A stretch of DNA of 64,000 bases from Rhodosorus marinus CCMP1338 (lineage: Eukaryota; Plantae; Rhodophyta), in assembly GCA_029953675.1 (NCBI GenBank), contig JAMWBK010000013.1:1042936-1106935 (forward strand), read 5' to 3'. Of the stretch, positions 1 to 64,000 are shown piece by piece (within the stretch, counting starts at the first letter, position 1; the number at the start of each line of letters is the position of its first letter). The notes beneath the pieces were generated by a model. It had not been told where the DNA came from. It was given only the letters and a program-made list of their open reading frames with translations, and made no database searches. Both the position numbers and the translations under genes were made by a program.

Positions 1-581
1 TAGTTTCAATGAGGCGCACGGCTATGCCCATGCCCTCACCCGCTGCCAAGTCGGCCATATTGCGTCTCCCAGCACAGAAGTTTTCTCACCTCAGCTCCAC
101 AGGCAAGAGGAACATGACCGCGAATGATGTGTCACGCAATAGAAAGGTTGAAACCACCAGTTCGCTTCACCCAACTCTTCAACGACCTCTTCAACAGCCC
201 ACTGCTCCAACCCCAACTTGCCACAACCTCACCTCCCTCCTCCGCCCCTCCCCCACCCAACAGCTGCAGAATCACCCCTCCCTCAATCCCCCCTCTTTAA
301 AAACTAGACTACAATCAACCTCCCTCCATTACCAGAAGACCTTCCGCAAATCGAAACTAGCTCGTCCTCCCTACCCATCAATGACAAACACACAACATGC
401 CCCGAGATTTCTTGCCCAGACCCCATCTCATCCCCCCCCCCTCCGGATGGTCAATAACGTGATGTTTAGAGCAGAAATATATCGGCAGGAAAAGGGCCCT
501 CTATAATTACATTTATGGTCAGTACTTCCGAGCACCTTTTTGGGAGACGCACACTGGCTCCGGCTATAGCTAAGACCCCAT

Positions 582-701
582 AGTTTCCTGCTGTGGCGCA
601 TGAATGCCGCTTTGATGTTGGAGGCGCGAGTACTTCGCCGCGCTTAGTCTTTTTTTCCCCTCGGGGTTTTTTTTTCAGCCTCCGATTAAACCATTCGTTC
701 G
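582..701 (+). mobile_element. 5'-truncated 3' end of family C REL non-LTR retrotransposon
   Basis: Encodes ...FLLWRMNAALMLEARVLRRA*, followed by the 3' UTR TTTTTTTCCCCTCGGGGTTTTTTTTTCAGCCTCCGATTAAACCATTCGTTCG. Near-identical to 47480-47605 and to the reverse complement of 58640-58760. Confidence 0.9.
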
Positions 702-1448
702 ATTGCCTCACCGTAGCGACTTTGCTCCATGTGGAAAACAGTCTCCAGTTGAACAGCATTACCCGAATACCGGTAGTACTGGAAACGAACTCAGTTTCGA
801 GGTTTTGCTCGTACGTGCTTTTCGAAATTCGAGAAGGGCGACGCTGTAAGGCCTGGCTAACTGTGGAGTTCCACCCAATCATGTCCTGCGAGGTGATGAG
901 GGTTTACGACCCGAAGGCGGTCGCGACTCAAAAATAGCGCCCAGAAGTATTGACCATACGCGTATCCGCATAGTGCCAGCCAGCACTGGCATTTTCTCAG
1001 CAATTGTAGAATAAATTTCTGTTGTAGAGCTAGCAAGTTCATGGTTTGCTCTAGATTTATTGGGAAGTTAACAACGCCGAGTTGGGTTTCCTACGAGAGG
1101 GAAAGGAGAGCGCTAGCAGTCACAAGTCTGTGGAGCAACTTGTGACTGCTAGCCACTCAATGAGCAAGAACTACCCCGTGCTGACTGGCACTCGCACGCC
1201 CACTAAGTGTTTGGTCTGTTTAGATCGTGGACGAGTTGTAACCTAAGGTCCCAAACTAGCTCAAATGTAGTAGTGATTAGGGAGATCACGTAAAAACGAA
1301 AGGGATCCTTGTTGGAGCATCTGAGCCAGAACCTACCAGGGACGTTGGCCGGAAAGCACCTCATGTGGGAAATTTCTCAACAGTGTTTTTGCCGTGAAAA
1401 AACGGTAATGTCGATACTAAATCGGTAATTGCGTTAAAAATCAGCTCT

Positions 1449-1841
1449 GCGCCAACATATCTGTAGGGGAATCGTGCGCCACCATATGTGCAGAGGAATC
1501 GTGCGCCACCATATGTGTAGAGGAATCGTGCACCAACCTATCTGGAGGGAAATCGTGCACCAACCTATCTGGAGGGGAATCGTGCACCGACGTATCTGTA
1601 GGGGAATCGTGCACCAACATATCTGTAGGGGAATTGTGCACCAACATATCTGTAGAGGAATCGTGCACCAACATATCTGTAGGGGAATCGTGCACCAACA
1701 TATCTGTATGAATCATACGCCAACTTCTCTGTAGAGAATCATGCGCCAACTTCTCTGTAGGGAATCATACGCCAGCTTTTCTGAAGGGAATCATGCGCCA
1801 GCTTTTCTGAAGGGAATCATGCGCCAACACTTCTGTAGGGA
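1449..1841. repeat. 27-bp minisatellite, about 14 copies (ATCTGTAGGGGAATCGTGCACCAACAT)
   Basis: Tandem units visible directly. They produce 9-aa periodic ORFs on both strands (HDSPTDMLV / IVHQHICRG), and the units diverge toward the right end. Confidence 0.95.
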
Positions 1842-2002
1842 AGAGGGCGATGAAGGGTCAGACCGACATGAGTCTTGTATTGACACCCCTCTCTGTCGTC
1901 GACAAGATCTGTACTGTCACCGACTACATTCTTTTTTTTTTACAAAAATTGTATCTCAACATCACAAGTCACGCAGTGTTTCTCATCTCCGCTTCGAAGG
2001 CG

Positions 2003-5000
2003 TCAAAGGGTCTTCGCTTTGACGCGGAAGATATAAGCGAACAAACGGTCTACCGCAAACGACGCGACGGCATCGATTAAGATCCACTTAACCGTCTCGT
2101 AACGAAGCCAAGCGGCGGGCATCTTTACCAGCTCCGCAAAGGCGTTCAGCTCAGGGACGATCTCGAGGGCGAGCAGGAGCACCACGCAGAAGTTGACTAT
2201 GAGAGAATCTCTTAGCATCTTATTGTCCTGAAGGCCCTGCATGAATGGATATCCTTTGTAGTTGACCGCGAAAACGACAACTTGCTGAGCGGTCGATATG
2301 AGGAACACGATGGTATTTAGCACGTTTGGTTGAAAAGCGCCGTTGACATCTGGATCAAAGTCCATTGGCAAGTACTGTTTGGCAACCGAAACACACATCG
2401 CCAAGCACACCAGGTGAACGGCAAACTGCGCTATCAAAGACAGGAAAAGTGATGGATGGAAGACGGTTGTCGCCGGTCTCTGAGAGGAGAGCTTTTCCAG
2501 AGGCTGCTCATCGATACAAAAAGGGTCGGAATCGTGCTCTCAGTTGTCCGCGAGCCGGGCACGAAGATGGGTTTGCAAGAGCCAACTTACCTTTGCCCTG
2601 GTAATCAGGAAGAATGCACCAGCGATGGCAAGTCCAGAGATTGTCATTTGACGGTCGCCAAACTTGACGCCGTCAATGTACAAAACGGATAGACCATAAG
2701 CCGAGGTTAGGCAATCCAGTGCAAGAATTTGGTACATTTGCAACGTCGTGGCGAGAGTGCATCGGCCCTGAGGGTGAATGGGGTCCCAAGCAAGAATACC
2801 AGTAAGCCTCCCTTCCCGTGGGATAGAGAAGCAAAGTTTCACGTTGGAATGACAGTTAGTCCGTTACCTGTCGAATAATCACCGCGCAAGATTCGATGCT
2901 CATCTTCTTTGAGGTGAACGGTGACGCAATGGAAGCATCGCCCAGTTTCACCAGCTTTGGACCGTCCTCACCCATCATCTCGTCCAACTCCTTGAGCTGG
3001 GCCTCGAGCCTCTTCTTTAGTTCGCGTTGACGGCGCTCTTCAGGAGTAAGGTGGCTTAGATCTTCCTCCGGCTCTGGCGGAGGCGCACGTGCCTTTTTCG
3101 GGTTAAGCACTCCGCCGTTGGCACTCGAGGTCGACTCTGCCTTCTTCGTCTGTGACCCTGCGGCTGCCTTCTTCTTCGTCATGGGCTTTTCACTTGTTCT
3201 GGTTTTCGTCTTGCGCACTATTTGAGCAGTATTCTCAGGGCGCTGCAACTGCGGGCGCTGTTGGTTCGTCCCCTGTGTATGTGGGGCGCCCGGCTGTGCG
3301 ACGAATGAAAGAAGGGCAACGCCAACATGCGACTGTTTTAGGGCTCCGACATCGTTTGTCCCATCTCCGCACATCAACGTCGTAAAGCCTAGCAAAAGAC
3401 CATCAAGGTCAGCCACAACGAACACCTGCCATAAGAACACGACCGCATCAAAGTCGGCTTCTGAGACAAACCTTGATCCTTCAACTGTGTCAACACTCGT
3501 TCTTTGTTTTCAGGGGTCATACGAGCAAAGACCGTTGCATGAAGCACAAGCGCGTTGCGGGCTTTCTCTGACAAGCTAGTTCCGTCGAACACAAACCCAG
3601 GCACTGCAAGATCATATGTCTGAGACAGATCTCGCACCTTGGTAGAGGAGCAATGCAGAGGAATCAGACACTTGCTTACCCATCTTCGTTCCTGCTGTCC
3701 GTCGTCCTTACCTCAGCTAGATTGAAGAGCGAATGCCGATCCCCTGTGCGCGCGGATGACCATTGCAGTTCTTCCTTCTCCTTCTCTAGAATGAGCGTGC
3801 GCTTCCCAACCATGGAAACCTAAAAAAAACGCATCCTCCTTGATAAGAGAAAGATGCCATGGAGACCGAGCAAACTTTTCTAATACGGCTACCTCCTTAG
3901 CTACGTGGACAGCAGTTAAAACTGCATCTCCAGTAATCATGACCACCTTGTGGCTTGATCTGCGCAAGTTCTTCACCACTTTCTTCGAGTCTCCTCTCAT
4001 GGGACACTCAAACGCAACGAACCCAGCAAACACGAGATCTGTTTGTCGGGCGCGAATACGATCAGATCTCACGAGAAGCAACAGCTTGGTCCACAAAAAT
4101 GCTCGTACCTCGTTCAAGCTCCGCTCTTGTCGTCGCCTTCAGCTCAGATGGCGTCTTCGCGGGATCGAGATCTTTGTACGCGAGCGCCAAAACCCTAAGG
4201 CCTTGTCGAGCCAGGCTTAGCGCCGTAGCATCGTACAGGGGGGGCTTCGGCCCGGCTAGTAACTTTCCAACGGCCTCAGGCGACCCCTTCACAAGCCCTC
4301 GAGGTTTGAATGTCGTGCCGCCTTCTTGTACCTGCAATAAAAATTCAAGACATACTGGTCAGTATCCAAGTGCGCCATCGGCTTCCCAAGCAACAGGCTC
4401 ATGGTGAAGGTGTACCTCAACAATTGTGCTCATCCTCTGAAGACTGGAGAGAAAGCGAAACCTGTTGAGAATCTTCAATCCATTGCCCGAGCTTCCTTTC
4501 CTCGGAAAAGCAGCCTCAGATCTCGAGTAACCCCATTCCACTCCTACAAGCGCGGCAAGCTCAAGCGGGTCACCCACCAGCTCGTCATCCACAAAGACCA
4601 GCGAATGGCACCCGGCGAGCACACACGCTGCGCTGAAGCTAGCCTCGGTAGGCTTTACCAGCGTGTACTCTTAACGTCGTATAAACCTTTGATTAGATCG
4701 ATTCTCTCATAAAAGACAGATGTTTTGGCAACCCTTAACCTTACCATCAGCAGCTGCTGGGTCTTCGTCTCCGGGAGGGAGAGCCACTCCCGCAGCCTAG
4801 TCGATCACGAAAGGGGGTTCACACAGGCCGGCTAACGGTCAGCGAGCTAAAGATGATCTGCACCTTGAGCGAGGGAGCGGACGCAGACAAACCTTTATGT
4901 TGTCAGTCGTCAGGGTGCCAGTCTTGTCAAAGCAACAGACGTCCACCTTTCCCGCAAACGGAATTCTGAAAGGCTCTGTACAGAAAACCAGCTCCTGCGC

Positions 5001-6964
5001 CAACGCAAGCAGCGAGGAGTTGACCGCCAGAGCCAATTGCATTGGCAGTTGGGGCGGGATGACTGACGTAATGATCAGAATGCAGTGCAAAAGCAGCTTG
5101 TACTGGTCGCGGTCCTCGTCCTGCGGATTGTGAAGGCCATAAAGTAAGCTGAAAGCGGGTCCTGTAACCAGTTGTCCTTCGACCCGTCGCTCACCTCCAT
5201 TCCCTTGACTAGAACGTATCCGGATGCCACCACGGCGAAGACGAGCAGGAACAGAATAAAGAATGCTGCCTCCCACGAATCCGCAGATACCTATTTTTTT
5301 GGAGATACGGTCATCGCTGAGTAAGTTCGTTGGCTTTGAAATAAGCATACATTTCCGCAGACGACACTCGATGACATTACCTTCTCCGTGGATGCGAGGA
5401 TAGTCCTCAACAAGACGCCTTGTGAAGAAGAGTACCCTGTTCGAAGAACAAAGCAGACGCAGCCGTTATCTGGAGCTTTCGATGTCGGAGTTGCGTCTGA
5501 AATGGTCGCGGAAGTGTGCGTCAGTATCCGAGTTCCTCCAAAAAGAACGTGTGCTTTGTCCTCGGAGTTGAGCCGAAGTTCGCGATCAGCGTCCTAGACC
5601 ACCAAAACATTTCACATGCCTCGTCAGCCATCGAACACTCCTAGGAGCTTAGCAAAGCGTTCCAACTCACTCTGTCAGGCAGGGGAGCAATGCCTTCTTT
5701 CATGAGCGGTACAGATTCGCCCGTTAGCATGGCCTCATTGACAACCGCTCCTCCGCTCAGAATCAGACAATCACATGGTACGACCATCTACATGCCAAGG
5801 GGAACAACGGTCGAGTACTTCAGCACAGCTTCATTGGGAACAGAGAGGATTCCAAGTGATACACGTACATCTGGTGTCGACCCTCTGGTAAGCGAGATGA
5901 TGTCTCCGGGAAGCAGCTCGAGGGAGTTGATGGATACCCACTTCTTATTACGGTAAGAGCTGATCTTTGATGGTCTGTTCCTCATTCCTGAATGCATTTA
6001 GAGAATAAACTTTCCTGTTTAAGCCATCGTGACTCAGGAGAGAGTCTCATTGTCATCTTCGAGCACCTCGTAGCTCAGTCAAACTCCGAAGACGGCCCTT
6101 CACAACTGTTGCTTCGAAAATCAGCATCATGACAAGAGTCATCGCAAAATACTGCCAGTAGGCGTCAAGAACCCAGAGAAGGATGCAGAACACCTGAGGA
6201 ACAGGACGGATAGTCAGCAGAAGGTCTTATATGGTCATCTATGGATGGATTGTTTGGCTCACCTGAAAGACAAAAAATGGAGATAGAAGCTGCTCCTGGT
6301 ACAAATCCCAGAACCTTGGCAGAGGAATCTCGATTCTGTTCGTTCCGAAGCGGCTCATGACACGGAATTTGGACTCTTCATCTAGTCCTCCGGTTTTTCG
6401 AGCGTACTCAACGTAGTGCTTAAGAGGAAGGCTATCTGGCGGAAGCAGCTGTATTCGGAGAAGACGGGGCAGTATCGAATACTGAGTTTTGGTGTGTTTT
6501 TCGTATGAGAATTAGGCAGAAATCACCTGTTCAAAACAGCCTGTTTCTCGATTGTATTCATAGGTCAACATCTGGAAGCTAAAATGTATTCTCCCGTTAT
6601 CGATCTGTAGGGTTGTAAAGTCCGCCTTTCCGCGATGCGGGAGTGGGATGGCTCGAACCCTAATCTTTCCCTCGCTGATATCAGCTTCATCTTTTTCTCC
6701 AATGGATTTTAACGTCCCATGCCCAACCGCAACCCGCACCGAAAGGGACCAGTACTGCATCAAGAACACCAGGAGGTGCAAAACGACCAACACCACAGCT
6801 ACGAAGATCTCAAAAAGCCGAGGAATCTCATTCGTAGAGCAGGTCACCGCCCAGCCCAGGTAAAGAGCGACAAAGGGAAGGAAATCAAGCCTAGCTACCA
6901 GGGTCACCGGACGATGCAGGGATAACCCAGCTAGTGCTTCACCTTTCCACTCTGGAAACCCCAT
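2003..6964 (-). CDS. SPF1: P5A-type ATPase (Spf1/ATP13A1 family), multi-exon
   Basis: Motifs across successive minus-strand ORFs: [64 protein letters not shown], plus C-terminal TM helices. Short GT-AG introns, e.g. 6482-6526 (45 nt) and 6194-6262 (69 nt). Confidence 0.95.
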
Positions 6965-8516
6965 GCCCGCCTCAGCTCAACCTTTTCAAATCACTCACGT
7001 CTCAGTTTCAAACATTATTGAAGAGCAAATACAGAGGACCAAAGCTCTTTCAGCGTTTTCCTTAATACTCAATTGACCCGATTTCACTTTGGGGGCTCAA
7101 CTCGTCCTCTCCAATTGCTCCCAAGCACCGTCGATGGTCAACATGGGGAAAAATATGGATGCGAACTGTTTACCTCGAACGGGAAAACGCTCAGAGTTTC
7201 AATCCTTTCATGTGATACGTGTATCGGTCGCCAAGGACTTGAGCAAGTAGACGCCGATTGGGTCAGCATGGGTACGATACCGATCGAGAGGAGAGATCAG
7301 GAACCAGGTGGGTCAAGTGTCGTGTCGTTTGGTGAAACCGCCTCCGGCGATATATTTCAAGCGCTTGATCGAATCTGAACCAGATAATTAACGAAAAAAA
7401 CTCTAAGCAAGCCGAAGATAGGAAACAATTCGAGAAAGTGAAAGTATCAGATCCGCACCATTGCCGGCACACTCAACAGAGGGGCCGAGGGCGGACACTG
7501 TCATCCTTCCGGTCTGCAGCTCTTTCGCAGTACCCGATGGATCCAATTCAATCCATGAGTAAAGCTGTCAGACTCCTCCGCAACTACCAGTCTTGTCCAA
7601 AGGCTGGCGAAGAGACTGAACACTTCAGGCCCCGTTGTTGATTGAAATAGCGACTGAACTACGTTAAGTTGACTGTTTCAGCTTCACATCGAAACAGCGA
7701 CCTGGACAACATCTAAACGATAAATAAGGCGATAGATGCTTAGTGAACTAATCGACTCGATATAAAAAAACAAAGGCTATGTCAAATATATATCTAATAA
7801 ACATAGTTATTATCCGATAGAGACGATAATAAAGAAAGTATTTAATAGATTTCATGGCCCTCTCGTGGGAAACACAACAAAGACTAATTTAAGCGATAGT
7901 AAAATACTTCTACGGCGCAATCAAATAGAGGTAAACGTATAAGGAAGGAACGCAGTGACAGTCTGTCTCTAAATGAAGAAAGTTTTAGAAGCCGTACTGT
8001 TTAGATTTAGAATATGCTTTGGCATCTACTCAGCCCGAGAAAAGGCTAGAAAAATATTGTAGATACGACTTCTATCTGCTTTAGGAGGAGAGCAGATAGG
8101 ACACAACAAGGTTAAGTGGGGAATAGATTTAACCGTTGTCGTCTAGAGCTAGACTAACTAAAGGAATGAGGTTTATTCCTTTGAGAAAAGAAAGTGTGCG
8201 GGTATTGGACATAGGGTCTAATAATAATACTTCTGAAACAAGATTGAAACGATAAGGATATAGTGTATACAGAAATATATCTTGGGAAAAACTAGTTTTT
8301 ATATTTTTACTATTTTTATGTATTCGTAAATAAATAATTAAGTAGTTATAATATGTTCATTAAATTAGTTTTATATGATACTAATAAACATGCATATAGA
8401 CGTAATGTATTTGAAGTCGTAAGCGTATTATTATAGAGGAAACTACGGCGGATTTTGGCGATGAAGATATCCGCGATTGGAGAGTTGGGGCTGATTCTTG
8501 TTGATGGTGCGTCCTA

Positions 8517-8650
8517 GTGCGTATGTTTGACATTGCTGTTCCGAATCCACAGGCTAGCTTTCATATTCCTGCTGCGTGGGAGCTCCGTAGGATGGGAGCT
8601 GCCTCTAGCAATGCACATAGTCAAAATGAAGCAAAGCACGGGCGGGCCAA
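8517..8650 (+). mobile_element. Decayed family C endonuclease-domain remnant
   Basis: FDIAVPNPQASFHIPAAWELRRMGAAS aligns by eye to VDLAVPNPQASRYLPAAGERRGSAAAS (58698..59156 ORF). Confidence 0.6.
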
Positions 8651-9033
8651 GTCTACCCGAAGGAACTCTAGCTACTTCTTTGCCTCCATCGCCTTGAACC
8701 TTTGCACCTTGCTTTCTGAGTATTTCCGTTTCCTGGACTCTTCTGGCTGTCGTTGGATCCGTGAAATTTCCCGTGAGCGTCCAGATCAGGTCGGCTCTTC
8801 TCTCTGTGTAGTCGTCTGAGTTTCGTCTCGTAGCTCACGAACGCTGTCCGTCTTGGTGCTGGAGGGGGGCGATTTGCGCATCTTAGTAGTCTTCCTTGCG
8901 GCTCATTCAGTTGGGGGAGCTCGGTAGGGAAGAGGGCTAGGAGAGGGACAGTTGCTGTTTTTTCTGGCATTAGTGATTCTTTGGAGAAGGTGTCTTGGTG
9001 AGAGAGTCTTGTATTCTAAGAGGAACAGAAAGC

Positions 9034-9811
9034 ATGTTGAGTGTATGGGCTAGACAGGGTGGGGTGATTGGAAGTCGGCTTCGATGGGTATCGTTGGTAG
9101 ACGGGAGGAGGTTTTCGAGCGGTCAGGTTGATAAGGAGGAAGAATCGGATCCAGACTTCCAACCGCAGGTGAAAAAGTCGGCGAGTGATCAGGATGATGT
9201 ATCTAAAGAGATTGATAAGGTGAGGCTTTCTTCCTGAGCCTCAAGCAGCACTGTGCTTTCCCCAAATGAAAGGGAATGGTATTGAAATTCGCATATTAAT
9301 GAAATCATTGCCTTTTGGTTTGACTAGATCGTGAAGGAAACCCCAGTTGTGCTCTTCATGAAAGGTCTTCCGTCCGCTCCGCAGTGTGGATTTAGCTACA
9401 AAACCGTGCAAATCTTAAACACCCTCGGTAAGAATGGACAACGCATTGGCCTTGGCGGTTCACACGACTCTCCAGAAGAACTCAGCGCCCACTCGCCTCC
9501 CGAATTCACTAGGCTCCGAGTACCGAGCTTTCAATGTACTGTCCTCAAACGAACTTCGAGAAGGTATCAAGAAATATAGGTACGAATTCGAAAAGGTCGC
9601 AAGTTTCGTTAATGTCCTCTTTGAAGGATGCTTCCTAAAACGCATACGATCCTCTTTCTCCAGTCAATGGCCGACAATTCCACAGCTCTTCGTGAAAGGC
9701 GAGTTCATTGGCGGCTGCGACATTGTCGAAGGAATGAACTCGAGTGGAGACTTGAAGAAACTTCTCGACTCTGCGGTCCCTCCCAGTAAAGATGCTGAGC
9801 AAAAAAAATAG
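9034..9811 (+). CDS. GRX5: Monothiol CGFS glutaredoxin, probably mitochondrial (Grx5/GRXS15 type), multi-exon
   Basis: Exons encode [25 protein letters not shown] and [22 protein letters not shown]. The Arg/Ser-rich N-terminus resembles a transit peptide. Confidence 0.93.
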
Positions 9812-9829
9812 GTAATATATATGCTCTTC

Positions 9830-11357
9830 CAGAGCAGGTGTTTGAGGATGCGCCTCGGCCAAGCGACGGGAGGCAGCTGGGACGACCACGTAGAGGAAGT
9901 TGAAGTCAAATTCAGTGATATTCTTGCATAGTAAACCACGCCTGAACAAAGCAGCCATCACTCCTATGCTCTGAGAAGGAGCGGACCGAATGCCGGACTA
10001 GGTAACAAAGGCGAAATCCTGGACGCTCTCATTTCTTCAAGAAACTATCTCAGGGTAGTTGGGAGCCCGAGTGAAACAAATTGGTTGCTCAATGTCTTAT
10101 AACCAACAGCTTCAGCAGCATGATAACCATCAGCTGTTACCGAATACGTATACCAAGGAATGAAGTTGGAGATTGTTTAAGCAGTACGGAGCACGGAGAG
10201 GTTGTTCGTGGCATCAAGTCTATGGTCTTGGAGGCTCCTCCAAATCTAAAACGTGCCAGGAGCAAGAGGTACCGACATAAGGTCGATTGAAAAAGTTGGC
10301 GAACATGCATGCGTAGCGGAACGTTTATTTGTGACATAAGTTTAGAGGTCTTCCAGTATGAAAATTCTAACGTGAGGCTTGCATTGTTATGGACATACTA
10401 CTGACAGGTCAGCAGGTGCTGCGAGAGTTCTCAGGACGTCTTGAAAGCTTTTTTGAAAATGGGTACCATGCTCGTGATGTTCTCAATAGTATTCGGGAAG
10501 CAAAACTTGTTCTATGTTTCCTCCATGATGCTTAGCTGTCGTGAGTGAATATTTGGATGCGTTCAAGCAGCCCGCTGGGTCAGCCTGAATGAATGTGTTT
10601 ACTTGGAGTCAGGACCCGTCCATTCCAAGAGAGAATTCCAAATGCTTGCTTGGAACAAAATAGGTTTGTCATAAATCGTCCCATAAATCGATGACGATTA
10701 GTTATTGAATAAATGTAGACAATTGAAAGGTGGTTGATATTAATTATTCTAAAAAACCCTGTCTGATTCCAGTCCGATAAACCCTTTTCGAAAACAAAGC
10801 CAAAGTCAATCAACGTTTTGTAATAATCAATCATCTCTGCGGAGTATTGAATCATGATAATGCGAGAGCCTCCCAGAAGAGTTCTAACAGATTACTTCTC
10901 GTTATGACAAGCTGCCACTCTGATATATTGAATTAATTAACGAACAGACAGGCTGTCATAAAAAACACATTCTCAGGGTTTTGTTTCAGATTGATGATGA
11001 TTTCAGATTCTACTAAAGGAAGAGGGGAGCGACCATGGAATCAATGGCGAACCAAGTTCTAGGAAGGGTCCTCTTCAATTCTGTTTTATTTCTGGTGTGT
11101 TCGTCTGACCTGAACTGTCCCAATCGCAAAAGATTACGCTGATAGGAGCGACCACTAGAGATTTATCCTTATTCGATGGCAAGAGAGTAGGCGCTGGTAC
11201 GAGAAGACGGAAGTCTGGTGCTGTGGATGTAGGAATTCTTCCACAGCACCAGAAGCAAAACGAAACCCTCAGCATGTGAGGGGCAAACAAGGCGACCGAC
11301 CAAGGCGGAATCAGCAGCACTGAATCTCCCTAGTATAACCCCGCCGTCCGAATGCAT
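9830..11357 (-). CDS. Possible multi-exon hypothetical protein
   Basis: Several short minus-strand ORFs (9635-9961, 10580-10855, 11075-11357) converge on the glutaredoxin 3' end. No family motif recognised; exon structure not resolved. Confidence 0.25.
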
Positions 11358-11587
11358 GGCTCAATTTCCTTTGCAGTTTAGTCCATATTTTCACCAACTC
11401 TCCTAACAAGATAGGTGACCCCAGCTCCTCTGTCTGGTAACTTCAACTATTCCTTACGCTATGGCTCCCTGGACTTTACGCCCTATAATTGAACAAGCGC
11501 AGACGCAAGCGGACCCCTTGTCCCAAAGAAGAAGATGATTGAAATCCTATCAATAGCGGTCATTGATTGAAAAATATTAGACGCCAG

Positions 11588-11776
11588 TAGGGCGCTATCG
11601 GACCGATATCATACAAACCTTTGTTTTTATTTCTTGTTCAACCCTGCGCACCATATATCGGACAGGAGCTTGAAGCAAATTTGGCTAATAATAACGTAAT
11701 GCACGTCCGATAGACGTTTTATATCAGACGATATCGGACTTTCTTCTTTTCTTATCGGACACATCGGACAACCCTA
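11588..11776. mobile_element. Small non-autonomous element with TAGGG...CCCTA ends and internal ATCGGA/TCCGAT motifs (hAT-like)
   Basis: Starts TAGGGCGCTATCGGA and ends ATCGGACAACCCTA. A related segment at about 15170-15293 also contains GATAGACGTTT and ends GACAACCCTA. No target-site duplication found. Confidence 0.35.
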
Positions 11777-12268
11777 CCATACATATAAATGCGCCCTGTT
11801 CGGCAAATGACTTGTTGCCAGTCAATCAAAATTGGTAGATGGGAATCGTATTTTGCGGGTATTTGCGCGAGGAGTTGGGATTGCTGTGAGAGTTCACGAG
11901 AGCGGAAAAGGCATGGCGCAATTACTACCCCCGTTGGGAGGGGGTGATTTTTTTTCGAGTAAGACTAGAAAGGAGGGGGTTTTATGATAAGTTTGCGGGT
12001 GAGGGTGGCAGCGCTTGAATGGGGAGAGAGTTGCGGGTGTTGGACATGAGGTAAAGGAGGGGAATGTGGTGTGAAGGTGGCGCAGAGGGTTTGGAGAGGA
12101 GGGTGTTGTTGTTGGGTGATAAGGCGGCTCTGTTTTTTAGCAGCTGTATCCTCAACAGGATTAGGGAATTTCTTGTCCTCCGAAGTTGTTTTTGGAGGGT
12201 GAGTTTTTTTTTTCTCGTCTGAGTGTTCTTGCGCCGGCGCGTTGCGGGGTCGTTTCTTTGGTGCAATA

Positions 12269-12673
12269 ATGGAGGATGAAAATATTGTATTGGATGAGGA
12301 GGAGGAGGAGGTGGAGGTTCCTGAACATTTGCATGACTACGTAGAACAGAACAAGAAGCAAATTTTGTGTCGAAATTGTCGGAGGAGAGTTGCTGAAGGG
12401 AAGGACTTGCTCAGGCAGGACGAGGATGCTTACTGCTCGAATGAATGCATGTGGACCACAGCATTCGGAGGCTGCACGACAAAACGGAAACCAAACAACA
12501 GGAAACCTGGGGCGACTAGTATCAGGCCCAAAGGCCCCTCTCTCGTAGAGCGCGGAAAACCGAATGTTTCAACATCCGCAGGAGCAAATGGCGACCGAAA
12601 TGCCATGTACATGTATCATACCTTGATGGGCTCAAGTCTGTTGCAACGGCTTAATCAGGACAAGGCGAGATGA
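12269..12673 (+). CDS. Small protein with acidic N-terminus and FCS-type zinc finger (FLZ/Ecl1-like)
   Basis: Intronless ORF from the ATG at 12269, containing CRNC-x18-YCSNEC. Confidence 0.75.
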   Translation: MEDENIVLDEEEEEVEVPEHLHDYVEQNKKQILCRNCRRRVAEGKDLLRQDEDAYCSNECMWTTAFGGCTTKRKPNNRKPGATSIRPKGPSLVERGKPNVSTSAGANGDRNAMYMYHTLMGSSLLQRLNQDKAR

Positions 12674-14059
12674 AGGGCTATAAGACGGAACTGCTCACAC
12701 TTTGCTTCCCAACTTCAATATTTTTTCTCTATTTTCCGATATCTGATTTGTATTCTTCCTGATTCTATGGCAAACTTCCAACCTTCAATAAACTAGTTTT
12801 AATTATGCTTTGGTGCCCAACTAAGCCTGGTGTTTTGAAACGTCCGGACTCTGCCGTTAACCCCAGGAGCTTCCGCCTCCCGGTTGGGGGATCACTAGAC
12901 CCTCGTTTCGTAGAATGGACGTTCTAAAGTGGAACCGCTCGCGACTCCACTTTCACCTGCACTTTACGGTTGAAGGTCATTTGCTCTTGCTTGCACTTTC
13001 TGTTTAGGAGGCGCATTGGAGAACTAAAGTCAGCCCGTTTCGACCTCTTCGATTGAGCTTGCACTAGTCTCTCCTACCCCGAGTTTGTTATGTATAAAAG
13101 AAAGTGAGTATCGGAGGGTTTCGATGCTCGAGTAAGAGGAGGAAAAACGCCTTGTTCTCCGGCAAAAGGAGTGCGTTGTATGTAAAAGACTGAAACCTGG
13201 TGGTTTTTCCGTGCTTGACCAGGGACGTGGAAAACGGCTTAATTTCGTCCTGCACTAAATGACAATCATGAAATTTTCATGAAAATTACCAAGCCCTGAT
13301 CGAGCCTCGCCTTTAACCGTGAGGAGGTCCATATCCAATCCAGTTTCGTTATTTGAGACACAGCCGCAAAGTAGACAAAAAACTGTTTTTTATTCCTTGT
13401 TATGCAGTAAAAACTTTTATTGGGCAATGTTCATAGGCTTGCGCTCATGCCCGCTGGCCAATAAGTTTTCTCAGAGCGCTCATGGCAGTCGAGCCTCCAG
13501 GGGTAGGCCGTTTTCGTAGGTTTGTATTTTCACAGATTTTGAAGCCTCCCACATCTTGACGCCCCAAAGAAGGCATTCACCCTTTGAGATTTCTGGAAAA
13601 TCGTATATCAGCCCCTATTGCCTGTTCTCAAAAATACAAACCCTCTCAAAAGTTGTAGGTTTGGATGTTGGTAGAGAAAAGATGTCCTAGAATTTTGGGT
13701 ATTGAAGAAACTGGACAGGAAAAGATATTACTTAGAAACGTTTGCATGGGCAAACAAAACCCATATTTCGCAGCTTGACGGATGATGCTTGACTAGATAG
13801 GGCTTTTTAGGGTCGGCTTTTCCGGCAGCATCTCCCCATTCATATTGCTTAGGTTTGTTTTGTATTTATTGTTCGGGGTCTCCATGCTTTGCAAAATAAT
13901 CAATCATCTCCGAACCCGCCATTGAATCATGATTACTTCTTGGTATGAGAAGCTCTCTCGCATATCATGAATTACGATAATTTATGAGATGCACAAGAAG
14001 TCCTATCATGTAATGAATTATGAAATAAGTCAGAGTCAGAGCCGGAGTCCATATGCGGC

Positions 14060-14410
14060 TTGAACGTCAACAAGACGGAATGGGGTCGGAGACTATGCAT
14101 AGACTACCGGCGACTCAGCAAGGTGACATTCAAGGAGCGCACGGCACCTCCGCGCATTTCTGAACTCATCGACACACCAGGGGCGTCGCGTGTTTTTCAG
14201 CCCGAATGGCATCACCGTCCACTCATACTGGCCCACCGGCATGACGAATGCCGTGCGTTTTCGTGACTCTGGGTGGACCGGTAATCGCCAGTACCCTGAG
14301 CGCAGACCCAGCGTCGTGAAGACGCGCGACGCCCCAGTGTGTCCACGAGTTCAGAAATGCGCTGGGGTGGTGTTCGGCTATCACTTTGTTAAGCCGCCGG
14401 CAGTCCATGC
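14060..14410. mobile_element. Two decayed Ty3/gypsy RT fragments in opposite orientation
   Basis: + strand RLCIDYRRLSKVTFKERTAPPRISELID and - strand DCRRLNKVI match the gypsy RT motif RLCIDYRxLNKVT...LPRIDELLD. Confidence 0.7.
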
Positions 14411-14763
14411 ATAGTCTCCGACCCCCACCCCTCTTGTTGACGTACAGCGCAGGAGCCGCATATGGACACCGACTCGGACTTCTCAGGCCCTTCTCCCTGA
14501 GATCTCGAATATCCGCATATAAGCGTCTGCATTATTCAGAGCCTAACTACCCTGAGAAGGCAACATGGGATAAGGTGCTTGTGCCTGCGCCGTCGCGTCT
14601 GTGGTCAGCCGAATCTTCAGAGCGTATTTTTCCCTCTCTGCGGGGGTACTGGTATCGTCTCCCAAGACACCGTCGGATACCCCTTTTTGAGAGAGCTGCC
14701 GAAATCCTGTTCGCGGGCAGCTGCCCTGCGCCTCGTCTCCTCGCCATCTCGGTCCATGACTGC

Positions 14764-14913
14764 GATTGCTCCCAATTGTCGCCGTGGTGGTTTCACCAAG
14801 CCTGGCCTTCCTCCATTGGTGTTCCTCCATTTGTGTCCAGGTTGAGTCCATGCACTCGAGCGGGGGGAAGGCCAGGCTTGGTGAAACTACCACGGCGACA
14901 ATTGGGAGCAATC
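14764..14913. repeat. Inverted repeat, 48-bp arms with 54-nt loop
   Basis: 14764-14811 is the reverse complement of 14866-14913 with one mismatch. Confidence 0.95.
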
Positions 14914-15811
14914 TGTTAGGAAGCCAGTTCCTAAAGAGACAGATCTTGATTTGACTTCTGGAATATTCTGAGTCGCGTGGGGTACGTTGTGTCGATTAGG
15001 ACTCTTCTCTGATGGCGCCTGTGTCGATAAGGTAGCTCACCTCTTGTTCCCCAAGCAACCAACCCCGTTGCCGAGAGCTCATTGCCCCGTCGCCGCAGCT
15101 TATCGGTCTCCTGCATGCTTTGCAATTGACTCTCGGGCGGCCCTCGCCGTGAGCCTACTAGTTTTCGGATGTTATCGGACCATTTATCGAAGAATTCTTG
15201 TTTCTTATCCATGTCCGATCAACCTCGATTATTTCCTAATTCTCATCGGATAGACGTTTATCGGAAGTTTATCTGCCGGAGATGAGACAACCCTAATATA
15301 TACTATGGAGACTCTAAAATACGCTTGGCGGTTGTTCTTGTTCTCAAGAAATCCCTCAATTAACACTCGGAAACGACTACTGAGCTAGACCCCGACGACG
15401 ATTTACAGTCCGCGTACCAAAATTTGTCTGGCATAGAGTGGATTTCCTTTTTTTTGATTGTTCATTCGGGTGCTGTGTCCTAGACTGCTTGAGTCAAGCT
15501 CAGCTTCTCTCTCGTCCATAGATTTTGCTCTGGTTTCGTGTGAGTCGAATTGCGTCGAAATTGTATTCATAAAATGAACAGTGGGGTCCATTATTGTCAG
15601 GAGGAAGTAAGGATCGGTATTGATTGCATTGGACGAGAATCCTAGTAGAATCTGGTCGGCACAAATTCTGTTGTTCATGAGGCATTTTGTACTCGCAGAG
15701 AGAAGTTGAACATGGAGGTGAGCAGTTGATAGACTAGTTGAGCCAGAAGGAAAGCCTTGCTGTTGAAATGCAGAAACGAAGTGGCTCATCCCCGTCGATT
15801 AGATCTGGCAC

Positions 15812-17660
15812 ATGGGTGGCTTGCCGGGACGATGTGGGATGGTGACAATGTGGTTTGGTGGATGGTTGGTTCCGACGGTTGTTTTCTGGGGTGGACTACT
15901 GCTGGGAAACTCGCTCGGGCTTACAACGCGGGGCAATATTGTCATTGAGGGTATTGAGACTGTGGAACTAGTGTCGGAAGCTGTACAGGAGCACATTTTT
16001 GGGTTTGGAATAGGCGGTACGGCCTCGATTCAATTCGACAGCGCGGATCCTAATATTCTAGCTAACACTAGGCTTGTGTTCGGGGGCTGCTTGGAGAAAA
16101 CTGTTCGGCGGGATACCCGGTACCTACTTAGGCTTGGACCACAGCTCGACACTCTTCTTCAAATCAAGGAGGATGGGACGGAAATCAGACCTCAGCAGGC
16201 TTTTTGTGACGGAGAGGACTTGGGTAGAGTTTGTCGAATTTCCGAGTTGACCGCTAGCTCTACTGATGTTGGAAATAGCACAGCTTCTGTAACATTCGAC
16301 ATCAAGGGACTCTATCAGTTAATGCTGATACGATGCACAGTGAACAGCGAGACCCAAGTTCGAGGAACGTATGAAGCGAGCTGGAACAATCCAAACGAGG
16401 GCTATACTGAATTGGGCTTTGAGGAACAAGCGTTCCCTAAAACGAGCGGCGTGTTTGCTGGCCTCTTTGGAGTACTGGTTTTGTGGTTGGGCTTAGGTGG
16501 CATTATTTTCTACAAGCACTTCGTCCGCTGTATACAGTACTTTCTGATTATTCTTGGCGCCCTCATGAGCGTGATCGGCTATCTACTATTCGCGTTAGAG
16601 TTTTGGAACACTGTGAACACGTCAGAGAGAGATGGAGCAATTCTCGTCTTGCGCGCACCGTTTGCTATAATCAGTGAACTCTGCCTTGTCACGACCCTTG
16701 TGGGGTTGTCCTCTGGCATGGTTCTGCTGCCCCCGGAGTTCAACAAGAGCCACCCCTTCAACACGTTTTCCAAGTTCCGAGTGATCCTGCTTCTAGTGAT
16801 CAACAGCATCTCAACCACACTCTACTATTTTCTCGCGGGGAGGAACTGGATATCAGCGGTCACGAGAATTTCCGTCGATGTCTTTACCTCCGGTGTTCTC
16901 ATCTACATTTGGAGACAGGAACGGGGGATTTTTCTTAGCTTCGTTGACATTGTGGAAGGCTACGGCTACAACTACAAGAGTACTCCTCTCTACTGGAGAC
17001 ATTGGGGTGTGCTGATTCTCCCGTGGTTGTATACGATCGTGATCGTCGTACGTGATCTCGTAATGATGCTTGCGGACTTGACGACGGCAATTCAGCCTAT
17101 TGTTCTCTTTTGCACAAGTGCATCGCTCGAATTCATTGTGTTTGGAGCTTTGACGTTCATTCTGAGAGTGTCCCCACGGAACAGGTTCACATGCAGAATT
17201 GAATGGGACACGCGACCACTTGCGGTCGAAAATATCCGAGAACGAGCTGATGACGGTCAAAGCGTAGATGTGGAATGGAGCGGTGAACATCTCAGGAACT
17301 GGAACTGGGGTGACCCGATGCCCAGCTTGGATCAAGTATTTACGATCGCCGTAAGTAGAATGCCGAAGCAGTTTACGGGCTTGAGGAAACTCTGTTTGTT
17401 TTTTTTTGACATCTTGCTTTTCACTCTCCCTCCGCCGTCAAAAAAAGACCCAACAGCTTGAGATGAAGCGCATAATCAAGTTGTACGGGAAAGTGCCTAT
17501 ATTTTATGTGGTTGAAGATCTCGCGTTACCCAACCAGAAAGCTAGACCGCAGCTGTACCTGGCAATTGGGGCCGGGGGCAGGAGAAAGCTTCGAAAAAGC
17601 GAACACAGCAGTCACCGCCCAGCGCCTCAAGGCTCAACGGATTCGGAGGAGGCGCCGTGA
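15812..17660 (+). CDS. GOST/TMEM87-GPR107-like seven-transmembrane protein, two exons
   Basis: Signal-like N-terminus, luminal domain, NPNEGY motif and about 7 hydrophobic helices. Phase-0 intron 17351-17456 (GTAAGT...AACAG) joins in frame to LEMKRIIKLYG...SEEAP*. The family call is from recalled motif pattern. Confidence 0.7.
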
Positions 17661-18809
17661 TATGAAGATAACAGTGCGGCTTTGCCAGTGTCTTTTGCTG
17701 CGTGTTTCCGTAGTGTGCTATTTAAAAGCTGAAGCTCGGTCTTGGAATACTTCCCGGAACACATGCGGCCATCCCGCAGCTGAGTCCTATTGCTTCCCGA
17801 TCGAGCAGAAATTAATAGTATTTATCCAGCTATGTGCCTTGAACGTTGCCCTTCTAAGGCGTTGGTTTCCAAGCCAGAGAACTGCTTCACATGCTTCCTA
17901 CAGCTATTTACTAAGCAATCCTCCTGGCTTATGTTCCTTGACCTTTGGGGTTGGAACTTGGTACGTGGGGTGTTGAAAAAACGCGTTGTGATGCACATAT
18001 CCCGGATTGCTAGAAGCTCGTTTAGCTGTCAGCACCTTATCAGGGTTCCCAATTTGCAAAAGCACCGCCGACGTTTTTTTTCCTTGGCGACGCAATTGGC
18101 CAAGTGCCCAGCGGTAAAAAAACCAGTCGAAAACGGAAAGCGGAAGTCCCCCTGAGATTAAGGGGTGGAAGAAAACTTTGGATTTTGCTTGACTTAAATC
18201 ATCTTTCGTAGATTATCTAAAACTTTATATTCAAATTTGACCCAAAGACATAAACCTCCCAGGGGTATACATTAAGAACTTGCCGTTTCGCCACACAGCC
18301 AGCCAGTGGTGCAGGGTTTGGGCAAGGGCAAGTGTCCAAGAAGAGACAAAGAGCGGACTTGCACATGACACGAGCCGAGCTTCTCGTGCGCGTTTGACAC
18401 TCATCCACAATTGGAAAGAAGCGGCCATCTGAACCAAAAGGCTGCGAGCATGGATAACTCACATTCAGATTCGCCAAACGGCGAGTGAGCTAAGCCAGGC
18501 AATACAGACCAAAGCCCCTTATGGGGAGTTTGCAACAAAAAGGACAAAAAGTTCGCGTGCTCAGGAAAATCTGGGAATTTTGCTGTTTATCTAATGTGAC
18601 AAGCGCCTTTTGTGAATATTCGCTAGCCGGGGACATTGCGGTTGGGAAGCGGGAGGTTGGGCAGTGGACTAGCTGAAAGATACTGCAAAAAAGTGGGAAT
18701 GGGTGTAGATACTAATCTAGTATTCAAGGCGGGTGCTGAAGTCTGTGGAAAAGAGTTGGGGGCTTTTTGGGGAGAGTGCTTCTCGACGCTTGCCCAAGAT
18801 TGAGGTAAA

Positions 18810-20207
18810 ATGGACGTGGCTGAAGGAGGAGGGGAGAAATTCGCCACCGCGTACTTGGAGGTGGACTTGGGGGACAAGATTAAACGGATGACTTTTCGCA
18901 TATTCACAGACAAGGTGCCTAAGACTGCTGAGAATTTCCTAAGACTCTGCGATGGGTCTAAGGGAGTTGGGAAGAAGACGGGCGCGAACTTGCATTATAG
19001 GGGATCACCGTTTCACAGGATCATCAAGGGGTTCATGGTACAGGGTGGGGACATTTCGAAAGGGAACGGAAAGGGTGGGGAGTCCATATATGGAGGAAAC
19101 TTCGAGGACGAAGACATGAGTATAAAGCATGATCGCGTGGGCCTTCTATCCATGGCAAACAAGGGGAAGAACACCAACGGTAGCCAGTTTTTTATTACTT
19201 GCGCGGAAGCACCGCATTTGGACGGGAAGCATGTCGTCTTTGGAGAGCTGATTGAGGGCAGAGATGCACTCGAAAGTCTGGAATTTCTTGAGACAAATGA
19301 CGCAGAGGTACCGCTTAGGCCTGTGACTATAGCGGGTTGTGGGGTTCTGTCCGAGCCAATTCGTGACCGACAACTGTCTGACGTGGAAACTGAAAACGCA
19401 GACAGGCAAGCAGCAACATGGAGGTCTAGAGAAGATAGCCTTATGGATGACGACGGGGATGAGGATGACAAAAAGAGCCGAGATTGGCCATCCGGTGTAC
19501 ATAGGCGTGGACGTGGGTCGTTCAAATTTGTCACGGAAGAGGAGCAAGATCGCGGTGTTACTGTGGATGATCGACACGGGCCGAACAGAGCACCGGCACC
19601 AAAGAGACTTCACAGAGAAAGAAGGTTTGCAGGCGGACCACCGCAGAGTGGCCGGCGATTTGAGAGGCGTTTGGATGAGGCAGATACGGCCAGAGGAAGA
19701 CAAGGACATGGTGGGAAGCGGAGACATCTGGACGATATTCCCAGTCGAAGTCATGACGGTCCTGATGATGGGAGAGGGAAGAGACCTAGACGACGAGACG
19801 AGAATATGATTAATCGAGATGGAGACCGTCGAGGAGCTGGCCGTGGAGAGTTTACCGGCCAAGCGAGGGCAGCAAAAGATAATTTAGGCAGAGGAGAACC
19901 TCATGCGGACGATGTGGAAACAGGCGATGTAGAGTTTGATAGGAATGGTCGCGATGCCAGAATGGAATTGGACGGACCTCAGAGGGATGAAGGAAGACGC
20001 CCATTAGGGGACGGGCGGAGACTGTCGCGCGGAAAAGGAATGGTTTCAGAGCGAAAAGGTAACGACCGCTCCTGGGAACGTGACGGACGAGGGCACCGGG
20101 ACTCCTGGCCCCGGTTTCGATCTCGAAGCTTCGACGGCAGGGATCAGAGGTGGGGACGAGGAGGCAGGCGAAACCGTGAAGCGAGACGGGATAGGTCGCT
20201 GGACTGA
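18810..20207 (+). CDS. Cyclophilin PPIase with long Arg/Gly/Asp-rich C-terminal tail (nuclear splicing-associated type)
   Basis: VPKTAENFLRLC, FHRIIKGFMVQGGD, LLSMANKGKNTNGSQFFIT, HLDGKHVVFG. Confidence 0.95.
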   Translation: MDVAEGGGEKFATAYLEVDLGDKIKRMTFRIFTDKVPKTAENFLRLCDGSKGVGKKTGANLHYRGSPFHRIIKGFMVQGGDISKGNGKGGESIYGGNFEDEDMSIKHDRVGLLSMANKGKNTNGSQFFITCAEAPHLDGKHVVFGELIEGRDALESLEFLETNDAEVPLRPVTIAGCGVLSEPIRDRQLSDVETENADRQAATWRSREDSLMDDDGDEDDKKSRDWPSGVHRRGRGSFKFVTEEEQDRGVTVDDRHGPNRAPAPKRLHRERRFAGGPPQSGRRFERRLDEADTARGRQGHGGKRRHLDDIPSRSHDGPDDGRGKRPRRRDENMINRDGDRRGAGRGEFTGQARAAKDNLGRGEPHADDVETGDVEFDRNGRDARMELDGPQRDEGRRPLGDGRRLSRGKGMVSERKGNDRSWERDGRGHRDSWPRFRSRSFDGRDQRWGRGGRRNREARRDRSLD

Positions 20208-21174
20208 GTGCTTGTCAAGAGGAGTTGGTCAGCTCTTCATTGCCCTTCAACGACCGAGAAGCTGAGCCAGTTTAAGGAAATTGGGCTTCCGTTGTAAATA
20301 GAAGAAGAATGACCGGTTCGTTATTGATTCGAAACCATTTTTGACGACTGTAAATTTTAACTTCAGATGGGGCAATACTTTGAGCCACGATTTTAACGGG
20401 TAACCGGACGAATTCCCTGACCCGGGAAAATCCCAGTTCCGCATGCAAGCCGCTGAGCGGCTCTGATGCCCATAGAAGTGCTTCTACCGATGGATCTCTT
20501 TCCAAATATTATCATGGCAGAGGATACTGGAATCCATTCATTAGTTTTTCCTTCTATAGTTCAAAAACTGCTCAGCGAGGTTACAGTCTCACCTTCAACG
20601 AAGAACTTGTCAAGACGCTTGCGAGATTGAAAAGCATGAAGCTACGGAGAAAGCCATGCGGGAAGCTCAGACTCCGATATTCCGCACTGCTTGAATGATA
20701 GATAGAAAGCACTATCTGTTCAGCGAGCGCGCGGATCTCGGAGACTCTCTAAAATCGGTAGAGGATGGCGGTTCCCACCGTGTCTTGTAGAGTGGAGCAC
20801 GAAAAAGACTTTGTAGTAACGTGGTGACTTGCAAGTCCAAGTTTTGTATCCATAAGCTTTAAATGAGGGAAGACTAAGGGCTGGGCTCGACTTGGGATAC
20901 CACTGAGTGATGTACGTAGAGTACGTCGGCAGCGAGAAGGCGGTCGCGCTTGACCTGAGTAGAAGCGCAGGTTTTGGGGAAAAGCTGGTGCGAGAGCCTA
21001 CTCCGAAGCTTGATAAACCAACCTTCACACAACCACCACAGTTGCGCAAAAGGTTTTTAGAAGGCCAAAGACAGTCTTCGCAAGGGCAAAAAACTCCACG
21101 ATTCCGTGGAAGTTTTGCCGTCGATGATCCTGGAGTCGACTAGAACAAGACCCAGGTTGTTGTACCCGTGTTCT

Positions 21175-22444
21175 TCAAAATAATGGCCTCCTGACTGCGC
21201 TTAACAGGTTCCAAATCGGGAATGCAGCGAATGTTTTTCCAAGTGCTTCCCTGTACGCTGGCTCGTTCCTCCGCTCAAGCCGCAGTGGAAACCGGTAGGC
21301 TGTAAATCTGCGAACCATTTTCAACCCTCCGACAATCAAAAAGGCGCTGGTCAGAAAAGAATCACTTTGAAGAGTCTCTAAACATAATAAATGAGAAGAC
21401 CACCATTCGACTGCTAAACGATTGAAGATAAAGTAGTTCATATTCAATGCAGTTTGTGAAGTGAGGAAGGAGAAAGATTTCCATTGTTTTTTGACGGATT
21501 TGCCTATATGTTGGGTTTGTCAGCGTAGCCTTGTTCGCCAAGTCAGACTCCGACTCTGAGGCTGACCTGGTTGGCAGCCTAGCCGGCACGGGGCGGTCTG
21601 AAGAAAAACTGCTAATTCTGGAAAAGAATGGGAGCCGGAAAATCTTTCATGAGTAGTTGGACGAGTTTCCTGGAGTCTCGTTTGGTGGTTCTCTGATGGC
21701 GAGAGCAGAGGAAGCCTTGACACTCGAAATCGTAGAAATCAATACGTCCCACATTTTTCAACTCGAGAACTCTTGTGGAGTGGGACAAATGGACCCTAAA
21801 CTCCGGCTCTCTGGCATGAGCAGTCACTCAATTTTACGGGGAAGTAGAAGCGGCTTCCCCTTTCCGGCACCCCCGCATTGACATACATGCGAATTATTAC
21901 TCGAACCAGCAGGCTGCCAACCTCATATTCGTAATAGTGTTATGGTCAAGGACTGATGTGCAGTCCATGTGTATCCCGAACGGGAGAATTTCTTTTTTCG
22001 TTTCGATGGAATGCTCACCCCGTTGGCATTCCGAATATCGCAATAGCGGACTTTCCCGCCTTCGTTTCCGAAAAAGGTGGAATGTAGCCTGAAGAAGGCA
22101 TGCGGTGGCTGATCCGGTAGGCAGTCCCTACACACTCTCAGGTGTGAAAAAAGCAAACCAACTCCCAGTTCTCCGAAAAGGTAGGAGCCATGATTCTCAG
22201 TGGACAAAAATCTTCTTGTTGCGGAATTGGCGGTGTCAACTTGAGTCAAAAGGGGATAATCGTGTATTTGACATCGATTGATATTTTGCCGGGAAGTCCG
22301 AAAGTAATAAGAAATCCCGCAAAAAGCTATCCCAATCGCAGTGTAGCTGTGTTGATTAAAATCTGGACGTTTTGCAGACGGCTTCGCCCCCTTCCCTGGG
22401 CCCGGGTGTTTCTCTCCGACCCTTGTTTTCGGTTTGACATCCAA
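21175..22444 (-). CDS. Possible hypothetical protein, probably multi-exon
   Basis: 173-aa ORF 21923-22444 and collinear downstream minus-strand ORFs; no recognisable domain. Confidence 0.3.
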
Positions 22445-23912
22445 TCCCCTCGCGTTTCTTTGTGATCGCCATGTTCACCCCAATCAAAACCCTAGGAAGA
22501 ATGAAGCGTGGATTTTTTGATGGAAAAAAAGAAAGAATTGAGAATACCATCACCACCCCCACCTCCACCTTCCCTTTTTTTCTTGGCGGGTGGGGGAGCT
22601 TATCCAAGCAGATGGATGTGAATGATATAGCAATCCAGAATAGAAAAAGTAGATATTATATATTGCATTTGTATATGTAGTGTGTATGTGGGTCCGAACC
22701 ATAAGCCTTACTTTTTGGAAACTATTTGGAAGTCCGCGACGTGAACTATAAGCGTTTTTTTTACGAGATAAACAAATTATGCGCCAATATGAATATATCC
22801 TCGCGTTTCCAGTCCTTGAAAAAAGATAATTTTGAGAGTATGAAATCAATGCAAACTGGAAAATTTGTATTGATTGGGAGTTGTGTGGTTCATCTCACCA
22901 ATAGAATTCTTCTCAGAGTAGGTAGCTGATGGTGAATAGAATCTTTTATATGATTTATCAAAATACAGGAGATCGCTCTACTGCTCCACCCCGGTACCTC
23001 TCCCGATTTCTTAGCATTTAACGCAATTGAACTTCCACCCCGTGGGAAAAACGAATACATGCAGTAATCTTCCATATTTCTACAAATAAATTATCATAGT
23101 AGATGTTCATAGACATCCAATGCCTTCCCACGCCTAGGGTTGTTACGAATATCGACCTGCAGTGCGAGAGCTCTACCTACTAAGCAACGAGAAATACGAC
23201 ATCGTGGATGTGAACAGCTGAATAATAAATACCCCATGTCACCGGATGGTTTTCGCATTTATTGAATAAAACATAGCATGATTCTTTTTTTGTGAGCGTT
23301 TCAGGGGTCCCGGAAAGGACCTCCAAAAAGGATTCTCCTCTTGGTCTTCTGGGGGGGGTGGGTGGAGGTTACGTGGGTAGGGGCCGTTTTATGAACGTCC
23401 ACATGGAACTCGTTCCGACGTTTGTTTGTTTCTATTGAGGTGCGGCTTTTTTCGCTGTGGAACTTCATTGGGCATGCATATTGAAAAAGCATTCACATGG
23501 TATCATGTTTCTCGTTATTCTTGGCTCGGGTCGAAGAGGGGTGGGAAGAAAGGTTGGTCGATGATGGCCTGGTTGTAAAATTGTCAAGGTGATTTCAACC
23601 GCGAAGGAACGAGTGAGTGTGCCTGGTCAGTAGAGGAGCGTGGTCCAGGGGTTCCCATTTGCTGCTAGGGTTTGTGCAAAGTTTGCAACACAAGGAGGGT
23701 GATTAGTAGGAGGTCTTCAGTTCGAAAGTGTCTATGTGCTGGCCCTAGGAACTGGGTTGGGATCCTGGCGTTTCCCCCCCTTCCGCGGTCGTTGCAACTT
23801 GTGGCTAATTCTCGAGAACGAGAATCCTCCGGTGCTTGTAGCCGTCTTGCCATTTAATTGACCACTTTCGTCTCTTTGCATCTCTTTGCTTGCCGTAGCC
23901 ACCCGAGTAGCT

Positions 23913-26017
23913 ATGGCTTTGAACGCGTCCTTTGCGTCGTCAAATGGCTCGGTGACCTCGTTCCATAGCATCCCCGGCAGTTCTGTGGTAGGCGATGTAA
24001 TTTCTGAGTATTCGGTAGAGGACACCGACTTTGAGGACCTCCTGGGCGACAGCGAGAGGAATGGCTCAACGGATGGGGAAAGGTACGCTGACTTGGATGA
24101 GCGATCACTGGCTGATGAGGGCTCGGAGCGAAGAGCGTCTTCATCGTTATCGCGGAGATCATCGTCGAAGAAGCGTGGGCAATCCAAGCTTGTTTATGGG
24201 CTACGAGGTCACGGTCTACAAGAAAAAACCCTTCGAGTCAAAAGAATCAACGAGTTCAGGACGGAGCTAATGAGTCTCTTCAAGGAGATGAATAGACTTA
24301 TTGGTTTCGAAGTCAGCCAGTTCCGAAGCGTGAGGGGGACTGCTTCTCGTGAGATACTCCGAATGGAACTGGGCATGCTAGCAATGAAGCTCGCGCAGAT
24401 GGATTCAAGAGAACGCGTTCCCAGCCTTCGCGAGCTGTTGAGAAGGTATGAACGTTTCGTCCTCGTGTTTCTTACGGCAGAAATTCACTGATTCTAAGGT
24501 CGTACGTTCCTCCCTGGTAGGCGAAAGGACCAAGAAAACGAAATAGAGAATCTCGAGGTGAAACTGGCAACACTGCTGTACCCTGGCAGTCGTCGTGGTA
24601 GCGTGGAGCACAAGAGGTTCAAGCTTCAGAGAGTTTTGGACGTTTTGGATTCCGAGCTTGACCACGCGAAGGTGGAGAAGGAGGAGACTCGCGGGTTGTT
24701 AGTTCGAAAAACCGCCGAACTGAAGCACATGGATGCTAGAAATGAGGCTTTGAACCGGAGCCTGATCGATCTTGAGTAAGGTGTAGTTCGCACCATGGTG
24801 TTCCAAGCCCCGCTCGGGATTCGTCTAAACTCGTTTGCCTTTCCTCCTCGTTTTGATTTGGAATAGAGTCCAGGCCTCGCGTGAATTGCGGTCGCCCACG
24901 CCTGACATTGTGAGGCTAAAGGTCTTAGAGCATGACAATGAGAAGGCTGAATTGGAAGCAGAACTGATGCGTCTCACGAAAGCGATGGGAGGCGTCAGGA
25001 TCAAGTTACGTGAGAAGGAGTCCACCCTTATTCAGGCTAGCGAGGAAACCTCCAAGATTGAGACGCTGCTAAAGGAACTTCGGACTAGGGTAGTAAACAC
25101 CAAACACCGTATCGCCGACAAAGAAGCAGTAGCCGCAAGTGCTAGGCACCAGCAGCAGTCAGTTATTGCCAGGACATTGGAGCTTCGATCTGAGACTAGC
25201 GAGGACCGAGAACAGTTGATGGGTCAGATTCAAGACCTGTACGAGGTTCAGAAAGCGACCATTGCCGATGTGAAGGATTTGTATGGCGAGAAAGCCGGAG
25301 GGAGTTTGGAGAGGCTCGTTGACAGGAATGAAAAAGTCCAGCGTGGGTTCCTGCGCATATTTAAAAAGGCTTGGCTCCCTAAGATGAGCGCCTCACATCG
25401 CAACAACTGGGTAGAATATGTTGGGGACACGTCGACGGAACATGATTCGGCTCCCCGCAGCAGCAACCCATCGGGGGTGTTCCCGTCGAAGTATCACACA
25501 AGTGAGCTTACGCGGGAGGGAAGCGCGAGCGTAGTGGACGTAACTACAAGCGGTGAAGAGGGTTCCCCGGAAGGAGAAAACTCAACGAAGCGGAACGAGG
25601 ACCGATCACTGCCCGCTCGCGTCGAGAAGGTTGCTCGCGAGGATTCCAAGAGACTGTATGATCGTAGCGTGCTTCGGGTGAGATCCAAAGAAATCAGGAG
25701 CCTTGATTTCCTGGATTCTTGCATTAAGCAGAGAGAGAGGTAAGCGACGTCGAGTACCAATCCATCCGCACGTTAGATCTAGCTGACATTGTACCTTTCG
25801 CCCGGTGTGCAGAAGCATCACAGAGCTCGAGAAACGGTCGGAGGAACTTGATCTTTACCTGAAGTCCTTGAACGCAGAGCTGGAAACCGCAGAGGAGGAG
25901 AAGAATGGCAGACTCATTGTCAAGAACTTCAACCGAATGGGGGAAGAGCTCGCTCAAGTGGAACTGGAAAGATACAGCGTGCGCCTTGGACAGTACAGCA
26001 ACAGCCTTTTCGTCTAG
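23913..26017 (+). CDS. Coiled-coil protein, four exons
   Basis: Consecutive ORFs 23886-24491, 24558-24779, 24835-25743 and 25805-26017 have heptad-like E/K/L/R composition and GT...AG junctions (GTATGA, GTAAGG, GTAAGC donors). Confidence 0.7.
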
Positions 26018-26329
26018 GATAGTGCTGATGTTTGCGAAGTAGTAATGTGGTTATTTAATAAAGGTATTTGTTTGGTGGCTTTTCGCCCAAGGTTCGTTCT
26101 CTCTAGGAAGACCTTGTCATCAGGGCGGGAGTTGTTTTCCTCTGTGAACGCCGTTCGATAGTATAGCAAGAGCCTTGCAGCCTAATCGTCTGAGATTGGC
26201 GACTGGTGTTTTCGAAAACGGAAAATTCAGCTATTGCAAGCAGGAATTTTGGCTCGGATTGGTAGCCGAAGGTCCGTTGTCATATGGAAACCCTGTAACT
26301 TCAACATACGATGGAGTCGACCATTATGG

Positions 26330-26480
26330 GAGCTGAGGAATGCTTCCTGCGCATTTTCTCCGATGCTGGCCATCCAAGTTCCACCAGCCGAGCAAATCCA
26401 CAGGCCAGGGAAAAGCTGCGAATGCTCGGGATTAGGCACCACTGCAGTTTCCGTAAGCTGCTGGTCGCTGGGGTCTGTGT
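26330..26480 (+). mobile_element. Possible integrase-core remnant
   Basis: IFSDAGHPSSTS...LRMLGIRHHCS weakly resembles the SDxG...FTS...LGIxH motif of retroelement integrases. Confidence 0.25.
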
Positions 26481-29281
26481 CGTTAGGAAAACGCGGCGCT
26501 CTCAACTGTGTCCCCCGAGAACACCGGAACCAGAGAAAAAGCACTTAACGATAGCAGAGGAATGCAGGAAACCGAAGAAGGCGCGCCTGCGTATTACGAG
26601 CACGCTCATCCCGGATCACCGTAATGGCATTTCCGATCCAGCGTAAAACTCTCCATGGTGAACATTGTACGGATCAGGAGATCCTTTCGGACGTGCTACG
26701 AAGAGAAAAAATCTCCCCAGCAGCATCGCACGACCACGCTGCGTCCAACAACTGCAGCTAGTCTGGTAGAGCTGGGGTACAATTTCCTCAGCTGATCGAT
26801 CATCAACACTCCACCAAAAATCCTCCATAATCAATCAATTTCAAGAACGGACCCAGAAATGATTGCATATCAGTCATTTTACAAGCAAGAGGTGCGAATC
26901 GGGATTTAAACGGCGATGCGCCGACGTGGATACGATCGCGTTGTGGGGGATTCTTCTTCTGCCAAGGGCGCAGAGGAGCATTCCTTTCGGAGCAAGACAA
27001 ACGGAGCACACATCCAAGACGGATGGGGTGGCTCAAGGAATATAATTGGTTAGGTTAGTATCTTCCTCTCTTTCTGAGGGGGAGAACTACCGCGTGCTCT
27101 GGGTGAAAGTCCCCGGGCGATGGGTAGAGAGTACCAGGTCAGTAAAGACCGGACGCCTTTGATCGTGCTTTCCAGTTGCGGAGATGAGATATTCGGAGTT
27201 GATTCTAGGGCTCTTGTTTGAGGTTCTGCGGTGCGGTTGATGCTGTCTAAATCATCAGAACCATGAGGATGCGCAGATTGGACTAACTTGGATGGGGCCT
27301 CTCTCTTGTAGGATCCGGCGGCCAAACCCCCGAATCACGATGAATAAATCGGAGCGCTCGTGTAAGTCTTTCAAGGCTGATTGCCTAAGTGCTTTGAGCG
27401 AGAAAGTTATGGAATGAGAGATTGGTGAGCAGCTTTGTTTGTTTTTCACAACTGTTAGAGCGCATTGATTATGGAAATGATGAGCAAAAGCTGTCGCCCC
27501 AGGCAGAACAAGCTCCGGACAAGCTCCAGGAGTCAATTGTTGATTGACGCACGTCAGTCTGATCCTAGTCGATGCGCGATTAGATCGAAAACGTTAGCCG
27601 TTCGGGGTTCTCGATCTGACTCGTATTCTCCAACTGTAATATGCTCTCTTCTGACAGGTGTCGACCGTCGTGACGGCCCCAATACTCTAACAGAATGGGG
27701 CTTATTCCCTCTGCGTCCCTTCACGACCCTTTACTTATTTAAACAAAACTATCCTGTTGTGAAAGAAAAGCATCAGCTCACGGAGCTATCACCCTAGTCC
27801 TGTCGAGAAAGAACGCGAACCCTCTGTTTCCGTGCTTGTGTCCCTCCCCGTTTAGAAGGCCAATGGCTGTCGCTGGTGAGATTGGTGGTCGATGACACGA
27901 CTGCCTTTTTCACAACTCGAGAGCAGGTACTTCGCTTAGAAGTATGTCAGCACCGCTACCTTGATGCAGTCACATTAGCATGTCGTACTGCACGGTGGTG
28001 AATGACCTTGGAGTTCCAGAGTGGACGAAGCTCCACGGGGGTCTGTATTACCTCTATCGTCACTAAATTCCTTCAGGAAATGTGTACGCTGCATGCTCCC
28101 TCGCGTTGCAGAGTACCTCTTACTATGGATTCAAGTCAGAAACAGCCCATCTTGTCTTCAGTTCCCTTTGCACTTGTGTGAACTGCTCGGCTTATCAATC
28201 TGATGTTGTTCCGTGGTAGCAACTTCACCGAACACTTTGCTCGTCAAACTATGGAACTTGGACATCGACGTATTCTTCTAACTAAATGCTTAAAGGAAAA
28301 CAAGTATATCTTCCTAGCTATTGAGAAAAGTCTTGTTTTAATTGTCTCGGAATGCACGAAAGCGCAAGTTCCCAAGCTAGGACCAAGCGCCAGACCGTGG
28401 ACCCGTTCCTTCTCAAACAGGCCGTAGAGAATAGGATCGTTCCATATACACATAAACGCACACATACGGCAAACCTTTTTAGCATTATGTAACCATTCCC
28501 CCAAACCCTCACCAACAGCACCATGAATGCCTGACGATCGGGGTCTCCGCGTTCAGTTTGCAGCGGTTTCTTCTGCTGCCGCAGTTGTTCGCTCGTGCTA
28601 CTGCTGCTGCTGTACCAGCTGCACTACAGCTTGCAGCCTTTTGCGCGATCTTCCTCCATTGTCATCGAGCTTCCGAGCTCCGGATATCCAAAATGCATTC
28701 CCAAAAACTGGGATTGCGCTTAGGGAAACTAGAAACATCGACCACTCCGAAGAGCCCCTCTCCGAGCTCTTAGTGTCTACGAGAATTTAGGACATGCTTT
28801 CGTAGCAGATCGTTTTAATCGGAGACCAAGGTACCCGAATGAGCTACGCTACGAACGGCACAGAGAGCGCGCCTCCAGTTTACCTAGCTTCACAGGCTCT
28901 GGCACAGTGAGGGATTAGGAAACAGTCTTTCTTATGTTTGTTTCAGAAATAGATATTGTCAAATAAACACGAACGAGTCGCGCGGGGGAAATAGAGACGC
29001 AAGTCGAAGAAGTAGAGAGCTCAATACCTCTCTACTCCTCTCCACCTCCTCCCGCTGGCGACTTTTAATGGACACCAAACCTTTGAGGGCTCCCAGAGCA
29101 CAAAGCCAGGGTTTTCCTTCAATGCGCTCGCAATGTGTGGAAGGCTCGTGTGAGGTGCTCAGGGGTGAGGATAGGAGGGGAGGGGCGGGTTTGTGAGGTA
29201 GGATTATAGTAGGAGGTTCACACGGGCCTTGGAATTCAGCAGAAATTCTATGAAGAGTTGAGAGAATCACCCCCTAACAGG

Positions 29282-32083
29282 ATGCTGAGCTGGCTTCGAT
29301 CGCCTCTGAGAGGCAGGGGACTCCCCGGCTTCGACGGGATACGAAAAAGTAGGTGGAGTCAACTGTTCGGTGTTGACGATGACTCTGAGGGTAAAGGCCA
29401 TCAACCTAAGCTGCAAATGACGTGCGGGGTGCATGGAACTGTAAGTCTCAAGGCTGGATTCTATTTTCAGCCAAGCTTCCTCGAGTTGTCGTAGCAGTCA
29501 TGCCGGACAACTTTTAACCTGTCATGTTGTTCTCTCCACAACTTTTGAATCGTCAGACTGCGGATTTGTCGCGCCTGGTTCCTTACATGACGCTGCTTGG
29601 TATTCTCGCAGCTTCGTTTATATCTATTGTGGACATCTTCACTCATGTTATCTTCGAGGCGCGAAAGCGAGTTAGCGTAGATATTACGCATGGCGCTGTT
29701 GGATACGTTATTTACGTTTCTTCAGGGGTGCTGCTTTGTCTGTTGTCGACGTTTGTATGTCAGCAGTGGTCAAAGGAAGCAGAAGGAAGCGGCTTACCTC
29801 AGATGAAGTCAATTATGTCCGGTTTTCATGACAAACTGAGCAACTCACTGGCTGTCGAGGCTCTCGCAGCAAAAGCTGTAGGCCTTATTTGCGCCATTGG
29901 TAGGCAAATAATACTTACAGAAGCTTAACCAACAAGGGAGTCTGATTCCGACCTGTCAATGGTGACTTCCAACAGGCGGCGGTCTGCCAGTCGGATGGGA
30001 AGGGCCCAATGTACACATGTCTTGTATCATTGCAGAGTACCTGTCGCGCATACCATATTTTCATAGCCTGCGCCAGGACAAGGCGCTTCGGTTGCAGATG
30101 ATGGCGTGCGCTTGTACCGTGGGCCTTGCGTCGTCGTTTGGTTAGATGAATGCTCAAGTCTCGACAACGCAGCTCAAAATTGTTTTTCGTGCTAGTCGTG
30201 CGTTGACTTCTGGTTGCCTCTCTCTATGCTGGATTTTATTTTTTTTACAGGTACTCCTATTGGCGCCGTTCTGTACGCGTTGGAGTCTACATCCTCTTTC
30301 TATCTGGTTCCGACTTTCTGGAAATCGGTTCTAGCGACGATTTCGGGAGCGATGGTCTTCGATATTTGGTACAAGACTCCAGTGGCAGAGGCGTTCGAAA
30401 ATACAACCTTTGGCCCAGATGACTATCGAAAAAACCAACTGATTTTGTTTTGCTTGCTTGGATCTTTTATGGGTACGCCAGCGCGATTTATATCAGTGTA
30501 TATACCATACAAGCCCACCGTGTTCTCCTCCTTCCCAAGATTCGTTTATCTGAGTTGCTCACTGTGACGCATCTGGACATTGGCTTTTATGCTTCCGGTC
30601 AACACGAACATTCCAAAAAAACAACAGGGATCGTGGGAGCCTTTTTCGTCAAGTGTACGCATGAGGTGTACCAGTTTCGCAAGCGGAGGTTGACATACTT
30701 GTCGAATCGATTTGTTCTTGTTGGAGTTGTGGCGCTCGCGTCTGGTCTCACGCAGTACAACAACGAACTCCTGAGAATTGACCCGCGAAAGGCAATTAAC
30801 GAGCTCTTTTCATCAAACGCGATGCAGTTGATGACCTACTCCGACGTCATGTTCCTGTTGCTGGTCAAATTCCCCCTTATTGCTGTATGTGTTGGACTCC
30901 CTATACCTGGGGGAGTATTTATTTCATGTATGTCGATGAGCAGCATGCCAACAGTTTATGGCGTCCGGGTAGAAAATCTGAACCCACTTCTGTTTTTATA
31001 TTTTACTCGAAGCTTTCCTCATGGGAGCGGGCTGCGGTAGGCTCTATGGAGAATTCTTGAGAACGGTTTTGGGGCCCTCGATAGTCCCTGGACTTTATGC
31101 TGTTGTGGGCGCCGCTTCCTTGGCGGCCGGCGTTACCCGTGCCCTCTCATGCTCGGTGTTGATTTTCGAAGTGACCGGACAAATCAGCCACATGATGCCG
31201 ATTCTAGTGGCCGTTCTATTGTCTGTAACTGTTGCAAACAGTTTCAATCAGTCTCTGTACGACACCCTCATCGTGATGAAGGTGCGCAAACAGGACAAGG
31301 TCTCGCACGCTTTTCGTAAGCCTTGAAACGACGTAACATCTCACTCGTTCTGATTACTTCACCTTGAGCACAGAATTTACCGTACATGCCGAACATTCGC
31401 GGCGATGTATTCCTGTCCCAGCGAGTCTCCGAGGTTATGATCAAAGACGTTGTCACAGTGAAGGAGAGGTCTTCCCCGGAAGAGATTGGAACTCTTCTTA
31501 TAGAGTATCCGACATTCAGTTCTTTCCCTGTCGTCTCCGAACGGAGGAGCCTCCTTGGCGTGGTGAGCTGTCGTCATTCAGGGGGCAGAGGAGCAACCAA
31601 CCCAGCCCTAAAGGCAGAGTGATTGCGTTGTTTGTGCCGACAGATCCGTGCTTCCCAATTGCGCTTTCTGATTGGCGGAAGTTCAGCCACTGCAGAGAAG
31701 CTGCACTCCGGGGCCGACGAGTTGCCTGAAGGGAGCTTCCAGGATGAGACCTTTAGAAATCAAAAGATATCTCCCAGGCCTGTGGGTGTGGAAGGAAAAT
31801 CCAATGAGAAGAAGTCCAGGGAGATATTGGTATGCGCATTCTCCCGCAGAGCCCACTCCACTGATCGAGGGATTGACATGGGACGGTACGCTTTTCTCCT
31901 TTCTGACAGATTGTGCCAGAGCTCTCTCCGCTTGAGGTTGGCGACAATATGAGTGTAGGCCAATTGCATAACATGTTCGTTATGCTCATGCCTACGCATG
32001 CCTTTGTTGTATCTCGTGGAGAACTTGTCGGACTTGTTCGCAGAGGGGATATCATTCAAAACGTGGTGGATGTTGGCAGCTAG
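29282..32083 (+). CDS. CLC: CLC chloride channel/transporter with CBS domains, CmCLC-like, multi-exon
   Basis: EAEGSGLPQMKSIMSG, VGWEGPNVH, GAVLYALEST, GRLYGE, PGLYAVVGAA, GVTRALSCSVLIFEVTGQI, SLYDTL, then CBS repeats ending VVDVGS* at 32083. Confidence 0.95.
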
Positions 32084-32404
32084 CACGGAAAAGTGTAGTC
32101 CGATATCTTACTAGCCGTGGCACCTATTATTTATTGAAGCATGACCAATTGCAATCTATTAATGGTAGGACGTGCATTACAAGAAAGGATTCTAGGGAGC
32201 TCTCTAATAAATGGATCAGCTCTAGTCTCGGGTTTCCGCAAATACTCATTGCATGTCGCATGACGGGGATGAATCTCAACTCTGTCCCCATTTTCACCGA
32301 TTAGCGCTATCCGTTCGGGTCTTGCAATGCAGCTCCCACCCAGAGATGTGGGTATATGAGATGACGCGGCCCGGGTAGCGGGAGAGAGCTGAGTCCGGCG
32401 CTGA

Positions 32405-32620
32405 TGTGAATGAAGGTGTTTATTCGGAGACCAAAAAAAACAAGAAGGGGAACAAAGACTATTGAAGGCGAAGATCACGCGTCTCCAACATCAAAGCAAC
32501 TTTCATACGCCACAACAGGAAACTCAAATGGGTTAACAACGAGGAAGTCCGGTCGGGGCGCTCGCGGAAAATTCGCAAAGCGCCCCGAACCGACTGCGAG
32601 ATTGTGCTAACACAGAACCG
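32405..32620 (-). mobile_element. Diverged family C 3' end
   Basis: Reverse complement encodes a ...RERPDR...LSFLLWRMKVALMLE-like sequence and the C-type 3' UTR ending in TTCATTCA. Confidence 0.75.
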
Positions 32621-32646
32621 CGGAAGCTGATTCGCGCCGAGACGAT

Positions 32647-35600
32647 ATGGACTATCTGGATGCTGAGGTGAACCACACCTCGGCCCCGAAACCCGTTAGC
32701 GTAACGGTCGTCTGCCAGGAAGTTATGCCGTCCATGATTTAGGAACCCGGCTCCCTGGGCCCCAGGGAGGGACAGGTGTCCGGGATCTAGGAAACTATGC
32801 GGAGACATTCCCAGCCATCGGGGAGGGCCCTACAAGGCCAACCTTCGCAGAGTTTGCAGCTCAGAAAGAACCAGGGAGAGGAGGAGATGCTCGTTCCAGA
32901 ACTTCTGGACGCCCCGGACCCCAAAACCAGCAGGCTGCCCTGCGGCAACTGCACGCTACGGTCGGGGGGTCTGGCTGGGGACCCGATGTTGCTCCAGTCC
33001 TCGCGACGCTACGGAATGTCCGACCCCCAAGGCTGGATGAGGTGGCCCCTGCTGACTTTGCAACGATTCTTTGCAGAGCACTGGGTATGCCCAGCTCTTC
33101 TGTGGTGCATGTGGACTTTATTGCCTCCCATGCCTGCCTGCTGTGCCATCCAGACGCAATTCCGATTCTCCAAAGTGCCATGTCCCGAGGAGTTTTCCGG
33201 ACTGGGATTTTCGGATCCTTCACACAACGACACGCCAGTCGACAAGTAAGCCTTTACACTGGCCAGGCGCTGGACCCAGACAACCTTCTGGGTTACCTCG
33301 AACGTCAGACCATCGCTCCCGGGGATATCGCTGCCCACACGCTGAAGCGGGCCATCGAGCAGCTTATCCGCATTCGTTCGAGGATCCGCAGGCGACAACT
33401 CTCCTTCCACACTCTCGCAGCGCTCTACGAGTATCTGGAGGGACGACTAGAGCTCCTAAAAGCCAGGCAACATCCGCCTGAGGTACCCGGGGAGTGCGAG
33501 GAACCCCCTGGGCCTGCAGCCGCTTCGAACGCAGACCCTGAAGCCTCGTCCCTTCCAGGGGATGTACAGGCAGACCGTGGGACAGTTGACGCCCCGGTTG
33601 AGACTAGCGCGACTTCCCAAGTACCTGAGAACGCAAGCACACGAGGACAATCCACATGCGGAGCTCCTCTGCAACCTTCCGGAGCCACCTCAACAGAAGC
33701 GCTCGCGAGTATCCGCCGATGGCACCCGACCGGATACTGAGATGACTCCGGCAGCCGTGGAGACTCCACAGGATACCACTGTGACAGAGGTTGCCCTTGA
33801 CGGCAACCACCACGCAATGGACACGCAGGAGAGCCAGGAAAACCCAGCGCAATAATGCCGAGCAGACGTAGGGGAATCAAACGACGCCGCGACGAGCCTC
33901 TGTTCTTCTCGGATCGTCGAGACTGGATCAGACGGTGGAGCGTCTTCGTCGACGACGTCACGGAAGGAGGCAGGCAGTGGACGCGCCTTACCCACTGCCC
34001 GGTTCCCACACGGCGATTTGTGCCACGCGGCCAGGTCCATACATGGAGCTGCCTCTTCCGTGCTGCATTAGAGATGTCTATGGACAGCACCGCACCAACA
34101 AACGCCAGCCTGCTTCTTGTCGGACTTCCAGGCCTTGTCCTCGGACACTCTGCACTTGATGTTGGCATTCAGGTATCGCACGTGCTTGAAGGAGAATTCT
34201 CTACGGTCTGGAGCGCTCTAGAGGACAAGGCGTCTATGCTGTCGCATACTACCGCACCGCAAGGAGCTGAAGCGGTTCGACGCCAACATCTCGGGCGCCA
34301 CAAGCGAGCGTTGAAACTAGCACACCTTGGCCGCCTTTCAGATGCAGCTCGGAGCCTGCAGGCCACCGAAATGGCACCTTTTACCGCGGCTACGTGGAGA
34401 CAACTACAAGCGCTCTTTCCCGACCCGGCGGAAGGTGACTTACCAGACGAGATTGCACAAGCCCTGGAATCTTTGCTAGCCCTGAATACCGAAACACTTA
34501 AGCGGCGGTGGGATTCAAGAAAAGCGGCCGACGAGGGCCTCATGTCGATCGTGGCACGTCTTCCTCAGGGCAAGAGCCCAGGCCCTAGCGGTCTCCGCGC
34601 GGAACACCTCCAAGGTGCAACTCAACAGACGCAAGCGGCGTTGATTCGTGTATTGCGACAACTGGCGACCGCTCCGGAGAAATTTTCCCCGGCTCTGACC
34701 CGCGCCCTTCACAGCAGTCGACTCCTGCCGTTCGCGAAGCCTAACATGGGTTCAGTGACGCAGGAACATCCCGGAGTTCGCCCTATCGGAGTACCAGAAG
34801 TTTTGCGCAAGGTAGCAACGCAATGGACTCTTCACGCGGTTATGGACAGGGTGCGTGAGCTCCTGGTGCCCTTACAACTGGGTATTGGAGTAAGTGGCGG
34901 GTGCGAACGCTCACTTCACGTGATCCAGGCCCATTTGTCATGCGAACCCGATTCGGTGGTCCTTCGGCTAGACCTGGAGAATGCCTTTAATCGCATCGAC
35001 CGACGCCTTGCCAAGCAACTGGTGGACGAGCACTTCCCGGAGCTTGCACCAGTGTATAGACTTGGCTATGGAAGCGACAACGCGGACTCTGTGGCTGGCG
35101 ATCTTCCCCTGGACAGAACGAAACCGACACCTCTCGCCTGACTCTCCAAGCAGCTACAGGAGTCCAACAGGGAGATCCACTGGGGCCGGTGCTACATGCA
35201 CTATCCCTGGCGCCCTTTCTAAGAGCGTTGCGAGCCAAGTTCCCCAACGAAACGATTGTTGCTATCCACGACGATATCAGGATTGTCGGGTCGCTACAAG
35301 CCTTGAAGGCATCCCTGGCATGGGCAAAAACTGTGCTCCCCTCTCTCGGAGCATGCCTGCAACTCGGCAAGTGCACTGTGTACGGGCGAACACTGACTAC
35401 CACGCGAGTGGTCAACCATGAGATTCCTGGAGTCCAAGTGACCAGAGACGGAGTCACCATCCACTCGATACCGATAGGCAGCCGAGAATATATCGAACAG
35501 GAGTGCCGGGGGCTGCAAAATAAGCATGAGAAACTCTTTGAGGAAATTGCCAAGCTACCACAACCGGAGCTTACGACGCAAATTGCCCTCTTCAGGTTCT

Positions 35601-37119
35601 GTGCGGAAACGCGGCTAGACTATGTTCTACGATGCCTCGCATACGAGTTTGGAAGAACTCTGGCACGCGAGGCGGATGTGATGACCAGATATCATCTGGA
35701 AATTCTATTCGGCGGCCTCGCTACGACGGCTGTAGAGGACGACGAGTACGCAGAGCTGATCTCGGACCAAATCGCTCTGCCCTGCCGCTGGGGGGGGGTT
35801 GGGTTTCGCTACTCGAAAGCGCGTCCAACCCATCGCGTTCTACTTGTCATGGAGAAACACCTTCCGGAACAATGAAGATGAATGGCCATACCTGACTGAA
35901 CTGGACTTTACTAGCATAGCCTGAAGCGCTACGCAAACTAGAACGGGAGGTAACTAGAACGGGAGGTTTCGGCAGAACGCTCACCAGACTCATACGAGCC
36001 GATGGAGCAACGATGGTCGACTTCACAGCTGGCGGACCAGATCTGTGCATCGTCGCGAGCAATACAACGGAGGCTCGGACCAGAAACCCCGCCGCGGATC
36101 TTGGCACTGACTACCCTGCAACAACCGCGCGAATCATCTCTTCGAAGCGCACCGGGCGAGACTGCAGCTTGGAATAATGGTTCAATACAACAAACCCTCT
36201 CTCGAGAGGCACACCATTTTGCATTCTAAAGGTTGGTCACCAACCCACGAATCTCCCCCGAAAACCGAGCTCGAATACGGTCCGCCGCGGGATCCGGGTC
36301 GGGAGTCTGGCTGCGTGAAATACCAACGCTGACACCGAAAAAATTGAGTGCGGTTGAGATGCAGGTAAACGTTCGACAACTGCTGGGGCTGCCAATTCCG
36401 GGATTGCGGACCACCGAGAAAGTGCACTAGTTGCCGGAGTAAACACGGAAGGACTGGGGTACAACGGTTTCATCACTGTCCAACATCAACTGGACTGTGG
36501 CAACGTAGGCACGACGAAGTCTGCAGAGAGCTGGCACGGTGGCTGAGGCGATGGAACTTCATGGACGTAGAGCAAGAACCTGAGGGGTACTTCGAGAACT
36601 ACGGACTGCGACCTGATATCGTTGCTAGGCATCCGAGGACCAAACAAAGGTATGCGCTGGATGTGACTGTGGTGTCACCATTACAGGGAAAATATTTGCG
36701 GCGGAGCCAAGATGATAGCGGATACGCGGCGAGAGCTGCGGAGAAGTGGAAAATCGCTCACTACAAGGAAGCGATGGTGATCGAGAAACCGGATGAAAAA
36801 TTCATCCCGATGCGATAGAGACGTTTGGGCGTACGTGGCAATTGGCACAAGAGTTCCTCCGCGACAGCTGCAAACACCTGCTGCACAGGAGTGAGGAGCT
36901 GAGAGACGTGAGATCCCAGATAAACCGGCAACTATGGCGAGGTAACGCAGAGATAGCACTAAGCGCTTTGCGCGTGGACCAGTTGGAGAACCGCTGGTGC
37001 CTGTTTTTTCTTTTGAACGTAGCATGAGACCCCGGTAGCGGGGTTCCAGTAAGTTTTTCCCTAGATAGGATTAGACGTAGTGTTGCGCTGCAGTAGGCAG
37101 CTGCCCAGTAAAGTTTACG
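32647..37119 (+). mobile_element. Family A two-ORF REL non-LTR retrotransposon, near full length, disrupted
   Basis: ORF1 runs about 32650-33855 with frameshifts. ORF2 starts at 33855 and has RT motifs KSPGPSG, RPIGVPE, LRLDLENAFN, GVQQGDPLG, AIHDD and IALPCRWGG, a zinc knuckle C-x2-C...HHC, and REL motifs RPDIV, LDVTVVSP, EKWK, IETFG. Lesions relative to other copies: 10-nt deletion near 35089, an extra G near 35790, an insertion at 35901. The 3' end ...CAGTAAAGTTTACG abuts telomere repeats. Confidence 0.93.
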
Positions 37120-37150
37120 GTTACGTCTGGTGTTACGTTAGTCTGGGGTT
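37120..37150 (+). repeat. Interstitial telomere repeat between two family A copies
   Basis: GTTACGTCTGGTGTTACGTTAGTCTGGGGTT: one degenerate and one near-complete unit of the terminal 16-mer. Confidence 0.9.
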
Positions 37151-37313
37151 CCTCCGCGACAGCTGCAAACACTTACTGCACAGGAGTGAGGAACTGAGAG
37201 ACGTGAGATCGCAGATAAACCGGCAACTATGGCGAGGAACGGAGAGATAGCACTAGGCGCTTTGCGCGTGGACCAGTTGGAGAATCCGCTGGTGCCTGTT
37301 TTTTCTTTTGAAC
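37151..37313 (+). mobile_element. Truncated family A fragment
   Basis: Near-identical to about 36856-37020. Confidence 0.9.
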
Positions 37314-37541
37314 AGTGCAAAGTGTGAAAAGTCTGAAAAGTCTGAAAAGTGTGAAAAGTCTGCAAAGTGTGAAAAGCGTGAAAAGTCTGCAAAGTGTGGA
37401 AAGTGTGAAAAGTGTGAAAAGTGTAAAAAGTGTAAAAAGTGTAAAAAGTGTAAAAAGTGTAAAAAGTGTGAAAAGTGTAAAAAGTGTGAAAAGTGTAAAA
37501 AGTGTGAAAAGTGTGAAAAGTGTGGAAAGTGTAAAAAGTGT
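37314..37541. repeat. 9-bp tandem repeat (AAAAGTGTG/AAAAGTGTA/AAAAGTCTG), about 25 copies
   Basis: Visible directly; gives CEK/CKK, SVK and FLH periodic ORFs. Confidence 0.95.
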
Positions 37542-39640
37542 TTCCTGGTTGGGCGTATTGTTTGAAGCCCGGTCACACGGACTCGAGTGCGCGATTCGTC
37601 CAATTGGGATGGTTGAAGTAGTCCGGAAACTGGTGGCAAAGTGGTTGGTGAAGCTCCTCGTCCCCGAGTCCCACCGTTTCTTGGGGCACTCGCAGCTAGG
37701 CGTGTCTGTCGGGGTGGATGCGAGTTATTGTCCGTCCTCCTACGCTCAGAAATGGCATACTCCCCGGATTTCGGGTTAGTGTCTGTAGATTTTAGGAACA
37801 CATTCAACCGCGTCTCTCGCCCGGGTGTCATACATGTGGTGCGACAGGTCTTCCCTGTAGTATTTCCCGTTGCTAGCCGTATTTACTCTTCGCATGGTGA
37901 TCTGGAAGTTAATCACTGCAAATCCTTCTACTCGAGCGGTGCAGATGCCCACGCGCAGCAGGTTCCGGCGTCGTTCAAAGATATTTCGAGACGGGAAGGT
38001 TTTGTCCATTTGGGCATCCCGTACGGGTCGCCGTCCTTTGTTGAAGGCGAGTTGGTGACGCTATCTGGTAAGCACAGACAGCTGGTCTCGCAGCTCCGTC
38101 GGTTGCCTCTTGGCTTCTTGAGTTCTCGTTGTTGCTTTATCGATATCGTTGGAGTCAGCGGCTCATCTACTGGTTCCGCTCGCTCCCGACTCAATGGGTC
38201 CGGTGACTGGCCACCCGTACGACGACGAGAGCTTTGGTGAGCAGGGATAATTCTTAGATGAGGAGCTAGGTCACATTTCGCGCCCCACCCATGCTGTTGT
38301 TCGTGCCCAAGTAGGTCTCCCCCTCCGTTTGGGCGGTCTAGGCCTCTGTACCCGTGCTGTAAACCAACCAGCGGCCGTGGTCGGGTGGTGGGGCGCCGCC
38401 CTCCCCACGTTGAGCACGCTTGGGGGTGTCAACTTTCCGGAAGTTGGAGGTCGGTCTTTTTAGTGATGATCTACACTCTAGTGTCCCTGACAGTGCCCGT
38501 GGTTTGTTCCTCGAGCTCCAATCGGCGATGTTATTCTGCACCAGCCTCCCTGCCGACCTGCAGCCCCGCCTGGGTGGCTGGCGAGCTGTTTTTGCTCGTG
38601 TTGACGGCCCCTCGCCGCGACCAGCTGCCGGTCCTGTGCCTGCGGCGCTTGATCCTGTGATTGCTGGGGAAACTGAGGTCCCTCGTGATCTTCCTGATGA
38701 TGGACCGGGTTCTGGGAGTCGCGTTTCCGCACGCACGGATGGGTGCAAAACACGCTTTCTTGGGACTTGCACCGTGCTGCCTACAGCCGACTTCTCGCAC
38801 AGATGGTCTCATCTTCCCGAGATTCCGCCCGCCTGCGTAGTCTTGGAGGTGTACTAGCTCTCAGTGGCTCATGACCGTCCCTGCTTTTCCGCCACTCCCA
38901 AATCGCCGATTTCGAAGTGCGCACTTCCCTGCGCTTATATCTCGGCTTGCATTAGCCGCCATGGCCTTCCGAGATGGGTTCTTCGTGCCCTCTATGCTCT
39001 CAGAACGAAGACGCCGCGGATTTTGGCGCCCACCTGGTCGCCAGCTAGCTGCTGTGCAAGGCGACCGAACCCGACGACATGCGCGGATCTTGAACCTGTT
39101 ATACCGCGAACTTCGGCCTATCGTACGGCAAGCCGGTCTTGAAATTGAACCTGAGAAGTCCCTGCCTGTCGCGGACTACCAAAATGATGAACGCCGAGTG
39201 GCTGATTTCGCGGTCACCTGTGCTGATAGCCGCCGTACGACGAACGTTCATCTTGCAGTTCCTAATCCTCAGGCTAGTCGTTATTTGCCGGCTGCGGGAG
39301 AGCGCCGTGGATTTGCCAATGCCAGTATGAGTGGTAGGAAAGAGTTGAAATATGCGGAGGCGATGTTTTCCCAGGCATTCGCGCTTTCCCTCAACAAGCT
39401 CATCGCCTAGTAACTCTGGTCATCGAGTGCTTTGGGTTTCTTTATTCCGTTGGTTCTCGTTGGCTTGGGGAATTGTTCGAACACTCTGACCGTCTCTCGT
39501 CGTTCTTTACCCGTTTATGTTTCTTGCTGTGGCGTATGGACGCTGCTTTGATGTTAGAGGCGTGCGAGCTTCGCCGCGAGCAGTCTTTTTTTTCCCCTCG
39601 AGGTTTTTTCTTTCAATCTCCGTTTAAAAGATTTCATTCA
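37542..39640 (+). mobile_element. Degenerate family C-type element, RT core deleted, REL and 3' end present
   Basis: RPIGMVEVVRKL, VDFRNTFNRVSR, LGIPYG, LPLRLGGLG, VADFAV...VPNPQASRYLP, then a C-type 3' UTR ending ATTTCATTCA. The QGD/DD motifs are absent. Confidence 0.85.
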
Positions 39641-39827
39641 GTTTGACATCGCGCTCCCAGCGTCGCCCTCAAGAACGTCAGCTCCAGCAGATCGGCTTGA
39701 AATCCACGGTCAGCAGTAGGTTAAATGGCTTTACATGTTTTCTAACAACAGCACTAACTTAGACTTAAGTGTGCTAACGCAAGGCATAGTATAGGCCAGG
39801 AACGAGGCAATTCTGCATCTGTGTCTC

Positions 39828-40437
39828 TCACAGTCTGGGGTTACACACGACAAAAAGCTCACATACGGCAATGTCAGGTCCCTTGGCGACTCTGCGAGTG
39901 CAGTCATCTTCGACGTTCAACTCTGCTCTCAACTGTTCGCCATCTGCTTCCTTGACGATGGCGTGGGCAATGAGAAACAGAGGGGCAGCTTGACAACATC
40001 CCGCGTCGTCCGCCTCTATCTCGTTCTCACAGATAACTAAGCTCAACTTGTTCACAGGGGTGCCACTCGGAAGGCCCTTTTTCGTCAGGAACTTCTCAAC
40101 GTTCCTCCGGTTCGGGTATTCCACAGGTTCAGGGATGAACTCCTCCTTCGTGAAGATTCCCCCTCTGATGCTCACCAACGAGTACCTCTCCTCGACCCGG
40201 AATGTCATCCGAAAGCACGTTTTTGAAGCACGTTTTTGAAACGGTTCCCGGATCTCTTGAAACGACAACATCGCCAGCCGATGCAGAGACACCGGCGATA
40301 ATGAGCTTGCCAACGCGTTCCTCCACCAGGTCAATGTATAGACCGTTCGCAGCGGAAACATCTTCGCATGTCTGGAATTCTGCGGATACCACACACAGCA
40401 ACGCCACCGCACAACAATACCATGCCACCGATTTCAT
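39828..40437 (-). pseudogene. Secreted Cys-rich protein, paralog of the 51624-55234 gene, frameshifted
   Basis: Signal peptide MKSVAWYCCAVALLCVVSA. A 13-bp tandem duplication (40214-40226 / 40227-40239) splits the ORF; removing one copy joins ORFs 40129-40437 and 39828-40412 as ...GTVSKTCFRMTF.... Confidence 0.8.
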
Positions 40438-40749
40438 CTCTTCAAAAAGTTCTCACGGAAAAAAGGGGGCAGAATAGGGCCAACTGATCGATAAAACTGA
40501 TAAATACCCGGCAAGAGGACAAGCAAGTGTCAAAATCCTCACTCCCGCCTTAAGAGATGCATTTCCCTTCCTCCTCCCCTCCCCCACCCACACCGTTGTC
40601 GACGCCAAGTAGCTCTCTCGGGAGTTTATACTTCATCAGCACGATCCTTTACTAGGATTTTAGAGCGATGAAACCCGTTGACGCCTAGCTGAAGGAGCTC
40701 ATGTCCAACGGTTTTTCGGCTTCAGTTTTTGCTTTTTCTTTCTAGATAA

Positions 40750-42130
40750 AACTGGGGAACGCTCTTGGATGAGCCCCTCGATCTTGAAGCTGCTCCGACA
40801 GGGACTTTATTCGTGCACAGATCGCTCTACCGTTGCGATTAGGGGGATTCGGCGTCGCAGACCGTGGGCTGCTATGCTCGCCAGCGGCGGTTGCCTCCTG
40901 GGCTACCGCGCTGCGAACGTTGGTGACCTTCCAGACGCGAAGTGCCTGCCTCTTGGCTCGAGCTTTGACCAACGAGGATCCAGTGACCCTGCCGCCCCCG
41001 CTTTTGACAATTTATGATGGTCTTCAACACGCGTTTAGGAGGTGCAACGCCGTGCCGGACGCAAATCGGTCCCGCTTTCGTTCCTGGAGGGAGCTGTTAT
41101 GGGGACGAGCTGAAGCGATTGAGGATTGTCCCCTCGACCGAGTTCTTGCCGATGACGGAGAGGCTAGCCCCGGGTCCCCTGTTGCAGACTACCCGGGTTT
41201 GAGCCGATTGTGGAGCTCCCGCACTGATGTGATTCAACATAGCCTCACCTGGGTGGGGCCAACACAGTGCCGCTCACACAGTCATGCTCAATTCTCCTCT
41301 CACGCCGCCTACCACTGCCGCTCGTCTCCGCGGCATGGGAGGCCACCTCTCGCACTTGTGGTTAACCACTCTACCGTCGTCATTGAGTCATCGTCTCGAT
41401 GCTTTCCAGTTCCGTTCTGCCGCACGGATCTATCTCGGTTTGCCACAGGCTCCGTGGCACTCTAATCGGCCGTCTTTCTGTCAGGGATGTGAGAGCCGGA
41501 TTGACGCTTGTGGCTACCACTTCCTGGGTTCCTGCGGACTGTTGCGAGGTCTCCGTACGAGGCGTCACACTCGCCTCAAGTACATCCTCAGCGAATTTTT
41601 GACTCGAATAGGGCATACGGTTGAGGTTGAGTCGGAACTGCCCAGATCCATCTCGGACTCTGCACCGCCCCGTTGTATAGCCGATCTCCTCGTCTCTGAC
41701 GCTGCTGCCAGACGCTCAACATATGTGGACCTTGCGATTACCTGCCCCGTGGCCAGCGCCCACCTCACCGCAGCCGCCCGCCGCCGGGGGGCCGCGGCTT
41801 CAGCCCTTCGAAGAGTTAAGGAACGACGGTATGCTGAGAGCATGGCCAGTCTGCCTTGCGCTGAGGGTCGCTCTCACCGGTTCCAGCCATTCATTGTGGA
41901 AAGCTTTGGTCACGTGGATAAGTCGGGTTTAGAGTGGTTGCGGAAATGTTTTGCTGAGCATCCTACTGAATATTTGGCGCTCTTGAGGCGTTTAAGTGTC
42001 TCCCTTTGGCGATATTCCAGCGACATGCTGTCCGAGGCGCGCCATCGGCGCCTGGGGTTGCATACTTCCCTCCCTAGTTATTAGTTCATCTTCACGCCTT
42101 GCGTAGCGCTTCAGGCTATGCTAGTAAAGT
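40750..42130 (+). mobile_element. Family B copy 1, 5'-truncated
   Basis: Near-identical to about 45455-46830; a 4-nt duplication near 41250 causes a frameshift. Confidence 0.92.
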
Positions 42131-42139
42131 CCTATCATT

Positions 42140-42712
42140 CAAGTACATCCTCAGCGAATCTTTGACTCGGATAGGGCATACGGTTGAGGTTGAGTCGGAA
42201 CTGCCCAGATCCATCTCGGACTCTGCACCGCCCCGTTGTATAGCCGATCTCCTCGTCTCCGAAACTGCTGCCAGACGCTCAACATATGTGGACCTTGCGA
42301 TTACCTGCCCCGTGGCCAGCGCCAACCTCACCGCAGCCGCCCGCCGCCGGGGGGCCGCGGCTTCAGCCCTTCGAAGAGTTAAGGAACGACGGTATGCTGA
42401 GAGCATGGCCAGTCTGCCTTGCGCTGAGGGTCGCTCTCACCGGTTCCAGCCATTCATTGTGGAAAGCTTTGGTCACGTCGATAAGTCGGGTTTAGAGTGG
42501 TTGCGGAAATGTTTTGCTGAGCATCCTACTGAATATTTGGCGCTCTTGAGGCGTTTAAGTGTCTCCCTTTGGCGATATTCCAGCGACATGCTTTCCGAGG
42601 CGCGCCATCGGCGCCTGGGGTTGCATGCTTCCCTCCCTAGTTAAACCATTCGTTCGTTCGAGTTATTAGTTCATCTTCACGCCTTGCGTAGCGCTTCAGG
42701 CTATGCTAGTAA
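42140..42712 (+). mobile_element. Family B copy 2, 5'-truncated (REL domain and 3' end)
   Basis: Near-identical to about 46280-46830. Confidence 0.92.
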
Positions 42713-45700
42713 AGGTGGTGGTGACTGTGCGGCAACCGGTGTGGAGGAGACTGCAGCTGTGGATTTCCCTCTCTTGGACCAGCCCTCAGGTGGTCACCAG
42801 CTCCCGGCTACTTCGGGGGCACGTGGTGGCCGCAAGGGGGGCGCTTCGAACGCATCAGTCTTGCGGAAGGGCACCACTGCCACACGTACGGCGGCTATGC
42901 TCCGTTTCATACCATCTCGCGAGCCTCAGGATGGACCTGTGGAGACCACTCTCCAATTTCTGTGGGTGCGAAATGTCCGGCCCCAGACTACACGAGGACA
43001 GGTTCCGTCTATGCGAGACTTCCGGGACACTTTTGCGGAATCGTTAGGGTGCAGCAGGGGTGATTTCTTCTTCGCAAACTATGAGGGCCGCGATGTGCTG
43101 TTTTTGGTCTCCGCAACCGCCGCCAAGTACCTGGAGGCCTTGCTGGCGAAGCCTACCGAGCAGTGGCCTGAGAGCGCCCGGTGGCTGCGCTGCAACCCGC
43201 AGGTGGTTTTGCACTTCGATTTTGACCGTTTCTCGGGCAATTTCCTGTCTCCGGGAGAAACGGCAGGGCTCTCTGAGCATGAGAGCAGCGTGAAGGCGGC
43301 AGCGATCCATTGGCTACGGATTCAGCGCCTTGAGAGGATCTTGTTGGCGCGGTTCCGGTCGGGCCCTCGTCACCTGCGCATGGCGGTTTCCAGTTTCTTC
43401 GATCTGGAGAGGCGACTTGTGCTGACTTCGCGCTACAAGACAGAGCTGCAGCGGGTGGGGATTTTGGAGGGCTCTGCTTCCAGCACTACTTCCAGCGAGA
43501 GTGGTGAGGCAGGGGAGCAGACTGAGGGCATGGCGGTGGAGGACGCCCAGGTTACTTTGCTGAAGCCCGCGGGATCCGTTCCGCGAGCCTCGCGGAGTGG
43601 GAGGCTCACGACTTTGGTGCGGATAGGAGGTAAGAGAGCGAGGACCGACTCCCCCGGGTCTAAGGGGGAGAAGCACGATTAGCGCCCAGGCACGGCTGCG
43701 AGGTCGCAGCCTATGGATCTACAGTCTTATGTCCTGAAGGAGGGCGGAGACTGGGGCATTTGGCGTACGCGTTTTCGGAGTTGGCTCCGGCGGTGGATTT
43801 CTTTGGAAGGAGGCTCGCTTCCCCTCCGTGGGGGCATTCCCCCAGTCGTCCTTCCTCGTGGAGACCTTCTGGTAGCTGGAACCATTCTCGATTTCATCTT
43901 CACGAGCCTGGCTCGCAACATTCGGGACACAGTCATTTGGGTTTTTCTGGGGGTCATGCCGCGCATGATTCTGGCCCCCATTCACACATCGGAGCGCAGA
44001 TGGCGAGTACGAGACCGACTGGCCCTGTTCTTGAAGGGAGACTTCGAAGTACTACAGCGCAGCTATTTGGCGTCGTCAGCACCATCCGCCCGTCGGACTC
44101 GGCATGGCACAGTGTCGCCCGTGCCAGCTCGAGTACAGAAATTGGTAGCAGTGGGCGATTTAAGTCGAGCGGCGCGGGTTTTGGAGGAGCCAGGCGCCTG
44201 TCCTCCCCTACGATGATAGTCTCGCCCAGACGGTGTCGTCTTTGTTCCCTGAGTCCGACGTGGATTTGTCCCCTGAATTCGAGGTATTCTTGGACCGTCC
44301 GGAGTTGGCCAGGTTTCGCATCGATCTGACGCTCAGTGAGTCTGACCTGGAGGATTTGCTTCGTACCTCGCGTCGGGGACGCTGTCCTGGACCCTCCGGA
44401 CTAAGAACAGAGCTATTGCAGGCCCTGAGCCAGCCTGGCCAGAGCGCGCTTCTGAGGATCCTTAACAAGTTGTTCCAGGGCGTATCGGGTGCGTCCGCGC
44501 CATGGGAACATCTCCGGCAGGCACAGCTTTGCTTGCTCACGAAACCTGACCACCAGCCGGCCCACCCGCGTCTCCGGCCGATCGGGATGGTGGAGAGCCT
44601 ACGGAAGTTAGCCGGGAGGTGGCTATGCCAGCGCCTTCGCCAGCGCGTCACAGCTTTTATGGCGCCCTTGCAAGTAGGGGTGGGATTTTCTGGGGGTTGC
44701 GAACTGATCACCCATGGGATCGAGCTAGAACGCGCCAGTAGGCCGGAGTGGGGAGTCTTGGTGGTTGATTTCCGGAACGCATTCAACAGCGTGTCGCGGA
44801 CGCATGCGCTAGAGGTGCTCCGACGTGTGTTTCCGGAGGCGTGGCCGTTTCTATCGGGTATTTACGGAGGGGAGAGCCTCCCCTACTTGACAACGGAGGG
44901 CACTGTTTTTCAAGCACATACTGGCGTCCAACAAGGCGACCCTTGCGGACCTCTTCTTCATGCCTGTGCCCTACAGCTCGTACTTTTACGTCTTTCGACT
45001 GAGGTCTCGGATCTTCGAATCTGCGCGTACCACGATGACGTAACATTGCTGGGCACCCCTGACACCCTGGCTAGGGGACTGACCGCGATCGAAGCGATTG
45101 CACGTCGCGTCGGTTTGACTGTGGAAACAGAAAAATGTCGCTTTCTCCCCCCGAGGGACGTGTCGCTGAACTCTCTGCCACCCACTCTGCGACTAATCAG
45201 CGAACGTGAAGGGTTCGAACACCACGGCGTCGGATTGGGGACTGACAACTTTGTCCAAGCATCCTGCGAGCGAGTTTTGGCACGGCACAAGCAACTCACC
45301 GACGCCATTGAGCACCTACCCGACAGCATGCTGCAATCGGCCTGCTTGCTTTCCCGCTTTTGTGCCGGTCCCAGACTCAACTACTGGTTGCGCAGCCTGC
45401 CTCCAGCTTGGGGCTCGTGGATCGCGGCTAAAGCCGACGAAATGACCCTGCAACACTGGGGAACGCTCTTGGATGAGCCCCTCGATCTTGAAGCTGCTCC
45501 CGACAGGGACTTTATTCGTGCACAGATCGCTCTACCGTTGCGATTAGGGGGATTCGGCGTCGCAGACCGTGGGCTGGTATGCTCGCCAGCGGCGGTTGCC
45601 TCCTGGGCTACCGCGCTGCGAACGTTGGTGACCTTCCGGATGCGAAGTGCCTGCCTCTTGGCTCGAGCTTTGACCAACGAGGATCCAGTGACCCTGCCGC

Positions 45701-46855
45701 CCCCGCTTTTGACAATTTATGATGGTCTTCAACACGCGTTCAGGAGGTGCAACGCCGTGCCGGACGCAAATCGGTCCCGCTTTCGTTCCTGGAGGGAGCT
45801 GTTATGGGGACGAGCTGAAGCGATTGAGGATTGTCCCCTCGACCGAGTTCTTGCCGATGACGGAGAGGCTAGCCCCGGGTCCCCTGTTGCAGACTACCCG
45901 GGTTTGAGCCGATTGTGGAGCTCCCGCACTGATGTGATTCAACATAGCCTCACCTGGGGCCAACACAGTGCCGCTCACACAGTCATGCTCAATTCTCCTC
46001 TCACGCCGCCTACCACTGCCGCTCGTCTCCGCGGCATGGGAGGCCACCTCTCGCACTTGTGGTTAACCACTCTACCGTCGTCATTGAGTCATCGTCTCGA
46101 TGCTTTCCAGTTCCGTTCTGCCGCACGCATCTATCTCGGTTTGCCACAGGCTCCGTGGCACTCTAATCGGCCGTCTTTCTGTCAGGGATGTGAGAGCCGG
46201 ATTGACGCTTGTGGCTACCACTTCCTGGGTTCCTGCGGACTGTTGCGAGGTCTCCGTACGAGGCGTCACACTCGCCTCAAGTACATCCTCAGCGAATTTT
46301 TGACTCGGATAGGGCATACGGTTGAGGTTGAGTCGGAACTGCCCAGATCCATCTCGGACTCTGCACTGCCCCGTTGTATAGCCGATCTCCTCGTCTCCGA
46401 CGCTGCTGCCAGACGCTCAACATATGTGGACCTTGCGATTACCTGCCCCGTGGCCAGCGCCCACCTCACCGCAGCCGCCCGCCGCCGGGGGGCCGCGGCT
46501 TCAGCCCTTCGAAGAGTTAAGGAACGACGGTATGCTGAGAGCATGGCCAGTCTGCCTTGCGCTGAGGGTCGCTCTCACCGGTTCCAGCCATTCATTGTGG
46601 AAAGCTTTGGTCACGTGGATAAGTCGGGTTTAGAGTGGTTGCGGAAATGTTTTGCTGAGCATCCTACTGAATATTTGGCGCTCTTGAGGCGTTTAAGTGT
46701 CTCCCTTTGGCGATATTCCAGCGACATGCTTTCCGAGGCGCGCCATCGGCGCCTGGGGTTGCATGCTTCCCTCCCTAGTTATTAGTTCATCTTCACGCCT
46801 TGCGTAGCGCTTCAGGCTATGCTAGTAAAGTCCAGTAAAGTCCAGTAAAGTCCAG
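42713..46855 (+). mobile_element. Family B copy 3, two-ORF REL non-LTR retrotransposon, near intact
   Basis: ORF1 to 43682; ORF2 43713-46785 with one frameshift near 44205. The 3' end is followed by reiterated TAAAGTCCAG. Confidence 0.95.
43713..46785 (+). CDS. Family B ORF2 polyprotein: RT, CCHC, restriction-like endonuclease
   Basis: RCPGPSG, RPIGMVE, LVVDFRNAFNSVSR, GVQQGDPCG, CAYHDD, RFCAGPRLNYWLR, CQGC-x8-H-x4-C, IADLLV, YVDLAIT, KERRY, IVESFG. The 850-aa ORF 44233-46785 is open. Confidence 0.93.
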
Positions 46856-47153
46856 ATAAATGAAACATTCTTAATGTTGTGGTTGTGTTCCAAAAGGTTT
46901 GCAAGCCACAAGATTCCAAGGGAAACATGGAAAACGCAGTTAAAATTATTTGAGCCAATTGAGAAAATCGCAAGAGATTGAAAATATATGAAGTCATAGC
47001 TGGGCATATTATTTAGGAAAAGAAGATCATAGATATTGCAAATATAACTATCAAACAGTATACTGTAAGCATAAATTGTAATAAATTCATCGCCTTGTCT
47101 TAGAAACGTTTCTCTCTCTAGAGGGGTAGGTGATGAAGGCTCGCGCTAGCCTA

Positions 47154-47605
47154 GCTGAATGAATGGTTTAATCGGAGGCTGAAAAAAAAACCCCGAGGGG
47201 AAAAAAAGACTAAGCGCGGCGAAGTACTCGCGCCTCCAACATCAAAGCGGCATTCATGCGCCACAGCAGGAAACTTAAGCGGGTAAACAACGATTGAAGA
47301 CGGTCAGGGCGTTCGCGGAACAACGCGCGGCAGGGGTACCAAGCGCTAGCTAGCCTAGCTAGCGCTTGGTACCCCTGATCATTGAGTGCTTTGGGTTCAT
47401 GGACTCTGTTGGTTCTCGCTGGCTTCGGGAGTTGTTCCGCGAACGCCCTGACCGTCTTCAATCGTTGTTTACCCGCTTAAGTTTCCTGCTGTGGCGCATG
47501 AATGCCGCTTTGATGTTGGAGGCGCGAGTACTTCGCCGCGCTTAGTCTTTTTTTCCCCTCGGGTTTTTTTTTTTTTTCAGCCTCCGATTAAACCATTCAT
47601 TCAGC
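47154..47605. repeat. Fold-back of two family C 3' ends with a central palindrome
   Basis: Arms 47154-47324 and 47431-47605 are reverse complements apart from homopolymer length. 47331-47377 is a 23-bp perfect inverted repeat with a 1-nt spacer. Confidence 0.93.
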
Positions 47606-48001
47606 CTAGCGAAGCGAGAGAAGCACTGTTGGACAAATTCATTCATTAAATGAATTTATTTAGTCGCTCATCGGAGCCTATTTGCGAAGAACAAATTGTA
47701 GAATTACGTAGCTTGTAGTTAATGACCGGATGTAGTTTTTTTTTGGGTCGGGGGGGAGGGGGGGAGGGTAGGTGGTTTTAACCACATCCCAGGTAATTCA
47801 GGATTCTCTATCGACTTTTACGTAGTCTCTGATTGGCTGGATCCTCTTCTCCCAACGGTTTTTGCTCTCTCCGACCCCCATCGATGGAATGCTTCCAAAA
47901 CCATTCGTTTGTATCATTCGAACGAATGGTTTAATCATTAGTGAAACAGTAAAGTCCAGTCCAGTGAAACCACCATTCATTCGGCGACGGTTAGTCTGGG
48001 T

Positions 48002-49683
48002 TCACTTGCACTCCAGGAATCTCATGGTTGACCACGGTAGTCAGTGTTCGCCCGTACACAGTGCACTTGCCGAGTTGCAGGCGTGCTCCGAGAGAGGGGA
48101 GCACAGTTTTTGCCCATGCCAGGGATGCCTTCAAGGCTTGTAGCGACCCGACAATCCTGATATCGTCGTGGATAGCAACAATCGTTTCGTTGGGGAACTT
48201 GGCTCCCAACGCTCTTAGAAAGGGCGCCAGGGATAGTGCATGTAGCACCGGCCCCAGTGGATCTTCCTGTTGGACTCCTGTAGCTGCTTGGAGGGTCAGG
48301 CGAGAGGTGTCGGTTTCGTTCTGTCCAGGGGAAGATCGCCAGCCACAGAGCGTCGGTGAGTCCGCGTTGTCGCTTCCATAGCCAAGTCTATACACTGGTG
48401 CAAGCTCCGGGAAGTGCTCGTCCACCAGTTGCTTGGCAAGGCGTCGGTCGATGCGATTGAAGGCATTCTCCAGGTCTAGCCGAAGGACCACCGAATCGGG
48501 TTCGCATGACAAACGGGCCTGGATCACGTGAAGTGAGCGTTCGCACCCGCCACTTCCTCCAATACCCAGTTGTAAGGGCACCAGGAGCTCACGCACCCTG
48601 TCCAGAACCGCGTGAAGAGTCCATTGCGTTGCTACCTTGCGCAAAACTTCTGGTACTCCGATAGGGCGAACTCCGGGATGTTCATGCGGCACTGAACCCT
48701 TGTTAGGCTTCGCGAACGGCAGGAGTCGACTGCTGCGAAGGGCGCGGGTCAGAGCCGGGGAAAATTTCTCCGGAGCGGTCGCCAGTTGTCGCAATACACG
48801 AATCAACGCCGCTTGCGTCTGTTGAGTTGCACCTTGGAGGTGTTCCGCTGGGAGACCGCTAGGGCCTGGGCTCTTGCCCTGAGGAAGACGTGCCACGATC
48901 GACATGAGGCCCTCGTCGGCCGCTTTTCTTGAATCCCACCGCCGCTTAAGTGTTTCGGTGTTCAGGGCCAGCAAAGATTCCAGGGCTTGTGCAATCTCGT
49001 CTGGTAAGTCACCTTCCGCCGGGTCGGGAAAGAGCGCTTGTATTTGTCTCCACGTAGCCGCGGTAAAAGGTGCCATTTCGGTGGCCTGTAGGCTCCGAGC
49101 TGCATCTGAAAGGCGGCCAAGGTGTGCTAGTTTCAACGCTCGCTTGTGGCGCCCAAGATGTTGGCGTCGAACCGCTTCAGCTCCTTGCGGTGCGGTAGTA
49201 TGCGACAGCATAGACGCCTTGTCCTCTAGAGCGCTCCAGACCGTAGAGAATTCTCCTTCAAGCACATGCGATACCTGAATGCCAACATCAAGTGCAGAGT
49301 GTCCAAGGACAAGGCCTGGAAGTCCGACAAGAAGCAGGCTGGCGTTTGTTGGTGCGGTGCTGTCCATAGAGAGCTCTAATGCAGCTCGGAAGAGGCAGCT
49401 CCATGTATGGACCTGGCCGCGTGGCACAAATTGCCGTGTGGGAACAGGGCAGTGTGTAAGGCGCGTCCACTGCCTGCCTCCTTCCGTGACGTCGTCGACG
49501 AAGACGCTCCACCGTCTGATCCAGTCTTGACGATCCGAGAAGAACAGAGGCTCGTCGCGGCGTCGTTTGATTCCCCTACGTCTGCTCGGCATTATTGCGC
49601 TGGGTTTTCCTGGCTCTCCTGCGTGTCCATTGCGTGATGGTTGCCGTCAAGGGCAACCTGTGTCACAGTGGTATCCTGTGGAG
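48002..49683 (-). mobile_element. Inverted 5' segment of a family A copy
   Basis: 533-aa minus-strand ORF 47991-49592 is near-identical to 33855-35450. The left junction is a telomere repeat (47989-48002). Confidence 0.93.
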
Positions 49684-50673
49684 GCAAGTGACCAGAGACG
49701 GAGTCACCATCCACTCGATACCGATAGGCAGCCGAGAATATATCGAACAGGAGTGCCGGGGGCTGCAAAATAAGCATGAGAAACTCTTTGAGGAAATTGC
49801 CAAGCTACCACAACCGGAGCTTACGACGCAAATTGCACTCTTCAGGTTCTGTGCGGAAACGCGGCTAGACTATGTTCTACGATGCCTCGCATACGAGTTT
49901 GGAAGAACTCTGGCACGCGAGGCCGATGTGATAACCAGATATCATCTGGAAATTCTATTCGGAGGCCTCGCTACGACGGCTGTAGAGGACGACGAGTACG
50001 CAGAGCTGATCTCGGACCAAATCGCTCTGCCCTGCCGCTGGGGGGGGTTGGGTTTCGCTACTCGAAAGCGCGTCCAACCCATCGCGTTTTACTCGTCATG
50101 GAGAAACACCTTCCGGAACAATGAAGATGAATGGCCATACCTGACTGAACTAGAACGGGAGGTTTCGGCAGAACGCCCACCAGACACATACGAGCCGACG
50201 GAGCAGCGATGGTCGGCTGCACAGCTGGCGGACCAGATCTGTGCATCGTCGCGAGCAATACAACGGAGACTCGGACCAGAAACCCCGCCGCGGATCTTGG
50301 CACTGACTACCCTTCAACCACCACGCGAAACACCTCTTCGAAACGCACCGGGCGAGACTGCAGCTTGGAATAATGGTTCAATACAACAAACCCTCTCTCG
50401 AGAGGCACACCATTGTCCATTCCAAAGGTTGGTCACCAAGCCACGAATCTCCCCTGAAAACCGAGCTCGAATGCGGTCCGCCGCGGGGTCCGGGTCGGGA
50501 GTCTGGCTGCGTGAAATACCAACGCTGACACCGAAAAAATTGAGTGCGGATGAGATGCAGGTAAACGTTCGACAACTGCTGGGGCTGCCAATTCCGGGAT
50601 TGCGAACCACCGAGAAGTGTACTGGTTGCCGGAGTAAACACGGAAGGACTGGGGTACAACGGTTTCATCACTG
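49684..50673 (+). mobile_element. Forward segment of the same family A copy
   Basis: Resumes at GCAAGTGACC, where the inverted segment stops; near-identical to about 35435-36480 without the B-tail insertion. Confidence 0.92.
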
Positions 50674-51623
50674 CCCACCGGCAGTCCTGACCAGAACTCT
50701 CCGCATCAGCAGGCTTCTGCCGTTTGTCAAGTGCTCTACTATTGGGCCCCCACCTGCGAACCCTGCTGTCAGATTTATTGGCGTTCCTGAGGTCCTACGA
50801 ACGCTGGCGACACAGTGGGTACTAGATCACCTGACCACACGACTTCGGGAGCTCTTCGTGCCTCTGCAACTAGCCCTTGCCGTCAGTGGAGGTTGCGAAC
50901 GGTCCCTGCACGCAATATAGGCCCATCTCTACTGTGAACCATAATTGGCAGTTCTACGATTCGACCTGGCGAATGCATTCAACCGAATTGATCGGCGTAT
51001 TGCTAAACAACTAGTCGACCGCCATTATCCAGAGCTGGCAACCATCTACCGCCTGGGATATGGAAGCAACTGCGAGGACTTATCTACGCTCCTTGGCTGG
51101 CGCCCCAAAGCTACAGACGGAGCACTGCACCCAGATCGACCACACCTGCAAGCGCAGACGGGAGCAGAACAAGGAGATCTTTTGGGACCTGGCTTACACG
51201 CCCTCTCACTGGCGCCTTTTCTCGAAGCACTGCGGCAGAAATACCCTGAGCTGACTACTGTCGCCATCCATGACGATATCACGCTCGTGAGCCCCCTGGA
51301 GTCTCTGAAAGCTGCCCTACTGTGGAGTCGAAATGCCCTCCCTACCATTGGGGCGGGAGGCTCGCTCCCACCAGTTCCAACTTTTCATTGTGGAAAGCTT
51401 TGGTCACGTGGAGAAGTCGGGTTTGGAGTCGTTGCGGAAATGTTTCGCTAAGCATCCGGTTGAATACTTGGAACTTTTGCGGCGTTTAAGTGTCTCTCTA
51501 GGGCGATATTCGAGCAGCAAGCTGGTCGAGGCGCGTCATCGGCGCCTGGGTTTCCACGCTTCCCCACCTAGTTCTTCGTTCCTTTTCACGCCTTGCGTAG
51601 CGTTTCAGGCTATGCTATAAAAG
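50674..51623 (+). mobile_element. Chimeric segment: diverged A-like RT (to about 51335) fused to a diverged B-like 3' end
   Basis: RFIGVPEVLR, FDLANAFNRIDR, EQGDLLGP and AIHDD, then SHQFQLFIVESFG and a B-type tail GCGTAGCGTTTCAGGCTATGC. Confidence 0.85.
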
Positions 51624-54600
51624 TCAAAAACCAGGAAGGTCAGAGGAACGTATGGCACAAGTCCCGTTTCCCGATCGAACAACATCCTATCGCGTGTGAA
51701 AAAAAAGAGGAGAGCACAGTAGGAAAACGTGAGCGATCAGATATCTACGCTGGAGTATCAACGATAAAGGGCCTCATATGAAAAACCCGTATGGTCGTTT
51801 CTATACATACAACTTGAAGTCCCGTGCAATCCCTCCTTTGGCAAAAGTTGTCAATAATTCCGTCGATTGGTATACAGGCGAAAGTCTCAAAAGGCCCAAA
51901 ATCCAGGCATTCGACATTCGAGCAAGGGCTTTCGCATGTACAGAACCCATCTTGGTTCGTCCCAATCTGGAAAACAAAAGGCACCAAACAGTCCGCTGTT
52001 AGGCTCGTCCATATGATATATATAGCCGTTTTCGTCGTTGGGCTTGTGATAGAGTTTTATCTTACGAAGTGCTGAGGACATGATTCACCAAATGTCGTGA
52101 CATCCGTGCAGGCACGATCTGCAATGCAATTCGCTTCTGTGCCACAGTCAAGTTTCTTACAGGTACATTGCCGGTTCTGGGTGTCCGCAACAGCAATCTA
52201 AACAGAACAACAGGAACATGCAGAGTTTAGGACTCCGAGAAAGGGATAAACCTCTTCAAGATTGGTTTAGAAGCCATCATCAGCGATTTGCGGCTCGATA
52301 TACCGAATCAGCTGCGCAGTTTGCTTCGGAAAATTCGTCAAGCAGAACGCGGTCTTCTCCGAGCAAGCAAAAACCAGGAAGGTTAGAGGAACGTATGGCA
52401 CAAGTCCCGTTTCCCGATCGAACAACATCCTATCGCGTGTGAAAAAAAAGAGGAGAGCACAGTAGGAAAACGTGAGCGATCAGATATCTACGCTGGAGTA
52501 TCAACGATAAAGGGCCTCATATGAAAAACCCGTATGGTCGTTTCTATACATACAACTTGAAGTCCCGTGCAATCCCTCCTTTGGCAAAAGTTGTCAATAA
52601 TTCCGTCGATTGGTATACAGGCGAAAGTCTCAAAAGGCCCAAAATCCAGGCATTCGACATTCGAGCAAGGGCTTTCGCATGTACAGAACCCATCTTGGTT
52701 CGTCCCAATCTGGAAAACAAAAGGCACCAAACAGTCCGCTGTTAGGCTCGTCCATATGATATATACAGCCGTTTTCGTCGTTGGGCTTGTGATAGAGTTT
52801 TATCTTACGAAGTGCTGAGGACATGATTCACCAAATGTCGTGACATCCGTGCAGGCACGATCTGCAATGCAATTCGCTTCTGTGCCACAGTCAAGTTTCT
52901 TACAGGTACATTGCCGGTTCTGGGTGTCCGCAACAGCAATCTAAACAGAACAACAGGAACATGCAGAGTTTAGGACTCCGAGAAAGGGATAAACCTCTTC
53001 AAGATTGGTTTAGAAGCCATCATCAGCGATTTGCGGCTCGATATACCGAATCAGCTGCGCAGTTTGCTTCGGAAAATTCGTCAAGCAGAACGCGGTCTTC
53101 TCCGAGCAAGCAAAAACCAGGAAGGTTAGAGGAACGTATGGCACAAGTCCCGTTTCCCGATCGAACAACATCCTATCGCGTGTGAAAAAAAAGAGGAGAG
53201 CACAGTAGGAAAACGTGAGCGATCAGATATCTACGCTGGAGTATCAACGATAAAGGGCCTCATATGAAAAACCCGTATGGTCGTTTCTATACATACAACT
53301 TGAAGTCCCGTGCAATCCCTCCTTTGGCAAAAGTTGTCAATAATTCCGTCGATTGGTATACAGGCGAAAGTCTCAAAAGGCCCAAAATCCAGGCATTCGA
53401 CATTCGAGCAAGGGCTTTCGCATGTACAGAACCCATCTTGGTTCGTCCCAATCTGGAAAACAAAAGGCACCAAACAGTCCGCTGTTAGGCTCGTCCATAT
53501 GATATATACAGCCGTTTTCGTCGTTGGGCTTGTGATAGAGTTTTATCTTACGAAGTGCTGAGGACATGATTCACCAAATGTCGTGACATCCGTGCAGGCA
53601 CGATCTGCAATGCAATTCGCTTCTGTGCCACAGTCAAGTTTCTTACAGGTACATTGCCGGTTCTGGGTGTCCGCAACAGCAATCTAAACAGAACAACAGG
53701 AACATGCAGAGTTTAGGACTCCGAGAAAGGGATAAACCTCTTCAAGATTGGTTTAGAAGCCATCATCAGCGATTTGCGGCTCGATATACCGAATCAGCTG
53801 CGCAGTTTGCTTCGGAAAATTCGTCAAGCAGAACGCGGTCTTCTCCGAGCAAGCAAAAGCCAGGAAGGTTAGAGGAACGTATGGCACAAGTCCCGTTTCC
53901 CGATCGAACAACATCCTATCGCGTGTGAAAAAAAAGAGGAGAGCACAGTAGGAAAACGTGAGCGATCAGATAACTACGCTGGAGTATCAACGATAAAGGG
54001 CCTCATATGAAAAACCCGTATGGTCGTTTCTATACATACAACTTGAAGTCCCGTGCAATCCCTCCTTTGGCAAAAGTTGTCAATAATTCCGTCGATTGGT
54101 ATACAGGCGAAAGTCTCAAAAGGCCCAAAATCCAGGCATTCGACATTCGAGCAAGGGCTTTCGCATGTACAGAACCCATCTTGGTTCGTCCCAATCTGGA
54201 AAACAAAAGGCACCAAACAGTCCGCTGTTAGGCTCGTCCATATGATATATACAGCCGTTTTCGTCGTTGGGCTTGTGATAGAGTTTTATCTTACGAAGTG
54301 CTGAGGACATGATTCACCAAATGTCGTGACATCCGTGCAGGCACGATCTGCAATGCAATTCGCTTCTGTGCCACAGTCAAGTTTCTTGCAGGTACATTGC
54401 CGGTTCTGGGTGTCCGCAACAGCAATCTAAACAGAACAACAGGAACATGCAGAGTTTAGGACTCCGAGAAAGGGATAAACCTCTTCAAGATTGGTTTAGA
54501 AGCCATCGTCAGCGATTTGCGGCTCGATATACCGAATCAGCTGCGCAGTTTGCTTCGGAAAATTCGTCAAGCAGAACGCAGTCTTCTCCGAGCAAGCACT

Positions 54601-55234
54601 CATCCGTGCTGCAATTGATGCCGTTGTCGCAGGTAGCTTGTAGGGTGCAGACTTCGCGGAACGGTTTCGTGGGGTCCGGCACTCTGCAAGGGACGGTTGA
54701 GCCTTCAACCCGCTTCATGTATGCCCGCACACGCGTTCCATTCATAAGGACCACAGCATATGCGTACAAATCAAACAAGCTCTCTCCGCAGCACGATTTG
54801 GACTCCTCCACGGAGATGTCTTCGGGGCAGATGCCTATACGGCCCTTTCGAAGCGTTGTGATCTCGGTTCCAGAAACATCCGTCGTCCTCGGGAATCTAA
54901 CATCCCTCCTCCTCGTGAATCTATCCCGTCCAGTGGGTGGCGACTCATCTGCCGATGAGAAGATTCCTACCCTGAGCTGCGCAAGACCAACATTTTCCAC
55001 TGTTGTAAAAACCGCCCGAAAGCAGTTCGTGTCGGCCTTCTCCACCACTCTCAGCTCGATACCTCCTAGCACTGTGCCGTTCCTGTCCGCCAAATCCGCA
55101 TTGAAGATACCCGAAGCAAATCGTGTGAACGCGGGCACTACATCACAAGTTTCAAGGTCGCATCTCACAATACAACAGTCAACGCAACCCAACAACGTCA
55201 GGCTCAATACAACGAGTGTAACAGATCTTAACAT
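51624..55234 (-). CDS. Secreted Cys-rich protein, about 764 aa, 13 exons, with a tandemly repeated 138-aa three-exon module
   Basis: Exon 1 is 55234-54533 (signal peptide, 234 aa). Then exons of 132, 156 and 126 nt are separated by phase-0 GT-AG introns of 106, 99 and 124 nt; 414+329 = 743, the repeat period. Stop TGA at 51626-51624. Confidence 0.85.
51626..54597. repeat. 4 x 743-bp near-identical tandem array (coding module)
   Basis: Identical ORF sets recur every 743 bp; only a few substitutions separate the units. Confidence 0.97.
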
Positions 55235-55733
55235 CTCTCTTCTTACAAACACCCGCACTCGTTCCGTCCAATTCCTCCTTTCCGACGAACAAAAACTCCT
55301 ATCAGTGCCATGCTGAGCAGAATACTTTACCTTAGCTGCCCCTCCAACCTGCCCATTCTCATCCAGCTACCACATCCGAAGCACAGCGAACTTAAACCCT
55401 ACTTGCGGAAGACGTCCTCCGAATCTGTATATAGACGATAGCAACCACCTATGAAATAAGCGCTCACCACCTCTAACCGCAGCCCCTCGTCTCAAGCGGA
55501 AGCAACATCACGCTTTCCCCCCCCTACGGCTGGGGTAAAATTCGAACCAGTAAGCTACTAATGACGCCAGTAAAGCGAGCCAGCTAATAAACCCAGAACA
55601 AAACTAGATCAAAACGGAAACTACTGAATCTCGGATTGGCTGGATCATCCAACCTATCGGTTTTATTGGCATCCAACACATCAACGGCCTTTTCTGCTGA
55701 GCGACGACCATAGTCTGTCAAAACTCAGTATGC

Positions 55734-56061
55734 AGAGGCTCCACCGGCGTTTACGGAGCGAGTTCTCCGCTGAGGACATCGACTGCGATAACCCCAGACT
55801 GCGAAAAGGGATGAGCGTCTAACGACATTTTGGTGGTCTCTGATTGGCTGTATCCACTTTTCCAAAAAATCACGAATAATTTGAAACCCACCGGAGGACG
55901 CTGCAGAGGACAACCCGCACGCGGAGCTTTTGGAGAAGTGGATACAGCCAATCAGAGACCACCAAAATGTCGTTAGACGATCATCCCTTTTCGCAGTCTG
56001 GGGTTATCGCAGTCGATGTCCTCAGCGGAGAACTCGCTCCGTAAACGCCGGTGGAGCCTCT
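55734..56061. repeat. Inverted repeat, 134-bp arms with 60-nt loop, each arm carrying a 12-nt telomere core
   Basis: 55734-55867 is the reverse complement of 55928-56061 with about 2 mismatches. TAACCCCAGACT at 55789-55800 and AGTCTGGGGTTA at 55995-56006. Confidence 0.93.
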
Positions 56062-56065
56062 AACG

Positions 56066-56560
56066 TACGTTAGTCTGGGTACGTAGTGATCGTGTGATGC
56101 GCTACATTAGGTAGCTGCCCAATAAAGGCTACGGGGTTATAGCGGATACGCGGCGAGAGCTGCGGAGAAGTGGAAAATCGCTCACTACAAAGAAGCGATG
56201 GTGATCGAGAAACCGGATGATAAGTTCATCCCGATAGCGATAGAGACGTTTGGGCGTACGGGGCAAATGGCACAAGAGTTCCTCCGCGACAGCTGCAAAC
56301 ACCTCCTGCACAGGAGTGAGGAGCTGAGAGACGTGAGATCCCAGATAAACCGGCAACTATGGCGAGGTAACGCAGAGATAGCATTAGGCGCTTTGCGCGT
56401 GGACCAGCTGGAGAATCCGCTGGTGCCTGTTTTTTCTTTTGAACGTAGCATGAGACCCCGGTAGCGGGGTTCCAGTAAGTTTTTCCCTAGATAGGATTAG
56501 ACGTAGTGTTGCGCTGCAGTAGGCAGCTGCCCAGTAAAGCTTACGGTTACGTTAGTCTGG
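56066..56560 (+). mobile_element. Telomere repeat, diverged A-type tail, GGGGTTA, 5'-truncated family A 3' end, telomere repeat
   Basis: TACGTTAGTCTGGG at 56066-56079; diverged tail 56080-56133; A fragment about 56140-56545, near-identical to 36716-37119; GTTACGTTAGTCTGG at 56546-56560. Confidence 0.9.
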
Positions 56561-56571
56561 TTTTTTTTTTG

Positions 56572-57530
56572 TGTCGAGGCTCTCGCAGCAAAAGCTGTAG
56601 GCCTTATTTGCGCCATTGGTAGGCAAATAATACTTACAGAAGCTTAACCAACAAGGGAGTCTGATTCCGACCTGTCAATGGTGGCTTCCAACAGGCGGCG
56701 GTCTGCCAGTCGGATGGGAAGGGCCCAATGTACACATGTCTTGTATCATTGCAGAGTACCTGTCGCGCATACCATATTTTCATAGTCTGCGCCAGGACAA
56801 GGCGCTTCGGTTGCAGATGATGGCGTGCGCTTGTACCGTGGGCCTTGCGTCGTCGTTTGGTTAGATGAATGCTCAAGTCTCGACAACGCAGCTCAAAATT
56901 GTTTTTCGTGCTAGTCGTGCGTTGACTTCTGGTTGCCTCTCTCTATGCTGGATTTTATTTTTTTTACAGGTACTCCTATTGCGCCGTTCTGTACGCGTTG
57001 GAGTCTACATCCTCTTTCTATCTGGTTCCGACTTTCTGGAAATCGGTTCTAGCGACGATTTCGGGAGCGATGGTCTTCGATATTTGGTACAAGACTCCAG
57101 TGGCAGAGGCGTTCGAAAATACAAACTTTGGCCCAGATGACTATCGAAAAAACCAACTGATTTTGTTTTGCTTGCTTGGATCTTTTATGGGTTGCCAGCG
57201 CGATTTATATCAGTGTATATACCATACAAGCCCACCGTGTTCTCCTCCTTCCCAAGATTCGTTTATCTGAGTTGCTCACTGTGACGCATCTGGACATTGG
57301 CTTTTATGCTTCCGGTCAACACGAACATTCCAAAAAAACAACAGGGATCGTGGGAGCCTTTTTCGTCAAGTGTACGCATGAGGTGTACCAGTTTCGCAAG
57401 CGGAGGTTGACATACTTGTCGAATCGATTTGTTCTTGTTGGAGTTGTGGCGCTCGCGTCTGGTCTCACGCAGTACAACAACGAACTCCCGAGAATTGACC
57501 CGCGAAAGGCAATTAACGAGCTCTTTTCAT
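56572..57530 (+). pseudogene. Intron-retaining partial duplicate of the CLC gene (29853-30813)
   Basis: About 960 bp, near-identical including introns, with a 1-nt deletion in GGCGCC, an altered donor (GTACGCC to GTTGCC) and an L-to-P change. Confidence 0.95.
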
Positions 57531-58176
57531 TGGTGTAGTTACGCTTCTGCAGCGCTTGCGTTCCGGGTTGGTAAATGCGTCCAGACCTGGTTCCCCTGCT
57601 TACAGTGGTCTGGGGCGTTGCCATTTTTTGGGGAAATTTCTCTTCCCGTCTGGAAGGTTGGCTGGCTGCCTCAGCTCCCTCAATTTTTAGGGCAAGTGCC
57701 TGTGCCGCCTCAAAATCCTGCACGTCCTGTATGTAGATGTATTTCTTGACCTCGGGTTTAAGGCCTTCGACGAAGCGGTCGAATTTCTCTGAATCAGAAA
57801 CTTCTCCAACCTGGATCAGACATTTGTTGAAATATGCGGAATATGCTGCTACACTCGTTTTCTGCTCTGCCCGTGCGAGTTGCTGTTTCGCGCGGATCTT
57901 AGCGTCCGCTGGGTAGAATTGCGACTTTAAAGCATCCTCAAATCCAGCGTAGCGCGTAGGTTTTTGCGATTCAGGTATCAGGGACCACCAATACGAAGCG
58001 TCGCCAGTGAGATAGCCCTCTGCGAGGGTAATCTTGTAGTCGTCGTCGTCGTCAGGCAGACGAGCCAACTTAAAATACGTGCGTAGGCTATTCAAGAAGG
58101 TACTGATAGTCAAAGCATCGCGCCGCCCGTCATAGGGTTTCGGTTGCGGAGCCTGGATCTTGATTAGCGACGACAT
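57531..58176 (-). mobile_element. Ty3/gypsy gag, 3'-truncated at the CLC duplicate
   Basis: PKPYDGRRD, YLTGDASYWW, QKTSVAAYSAYF and FVEGLKPEVK are typical retrotransposon gag capsid motifs. Confidence 0.85.
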
Positions 58177-58639
58177 TCTGGGTTTATCTCGAATGCAGGT
58201 TCAGGTATCAAATTTTCAGGATCAGCTTTTTCTGGTTTTCTGGTTTCTCAAACGGTCTCTGGTTGCGGGCTCATATTCGTCAGGGTTTCTGGTTATATAG
58301 GATTCCTCTGGTTCAACTGGTTATATAGGATTCCTCTGGTTCTTTTCTGGTTCTAGTAGTACTGGGCTCACTTTTCAGGTTCGCATAATGGTTCCTCAAT
58401 CGCAACTTGGGATGAGACCAGATTTCACGTCTCCAACAGCCAGCTGGGTATTACTCAAATTATCCCATATTTCGAGTTTTATTCCCCCCTAATTACTCCC
58501 AAGTTAGGTAATATATCCCAATTCTATCTTGTTCTTCTCTATCTTCTTCTTCTTCTCTCCAGCTAACCTGGGAAATATCGAGTTTGCCCATCGTACTTAT
58601 ACTCTTGCTCCATCGGGATGTGCAATAACTATTAAGCTC

Positions 58640-59070
58640 AAACGAACGAATGGTTTAATCGGAGGCTGAAAAAAAAAAACCCGAGGGGAAAAAAAGACTA
58701 AGCGCGGCGAAGTACTCGCGCCTCCAACATCAAAGCGGCATTCATGCGCCACAGCAGGAAACTTAAGCGGGTAAACAACGATTGAAGACGGTCAGGGCGT
58801 TCGCGGAACAACTCCCGAAGCCAGCGAGAACCAACAGAGTCCATGAACCCAAAGCACTCAATGATCAGGGGTACCAAGCGATGTGCTAGTGCCGAAGCAC
58901 GAACACCAGGGGAAGACAAAGCCCCCGCGTATTTGATCTCTTTGCGGCGTCTCATGCTGGCGGCGGCAGATCCACGGCGCTCCCCCGCAGCCGGGAGATA
59001 ACGACTAGCTTGAGGGTTAGGAACAGCAAGATCAACGTATGTGGTACGGCGGCTGTCGTCACAGGAGCTC
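58640..59070 (-). mobile_element. Family C REL domain and 3' end
   Basis: TYVDLAVPNPQ...LIIECFG...LEARVLRRA*, tail AAACCATTCGTTCGTT. Confidence 0.92.
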
Positions 59071-59149
59071 AAAAGGGTGTTGCACCTCCAGAGATTTTGG
59101 CACAGCCCGAGCATAATTTTGCATAGCCGGACATTGCTGGAAGGTGGAG

Positions 59150-60620
59150 ACGTCACACACTACGCAGAAGCATTCCCTGTCATCAGGACCAGCAGCACAC
59201 GGGCAACGTACGCTCAGCGCACTGTCCAAGATACTCCAGCTCGAGAAACAGAGGCTCAACTCCGACCAGCAGGACGTCCGGGCCCCCAGACCTAGCAGGC
59301 AGCGCTGCGACAGCGGCACGCCACAGTGGGAGGGTCCTCCTGGGGACCTGAGACCAAACTGGTACTGGCGACCCTGATAAATGTAAGACCGCCACGGCGG
59401 GACGAGGTAGCCCCATCGGATTTCACCACGGTTCTTTGCAGAGCCTTGGGGATTCCGAGCTCTTATGTGGCGGACGTGGACTTCATCGCTTCCCACGCGT
59501 GCTTACTATGCCATCCGGACGCGATTCCGATTCTACAAGCGCCATCTCTCAGGGCGTTTTCAGTACGGGGATTTTCGGATCGTTCACCCAGAGACACCCC
59601 GATCGGCAAGTGACTCTCTACACGGGCCAGGTACTGGATACAGACAACCTGTTGGGCTATAATGAACGTCAACACATTGCCCCAGCGAACATCGGGGCCC
59701 AGACCCTGAAACGGGCCATTGAACAGACTATCCGGATCCGCGCGAGGCTTCGCAGAAGGCAACTCTCGTTCAACACTCTCGCAGCGCTACACGAGTACCT
59801 GGAGAGCAGACTCGGACCCCTACAAGCCAGACAACGTACTCCAACGGTACAAGGCGAGAGCGCGGAACCCCCAGCGCCTGCAGCCGCCACGAACGCAGAT
59901 CCTGAAGCCTCTTCCCTTACAAGGGACGCGCAGGCAGCCCGTGGCACAGTGGACGCTCCGGGTAATCCCCTAACGATTTCCCTTGTACCTGAAGAGGATG
60001 CACCCGAGGATAACCCTCATGCAGAGCTCCCCTGCAACCTGCCCGAGCCTCCTCAACACAAGCGGTCGCGAGTATCCACTGATGGCACAGGCCAGGATAG
60101 AGATGACTCCGGCAGCCGTAGAGGCTCCACAGGACAGAACTGCACCACAGGCCGACCACACTGCCACCCATCACGCGATGGACACACAGGATCAGAGACT
60201 ACACCGGTCCTCGCCACGCTCTGGAATGTACGACCCCCGCGGCAAGATGAGGTGGCCCCATCAGACTTTGCAACGGTTCGTTGCCGAGCGTTGGGGATCC
60301 CGAGCTCTTATGTGGTGCATGTGGACTTCATTGCCTCCCACGCCAGCCTGCTATGCCACCCAGACGCAATTCCGCTTCTCCAAAGCGCCATGACACGGGG
60401 AGTTGTCAGGACAGAGATTTTCGGACCCTTTACCCTGCGACACCCCGATCGGCATGTGACCCTGTCAACTGGCCAGGCGCCTGAGGCCGATAAGCTACTG
60501 GGATACAACGAACGCCAACGCATCGCACAGGCGGCCCAGACGCTGCAGAGCGCCATCGAGCAGAATTTTCGCATCCGTTCGAGGCTTTGCAGGAGGCAAC
60601 TCTCTTTCAACCGGATTGAG
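59150..60620 (+). mobile_element. Diverged family A ORF1, two partial copies in tandem
   Basis: NVRPPRRDEVAPSDF...VDFIASHACLLCHPDAIP occurs twice and is homologous to 33000-33700. Confidence 0.85.
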
Positions 60621-63272
60621 GCGTTTTGGTGGTTGACTTCAGTAACGCGTTCAACAGCGTCTCGCCGACGCATGCTTTGGAGCTGATTCGAAGGGTATTC
60701 CCGGAGGCGTGGCCGTTCCTATCCGGTATTTACGGAGAAGGGAGCCTCCTTTACTTGACAACGCACACCTCTGTTTTTGCAGCACGTACTGGCGTTCAAC
60801 GAATGAAATGAACTGGCGTTCAACAGGGTGATCCTTGTCGGCCTGTGCCTTGCACCTCGTGCTCCAGCGACTGGCGGCTGGGGTGCCAGAGCTTCGCATC
60901 TGTGCCTACCATGACGACGTGACGTTGTTGGGCACTCCCGAGCACTTGGCTCGGGGATTGACCCAGATCGAAGCAATCGCACGTGGAGTTTGTCTAACCA
61001 TGGAACCCGAAAAATGCGATTTCTCGGCCCGCGTGAAGTTTCGAGGGGCTCCCTGCCACCTAGCCTCCGAGCCTTTGGTGAACGTGAGGGGCTCGAGCAC
61101 CGTGGCGTCGGTTTGGGGAGTGACAACTTTGTCCAAGACTCTTGCGAACGAGTTTTAGCACACCATAAGCAGCTCACCGACGCCATTGAGCGCCTACCGG
61201 ACTGCATGCTCAAATCGGTTTGCTTGCTCTCCCGCTTTTGTGCCGGCCCCTGACTGAATTACTGACTGGCTCCGAAGCCTTCCACCGCACTGGGGCTCGT
61301 GGATGGCAGCCAAGGCGGACGAGACGACGCTGAAGCACTGGGGAACGCTCTTGGATGAACCCCTGGACGTGGAAGCGGCTCCTGACAGGGACCTAATTCG
61401 TGGCAAGATTGCCCTACCTTTACGATTAGGTGGATTTGGAGTGGCCGACCGTGGACTCGTATGCTCGGCTGCGGCGGTCGCCTCCTGGGCTACCGCGCTT
61501 CGCACCTTGGTGAGTTTTCGGATGCGAAGTGCTTGCCTTTTGGCTAGAGCACTGACTAGCGAAGAAGACCCCGTGACCCTTCCGCCACCGCTTTTGAGTA
61601 TCTATGATGCTCTGCAACAGGCGTTCAGTAAGTGCAACGCCGTGCCGGACGAGAGCCGATCCAGACTTCGCTCCTGGAAGGAGCTGTTATGGGGACGAAC
61701 TGAGGCGCTCGAGCGCTCTCCGATCGACAGACTACTCGCCGACGAGGGGGAAGCTAGCCCTGGGTCACCGGTTGCCGATTACCCGGGTCTGAGCTGATAG
61801 TGGAGCTCGCGCACTGATGTGATTCAACATAGCCTCACCTGGGGGCCAACACAGTGCCGCTCACGCAATCTTGCTCAACTCTCCCCTCACACCGCCTACC
61901 ACCGCCGCTCGCCTCCGCGGCATGGGAGGCCATCTATCACATTTGTGGTTAACGACCCTGCCGTCATCACTGGGTCACCGTCTGGATGGGCCTGGGCTAC
62001 CGCGCTTCGCACCTTGGTGAGTTTTCGGATGCGAAGTGCTTGCTTTTTGGCTAGAGCACTGAATAGCGAAGACCCCGTGACCCTTCCACCGCCGCTTTTG
62101 AGTATCTATGATGCTCTGCATCAGGCGTTCAGTAAGTGCAACGCGTGCCGGACGAGAGCCGATCCGGATTTCGCTCCTGGAAGGAGCTGTTATGGGGACG
62201 AACTGAGGCGCTCGAGCACTCTCCGATCGACAGAGTACTCGCCGACGAGGGGGAAGCTAGCCCTGGGTCACCGGTTGCCGATTACCCGGGTCTGAGCCGA
62301 TTGTGGAGCTCGAGCACTGATGTGATTCAACCTAGCCTCACTAGGGGCCAACACAGCGCCACGCACGCAATTTTGCTCAACTCTCCACTAAACACCGCCT
62401 ACCACCGCCGCTCGCCTCCGCGGCATGGGAGGCCATCTATCACATTTGTGGTTAACGACCCTGCCGTCATTGCTGGGTCACCGTCTGGATTCCTTCCAGT
62501 TTCGCTCTGCCGCACGGATTTACCTGGGTTTGCCACAAGCTCCGTGGCACTCTAATCGGCCGTCTTTGTGTCAGGGATGTGAGACTCGGATCGATGCTTG
62601 TGGTTACCATTTCTTAGGTTCATGCGGACTGTTGAGAGGTCTTCGTACGAGGCGTCACACTCGCTTCAAGTACATTCTCAGCGGATGTCTGACTCGGATA
62701 GGGCATACGGTTGAGGTGGAATCGGAACTATCCAGATCGATCTCGGATAGGGTATCGCCTCGCTGTATCGCAGATCGATCTCGGATAGGGTATCGCCTCG
62801 CTGTATCGCAGATCTCCTCGTCTCCGATGCTGCCGCCAGACGCTCAGCATATGTTGACCTCGCGATTACATGCCCTGTGGCAAGCGCCCATCTCACGGCT
62901 GCCGCCCGTCGCCGGGGACCAGCTGCTTCGGCCCTTCGCCGCGTGAAGGAACGACGGTATGCTGAGAGTATGGCCAGCCTGCCTCGCGCTGAGGGTCGCT
63001 CCCACCGGTTCCAGCCTTTCATTGTGGAAGGCTGGAACCGGCACGTGGAGAAGTCGGGTTTGGAGAAGTCGGGTTTGGAGTGGTTGCGGAAATGTTTCAC
63101 TGAGCGTCCTGTTGAATACTTGGAACTTTTGCGGCGTTTAAGTGTCTCTCTGTGGCGATATTCGAGCAGCGTGCTTGCTGAGGCGCGCCATCGGCGCCTG
63201 GGTTTGTACGCTTCCCTACCTAGTTCTTAGTTCCTTTTGACGGTTTGCGTAGAGCTTTAGGCTATGCTAGTG
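60620..63272 (+). mobile_element. Degenerate diverged family B copy with internal duplications
   Basis: VVDFSNAFNSVS, CAYHDD, CCHC and REL motifs with many frameshifts. An internal duplication of about 500 bp spans roughly 61490-62440. Confidence 0.88.
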
Positions 63273-63299
63273 ACTTCGATGGACAACCGATGCACTTGC

Positions 63300-63662
63300 T
63301 TGGCAACTGGTGAAGGCAAGTCGCGCAATTAGACGACGTTTGCCACCGAAGACCAGTGCACGCATCCAGAGGCTGGCCGATTGGCAACCGCTTGAGGACT
63401 CGGCCGAAGGCACAGCGGAAGACACAGCAGGTACCCAAAGGTTTGACGGTCCGATCCAAAAAACGCTCTCTCGAAAGTGTCACCGACAAGCCTTTGAGGA
63501 GCTTGCTGGGGATTCAACACTGGACGACCTAGACCGGGCGAGGATCCGATCGGCATCTGGAACGGGAACGGGGTGCGGGGTCTGGCTACGCGACTGTCCT
63601 AGTACAGGGCCGCGGCAGTTGACGCGAAATGAGATGTTGTGGAGCATGCGGATGCTTCTAGG
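63300..63662 (+). mobile_element. A-like ORF2 fragment cut off by the telomere
   Basis: IQKTLSRKCH...RARIRSASGTGTGCGVWLRDCP...EMLWSMRMLLG is homologous to A's IQQTLSREAH...RARMRSAAGSGSGVWLREIP...EMQVNVRQLLG. Confidence 0.85.
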
Positions 63663-64000
63663 GGTTACGTTAGTCTGGGGTTACTCCAACTGGGGTTACG
63701 TTAGTCTGGGGTTACGTTAGTCTGGGGTTACGTTAGTCTGGGGTTACGTTAGTCTGGGGTTACGTTAGTCTGGGGTTACGTTAGTCTGGGGTTACGTTAG
63801 TCTGGGGTTACGTTAGTCTGGGGTTACGTTAGTCTGGGGTTACGTTAGTCTGGGGTTACGTTAGTCTGGGGTTACGTTAGTCTGGGGTTACGTTAGTCTG
63901 GGGTTACGTTAGTCTGGGGTTACGTTAGTCTGGGGTTACGTTAGTCTGGGGTTACGTTAGTCTGGGGTTACGTTAGTCTGGGGTTACGTTAGTCTGGGGT
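63661..64000 (+). repeat. Telomere, (TTAGTCTGGGGTTACG)n, about 21 units
   Basis: Perfect 16-bp period running to the end of the sequence, G-rich strand pointing outward, with one variant unit near 63685-63700. Confidence 0.93.

Follow-up and report, generated by a model that had tools for sequence, protein, structure and literature searches.

The terminal 31 kb of this Rhodosorus marinus chromosome was found to be an array of retrotransposons, among which family A and the closely related A2 and A3 probably (at roughly 75%) represent REL-endonuclease non-LTR retrotransposons for which the duplex 16-bp telomere repeat is the target of integration through target-primed reverse transcription. The window, i.e., the whole 64-kb stretch analyzed, is the end of contig JAMWBK010000013.1 of R. 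marinus CCMP1338, a red alga as the earlier note had supposed, and the window end is the contig end. The unusual telomere repeat of this alga has a 16-base unit, GGGGTTACGTTAGTCT, and 21.3 copies of it form the terminal array at 63661–64000 (+ strand). Allowing up to 3 mismatches, the 16-mer had 22 matches in the window versus 0.40 expected, two of which were internal (37129 and 56543). With the terminal array removed, the window contained seven in-phase telomere runs of 11 nt or longer (six on the + strand), whereas shuffled sequences averaged 0.34 and never exceeded 3, and five of the seven sat exactly on A-type element boundaries. The interstitial tracts ranged from 6 to 30 nt and none was longer than 2 units, which is a point against the proposed integration, since random hits in a 20- to 30-unit array would leave longer ones. 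The window also holds segmental copies, tandem 743-bp repeats, and palindromes.

Family A encodes an ORF1 and an ORF2, the latter with a reverse transcriptase (RT), a CCHC knuckle, and a C-terminal restriction-like (REL) endonuclease domain. Copy 1 (32796–37119, +) is near full length (4.3 kb) and decayed. The earlier note had placed its start at 32647; the complete 3′ end at 37119 was borne out, but homology supports a 5′ end at about 32796. ORF1 spans 32796–33737 (+) and is coding as judged from its third-position substitution bias (115/57/35), while ORF2 (+) has its ATG at 33855, the RT at about 34770–35400, and the CCHC and REL region at about 36300–36990. R. marinus MMETSP transcripts include A-like ORFs, and copy 1 matched one of them, the 840-aa P0050, at 83% and 70% identity in two frames (tblastn); C-terminal homology to A3 extended over three frames (36302–36988). 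Copy 1 is complete by length only, with ORF2 broken by several frameshifts and by a 35-nt family B tail, which is followed by the second copy of a target-site duplication (35903–35953, −). This 16-bp duplication, AACTAGAACGGGAGGT, forms a tandem 16-mer at 35936–35967, and the corresponding empty site is present in copy 2 at about 50148. On two chromosome ends of the one assembly, none of the A copies was fully intact, and many were 5′ truncated.

The Pfam RVT_1 profile matched A with an E value of 1.8e-5 (25 bits, under the Pfam gathering score of 29.6 bits), P0050 with 2.5e-9, and A3 with 3e-13. The Pfam scan gave no AP-endonuclease match, and N-terminal zinc-finger/Myb DNA-binding domains as in R2 were not detected in the proteins scanned. 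For the ORF of sister family B, the top PDB sequence matches were R2 proteins (1.9e-14), ahead of L1 ORF2. The C-terminal domain conserves the residues C41-x2-C44-x13-H58-C59, RH, E91, RPD104, and D119; its AlphaFold model (linker-CCHC-REL; pLDDT of 76.7) had seven R2 structures as the best PDB matches (E values between 9e-9 and 3e-5); other PD-(D/E)XK nucleases came next, and aligned identity to R2 was only 14 to 18%. Conserved motifs and the predicted fold showed the ORF2 C-terminal domain to be a putative R2-like PD-(D/E)XK nuclease. In agreement with the earlier note, the RVT_1 and R2 sequence matches, the CCHC and PD-(D/E)XK motifs, and the modelled fold supported family A as a REL-type non-LTR retrotransposon.

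At the 3′ terminus, family A elements carry a hairpin followed by AGTAAAG and NNTAC(G), and no poly(A) was present at family A 3′ ends. Copy 1 has this terminus at 37087–37119 (+), with the hairpin GCTGC-AGTAG-GCAGC at 37087–37101, TGCCC, AGTAAAG at 37107–37113, and TTTACG at 37114–37119. In an alignment of six A-type tails, all 30 hairpin cells (30/30) were paired, with compensatory changes in two pairs, and the observed covariation score was reached in just 3 of 500 shuffles.

Junctions were compared on 2 of the roughly 18 telomeres in one assembly and on a single short foreign contig. The 3′ end of copy 1 reads ...CCCAGTAAAGTTTACG at 37119, then GTTACGTCTGGTGTTACGTTAGTCTGGGGTT, and a tract of about 1.9 degenerate telomere units (37120–37149, +) leads to an internal A fragment (37148–37313, +; A 36853–37018), which shares 95% identity with 36853–37018 and with 56278–56444 and has (GTGAAAAGT)25 downstream. 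A severely 5′-truncated, diverged A-type tail of 54 nt (56080–56133, +; hairpin GCTAC-ATTAG-GTAGC, AATAAAG, GCTACG) ends in ...AATAAAGGCTACG at 56133, and the telomere remnant GGGTTA (56134–56139, +) separates it from a second A-type insertion. The latter, a 5′-truncated copy (56140–56545, +; A 36715–37119; 97% identity to 36715–37126), has a complete 3′ end (...AGTAAAGCTTACG), reads ...CCCAGTAAAGCTTACG at 56545, and runs into the telomere tract GTTACGTTAGTCTGG (56546–56560, +), then T10 and a copy of 29853–30813. Including contig-7 positions 8721 and 23975, all five A-type 3′ ends (window 37119, 56133, and 56545) ran into telomere sequence that began within the G-run (phase G2–G4). The tails of family B in the same arrays did so in 0 of 9 cases (Fisher test, p of ~5e-4). 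Family B served as an internal control: its array at 40748–46860 (+), without telomere tracts at the junctions, comprises two 5′-truncated copies (40748–42132 and 42139–42713) and a 4.1-kb copy (42714–46833) with an intact 850-aa RT-CCHC-REL ORF (44233–46785) and a (AGTAAAGTCC)3 tail. A diverged relative at 37564–39650 (+), with 30 to 40% aa identity to B (tblastn), lies in the same orientation.

It is unlikely, though conceivable, that the telomere-like bases belong to A itself (about one unit, read through or fixed) and that the junctions reflect head-to-tail arrays or any subtelomeric insertion rather than targeting. Such a reading fits the shortness of the tracts (6–30 nt), the end of the telomere sequence after 15 nt at 56560 with unrelated DNA next, and the head-to-tail arrays that B forms on its own tails. 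Transcript L008, from a relative, continues beyond the AGTAAAG+8 element end, and three of the five 3′ junctions are alike at ...TAC(G/A)|GTTACGTTAGTCTGG; this common junction could descend from a master copy via read-through RNA rather than be made anew at each insertion. The upstream flanks speak against element-borne bases. They read ...TCTGGGGT(T) at 37149/50, ...TCTGGGTT at 48002, and ...TCTGGG at 56079, and seven of eight A-type 5′ junctions, one of the seven from an unrelated read assembly (Logan contig SRR32518361_81810), had a flank that stopped within GGG-GGGGTTA, at a single repeat phase. For truncated and untruncated 5′ ends alike, GGGG(T)(T) was nearly always the stopping point. 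Four telomere remnants upstream of A-type 5′ ends are not element-borne, because no A tail precedes them: GTTAGTCTGGGTT (47990–48002, +), TACGTTAGTCTGGG (56066–56079, +; upstream of the 54-nt tail), contig-7 21412–21439, and L004 1021–1067. The 5′-truncated copies at these remnants differ in truncation point. Furthermore, A3 on contig 7, a near-intact relative with a single frameshift, has its 3′ end directly in a genuine terminal array of about 31 units, with 1.75 units upstream.

Orientation was biased as well: 17 of 19 RT/REL fragments on the two chromosome ends had their sense on the G-strand, and one exception has the form of a twin-priming-type 5′ inversion. There, the remnant at 47990–48002 lies directly upstream of an inverted A segment (48003–49683, −; A 33764–35446 in reverse at 97% identity), which carries a 533-aa RT-encoding ORF (47991–49592; Pfam RVT_1) and shares TCTGG microhomology with the telomere G-strand. 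A direct segment (49679–50677, +; A 35428–36482) is contiguous with it; the two overlap by 10 to 19 nt, and where the orientation switches, near 49683, there is microhomology of about 7 nt (TGGAGTC). In this arrangement, 48003–50677 is a twin-priming-type 5′ inversion of one A copy; the telomere flank that the earlier note reported at 48002 is present, but it borders the inverted segment and not an ordinary 5′ end. L1 twin priming likewise leaves an inverted 5′ segment, a contiguous direct segment, an overlap, microhomology, and a target flank joined to the inverted piece, whereas here, in a single example, the element is of the REL type and the second primer would be the telomeric G-strand end.

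These features also bear on endonuclease-free end capture, in which eroded or broken ends take up cDNA (e.g., by G-overhang-primed second-strand synthesis on free cDNA) and telomerase re-caps the telomere-like 3′ end of the element, the junctions being products of healing. Clear healing events exist at both ends: a cut B copy reads ...AAGTACCTGG|GGTTACG, and the terminal telomere of the window was added at ...GCTTCTA|GGGGTTACG to an A-like ORF2 fragment cut at both ends (63274–63660, +; P0050 residues 704–833 at 46%, tblastn). The very short tracts upstream of elements are as eroded telomeres would leave, the conserved TAC(G) end looks like the repeat, and the uniform GGGGT flank end could be the natural G-strand terminal nucleotide. 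However, healing junctions begin at GGGG or CTGG microhomology and A 3′ junctions at G(G)TTACG, and reverse transcription primed from a chromosomal 3′ overhang would place the element the other way round, its 3′ end proximal, like HeT-A/TART. The orientation seen requires a C-strand 3′-OH, that is, an internal nick, and a twin-priming structure can form only where DNA flanks the break on either side. Moreover, A3, B, and some 1,900 relatives all conserve the REL domain. We therefore consider end capture quite improbable.

Passive accumulation, by which non-site-specific elements gather near ends through relaxed selection, subtelomeric recombination, or break-induced replication while old telomeres leave the junctions behind as remnants, is already disfavoured, and we give it hardly any weight. 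Chromosome ends do share subtelomeres (over 4.1 kb, B of contig 13 and B of contig 7 have 98.6% identity), and the segmental copies, tandem repeats, and palindromes mentioned above would accord with it, but it leaves unexplained why only A-type ends contact telomere sequence (5/5 versus 0/9), the fixed phase at 5′ and 3′ junctions, and the orientation bias. Two further observations do count against telomere targeting. No telomere tract precedes the two longest copies (5′ ends near 32796 and 59160), the second being a hybrid relative beside the telomere (59160–63271, +) that joins an A-like ORF1 5′ part (76% to A and 94% to the contig-7 copy) to a B-like RT/REL and tail 3′ part (79 to 83% to B). 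In transcript contig L009, an A-like 3′ UTR is truncated against a non-telomeric gene.

For integration into the duplex repeat, we propose that ORF2 would nick the C-rich strand within or beside the C-run and that cDNA synthesis would start from the freed 3′-OH at the 3′ end of the RNA, telomere-like bases at or past that end probably fixing the register. The exact nick TCTGGG^GTTACG proposed earlier is compatible with the data, and the 3′ junction could also come via read-through RNA; as for the priming by the TTACG 3′ end that the earlier note suggested, simple pairing of ...UUACG-3′ with a C-strand primer would not produce the observed TTACG|GTTACG duplication. The G-strand, cut 1 to 3 bp away around GGGGT^T, would then serve second-strand synthesis, and its end may once have primed internally on the RNA to give the inverted segment 48003–49683. 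Telomerase would maintain or restore the array distal to the insert, and repeated cycles, in combination with insertions of family B, breaks, and healing by telomere addition, could generate the 15- to 31-kb one-directional arrays from the last genes to the telomere. In line with the earlier note, family A contributes to building the subtelomere; family B and other relatives do too.

Among known systems, MoTeR1 (Magnaporthe oryzae), FoTeR (Fusarium oxysporum), and Cnl1 (Cryptococcus) are telomere-associated REL-type non-LTR retrotransposons of the CRE/SLACS group. Like family A on the two ends compared, they combine an RT with a REL endonuclease, lack LTRs, are inserted in telomere repeats at chromosome ends only, and form one-orientation head-to-tail arrays with frequent 5′ truncation. 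Their inter-copy telomere tracts are similarly short, from half a unit to a few units, and only a single repeat separated one new MoTeR insertion from the telomere boundary (PMC7367193, PMC12857005). Polarity is opposite, as MoTeRs have their 5′ ends closest to the chromosome end and TAACCC comes after FoTeR 3′ ends, whereas the A 3′ end points toward the chromosome end with the G-strand next; no variant telomere repeat run was seen at the A 5′ terminus, and A differs further in its 16-bp target unit, its ORF1, and its rhodophyte host. SART1 of Bombyx mori (R1 clade) is telomere-repeat-specific with its sense on the G-rich (TTAGG) strand, and its 3′ UTR structure and short telomere-like RNA bases help position the start of reverse transcription (PMC7265360). 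It shares with A the G-strand sense, a fixed position inside duplex repeats, and ORF1 plus ORF2, but carries an AP-type endonuclease at the N terminus and ends in poly(A), in place of the C-terminal REL nuclease and AGTAAAG-NNTACG end. R2, an animal rDNA-specific REL element, performs site-specific target-primed reverse transcription with two strand cuts a few bp apart; it is the best structural match (linker-CCHC-REL) and the best PDB sequence match (RT), and both have a structured 3′ UTR, although R2 differs in its 28S gene target, single ORF, and N-terminal zinc-finger/Myb domains. GilM and GilT of Giardia carry a REL domain, and telomere repeats are joined to their 5′-truncated ends, a polarity opposite to that of A. 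They too are non-LTR elements arrayed at chromosome ends and belong to the telomere-associated elements (PMC10088271).

The observation made in the earlier note was confirmed as real: its sequence statements on 3′ ends, 5′ junctions, and the 16-mer all hold, and the specific joining of A ends to the telomere repeat, with G-strand sense, recurred on another chromosome end and in an independent assembly of reads. Its interpretation is partly supported, and the SART1-like orientation and the contrast with elements pointing the other way that it drew agree with the literature (PMC7265360, PMC7367193, PMC12857005). As it had also anticipated, no description of a red-algal telomere-targeting element was found in the searchable literature; telomere-inserting elements were already known in insects, fungi, and Giardia.

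On the evidence of its sequence, family A, the non-LTR retrotransposon under study, is a real telomere-repeat-targeting, REL-type family of a red alga, with SART-like polarity. The window represents the final 64 kb of the 1,106,935-bp contig JAMWBK010000013.1 (assembly GCA_029953675.1), its 465-aa cyclophilin ORF matching JAMWBK010000013.1 1061745-1063142 residue for residue, and the red-algal host guessed in the earlier note was right, the source being Rhodosorus marinus CCMP1338, a stylonematophycean red alga (PMC10250338). The genome paper reports telomeres on 12 contigs, and its main text gives neither a repeat sequence nor telomeric transposons (PMC10250338). The window closes with a terminal telomere array (63661-64000) consisting of 21.3 copies of the 16-mer GGGGTTACGTTAGTCT, and this R. 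marinus telomere unit was also present at the end of contig 7 (JAMWBK010000007.1), in about 31 copies (reverse strand of L003, a fetched piece of that end, positions 1-507), and on L004, the Logan contig SRR32518361_81810. Telomere units outside budding yeasts are usually 5-9 nt, far shorter than 16 nt; no description of the 16-nt unit was found in the literature, including the main text of the genome paper, and a metagenome scan for two such units yielded 0 matches. Outside the terminal array, the window contained seven in-phase telomere runs of at least 11 nt, six of them on the plus strand, versus 0.34 expected and a maximum of three in shuffled controls, and five of the seven were located at borders of A-type sequence. 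A telomere 13-mer, AGTCTGGGGTTAC, at window 39832-39844 does not adjoin any recognised A end and could be the trace of a further former chromosome end.

The three A-type 3′ ends and three 5′ junctions that the earlier note had listed in the window were recovered exactly. Across the junction sample, which covers 2 of ~18 assembled telomeres plus one foreign contig, all five A-type 3′ ends were followed by telomere repeat, starting at unit positions G4, G4, G4, G3, and G2, while none of nine tails of family B, a co-resident sister element in the same arrays that served as an internal control, ran into telomere sequence (5/5 versus 0/9; Fisher p ~5e-4). At the 5′ junctions, the upstream flanks stopped at GGGGT(T), GGGTT, GGG, GGGTTA, GGGGT, GGGGT, and GGGGT, and seven of eight junctions were in register; the eighth is weak, being the 10-mer GGGGTTACGT at contig-7 8622, of which ~0.7 are estimated to occur by chance in 24 kb. 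That the telomere-like bases could simply belong to the element consensus had been raised in the earlier note and is addressed by four telomere remnants (window 47990-48002 and 56066-56079, contig-7 21412-21439, and one on L004), since these lack a preceding A tail and are therefore telomere pieces rather than the end of an upstream element. Thus, telomere sequence flanks the insertions on both sides in fixed register and orientation at two chromosome ends and on L004, and the sense strand lay on the G-strand in 17 of 19 RT/REL fragments from the two chromosome ends. The 3′ ends are common to all five copies, whereas the 5′ truncation points differ, numbering at least six, which is a hallmark of TPRT.

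The end of contig 7, covered in full by the fetched pieces L002 and L003, provided the second chromosome end. Its terminal array is adjoined proximally by A3, a family A relative of 2.5 kb that is 5′-truncated, carries one frameshift and has ~47% amino acid identity to A; its 3′ end, ...TTCAGTAAAGTGTACGC, continues as GGTTACGTTAGTCTGGGGTTACG... into the array, and its 5′ junction reads ...TTAGTCTGGGGTTACGTTAGTCTGGGGT, then AACCCCAGACT, then ctgacg. At a more internal position, a 90-nt A tail terminates in ...CCCAGTAAAGGATACA and is followed by GTTACGTTAGTCTGGGGT and gtcgggacc, the last of which already belongs to the 5′ region of A2, the A-like element that comes next. The Logan contig, from the unrelated run SRR32518361, holds a 5′-truncated A-like ORF1 with 81.5% nucleotide identity to A, preceded by the flank ...GGGGTTACGTTAGTCTGGGGT. 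Two small features were observed beside A3: the 11-mer AACCCCAGACT at its 5′ junction is telomere sequence in inverted orientation (L002 21438-21450), and the terminal array is interrupted by CAGACTAACG plus a TGTACGC insert (contig-7 end 23999-24015, equal to L003 468-484, reverse strand), in which TGTACGC duplicates the final 7 nt of A3. Both resemble very small insertion products, either abortive or inverted.

Homology searches with A ORF2, B ORF2, and ORF1 yielded MMETSP transcripts and environmental relatives, and no R. marinus loci beyond one annotated gene pair. This pair, NDN08_004843/4, the only annotated A-like one found, is subtelomeric too, with NDN08_004844 positioned 12-24 kb from the end of JAMWBK010000007.1. 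An exact-protein look-up returned no record for the Ty3 gag ORF, the A and B ORFs, or the protein P0001, and its only loci were NDN08_004844 (via P0048) and a 181-aa neighbour, both on contig 7. The representative P0053 is an MMETSP transcript with no contig, and the contigs of the environmental relatives L005 and L006 stop at the element borders and are uninformative on targets.

Copy 1 of family A spans window ~32796-37119, where its 5′ limit is the start of homology to two relatives; the start at 32647 proposed in the earlier note found no support. The first 942 nt of this copy form ORF1, which is open and shows a coding-like substitution pattern (115/57/35 and 107/61/30 differences by codon position versus the two relatives) and has no Pfam match. 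ORF2, whose start codon is the ATG at 33855, is 83% identical to P0050, the 840-aa ORF of an MMETSP transcript, and since UniRef names the sister transcript cluster of P0050 Rhodosorus marinus, A-like elements are transcribed. Pfam RVT_1 matched the inverted A copy of the window with E = 1.8e-5 and 25 bits, under the 29.6-bit gathering score, and matched the relatives more strongly (P0050, 2.5e-9; A3, 3e-13; B, 1.5e-15). C-terminal to the RT, an alignment of 10 sequences (A3, B, and eight environmental relatives) revealed conserved WL..LP, RLG, C-x2-C-x13-H-C, RH, E, RPD, and D columns. The 241-aa linker-CCHC-REL region was modelled with AF2 (mean pLDDT, 76.7) from A3, the best-preserved relative, since copy 1 is frameshifted there. 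In a Foldseek search with this model, R2 was the closest solved structure: the seven best PDB matches were all R2 proteins (E 8.7e-9 to 2.7e-5, 195-243 aligned columns), and other PD-(D/E)XK nucleases ranked next; the PDB sequence search with family B ORF2 also placed R2 first (1.9e-14), followed by L1 ORF2. Together, alignment and model place a CCHC knuckle and a PD-(D/E)XK restriction-like nuclease C-terminal to the RT. Pfam detected no Exo_endo_phos (AP-type endonuclease) match in any ORF at E up to 1 and no Myb or zinc-finger DNA-binding domain in ORF1 or the ORF2 N terminus, and there were no terminal direct repeats (LTRs) around the element copies. The linker/REL domain had 1,884 representative relatives at E ≤1e-3 and only four at E ≤1e-30; by these counts the REL superfamily is broad and this particular family narrow. 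Copy 1 itself is dead, with several frameshifts and an inserted 35-nt family B tail, and no intact family A copy was seen at the two chromosome ends or on the foreign contig.

The 3′ terminus of family A is built to a recurrent plan, in which a hairpin of 5 bp and a 5-nt loop precedes a short spacer, AGTAAAG (AATAAAG once), and NNTAC(G); there is no poly(A). In an alignment of six tails (three from the window, two from contig 7, and one JGI transcript), all 30 of 30 hairpin cells were paired and two pairs showed compensatory changes (GC/CG/AU and GC/AU/GU), a covariation score reached by only 3 of 500 shuffles; coming from six sequences, this support for the hairpin is suggestive and short of proof. 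Between subfamilies, the hexamer preceding the telomere phase varies (TTTACG, CTTACG, GATACA, GCTACG, and TGTACGC) around an invariant TAC, which indicates that it is inherited with the element. A metagenome scan for the 17-mer of the A tail gave 36 matches, all due to chance and none with an upstream hairpin. In L009 (2536-2900), a JGI transcript contig of an A-like element, the 3′ UTR breaks off at ...CCTAGATAG and adjoins an opposite-strand NHL-repeat gene, so that L009 may be a non-telomeric, 3′-truncated copy or a chimeric transcript contig.

Family B occupies window 40748-46860 as well as L002 12213-16936 and 19067-19743, with an intact 850-aa RT-CCHC-REL ORF2 at window 44233-46785 and 98.6% identity between contigs 13 and 7. 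Its tail, a 7-bp hairpin plus T, AGTAAAG, and (TCCAGTAAAG)n, is of the same design as that of A. The B arrays run head to tail, 5′-truncated copies being fused directly to the previous tail, and no telomere sequence was found at B junctions. Direct evidence for TPRT of family B into non-telomeric DNA comes from a 35-nt B tail that lies reversed within A copy 1 (window 35903-35953), flanked by a 16-bp TSD, AACTAGAACGGGAGGT; the empty site is kept in copy 2 of A.

In two cases, a broken end in these arrays was healed when telomere sequence was added where CTGG or GGGG offered microhomology. One of them forms today's end of the chromosome, where a cut A-like ORF2 fragment (window 63274-63660) meets the telomere at 63660 as ...CTA/GGGG; the other is a B copy (L002 20449-20935) cut at ...AAGTACCTGG at contig-7 20869, which carries an interstitial, partly degenerate array with GGGGTTAGTTTGTCT and GGGGTTATCT variants. 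Beside the telomere of the window, a mosaic element at 59160-63271 joins an A-like ORF1 to a B-like RT/REL and contains internal tandem duplications (59380-59774 with 60225-60611, and 61484-61987 with 61991-62490), which suggests template switching or recombination between the families. Downstream of an A tail and a 15-nt telomere tract, window 56561-57530 comprises T10 and a 960-bp copy of 29853-30813 (99.3% identical) whose source lies inside an annotated CLC chloride-channel gene. An end-primed mRNA retrocopy was considered for this segment and rejected: the source belongs to the CLC gene, gene and segment run in one direction, and the match to genomic DNA is collinear, which makes the copy a duplication at the DNA level.

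Several further features of the arrays were recorded. Four tandem 743-bp units of 99.6% identity (window 51621-54598) directly follow a B-like tail. A near-perfect palindrome at 55734-56061, its 134-nt arms separated by a 60-nt spacer, bears a telomere 12-mer in each arm (TAACCCCAGACT and AGTCTGGGGTTA), suggesting fold-back repair of an old end. A satellite, (GTGAAAAGT)25, at 37315-37541 adjoins a 166-nt internal A fragment, and an LTR retrotransposon fragment with a Ty3 capsid and retrotransposon gag ORF (E = 9e-15) lies on the minus strand at 57316-58176. A partly palindromic dispersed repeat of ~170-240 nt occurs inside the arrays, at a site 63 kb away from the end, and on the foreign Logan contig as well (window 47151-47609, 58644-58880, 32407-32581, and 582-700; L004 523-821).

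With the sense strand on the G-strand and the 3′ end distal, first-strand cDNA must be primed by a C-strand 3′-OH, which exists only after an internal nick; had the natural 3′ overhang served as primer, the polarity would be reversed. We envisage a REL-dependent nick in or beside the C-run, TPRT starting from this nick, and a G-strand cut 1-3 bp off, around GGGGT^T. Copy 2 of A bears on the break: an inverted segment (window 48003-49683, the reverse of A 33764-35446) is followed by a direct one (window 49679-50677, A 35428-36482), the two being contiguous in the element with 10-19 nt of overlap and ~7 nt of microhomology at the inversion point. Ostertag and Kazazian reportedly described such an inverted 5′ structure in 2001 as twin priming of L1. 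The inverted piece is joined to ...GTTAGTCTGGGTT, and TCTGG is common to GTTAGTCTGGGTT and antisense A at exactly that position. This copy, of twin-priming type, implies a free G-strand 3′-OH in the repeat and DNA on both sides of the break.

The earlier note had further proposed that the element primes with its TTACG end at one exact nick. If ...UACG-3′ simply paired with a primer whose end is ...CGTAAC, the observed TTACG/GTTACG would not arise. A read-through RNA carrying some repeat would make this junction and keep the register, and L008, a JGI transcript contig of a relative, does run beyond its element: its 3′ end (3165-3232) reads hairpin-TTTT-AGTAAAG-CGTTCACG-GTTAGAAGTTTCAC-AAAA, the RNA passing the element end at AGTAAAG+8 before its terminal A-run. 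Since the junctions do not fix the exact nick and read-through RNA would suffice, the interpretation in the earlier note is partly supported, its telomere targeting, REL type, and polarity being borne out.

Interstitial telomere tracts, among them every remnant upstream of an insert, were all ≤2 units long, though the terminal arrays hold 21-31 units; MoTeR tracts are equally short, and tracts of more than three units break (PMC7367193). A might insert non-randomly, choosing critically short telomeres or the proximal border of the array, and form with telomerase a second, retrotransposon-based buffer of red-algal chromosome ends in which REL/ORF2 reads the 16-bp unit with SART-like polarity. 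We regard this proposal as doubtful and would give it roughly one chance in five; if true, it would describe the first known REL-type enzyme nicking the telomere C-strand, a natural long-site-specific integrase.

Telomere-targeting elements are already known elsewhere, and among them family A is an unusual combination of features. MoTeR, FoTeR, and Cnl1 resemble A in REL architecture, telomeric location, arrays, truncations, and short tracts (PMC7367193, PMC12857005). They have the opposite polarity, their 5′ end lying closest to the chromosome terminus and the C-rich strand following their 3′ end (PMC7367193, PMC12857005), whereas all A-type 3′ ends face the chromosome end and are followed by the G-strand. 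No MoTeR-like variant telomere run was found at the element 5′ terminus at 32796, 59160, or contig-7 8740, a weak negative as the full-length 5′ end is insecure. SART1 shares polarity and two ORFs with A and differs in having an AP endonuclease and poly(A) (PMC7265360), while A lacks the AP endonuclease and ends in AGTAAAG-NNTACG with no A-run. HeT-A and TART, with the 3′ end proximal, are end-attached where telomerase repeats are absent, whereas A has the opposite orientation and coexists with telomerase-type arrays. A 2023 survey of telomeric retrotransposons covers insects, Giardia, Chlorella, a fungus, a lizard, and rotifers, with no red algae (PMC10088271). No description of such an element in Rhodosorus or other red algae was found in the literature.

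Telomere-repeat-specific retrotransposons are rare, and family A extends them to Rhodophyta. It shows that a REL-type element can take SART-like polarity, requiring a C-strand nick, and offers an enzyme apparently recognising a 16-bp repeat. The unusually long 16-nt unit bears on the telomerase RNA template of the R. marinus lineage. Families A and B have protein architecture, a hairpin plus AGTAAAG tail, and location in common but differ in target, and thus provide a system for mapping the determinants of target choice. For R. marinus itself, these data give a concrete account of how the subtelomere is built, through element arrays, breaks, and telomere healing.

Follow-up and report, generated by a model that had tools for sequence, protein, structure and literature searches.

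A young in-frame, multi-exon tandem amplification in a predicted secreted-protein gene of Rhodosorus marinus

Near one end of the window, by which we mean the whole 64,000-nt stretch analyzed here (contig JAMWBK010000013.1 of Rhodosorus marinus CCMP1338, of which it forms the final 64 kb), a 743-nt sequence is repeated head to tail, and the question is whether this array is a satellite or a part of a gene whose protein it lengthens. In a direct period scan, the 743-nt periodicity spanned positions 51625 to 54598, i.e., 2974 nt or 4 x 743 + 2. Since the period exceeds the longest one covered by Tandem Repeats Finder (500), that program missed the array, which was found by a repeat search and by the scan. 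The near-identity of four copies over 743 nt is far beyond chance. The copies at 52368-53110 and 53111-53853 are identical, while that at 51625-52367 has 2 differing positions and that at 53854-54596 has 5 (range, 0 to 5 per copy). Seven differences separate the units. Two are synonymous (53859 and 54388) and two nonsynonymous (51641, N/D, with AAC as the Asn codon; 54580, C/R, with CGC as the Arg codon), and the other three fall in introns (52023, 53973, and 54508); the exonic ones are exactly as counted in the initial annotation of this DNA.

Recomputation of the exons, introns, and sums upheld the proposal that the repeat is a three-exon, in-frame intragenic module. Each unit comprises 414 exonic nt (132 + 156 + 126) and 329 intronic nt, with exons of 44, 52, and 42 aa and introns of 106, 99, and 124 nt, all GT-AG and all phase 0. 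All 13 predicted exons are open, and the splice dinucleotides (24/24) are intact. At 2295 nt, the spliced coding sequence (CDS) is free of internal stops and encodes 764 aa, against 350 aa for a single-unit version, which reproduces the predicted growth from about 350 to about 764 aa. With every unit, the predicted product gains 138 aa, including 16 Cys, and one NGT sequon; if intron 1 were left unspliced, translation would end at the TGA at 54511-54509, giving a 241-aa product. The coordinates of all features are collected in the table below.

Table. Predicted features of the repeat-bearing gene and its surroundings (positions in the window)
Feature	Positions	Strand	Remarks
Predicted CDS span, 13 exons, 12 introns, 764 aa	51624..55234 (JAMWBK010000013.1:1094559-1098169)	-	ATG 55234, stop TGA 51626-51624
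Signal-peptide-like N terminus MLRSVTLVVLSLTLLGCVDCCI	55169..55234	-	n-region with R, 13-residue hydrophobic core; pattern kept in family
Exon 1, 234 aa	54533..55234	-	signal peptide, beta-rich N-domain (high pLDDT), and first Cys module ...CDNGINCSTDECLLGEDCVLLDEFSEANCAADS
Tandem array, 4 x 743 nt + 2 nt TG microhomology	51625..54598	-	repeat search, period scan
Units, gene order	U1 54598-53856; U2 53855-53113; U3 53112-52370; U4 52369-51627	-	
Original Cys-213 codon TGC (STDE-C-LLGED)	54596..54598	-	upstream breakpoint of founding duplication
Intron 1 of U1, 106 nt, GTATAT..TTTAG, phase 0	54427..54532	-	repeats 53684-53789, 52941-53046, 52198-52303
Exon A, 44 aa, 6 Cys	54295..54426	-	repeats 53552-53683, 52809-52940, 52066-52197
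Intron 2 of U1, 99 nt, GTAAGA..CCAG, CTAAC branch-like site, phase 0	54196..54294	-	repeats 53453-53551, 52710-52808, 51967-52065
Exon B, 52 aa, 7 Cys	54040..54195	-	repeats 53297-53452, 52554-52709, 51811-51966
Intron 3 of U1, 124 nt, GTATGT..ATAG, phase 0	53916..54039	-	repeats 53173-53296, 52430-52553, 51687-51810
Chimeric exon C, 42 aa, old last exon DVVRSGNGTCAIRSSNLPGF joined to CLLGEDRVLLDEFSEANCAADS	53790..53915	-	repeats 53047-53172, 52304-52429
U1/U2 junction codon TGC (LPGF-C-LLGED)	53853..53855	-	same junction at 53110-53112, 52367-52369
Terminal exon C, unfused	51624-51686	-	
Terminal stop TGA, follows ...SSDLPGF	51624..51626	-	homologous TAA in paralog L001
LINE-like reverse-transcriptase element, 3' end	51357..51622	+	tail to tail with gene
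Chromosome-end repeat (TTAGTCTGGGGTTACG)n	63670..64000	+	marks locus as subtelomeric

The origin of the array can be read at its junctions. The codons GGT TTT TGC TTG stand at all three internal junctions, GGT TTT TGA closes the terminal copy, and GAG TGC TTG marks the upstream donor site. On sequence grounds, the duplication was thus born at a 2-nt TG-microhomology junction, where an upstream Cys codon took the place of the stop codon; the stop-to-Cys switch advanced in the initial annotation is borne out by these codons and by two paralogs, L001 (NDN08_004059 locus) and L002 (NDN08_004881 locus), which have a single unit in a four-exon layout and stop at the homologous position. The junction product, SSNLPGF joined to CLLGEDR, is encoded across the 126-nt chimeric exon, and the predicted tryptic peptide SSNLPGFCLLGEDR is specific to it; the 764-aa product has three copies of this peptide and the one-unit protein none. 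The founding junction leaves a partial module with three Cys, and the C-to-R change at 54580 lowers the number of Cys per unit from 17 to 16 in the derived units. A literature search on stop-codon-erasing tandem duplications found nothing specific.

Three unit types are distinguishable (U1, U2 = U3, and U4). Polarized against the two paralog outgroups, U1, the first in the gene, retains the ancestral states, while the other three units have at least two derived substitutions in common, the Cys-to-Arg change at 54580 and an intron 1 C-to-T change (gene strand) at 54508, so growth of the array took two or more steps. A model of a single unequal crossover for the inner units was rejected, as the marker pattern along the unit does not fit it. 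The units diverge by 0 to 0.7%, compared with about 10% between introns of the gene and those of its closest paralog, from which we conclude, in line with the earlier proposal, that the expansion is recent. The substitutions that followed duplication (4 exonic and 3 intronic) are equally frequent per site in exons and introns and give no sign of constraint.

The predicted splicing pattern is supported by annotated introns of other family members and by MMETSP transcripts. All six splice dinucleotides of the unit are kept in both L001 and L002, and at the exon-intron boundaries, comparison with these paralogs reveals an abrupt change from conserved intron to diverged exon. A 112-nt homologue of intron 1 is annotated in NDN08_004881, NDN08_002777 has two annotated introns at sites homologous to introns 1 and 2, and in the transcript open reading frames (ORFs) P0003 (394 aa) and P0011 (424 aa), the N-domain runs on into several Cys modules. 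No gene model covers the array gene itself in the public RNA-seq-guided BRAKER annotation, in which the models NDN08_004059, NDN08_004881, and NDN08_003744 are truncated and those of the closest paralogs terminate by reading into introns (P0001 into intron 1 and P0002 into intron 2), which may reflect weak expression or intron retention. The dN/dS of exon 1 versus L001 was 0.54, pointing to a gene constrained until recently, and that of exon B was 3.2, a value that is suggestive only (Fisher p 0.07). Across the Cys modules of the family, exons B and C diverge faster than the introns. The idea that the conserved introns are dispersed "introner"-type elements was discarded, since in all the DNA examined they were found in family genes only.

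Proteins of this family begin with a signal peptide, followed by a beta-rich N-domain (about 175 aa) and then by EGF-like Cys modules, whose number varies. A phmmer search gave 17 clusters (E, 1e-134 to 4e-6), every member looked up was from R. marinus, and a profile search with the N-domain returned no relatives outside this species; the family is thus seen only in Rhodosorus. In the alignment, the array protein follows the family pattern (invariant C30, L48, G90, and C148-C149; motifs LKLRAGIF, RFTRR, DICP, and KKPFRxVCT), and across the modules the Cys positions are invariant and other residues diverge. Pfam gave no family at E <= 1 for the array protein and none at E <= 10 for P0003 and P0011, the EGF models of Pfam had no significant match to the array protein, and a PDB sequence profile search had no match. 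UniRef attaches the names Pherophorin and DOMON to members P0017 and P0008, but hmmscan of P0017, P0008, P0007, and P0013 at E <= 10 found no such family.

The AlphaFold2 model contains an N-terminal helix (residues 2 to 22) and beta-hairpin pairs at residues 211 to 290 (pLDDT, 86 to 94), while confidence falls below 50 in the latter half of exon B and at the start of exon C. In Foldseek, the full model and the N-domain had just generic beta-sandwich matches (E > 1e-3 for the N-domain), and the best match for the modules, NELL2 EGF1-6, was weak (E, 4.5e-4, but TM 0.14). Inspection of the C terminus (...AIRSSDLPGF) revealed no hydrophobic tail or anchor signal (glycosylphosphatidylinositol [GPI] or transmembrane), and no transmembrane segment follows the signal peptide. 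Of the secreted surface protein proposed initially, the secreted part fits the family-conserved signal peptide, and the surface part finds no support; localization predicted in this way reaches secreted or matrix at most. An argument from cysteine parity over the whole mature protein was abandoned, as the signal-peptide cleavage site cannot be placed among the extra Cys residues.

About 9.4 kb separates the array from the contig end, which is made up of a 16-nt repeat beginning 8.4 kb past the ATG of the gene, so the position is subtelomeric, as first suggested; the subtelomere may also be recombinogenic and the expansion length variable, as proposed at the same time. The surroundings, 8 to 9 kb from the chromosome end, are rich in transposable elements, with retroelement fragments, and the LINE-like element, which starts 2 nt past the stop codon, is also present at L001. 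An Rfam search of 50000-57000 gave no match. The locus comes from one assembly only (GCA_029953675.1), obtained with NextDenovo from Oxford Nanopore (ONT) reads and then polished in three rounds by Pilon with 100-nt reads; the ONT reads had a 6-kb size selection (PMC10250338) and are longer than the 3-kb array.

We consider it probable that the array arose by recent tandem amplification within a gene and is a coding multi-exon macrosatellite in an R. marinus gene for a lineage-specific secreted protein. The ancestral gene had four exons (exon 1, two exons of Cys modules, and a final short exon), a layout still found in the paralogs. A 743-bp stretch that begins at codon 213 (exon 1) and ends with the second base of the stop codon was duplicated head to tail at the 2-nt TG microhomology, the TGC of codon 213 replacing the stop TGA, and since the stretch consists of three whole phase-0 introns plus 414 exonic nt, the reading frame continues. 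The first step may have been end-joining or replication template switching, and the later ones unequal exchange between sister chromatids or slippage, the units by then being homologous. Transcription and local splicing of the short introns, as in the family transcripts, would then yield a 764-aa secreted or matrix protein in which each unit forms EGF-like hairpin modules. Evolution in this family probably acts on the number of modules and on their surface, so the array would lengthen an extracellular binding or structural rod.

That the array is real DNA with no consequence for a protein, the gene being silent, decaying, or giving only a short unspliced product and the repeat a subtelomeric satellite derived from the 3' part of the gene, is in our judgment rather unlikely. 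Subtelomeric retroelement-rich settings are often silenced, and the lack of a gene model at the locus, the paralog model P0001, which is exactly such a read-through product, the abundance of transposable elements near the chromosome end, and the equal per-site substitutions in exons and introns all fit this explanation, the more so as being in frame is by itself a 1-in-3 event. It is opposed by the open exons and intact splice sites, the dN/dS of exon 1, and the multimodule family members that are complete ORFs in transcriptomes, although the array is too young for visible decay and its intactness is weak evidence either way. If the gene is expressed, pairing of donors and acceptors across units could give a mix of one- to four-unit isoforms instead of one 764-aa protein, since pairs of the same intron class are identical between units and, with all introns in phase 0, skipping of whole units stays in frame. 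We regard this outcome as highly improbable: the introns are short (99 to 124 nt), and intron-definition splicing with short introns favors the nearest sites.

It is also very unlikely that the four-unit copy number is an artifact of misassembly or polishing, with truly fewer (two or three) or more units. The assembly procedure and the identity of the two inner units leave room for such an error, and since 100-nt Pilon reads cannot be placed inside the array, that identity may be overstated; yet three unit types exist whose differences make phylogenetic sense against two outgroups, the array is short relative to the size-selected reads, and the fact that the TGC junction was assembled at all means that at least one junction is real. 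A stronger version of the favored explanation, namely, that a repeat protein has been caught at birth and is already under selection as a functional, length-tunable extracellular rod, encoded in this unicellular red alga by a subtelomeric contingency gene and possibly with unit-skipping isoforms, seems distinctly unlikely. The C-to-R change is the only residue-changing substitution common to all the derived units and removes a Cys of the partial module, so it could have been compensatory and have arisen before the array was amplified further. Such a change would accompany the faster-than-intron evolution of exons B and C in the family.

Among coding multi-exon tandem repeats (intragenic macrosatellites), of which we take the human LPA kringle IV-2 repeat to be an example, units of several hundred to several thousand base pairs, each with whole exons and introns, lie head to tail in a single gene. 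The exonic part of the unit is divisible by three, and every copy contributes an extracellular module rich in disulfides; all of this applies to the Rhodosorus array, for the module by prediction. Unlike in LPA, there are just four near-identical copies, and the junction of the founding event can still be read; it falls within an exon and removed a stop codon, so the repeat is C-terminal. Yeast FLO/ALS-type adhesins are subtelomeric and GPI anchored and carry short, intronless, Ser/Thr-rich repeats; they have in common with the array gene the subtelomere, predicted secretion, and in-frame tandem repeats that could alter length by recombination, whereas the Rhodosorus unit is 743 bp long, contains three introns, is Cys rich, and comes with no visible anchor signal. 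EGF-like or TNFR-like repeat proteins (NELL2 EGF1-6, uromodulin, Notch EGF, and Pfs25) were the top structural neighbors in Foldseek, with which the modeled protein would share six-Cys modules of about 40 aa that are predicted to form beta-hairpin pairs strung into a rod; it differs in a short helix after the hairpin in each module and in the absence of a Pfam EGF match. Chromosome ends of red algae (Cyanidiophyceae) act as sites of gene duplication (PMC9812998), and that study concerns whole genes in extremophiles, while here an internal exon block is duplicated in a mesophilic stylonematophyte.

The array is thus a clean, young example of a well-known route to repeat proteins and involves no new mechanism or kind of system. 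Its value is that the birth of a protein repeat is fully readable, from a stop-deleting microhomology junction to homology-driven expansion, with single-unit paralogs as controls, and the analysis points to an unannotated gene and truncated public models in a secreted protein family seen only in Rhodosorus.

We established by a direct period scan that 51625-53855 follows the relation w[i] = w[i+743], and that the array as a whole extends over 51625-54598, i.e., four units plus 2 nt with a period of 743. TRF gave no array, solely because of its period limit of 500. The inner two copies turned out to be free of differences between them, and relative to these there were two mismatches in the copy at 51625-52367 and five in that at 53854-54596. 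The gene carrying the array lies on the minus strand and starts with the ATG at 55234; its exon 1 encodes 234 aa (N-terminus MLRSVTLVVLSLTLLG...) and is followed in each unit by exons A, B, and C and introns 1 to 3, every intron having a pyrimidine tract and a CTAAC/CTAAA branch-like site. The predicted spliced coding sequence (2295 nt, 764 aa) contains no internal stops, and a one-unit version of the gene would encode 350 aa. All that the initial annotation had reported seeing of a three-exon, 743-bp unit was thus confirmed by the period scan, the exon and intron lengths, the junction codons, and the difference counts.

The same annotation had proposed that a stop codon was turned into Cys through TG microhomology, and the codons match this: TGC stands at all three junctions, each time behind GGx TTT, whereas the gene closes with TGA, and the junction codon has its upstream source in GAG TGC TTG. 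The 2 nt of extra periodicity arise because TG is common to both breakpoints. At the junction, base 2 of the stop codon is joined to codon 213 (Cys) in exon 1. Because the duplicated stretch is made up of 414 exonic nt and three whole introns, the reading frame is kept.

Features of the array-bearing gene, its paralog loci (L001, NDN08_004059; L002, NDN08_004881), and the surrounding chromosome end
Feature	Position or length	Strand	Remarks
Exons A, B, C of each unit	132, 156, 126 nt	minus	limits as in the initial annotation
Introns 1, 2, 3 of each unit	106, 99, 124 nt	minus	GT..AG, phase 0
Second, divergent family member, N-domain only	39840-40340	minus	...KTCFRMTFRVEE...DAGCCQAAPLF...VCELFVVCN
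NDN08_004059 model	L001 10001-11377		stops inside unspliced intron 1
NDN08_004881 model	L002 10001-11330		stops inside unspliced intron 2
Cyclophilin ORF	18810-20207		exact match in JAMWBK010000013.1
Chromosome-end repeat	63670-64000		~19 copies of 16-nt unit TTAGTCTGGGGTTACG, G-rich strand toward end
LINE-like reverse-transcriptase element, 3' end	51357-51622 (and 49595-51400)		tail to tail with the array-bearing gene
LINE-like element pieces in L001	4603-4851, 5230-5482, 5820-6071, 11378-11605		nearby further copies 5'-truncated
Dispersed repeat, ~480 bp, window copies	39150-39700, 47155-47604, 58638-59065, 583-690, 32435-32545
Dispersed repeat, ~480 bp, copies elsewhere	L002 11714-12190, 17346-17821; L004 4570-5045; L001 8300-8684

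The closest proteins were two hypothetical proteins of Rhodosorus marinus, NDN08_004059 (P0001; 89% identity) and NDN08_004881 (P0002; 57%). Each of their loci holds exactly one unit and has the layout of the array-bearing gene in order and spacing (exon 1, homologs of exons A and B, and a short last exon). The end of the L001 gene, ...VYPF-TAA, aligns with ...LPGF-TGA of the array-bearing gene, with homology continuing past the stop; since the L001 stop lies at the homologous position, a one-unit gene with this stop is the older state, and the alignment identifies the junction LPGF-C-LLGED as derived.

The units differ at seven sites, three of them intronic, two synonymous, and two non-synonymous (N/D at 51641 and C/R at 54580). 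Polarity was read against L001 and L002 as the outgroups. The first unit in gene order, U1, has the ancestral state at the Cys of GEDC and at the intron 1 base; U2 to U4 have in common the derived Arg codon CGC and a derived T in intron 1 (gene strand); and U1 and U4 carry one private derived change each, in introns 3 and 2, respectively. As polarized in this way, the derived states common to U2 to U4 establish that at least two steps were needed to build the array. The first would have been a founding duplication, by microhomology-mediated end joining or template switching; its second copy would then have acquired a small number of substitutions before being amplified, presumably through unequal exchange or slippage. 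One simple crossover does not match the marker order along the unit, a comparison limited by short-read polishing, which is unable to place reads inside the array. U1 differs from the other units at 0.7% of sites, compared with an intron divergence of ~10% and a dS of ~0.1 between the array-bearing gene and L001; this dates the array to well after the split of the paralogs.

We then compared introns and module exons (window 54040-54532 versus L001 10697-11314 and L002 10652-11261). The introns turned out to be more conserved than the exons of the Cys module: identity to L001 was 97, 84, and 89% for introns 1 to 3, compared with 75 and 63% for exons B and C, and identity to L002 was 81 and 83% for introns 1 and 3 and 63 and 44% for exons B and C. 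Exon B versus L001 gave a dN of 0.375 and a dS of 0.117 (Nei-Gojobori; 36.5 non-synonymous and 3.5 synonymous changes), a ratio of 3.2 with a non-synonymous excess that is suggestive but not significant (Fisher P = 0.07); the ratio for exon 1 was 0.54. Conserved introns beside diverged module exons fit, and suggest, diversifying selection around Cys residues that stay in place. The family introns matched no Rfam family (50000-57000 searched) and, in the DNA searched, occur in family genes only, which argues against dispersed elements.

An exhaustive HMMER search yielded 17 clusters, and all the family members looked up are from R. marinus (genome or MMETSP transcripts); a profile search with the N-domain found no relatives outside this species. 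All members have a signal peptide-like start, a ~175-aa domain that contains invariant Cys as well as the motifs LKLRAGIF, RFTRR, DICP, CCG, and KKPFRxVCT, and zero to about seven Cys modules. Pfam gave no match for the protein or the members searched, and the names that UniRef attaches to some of them (Pherophorin, DOMON, EGF-like) were not reproduced. AlphaFold2 with the family alignment predicted a confident, beta-rich N-domain, modules formed of hairpin pairs (pLDDT 86 to 94 at residues 211-290), and a poorly predicted stretch at 296-350. In Foldseek, the whole model retrieved generic beta-sandwiches only, and the junction-containing segment retrieved tandem-EGF proteins on top (NELL2 EGF1-6, E 4.5e-4, TM 0.14), then uromodulin, Notch, Pfs25, and TNFR-type repeats. 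In the predicted model of that segment, the chimeric partial module retains the hairpin and helix of its parent (pLDDT 70 to 80). Each unit contributes 138 aa, 16 Cys, and one NGT sequon; with the ancestral Cys in place of Arg it would contribute 17 Cys, and the C-to-R change may, as a suggestion only, remove an odd cysteine. A surface location, as initially annotated, is not supported, the C-terminus having no hydrophobic tail; as far as the sequence goes, the product would be a secreted or matrix protein. In the MMETSP transcript product P0013, the N-domain contains a long Pro/Ser/Thr-rich insertion (TPPPSSSTTPPPSSS..., residues ~165-250) and the C-terminus is a poly-Pro tail, reminiscent of hydroxyproline-rich matrix glycoproteins; this composition hints at a role of the family in the extracellular matrix.

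The exon-intron pattern is well supported for the family and predicted for the array-bearing gene. All the GT and AG dinucleotides are kept across the three paralogs, and divergence rises sharply at the predicted boundaries. The public NDN08_004881 model (901 nt for 262 aa) has a 112-nt intron exactly at the intron 1 site (exon 1 to 10651, exon A from 10764), and in the NDN08_002777 model (P0005) the sites homologous to introns 1 and 2 are each occupied by an intron. In two complete MMETSP open reading frames, P0003 (394 aa) and P0011 (424 aa), at least three modules follow directly on the N-domain, with module borders (...CEPNA|AAAVD... and ...CPRDS|IAAVD...) at the exon borders of our gene. 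For the predicted intron 3, the evidence is the conserved GT/AG and the open frames of the paralogs. The models of P0001, P0002, and P0009 finish in translated intron sequence and are probably truncated, although they could instead reflect low expression; the C-terminus of P0009 (NDN08_003744) is close to the read-through translation of NDN08_002777 intron 1 and is probably a translated intron.

The window is the final 64 kb of its contig (record positions 1042936-1106935 of JAMWBK010000013.1). The array lies 9.4 kb from the contig end, with 8.4 kb between the ATG and the start of the terminal repeats, and the second family member lies 14 kb from the array. The 16-nt terminal unit is unusually long for a telomere-type repeat, and in six rotations/strands it was not found printed in the literature searched. 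The array neighbors are reverse-transcriptase and Ty3-gag fragments. The LINE-like 3' end begins 2 nt past the stop codon, and a 235-bp piece of it also lies behind the stop of L001; the 3' UTR is therefore derived from a transposable element (TE), and the duplication has its 3' breakpoint at the gene/TE border. Several family genes have a copy of the ~480-bp dispersed repeat (75 to 83% identity between copies) a few hundred bp downstream, and the repeat also occurs elsewhere in the subtelomere.

The main alternative, that the array is real but without consequence for any protein, strikes us as less likely but plausible. In its favor are the TE-rich, subtelomeric setting, the lack of visible constraint after duplication, and the absence of the gene from the public annotation; the protein collection contained no 241-aa read-through product and no 764-aa product, and none of the relatives matched in the homology search was encoded in the window. 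An assembly artefact is unlikely. The assembly of strain CCMP1338 (GCA_029953675.1) used ONT reads with 6-kb size selection and NextDenovo, three rounds of Pilon polishing with 100-nt reads, and BRAKER annotation with RNA-seq (PMC10250338), but the array comprises three distinct unit types with a sensible polarity and, at 3 kb, is shorter than the reads. We favor a gene that would be transcribed and spliced and its product secreted.

The array is a coding multi-exon tandem repeat, a known kind to which the human LPA kringle IV-2 repeat also belongs, and its subtelomeric setting is reminiscent of yeast adhesin genes. Red-algal chromosome ends have already been described as duplication sites (PMC9812998). 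Particular to the Rhodosorus array are a founding junction that is still legible and that removed a stop codon, and the availability of one-unit paralogs as controls. The practical value of the finding lies in the re-annotation of the family, whose putatively diversified exons on a fixed Cys scaffold are what would be expected of an extracellular recognition or matrix protein.
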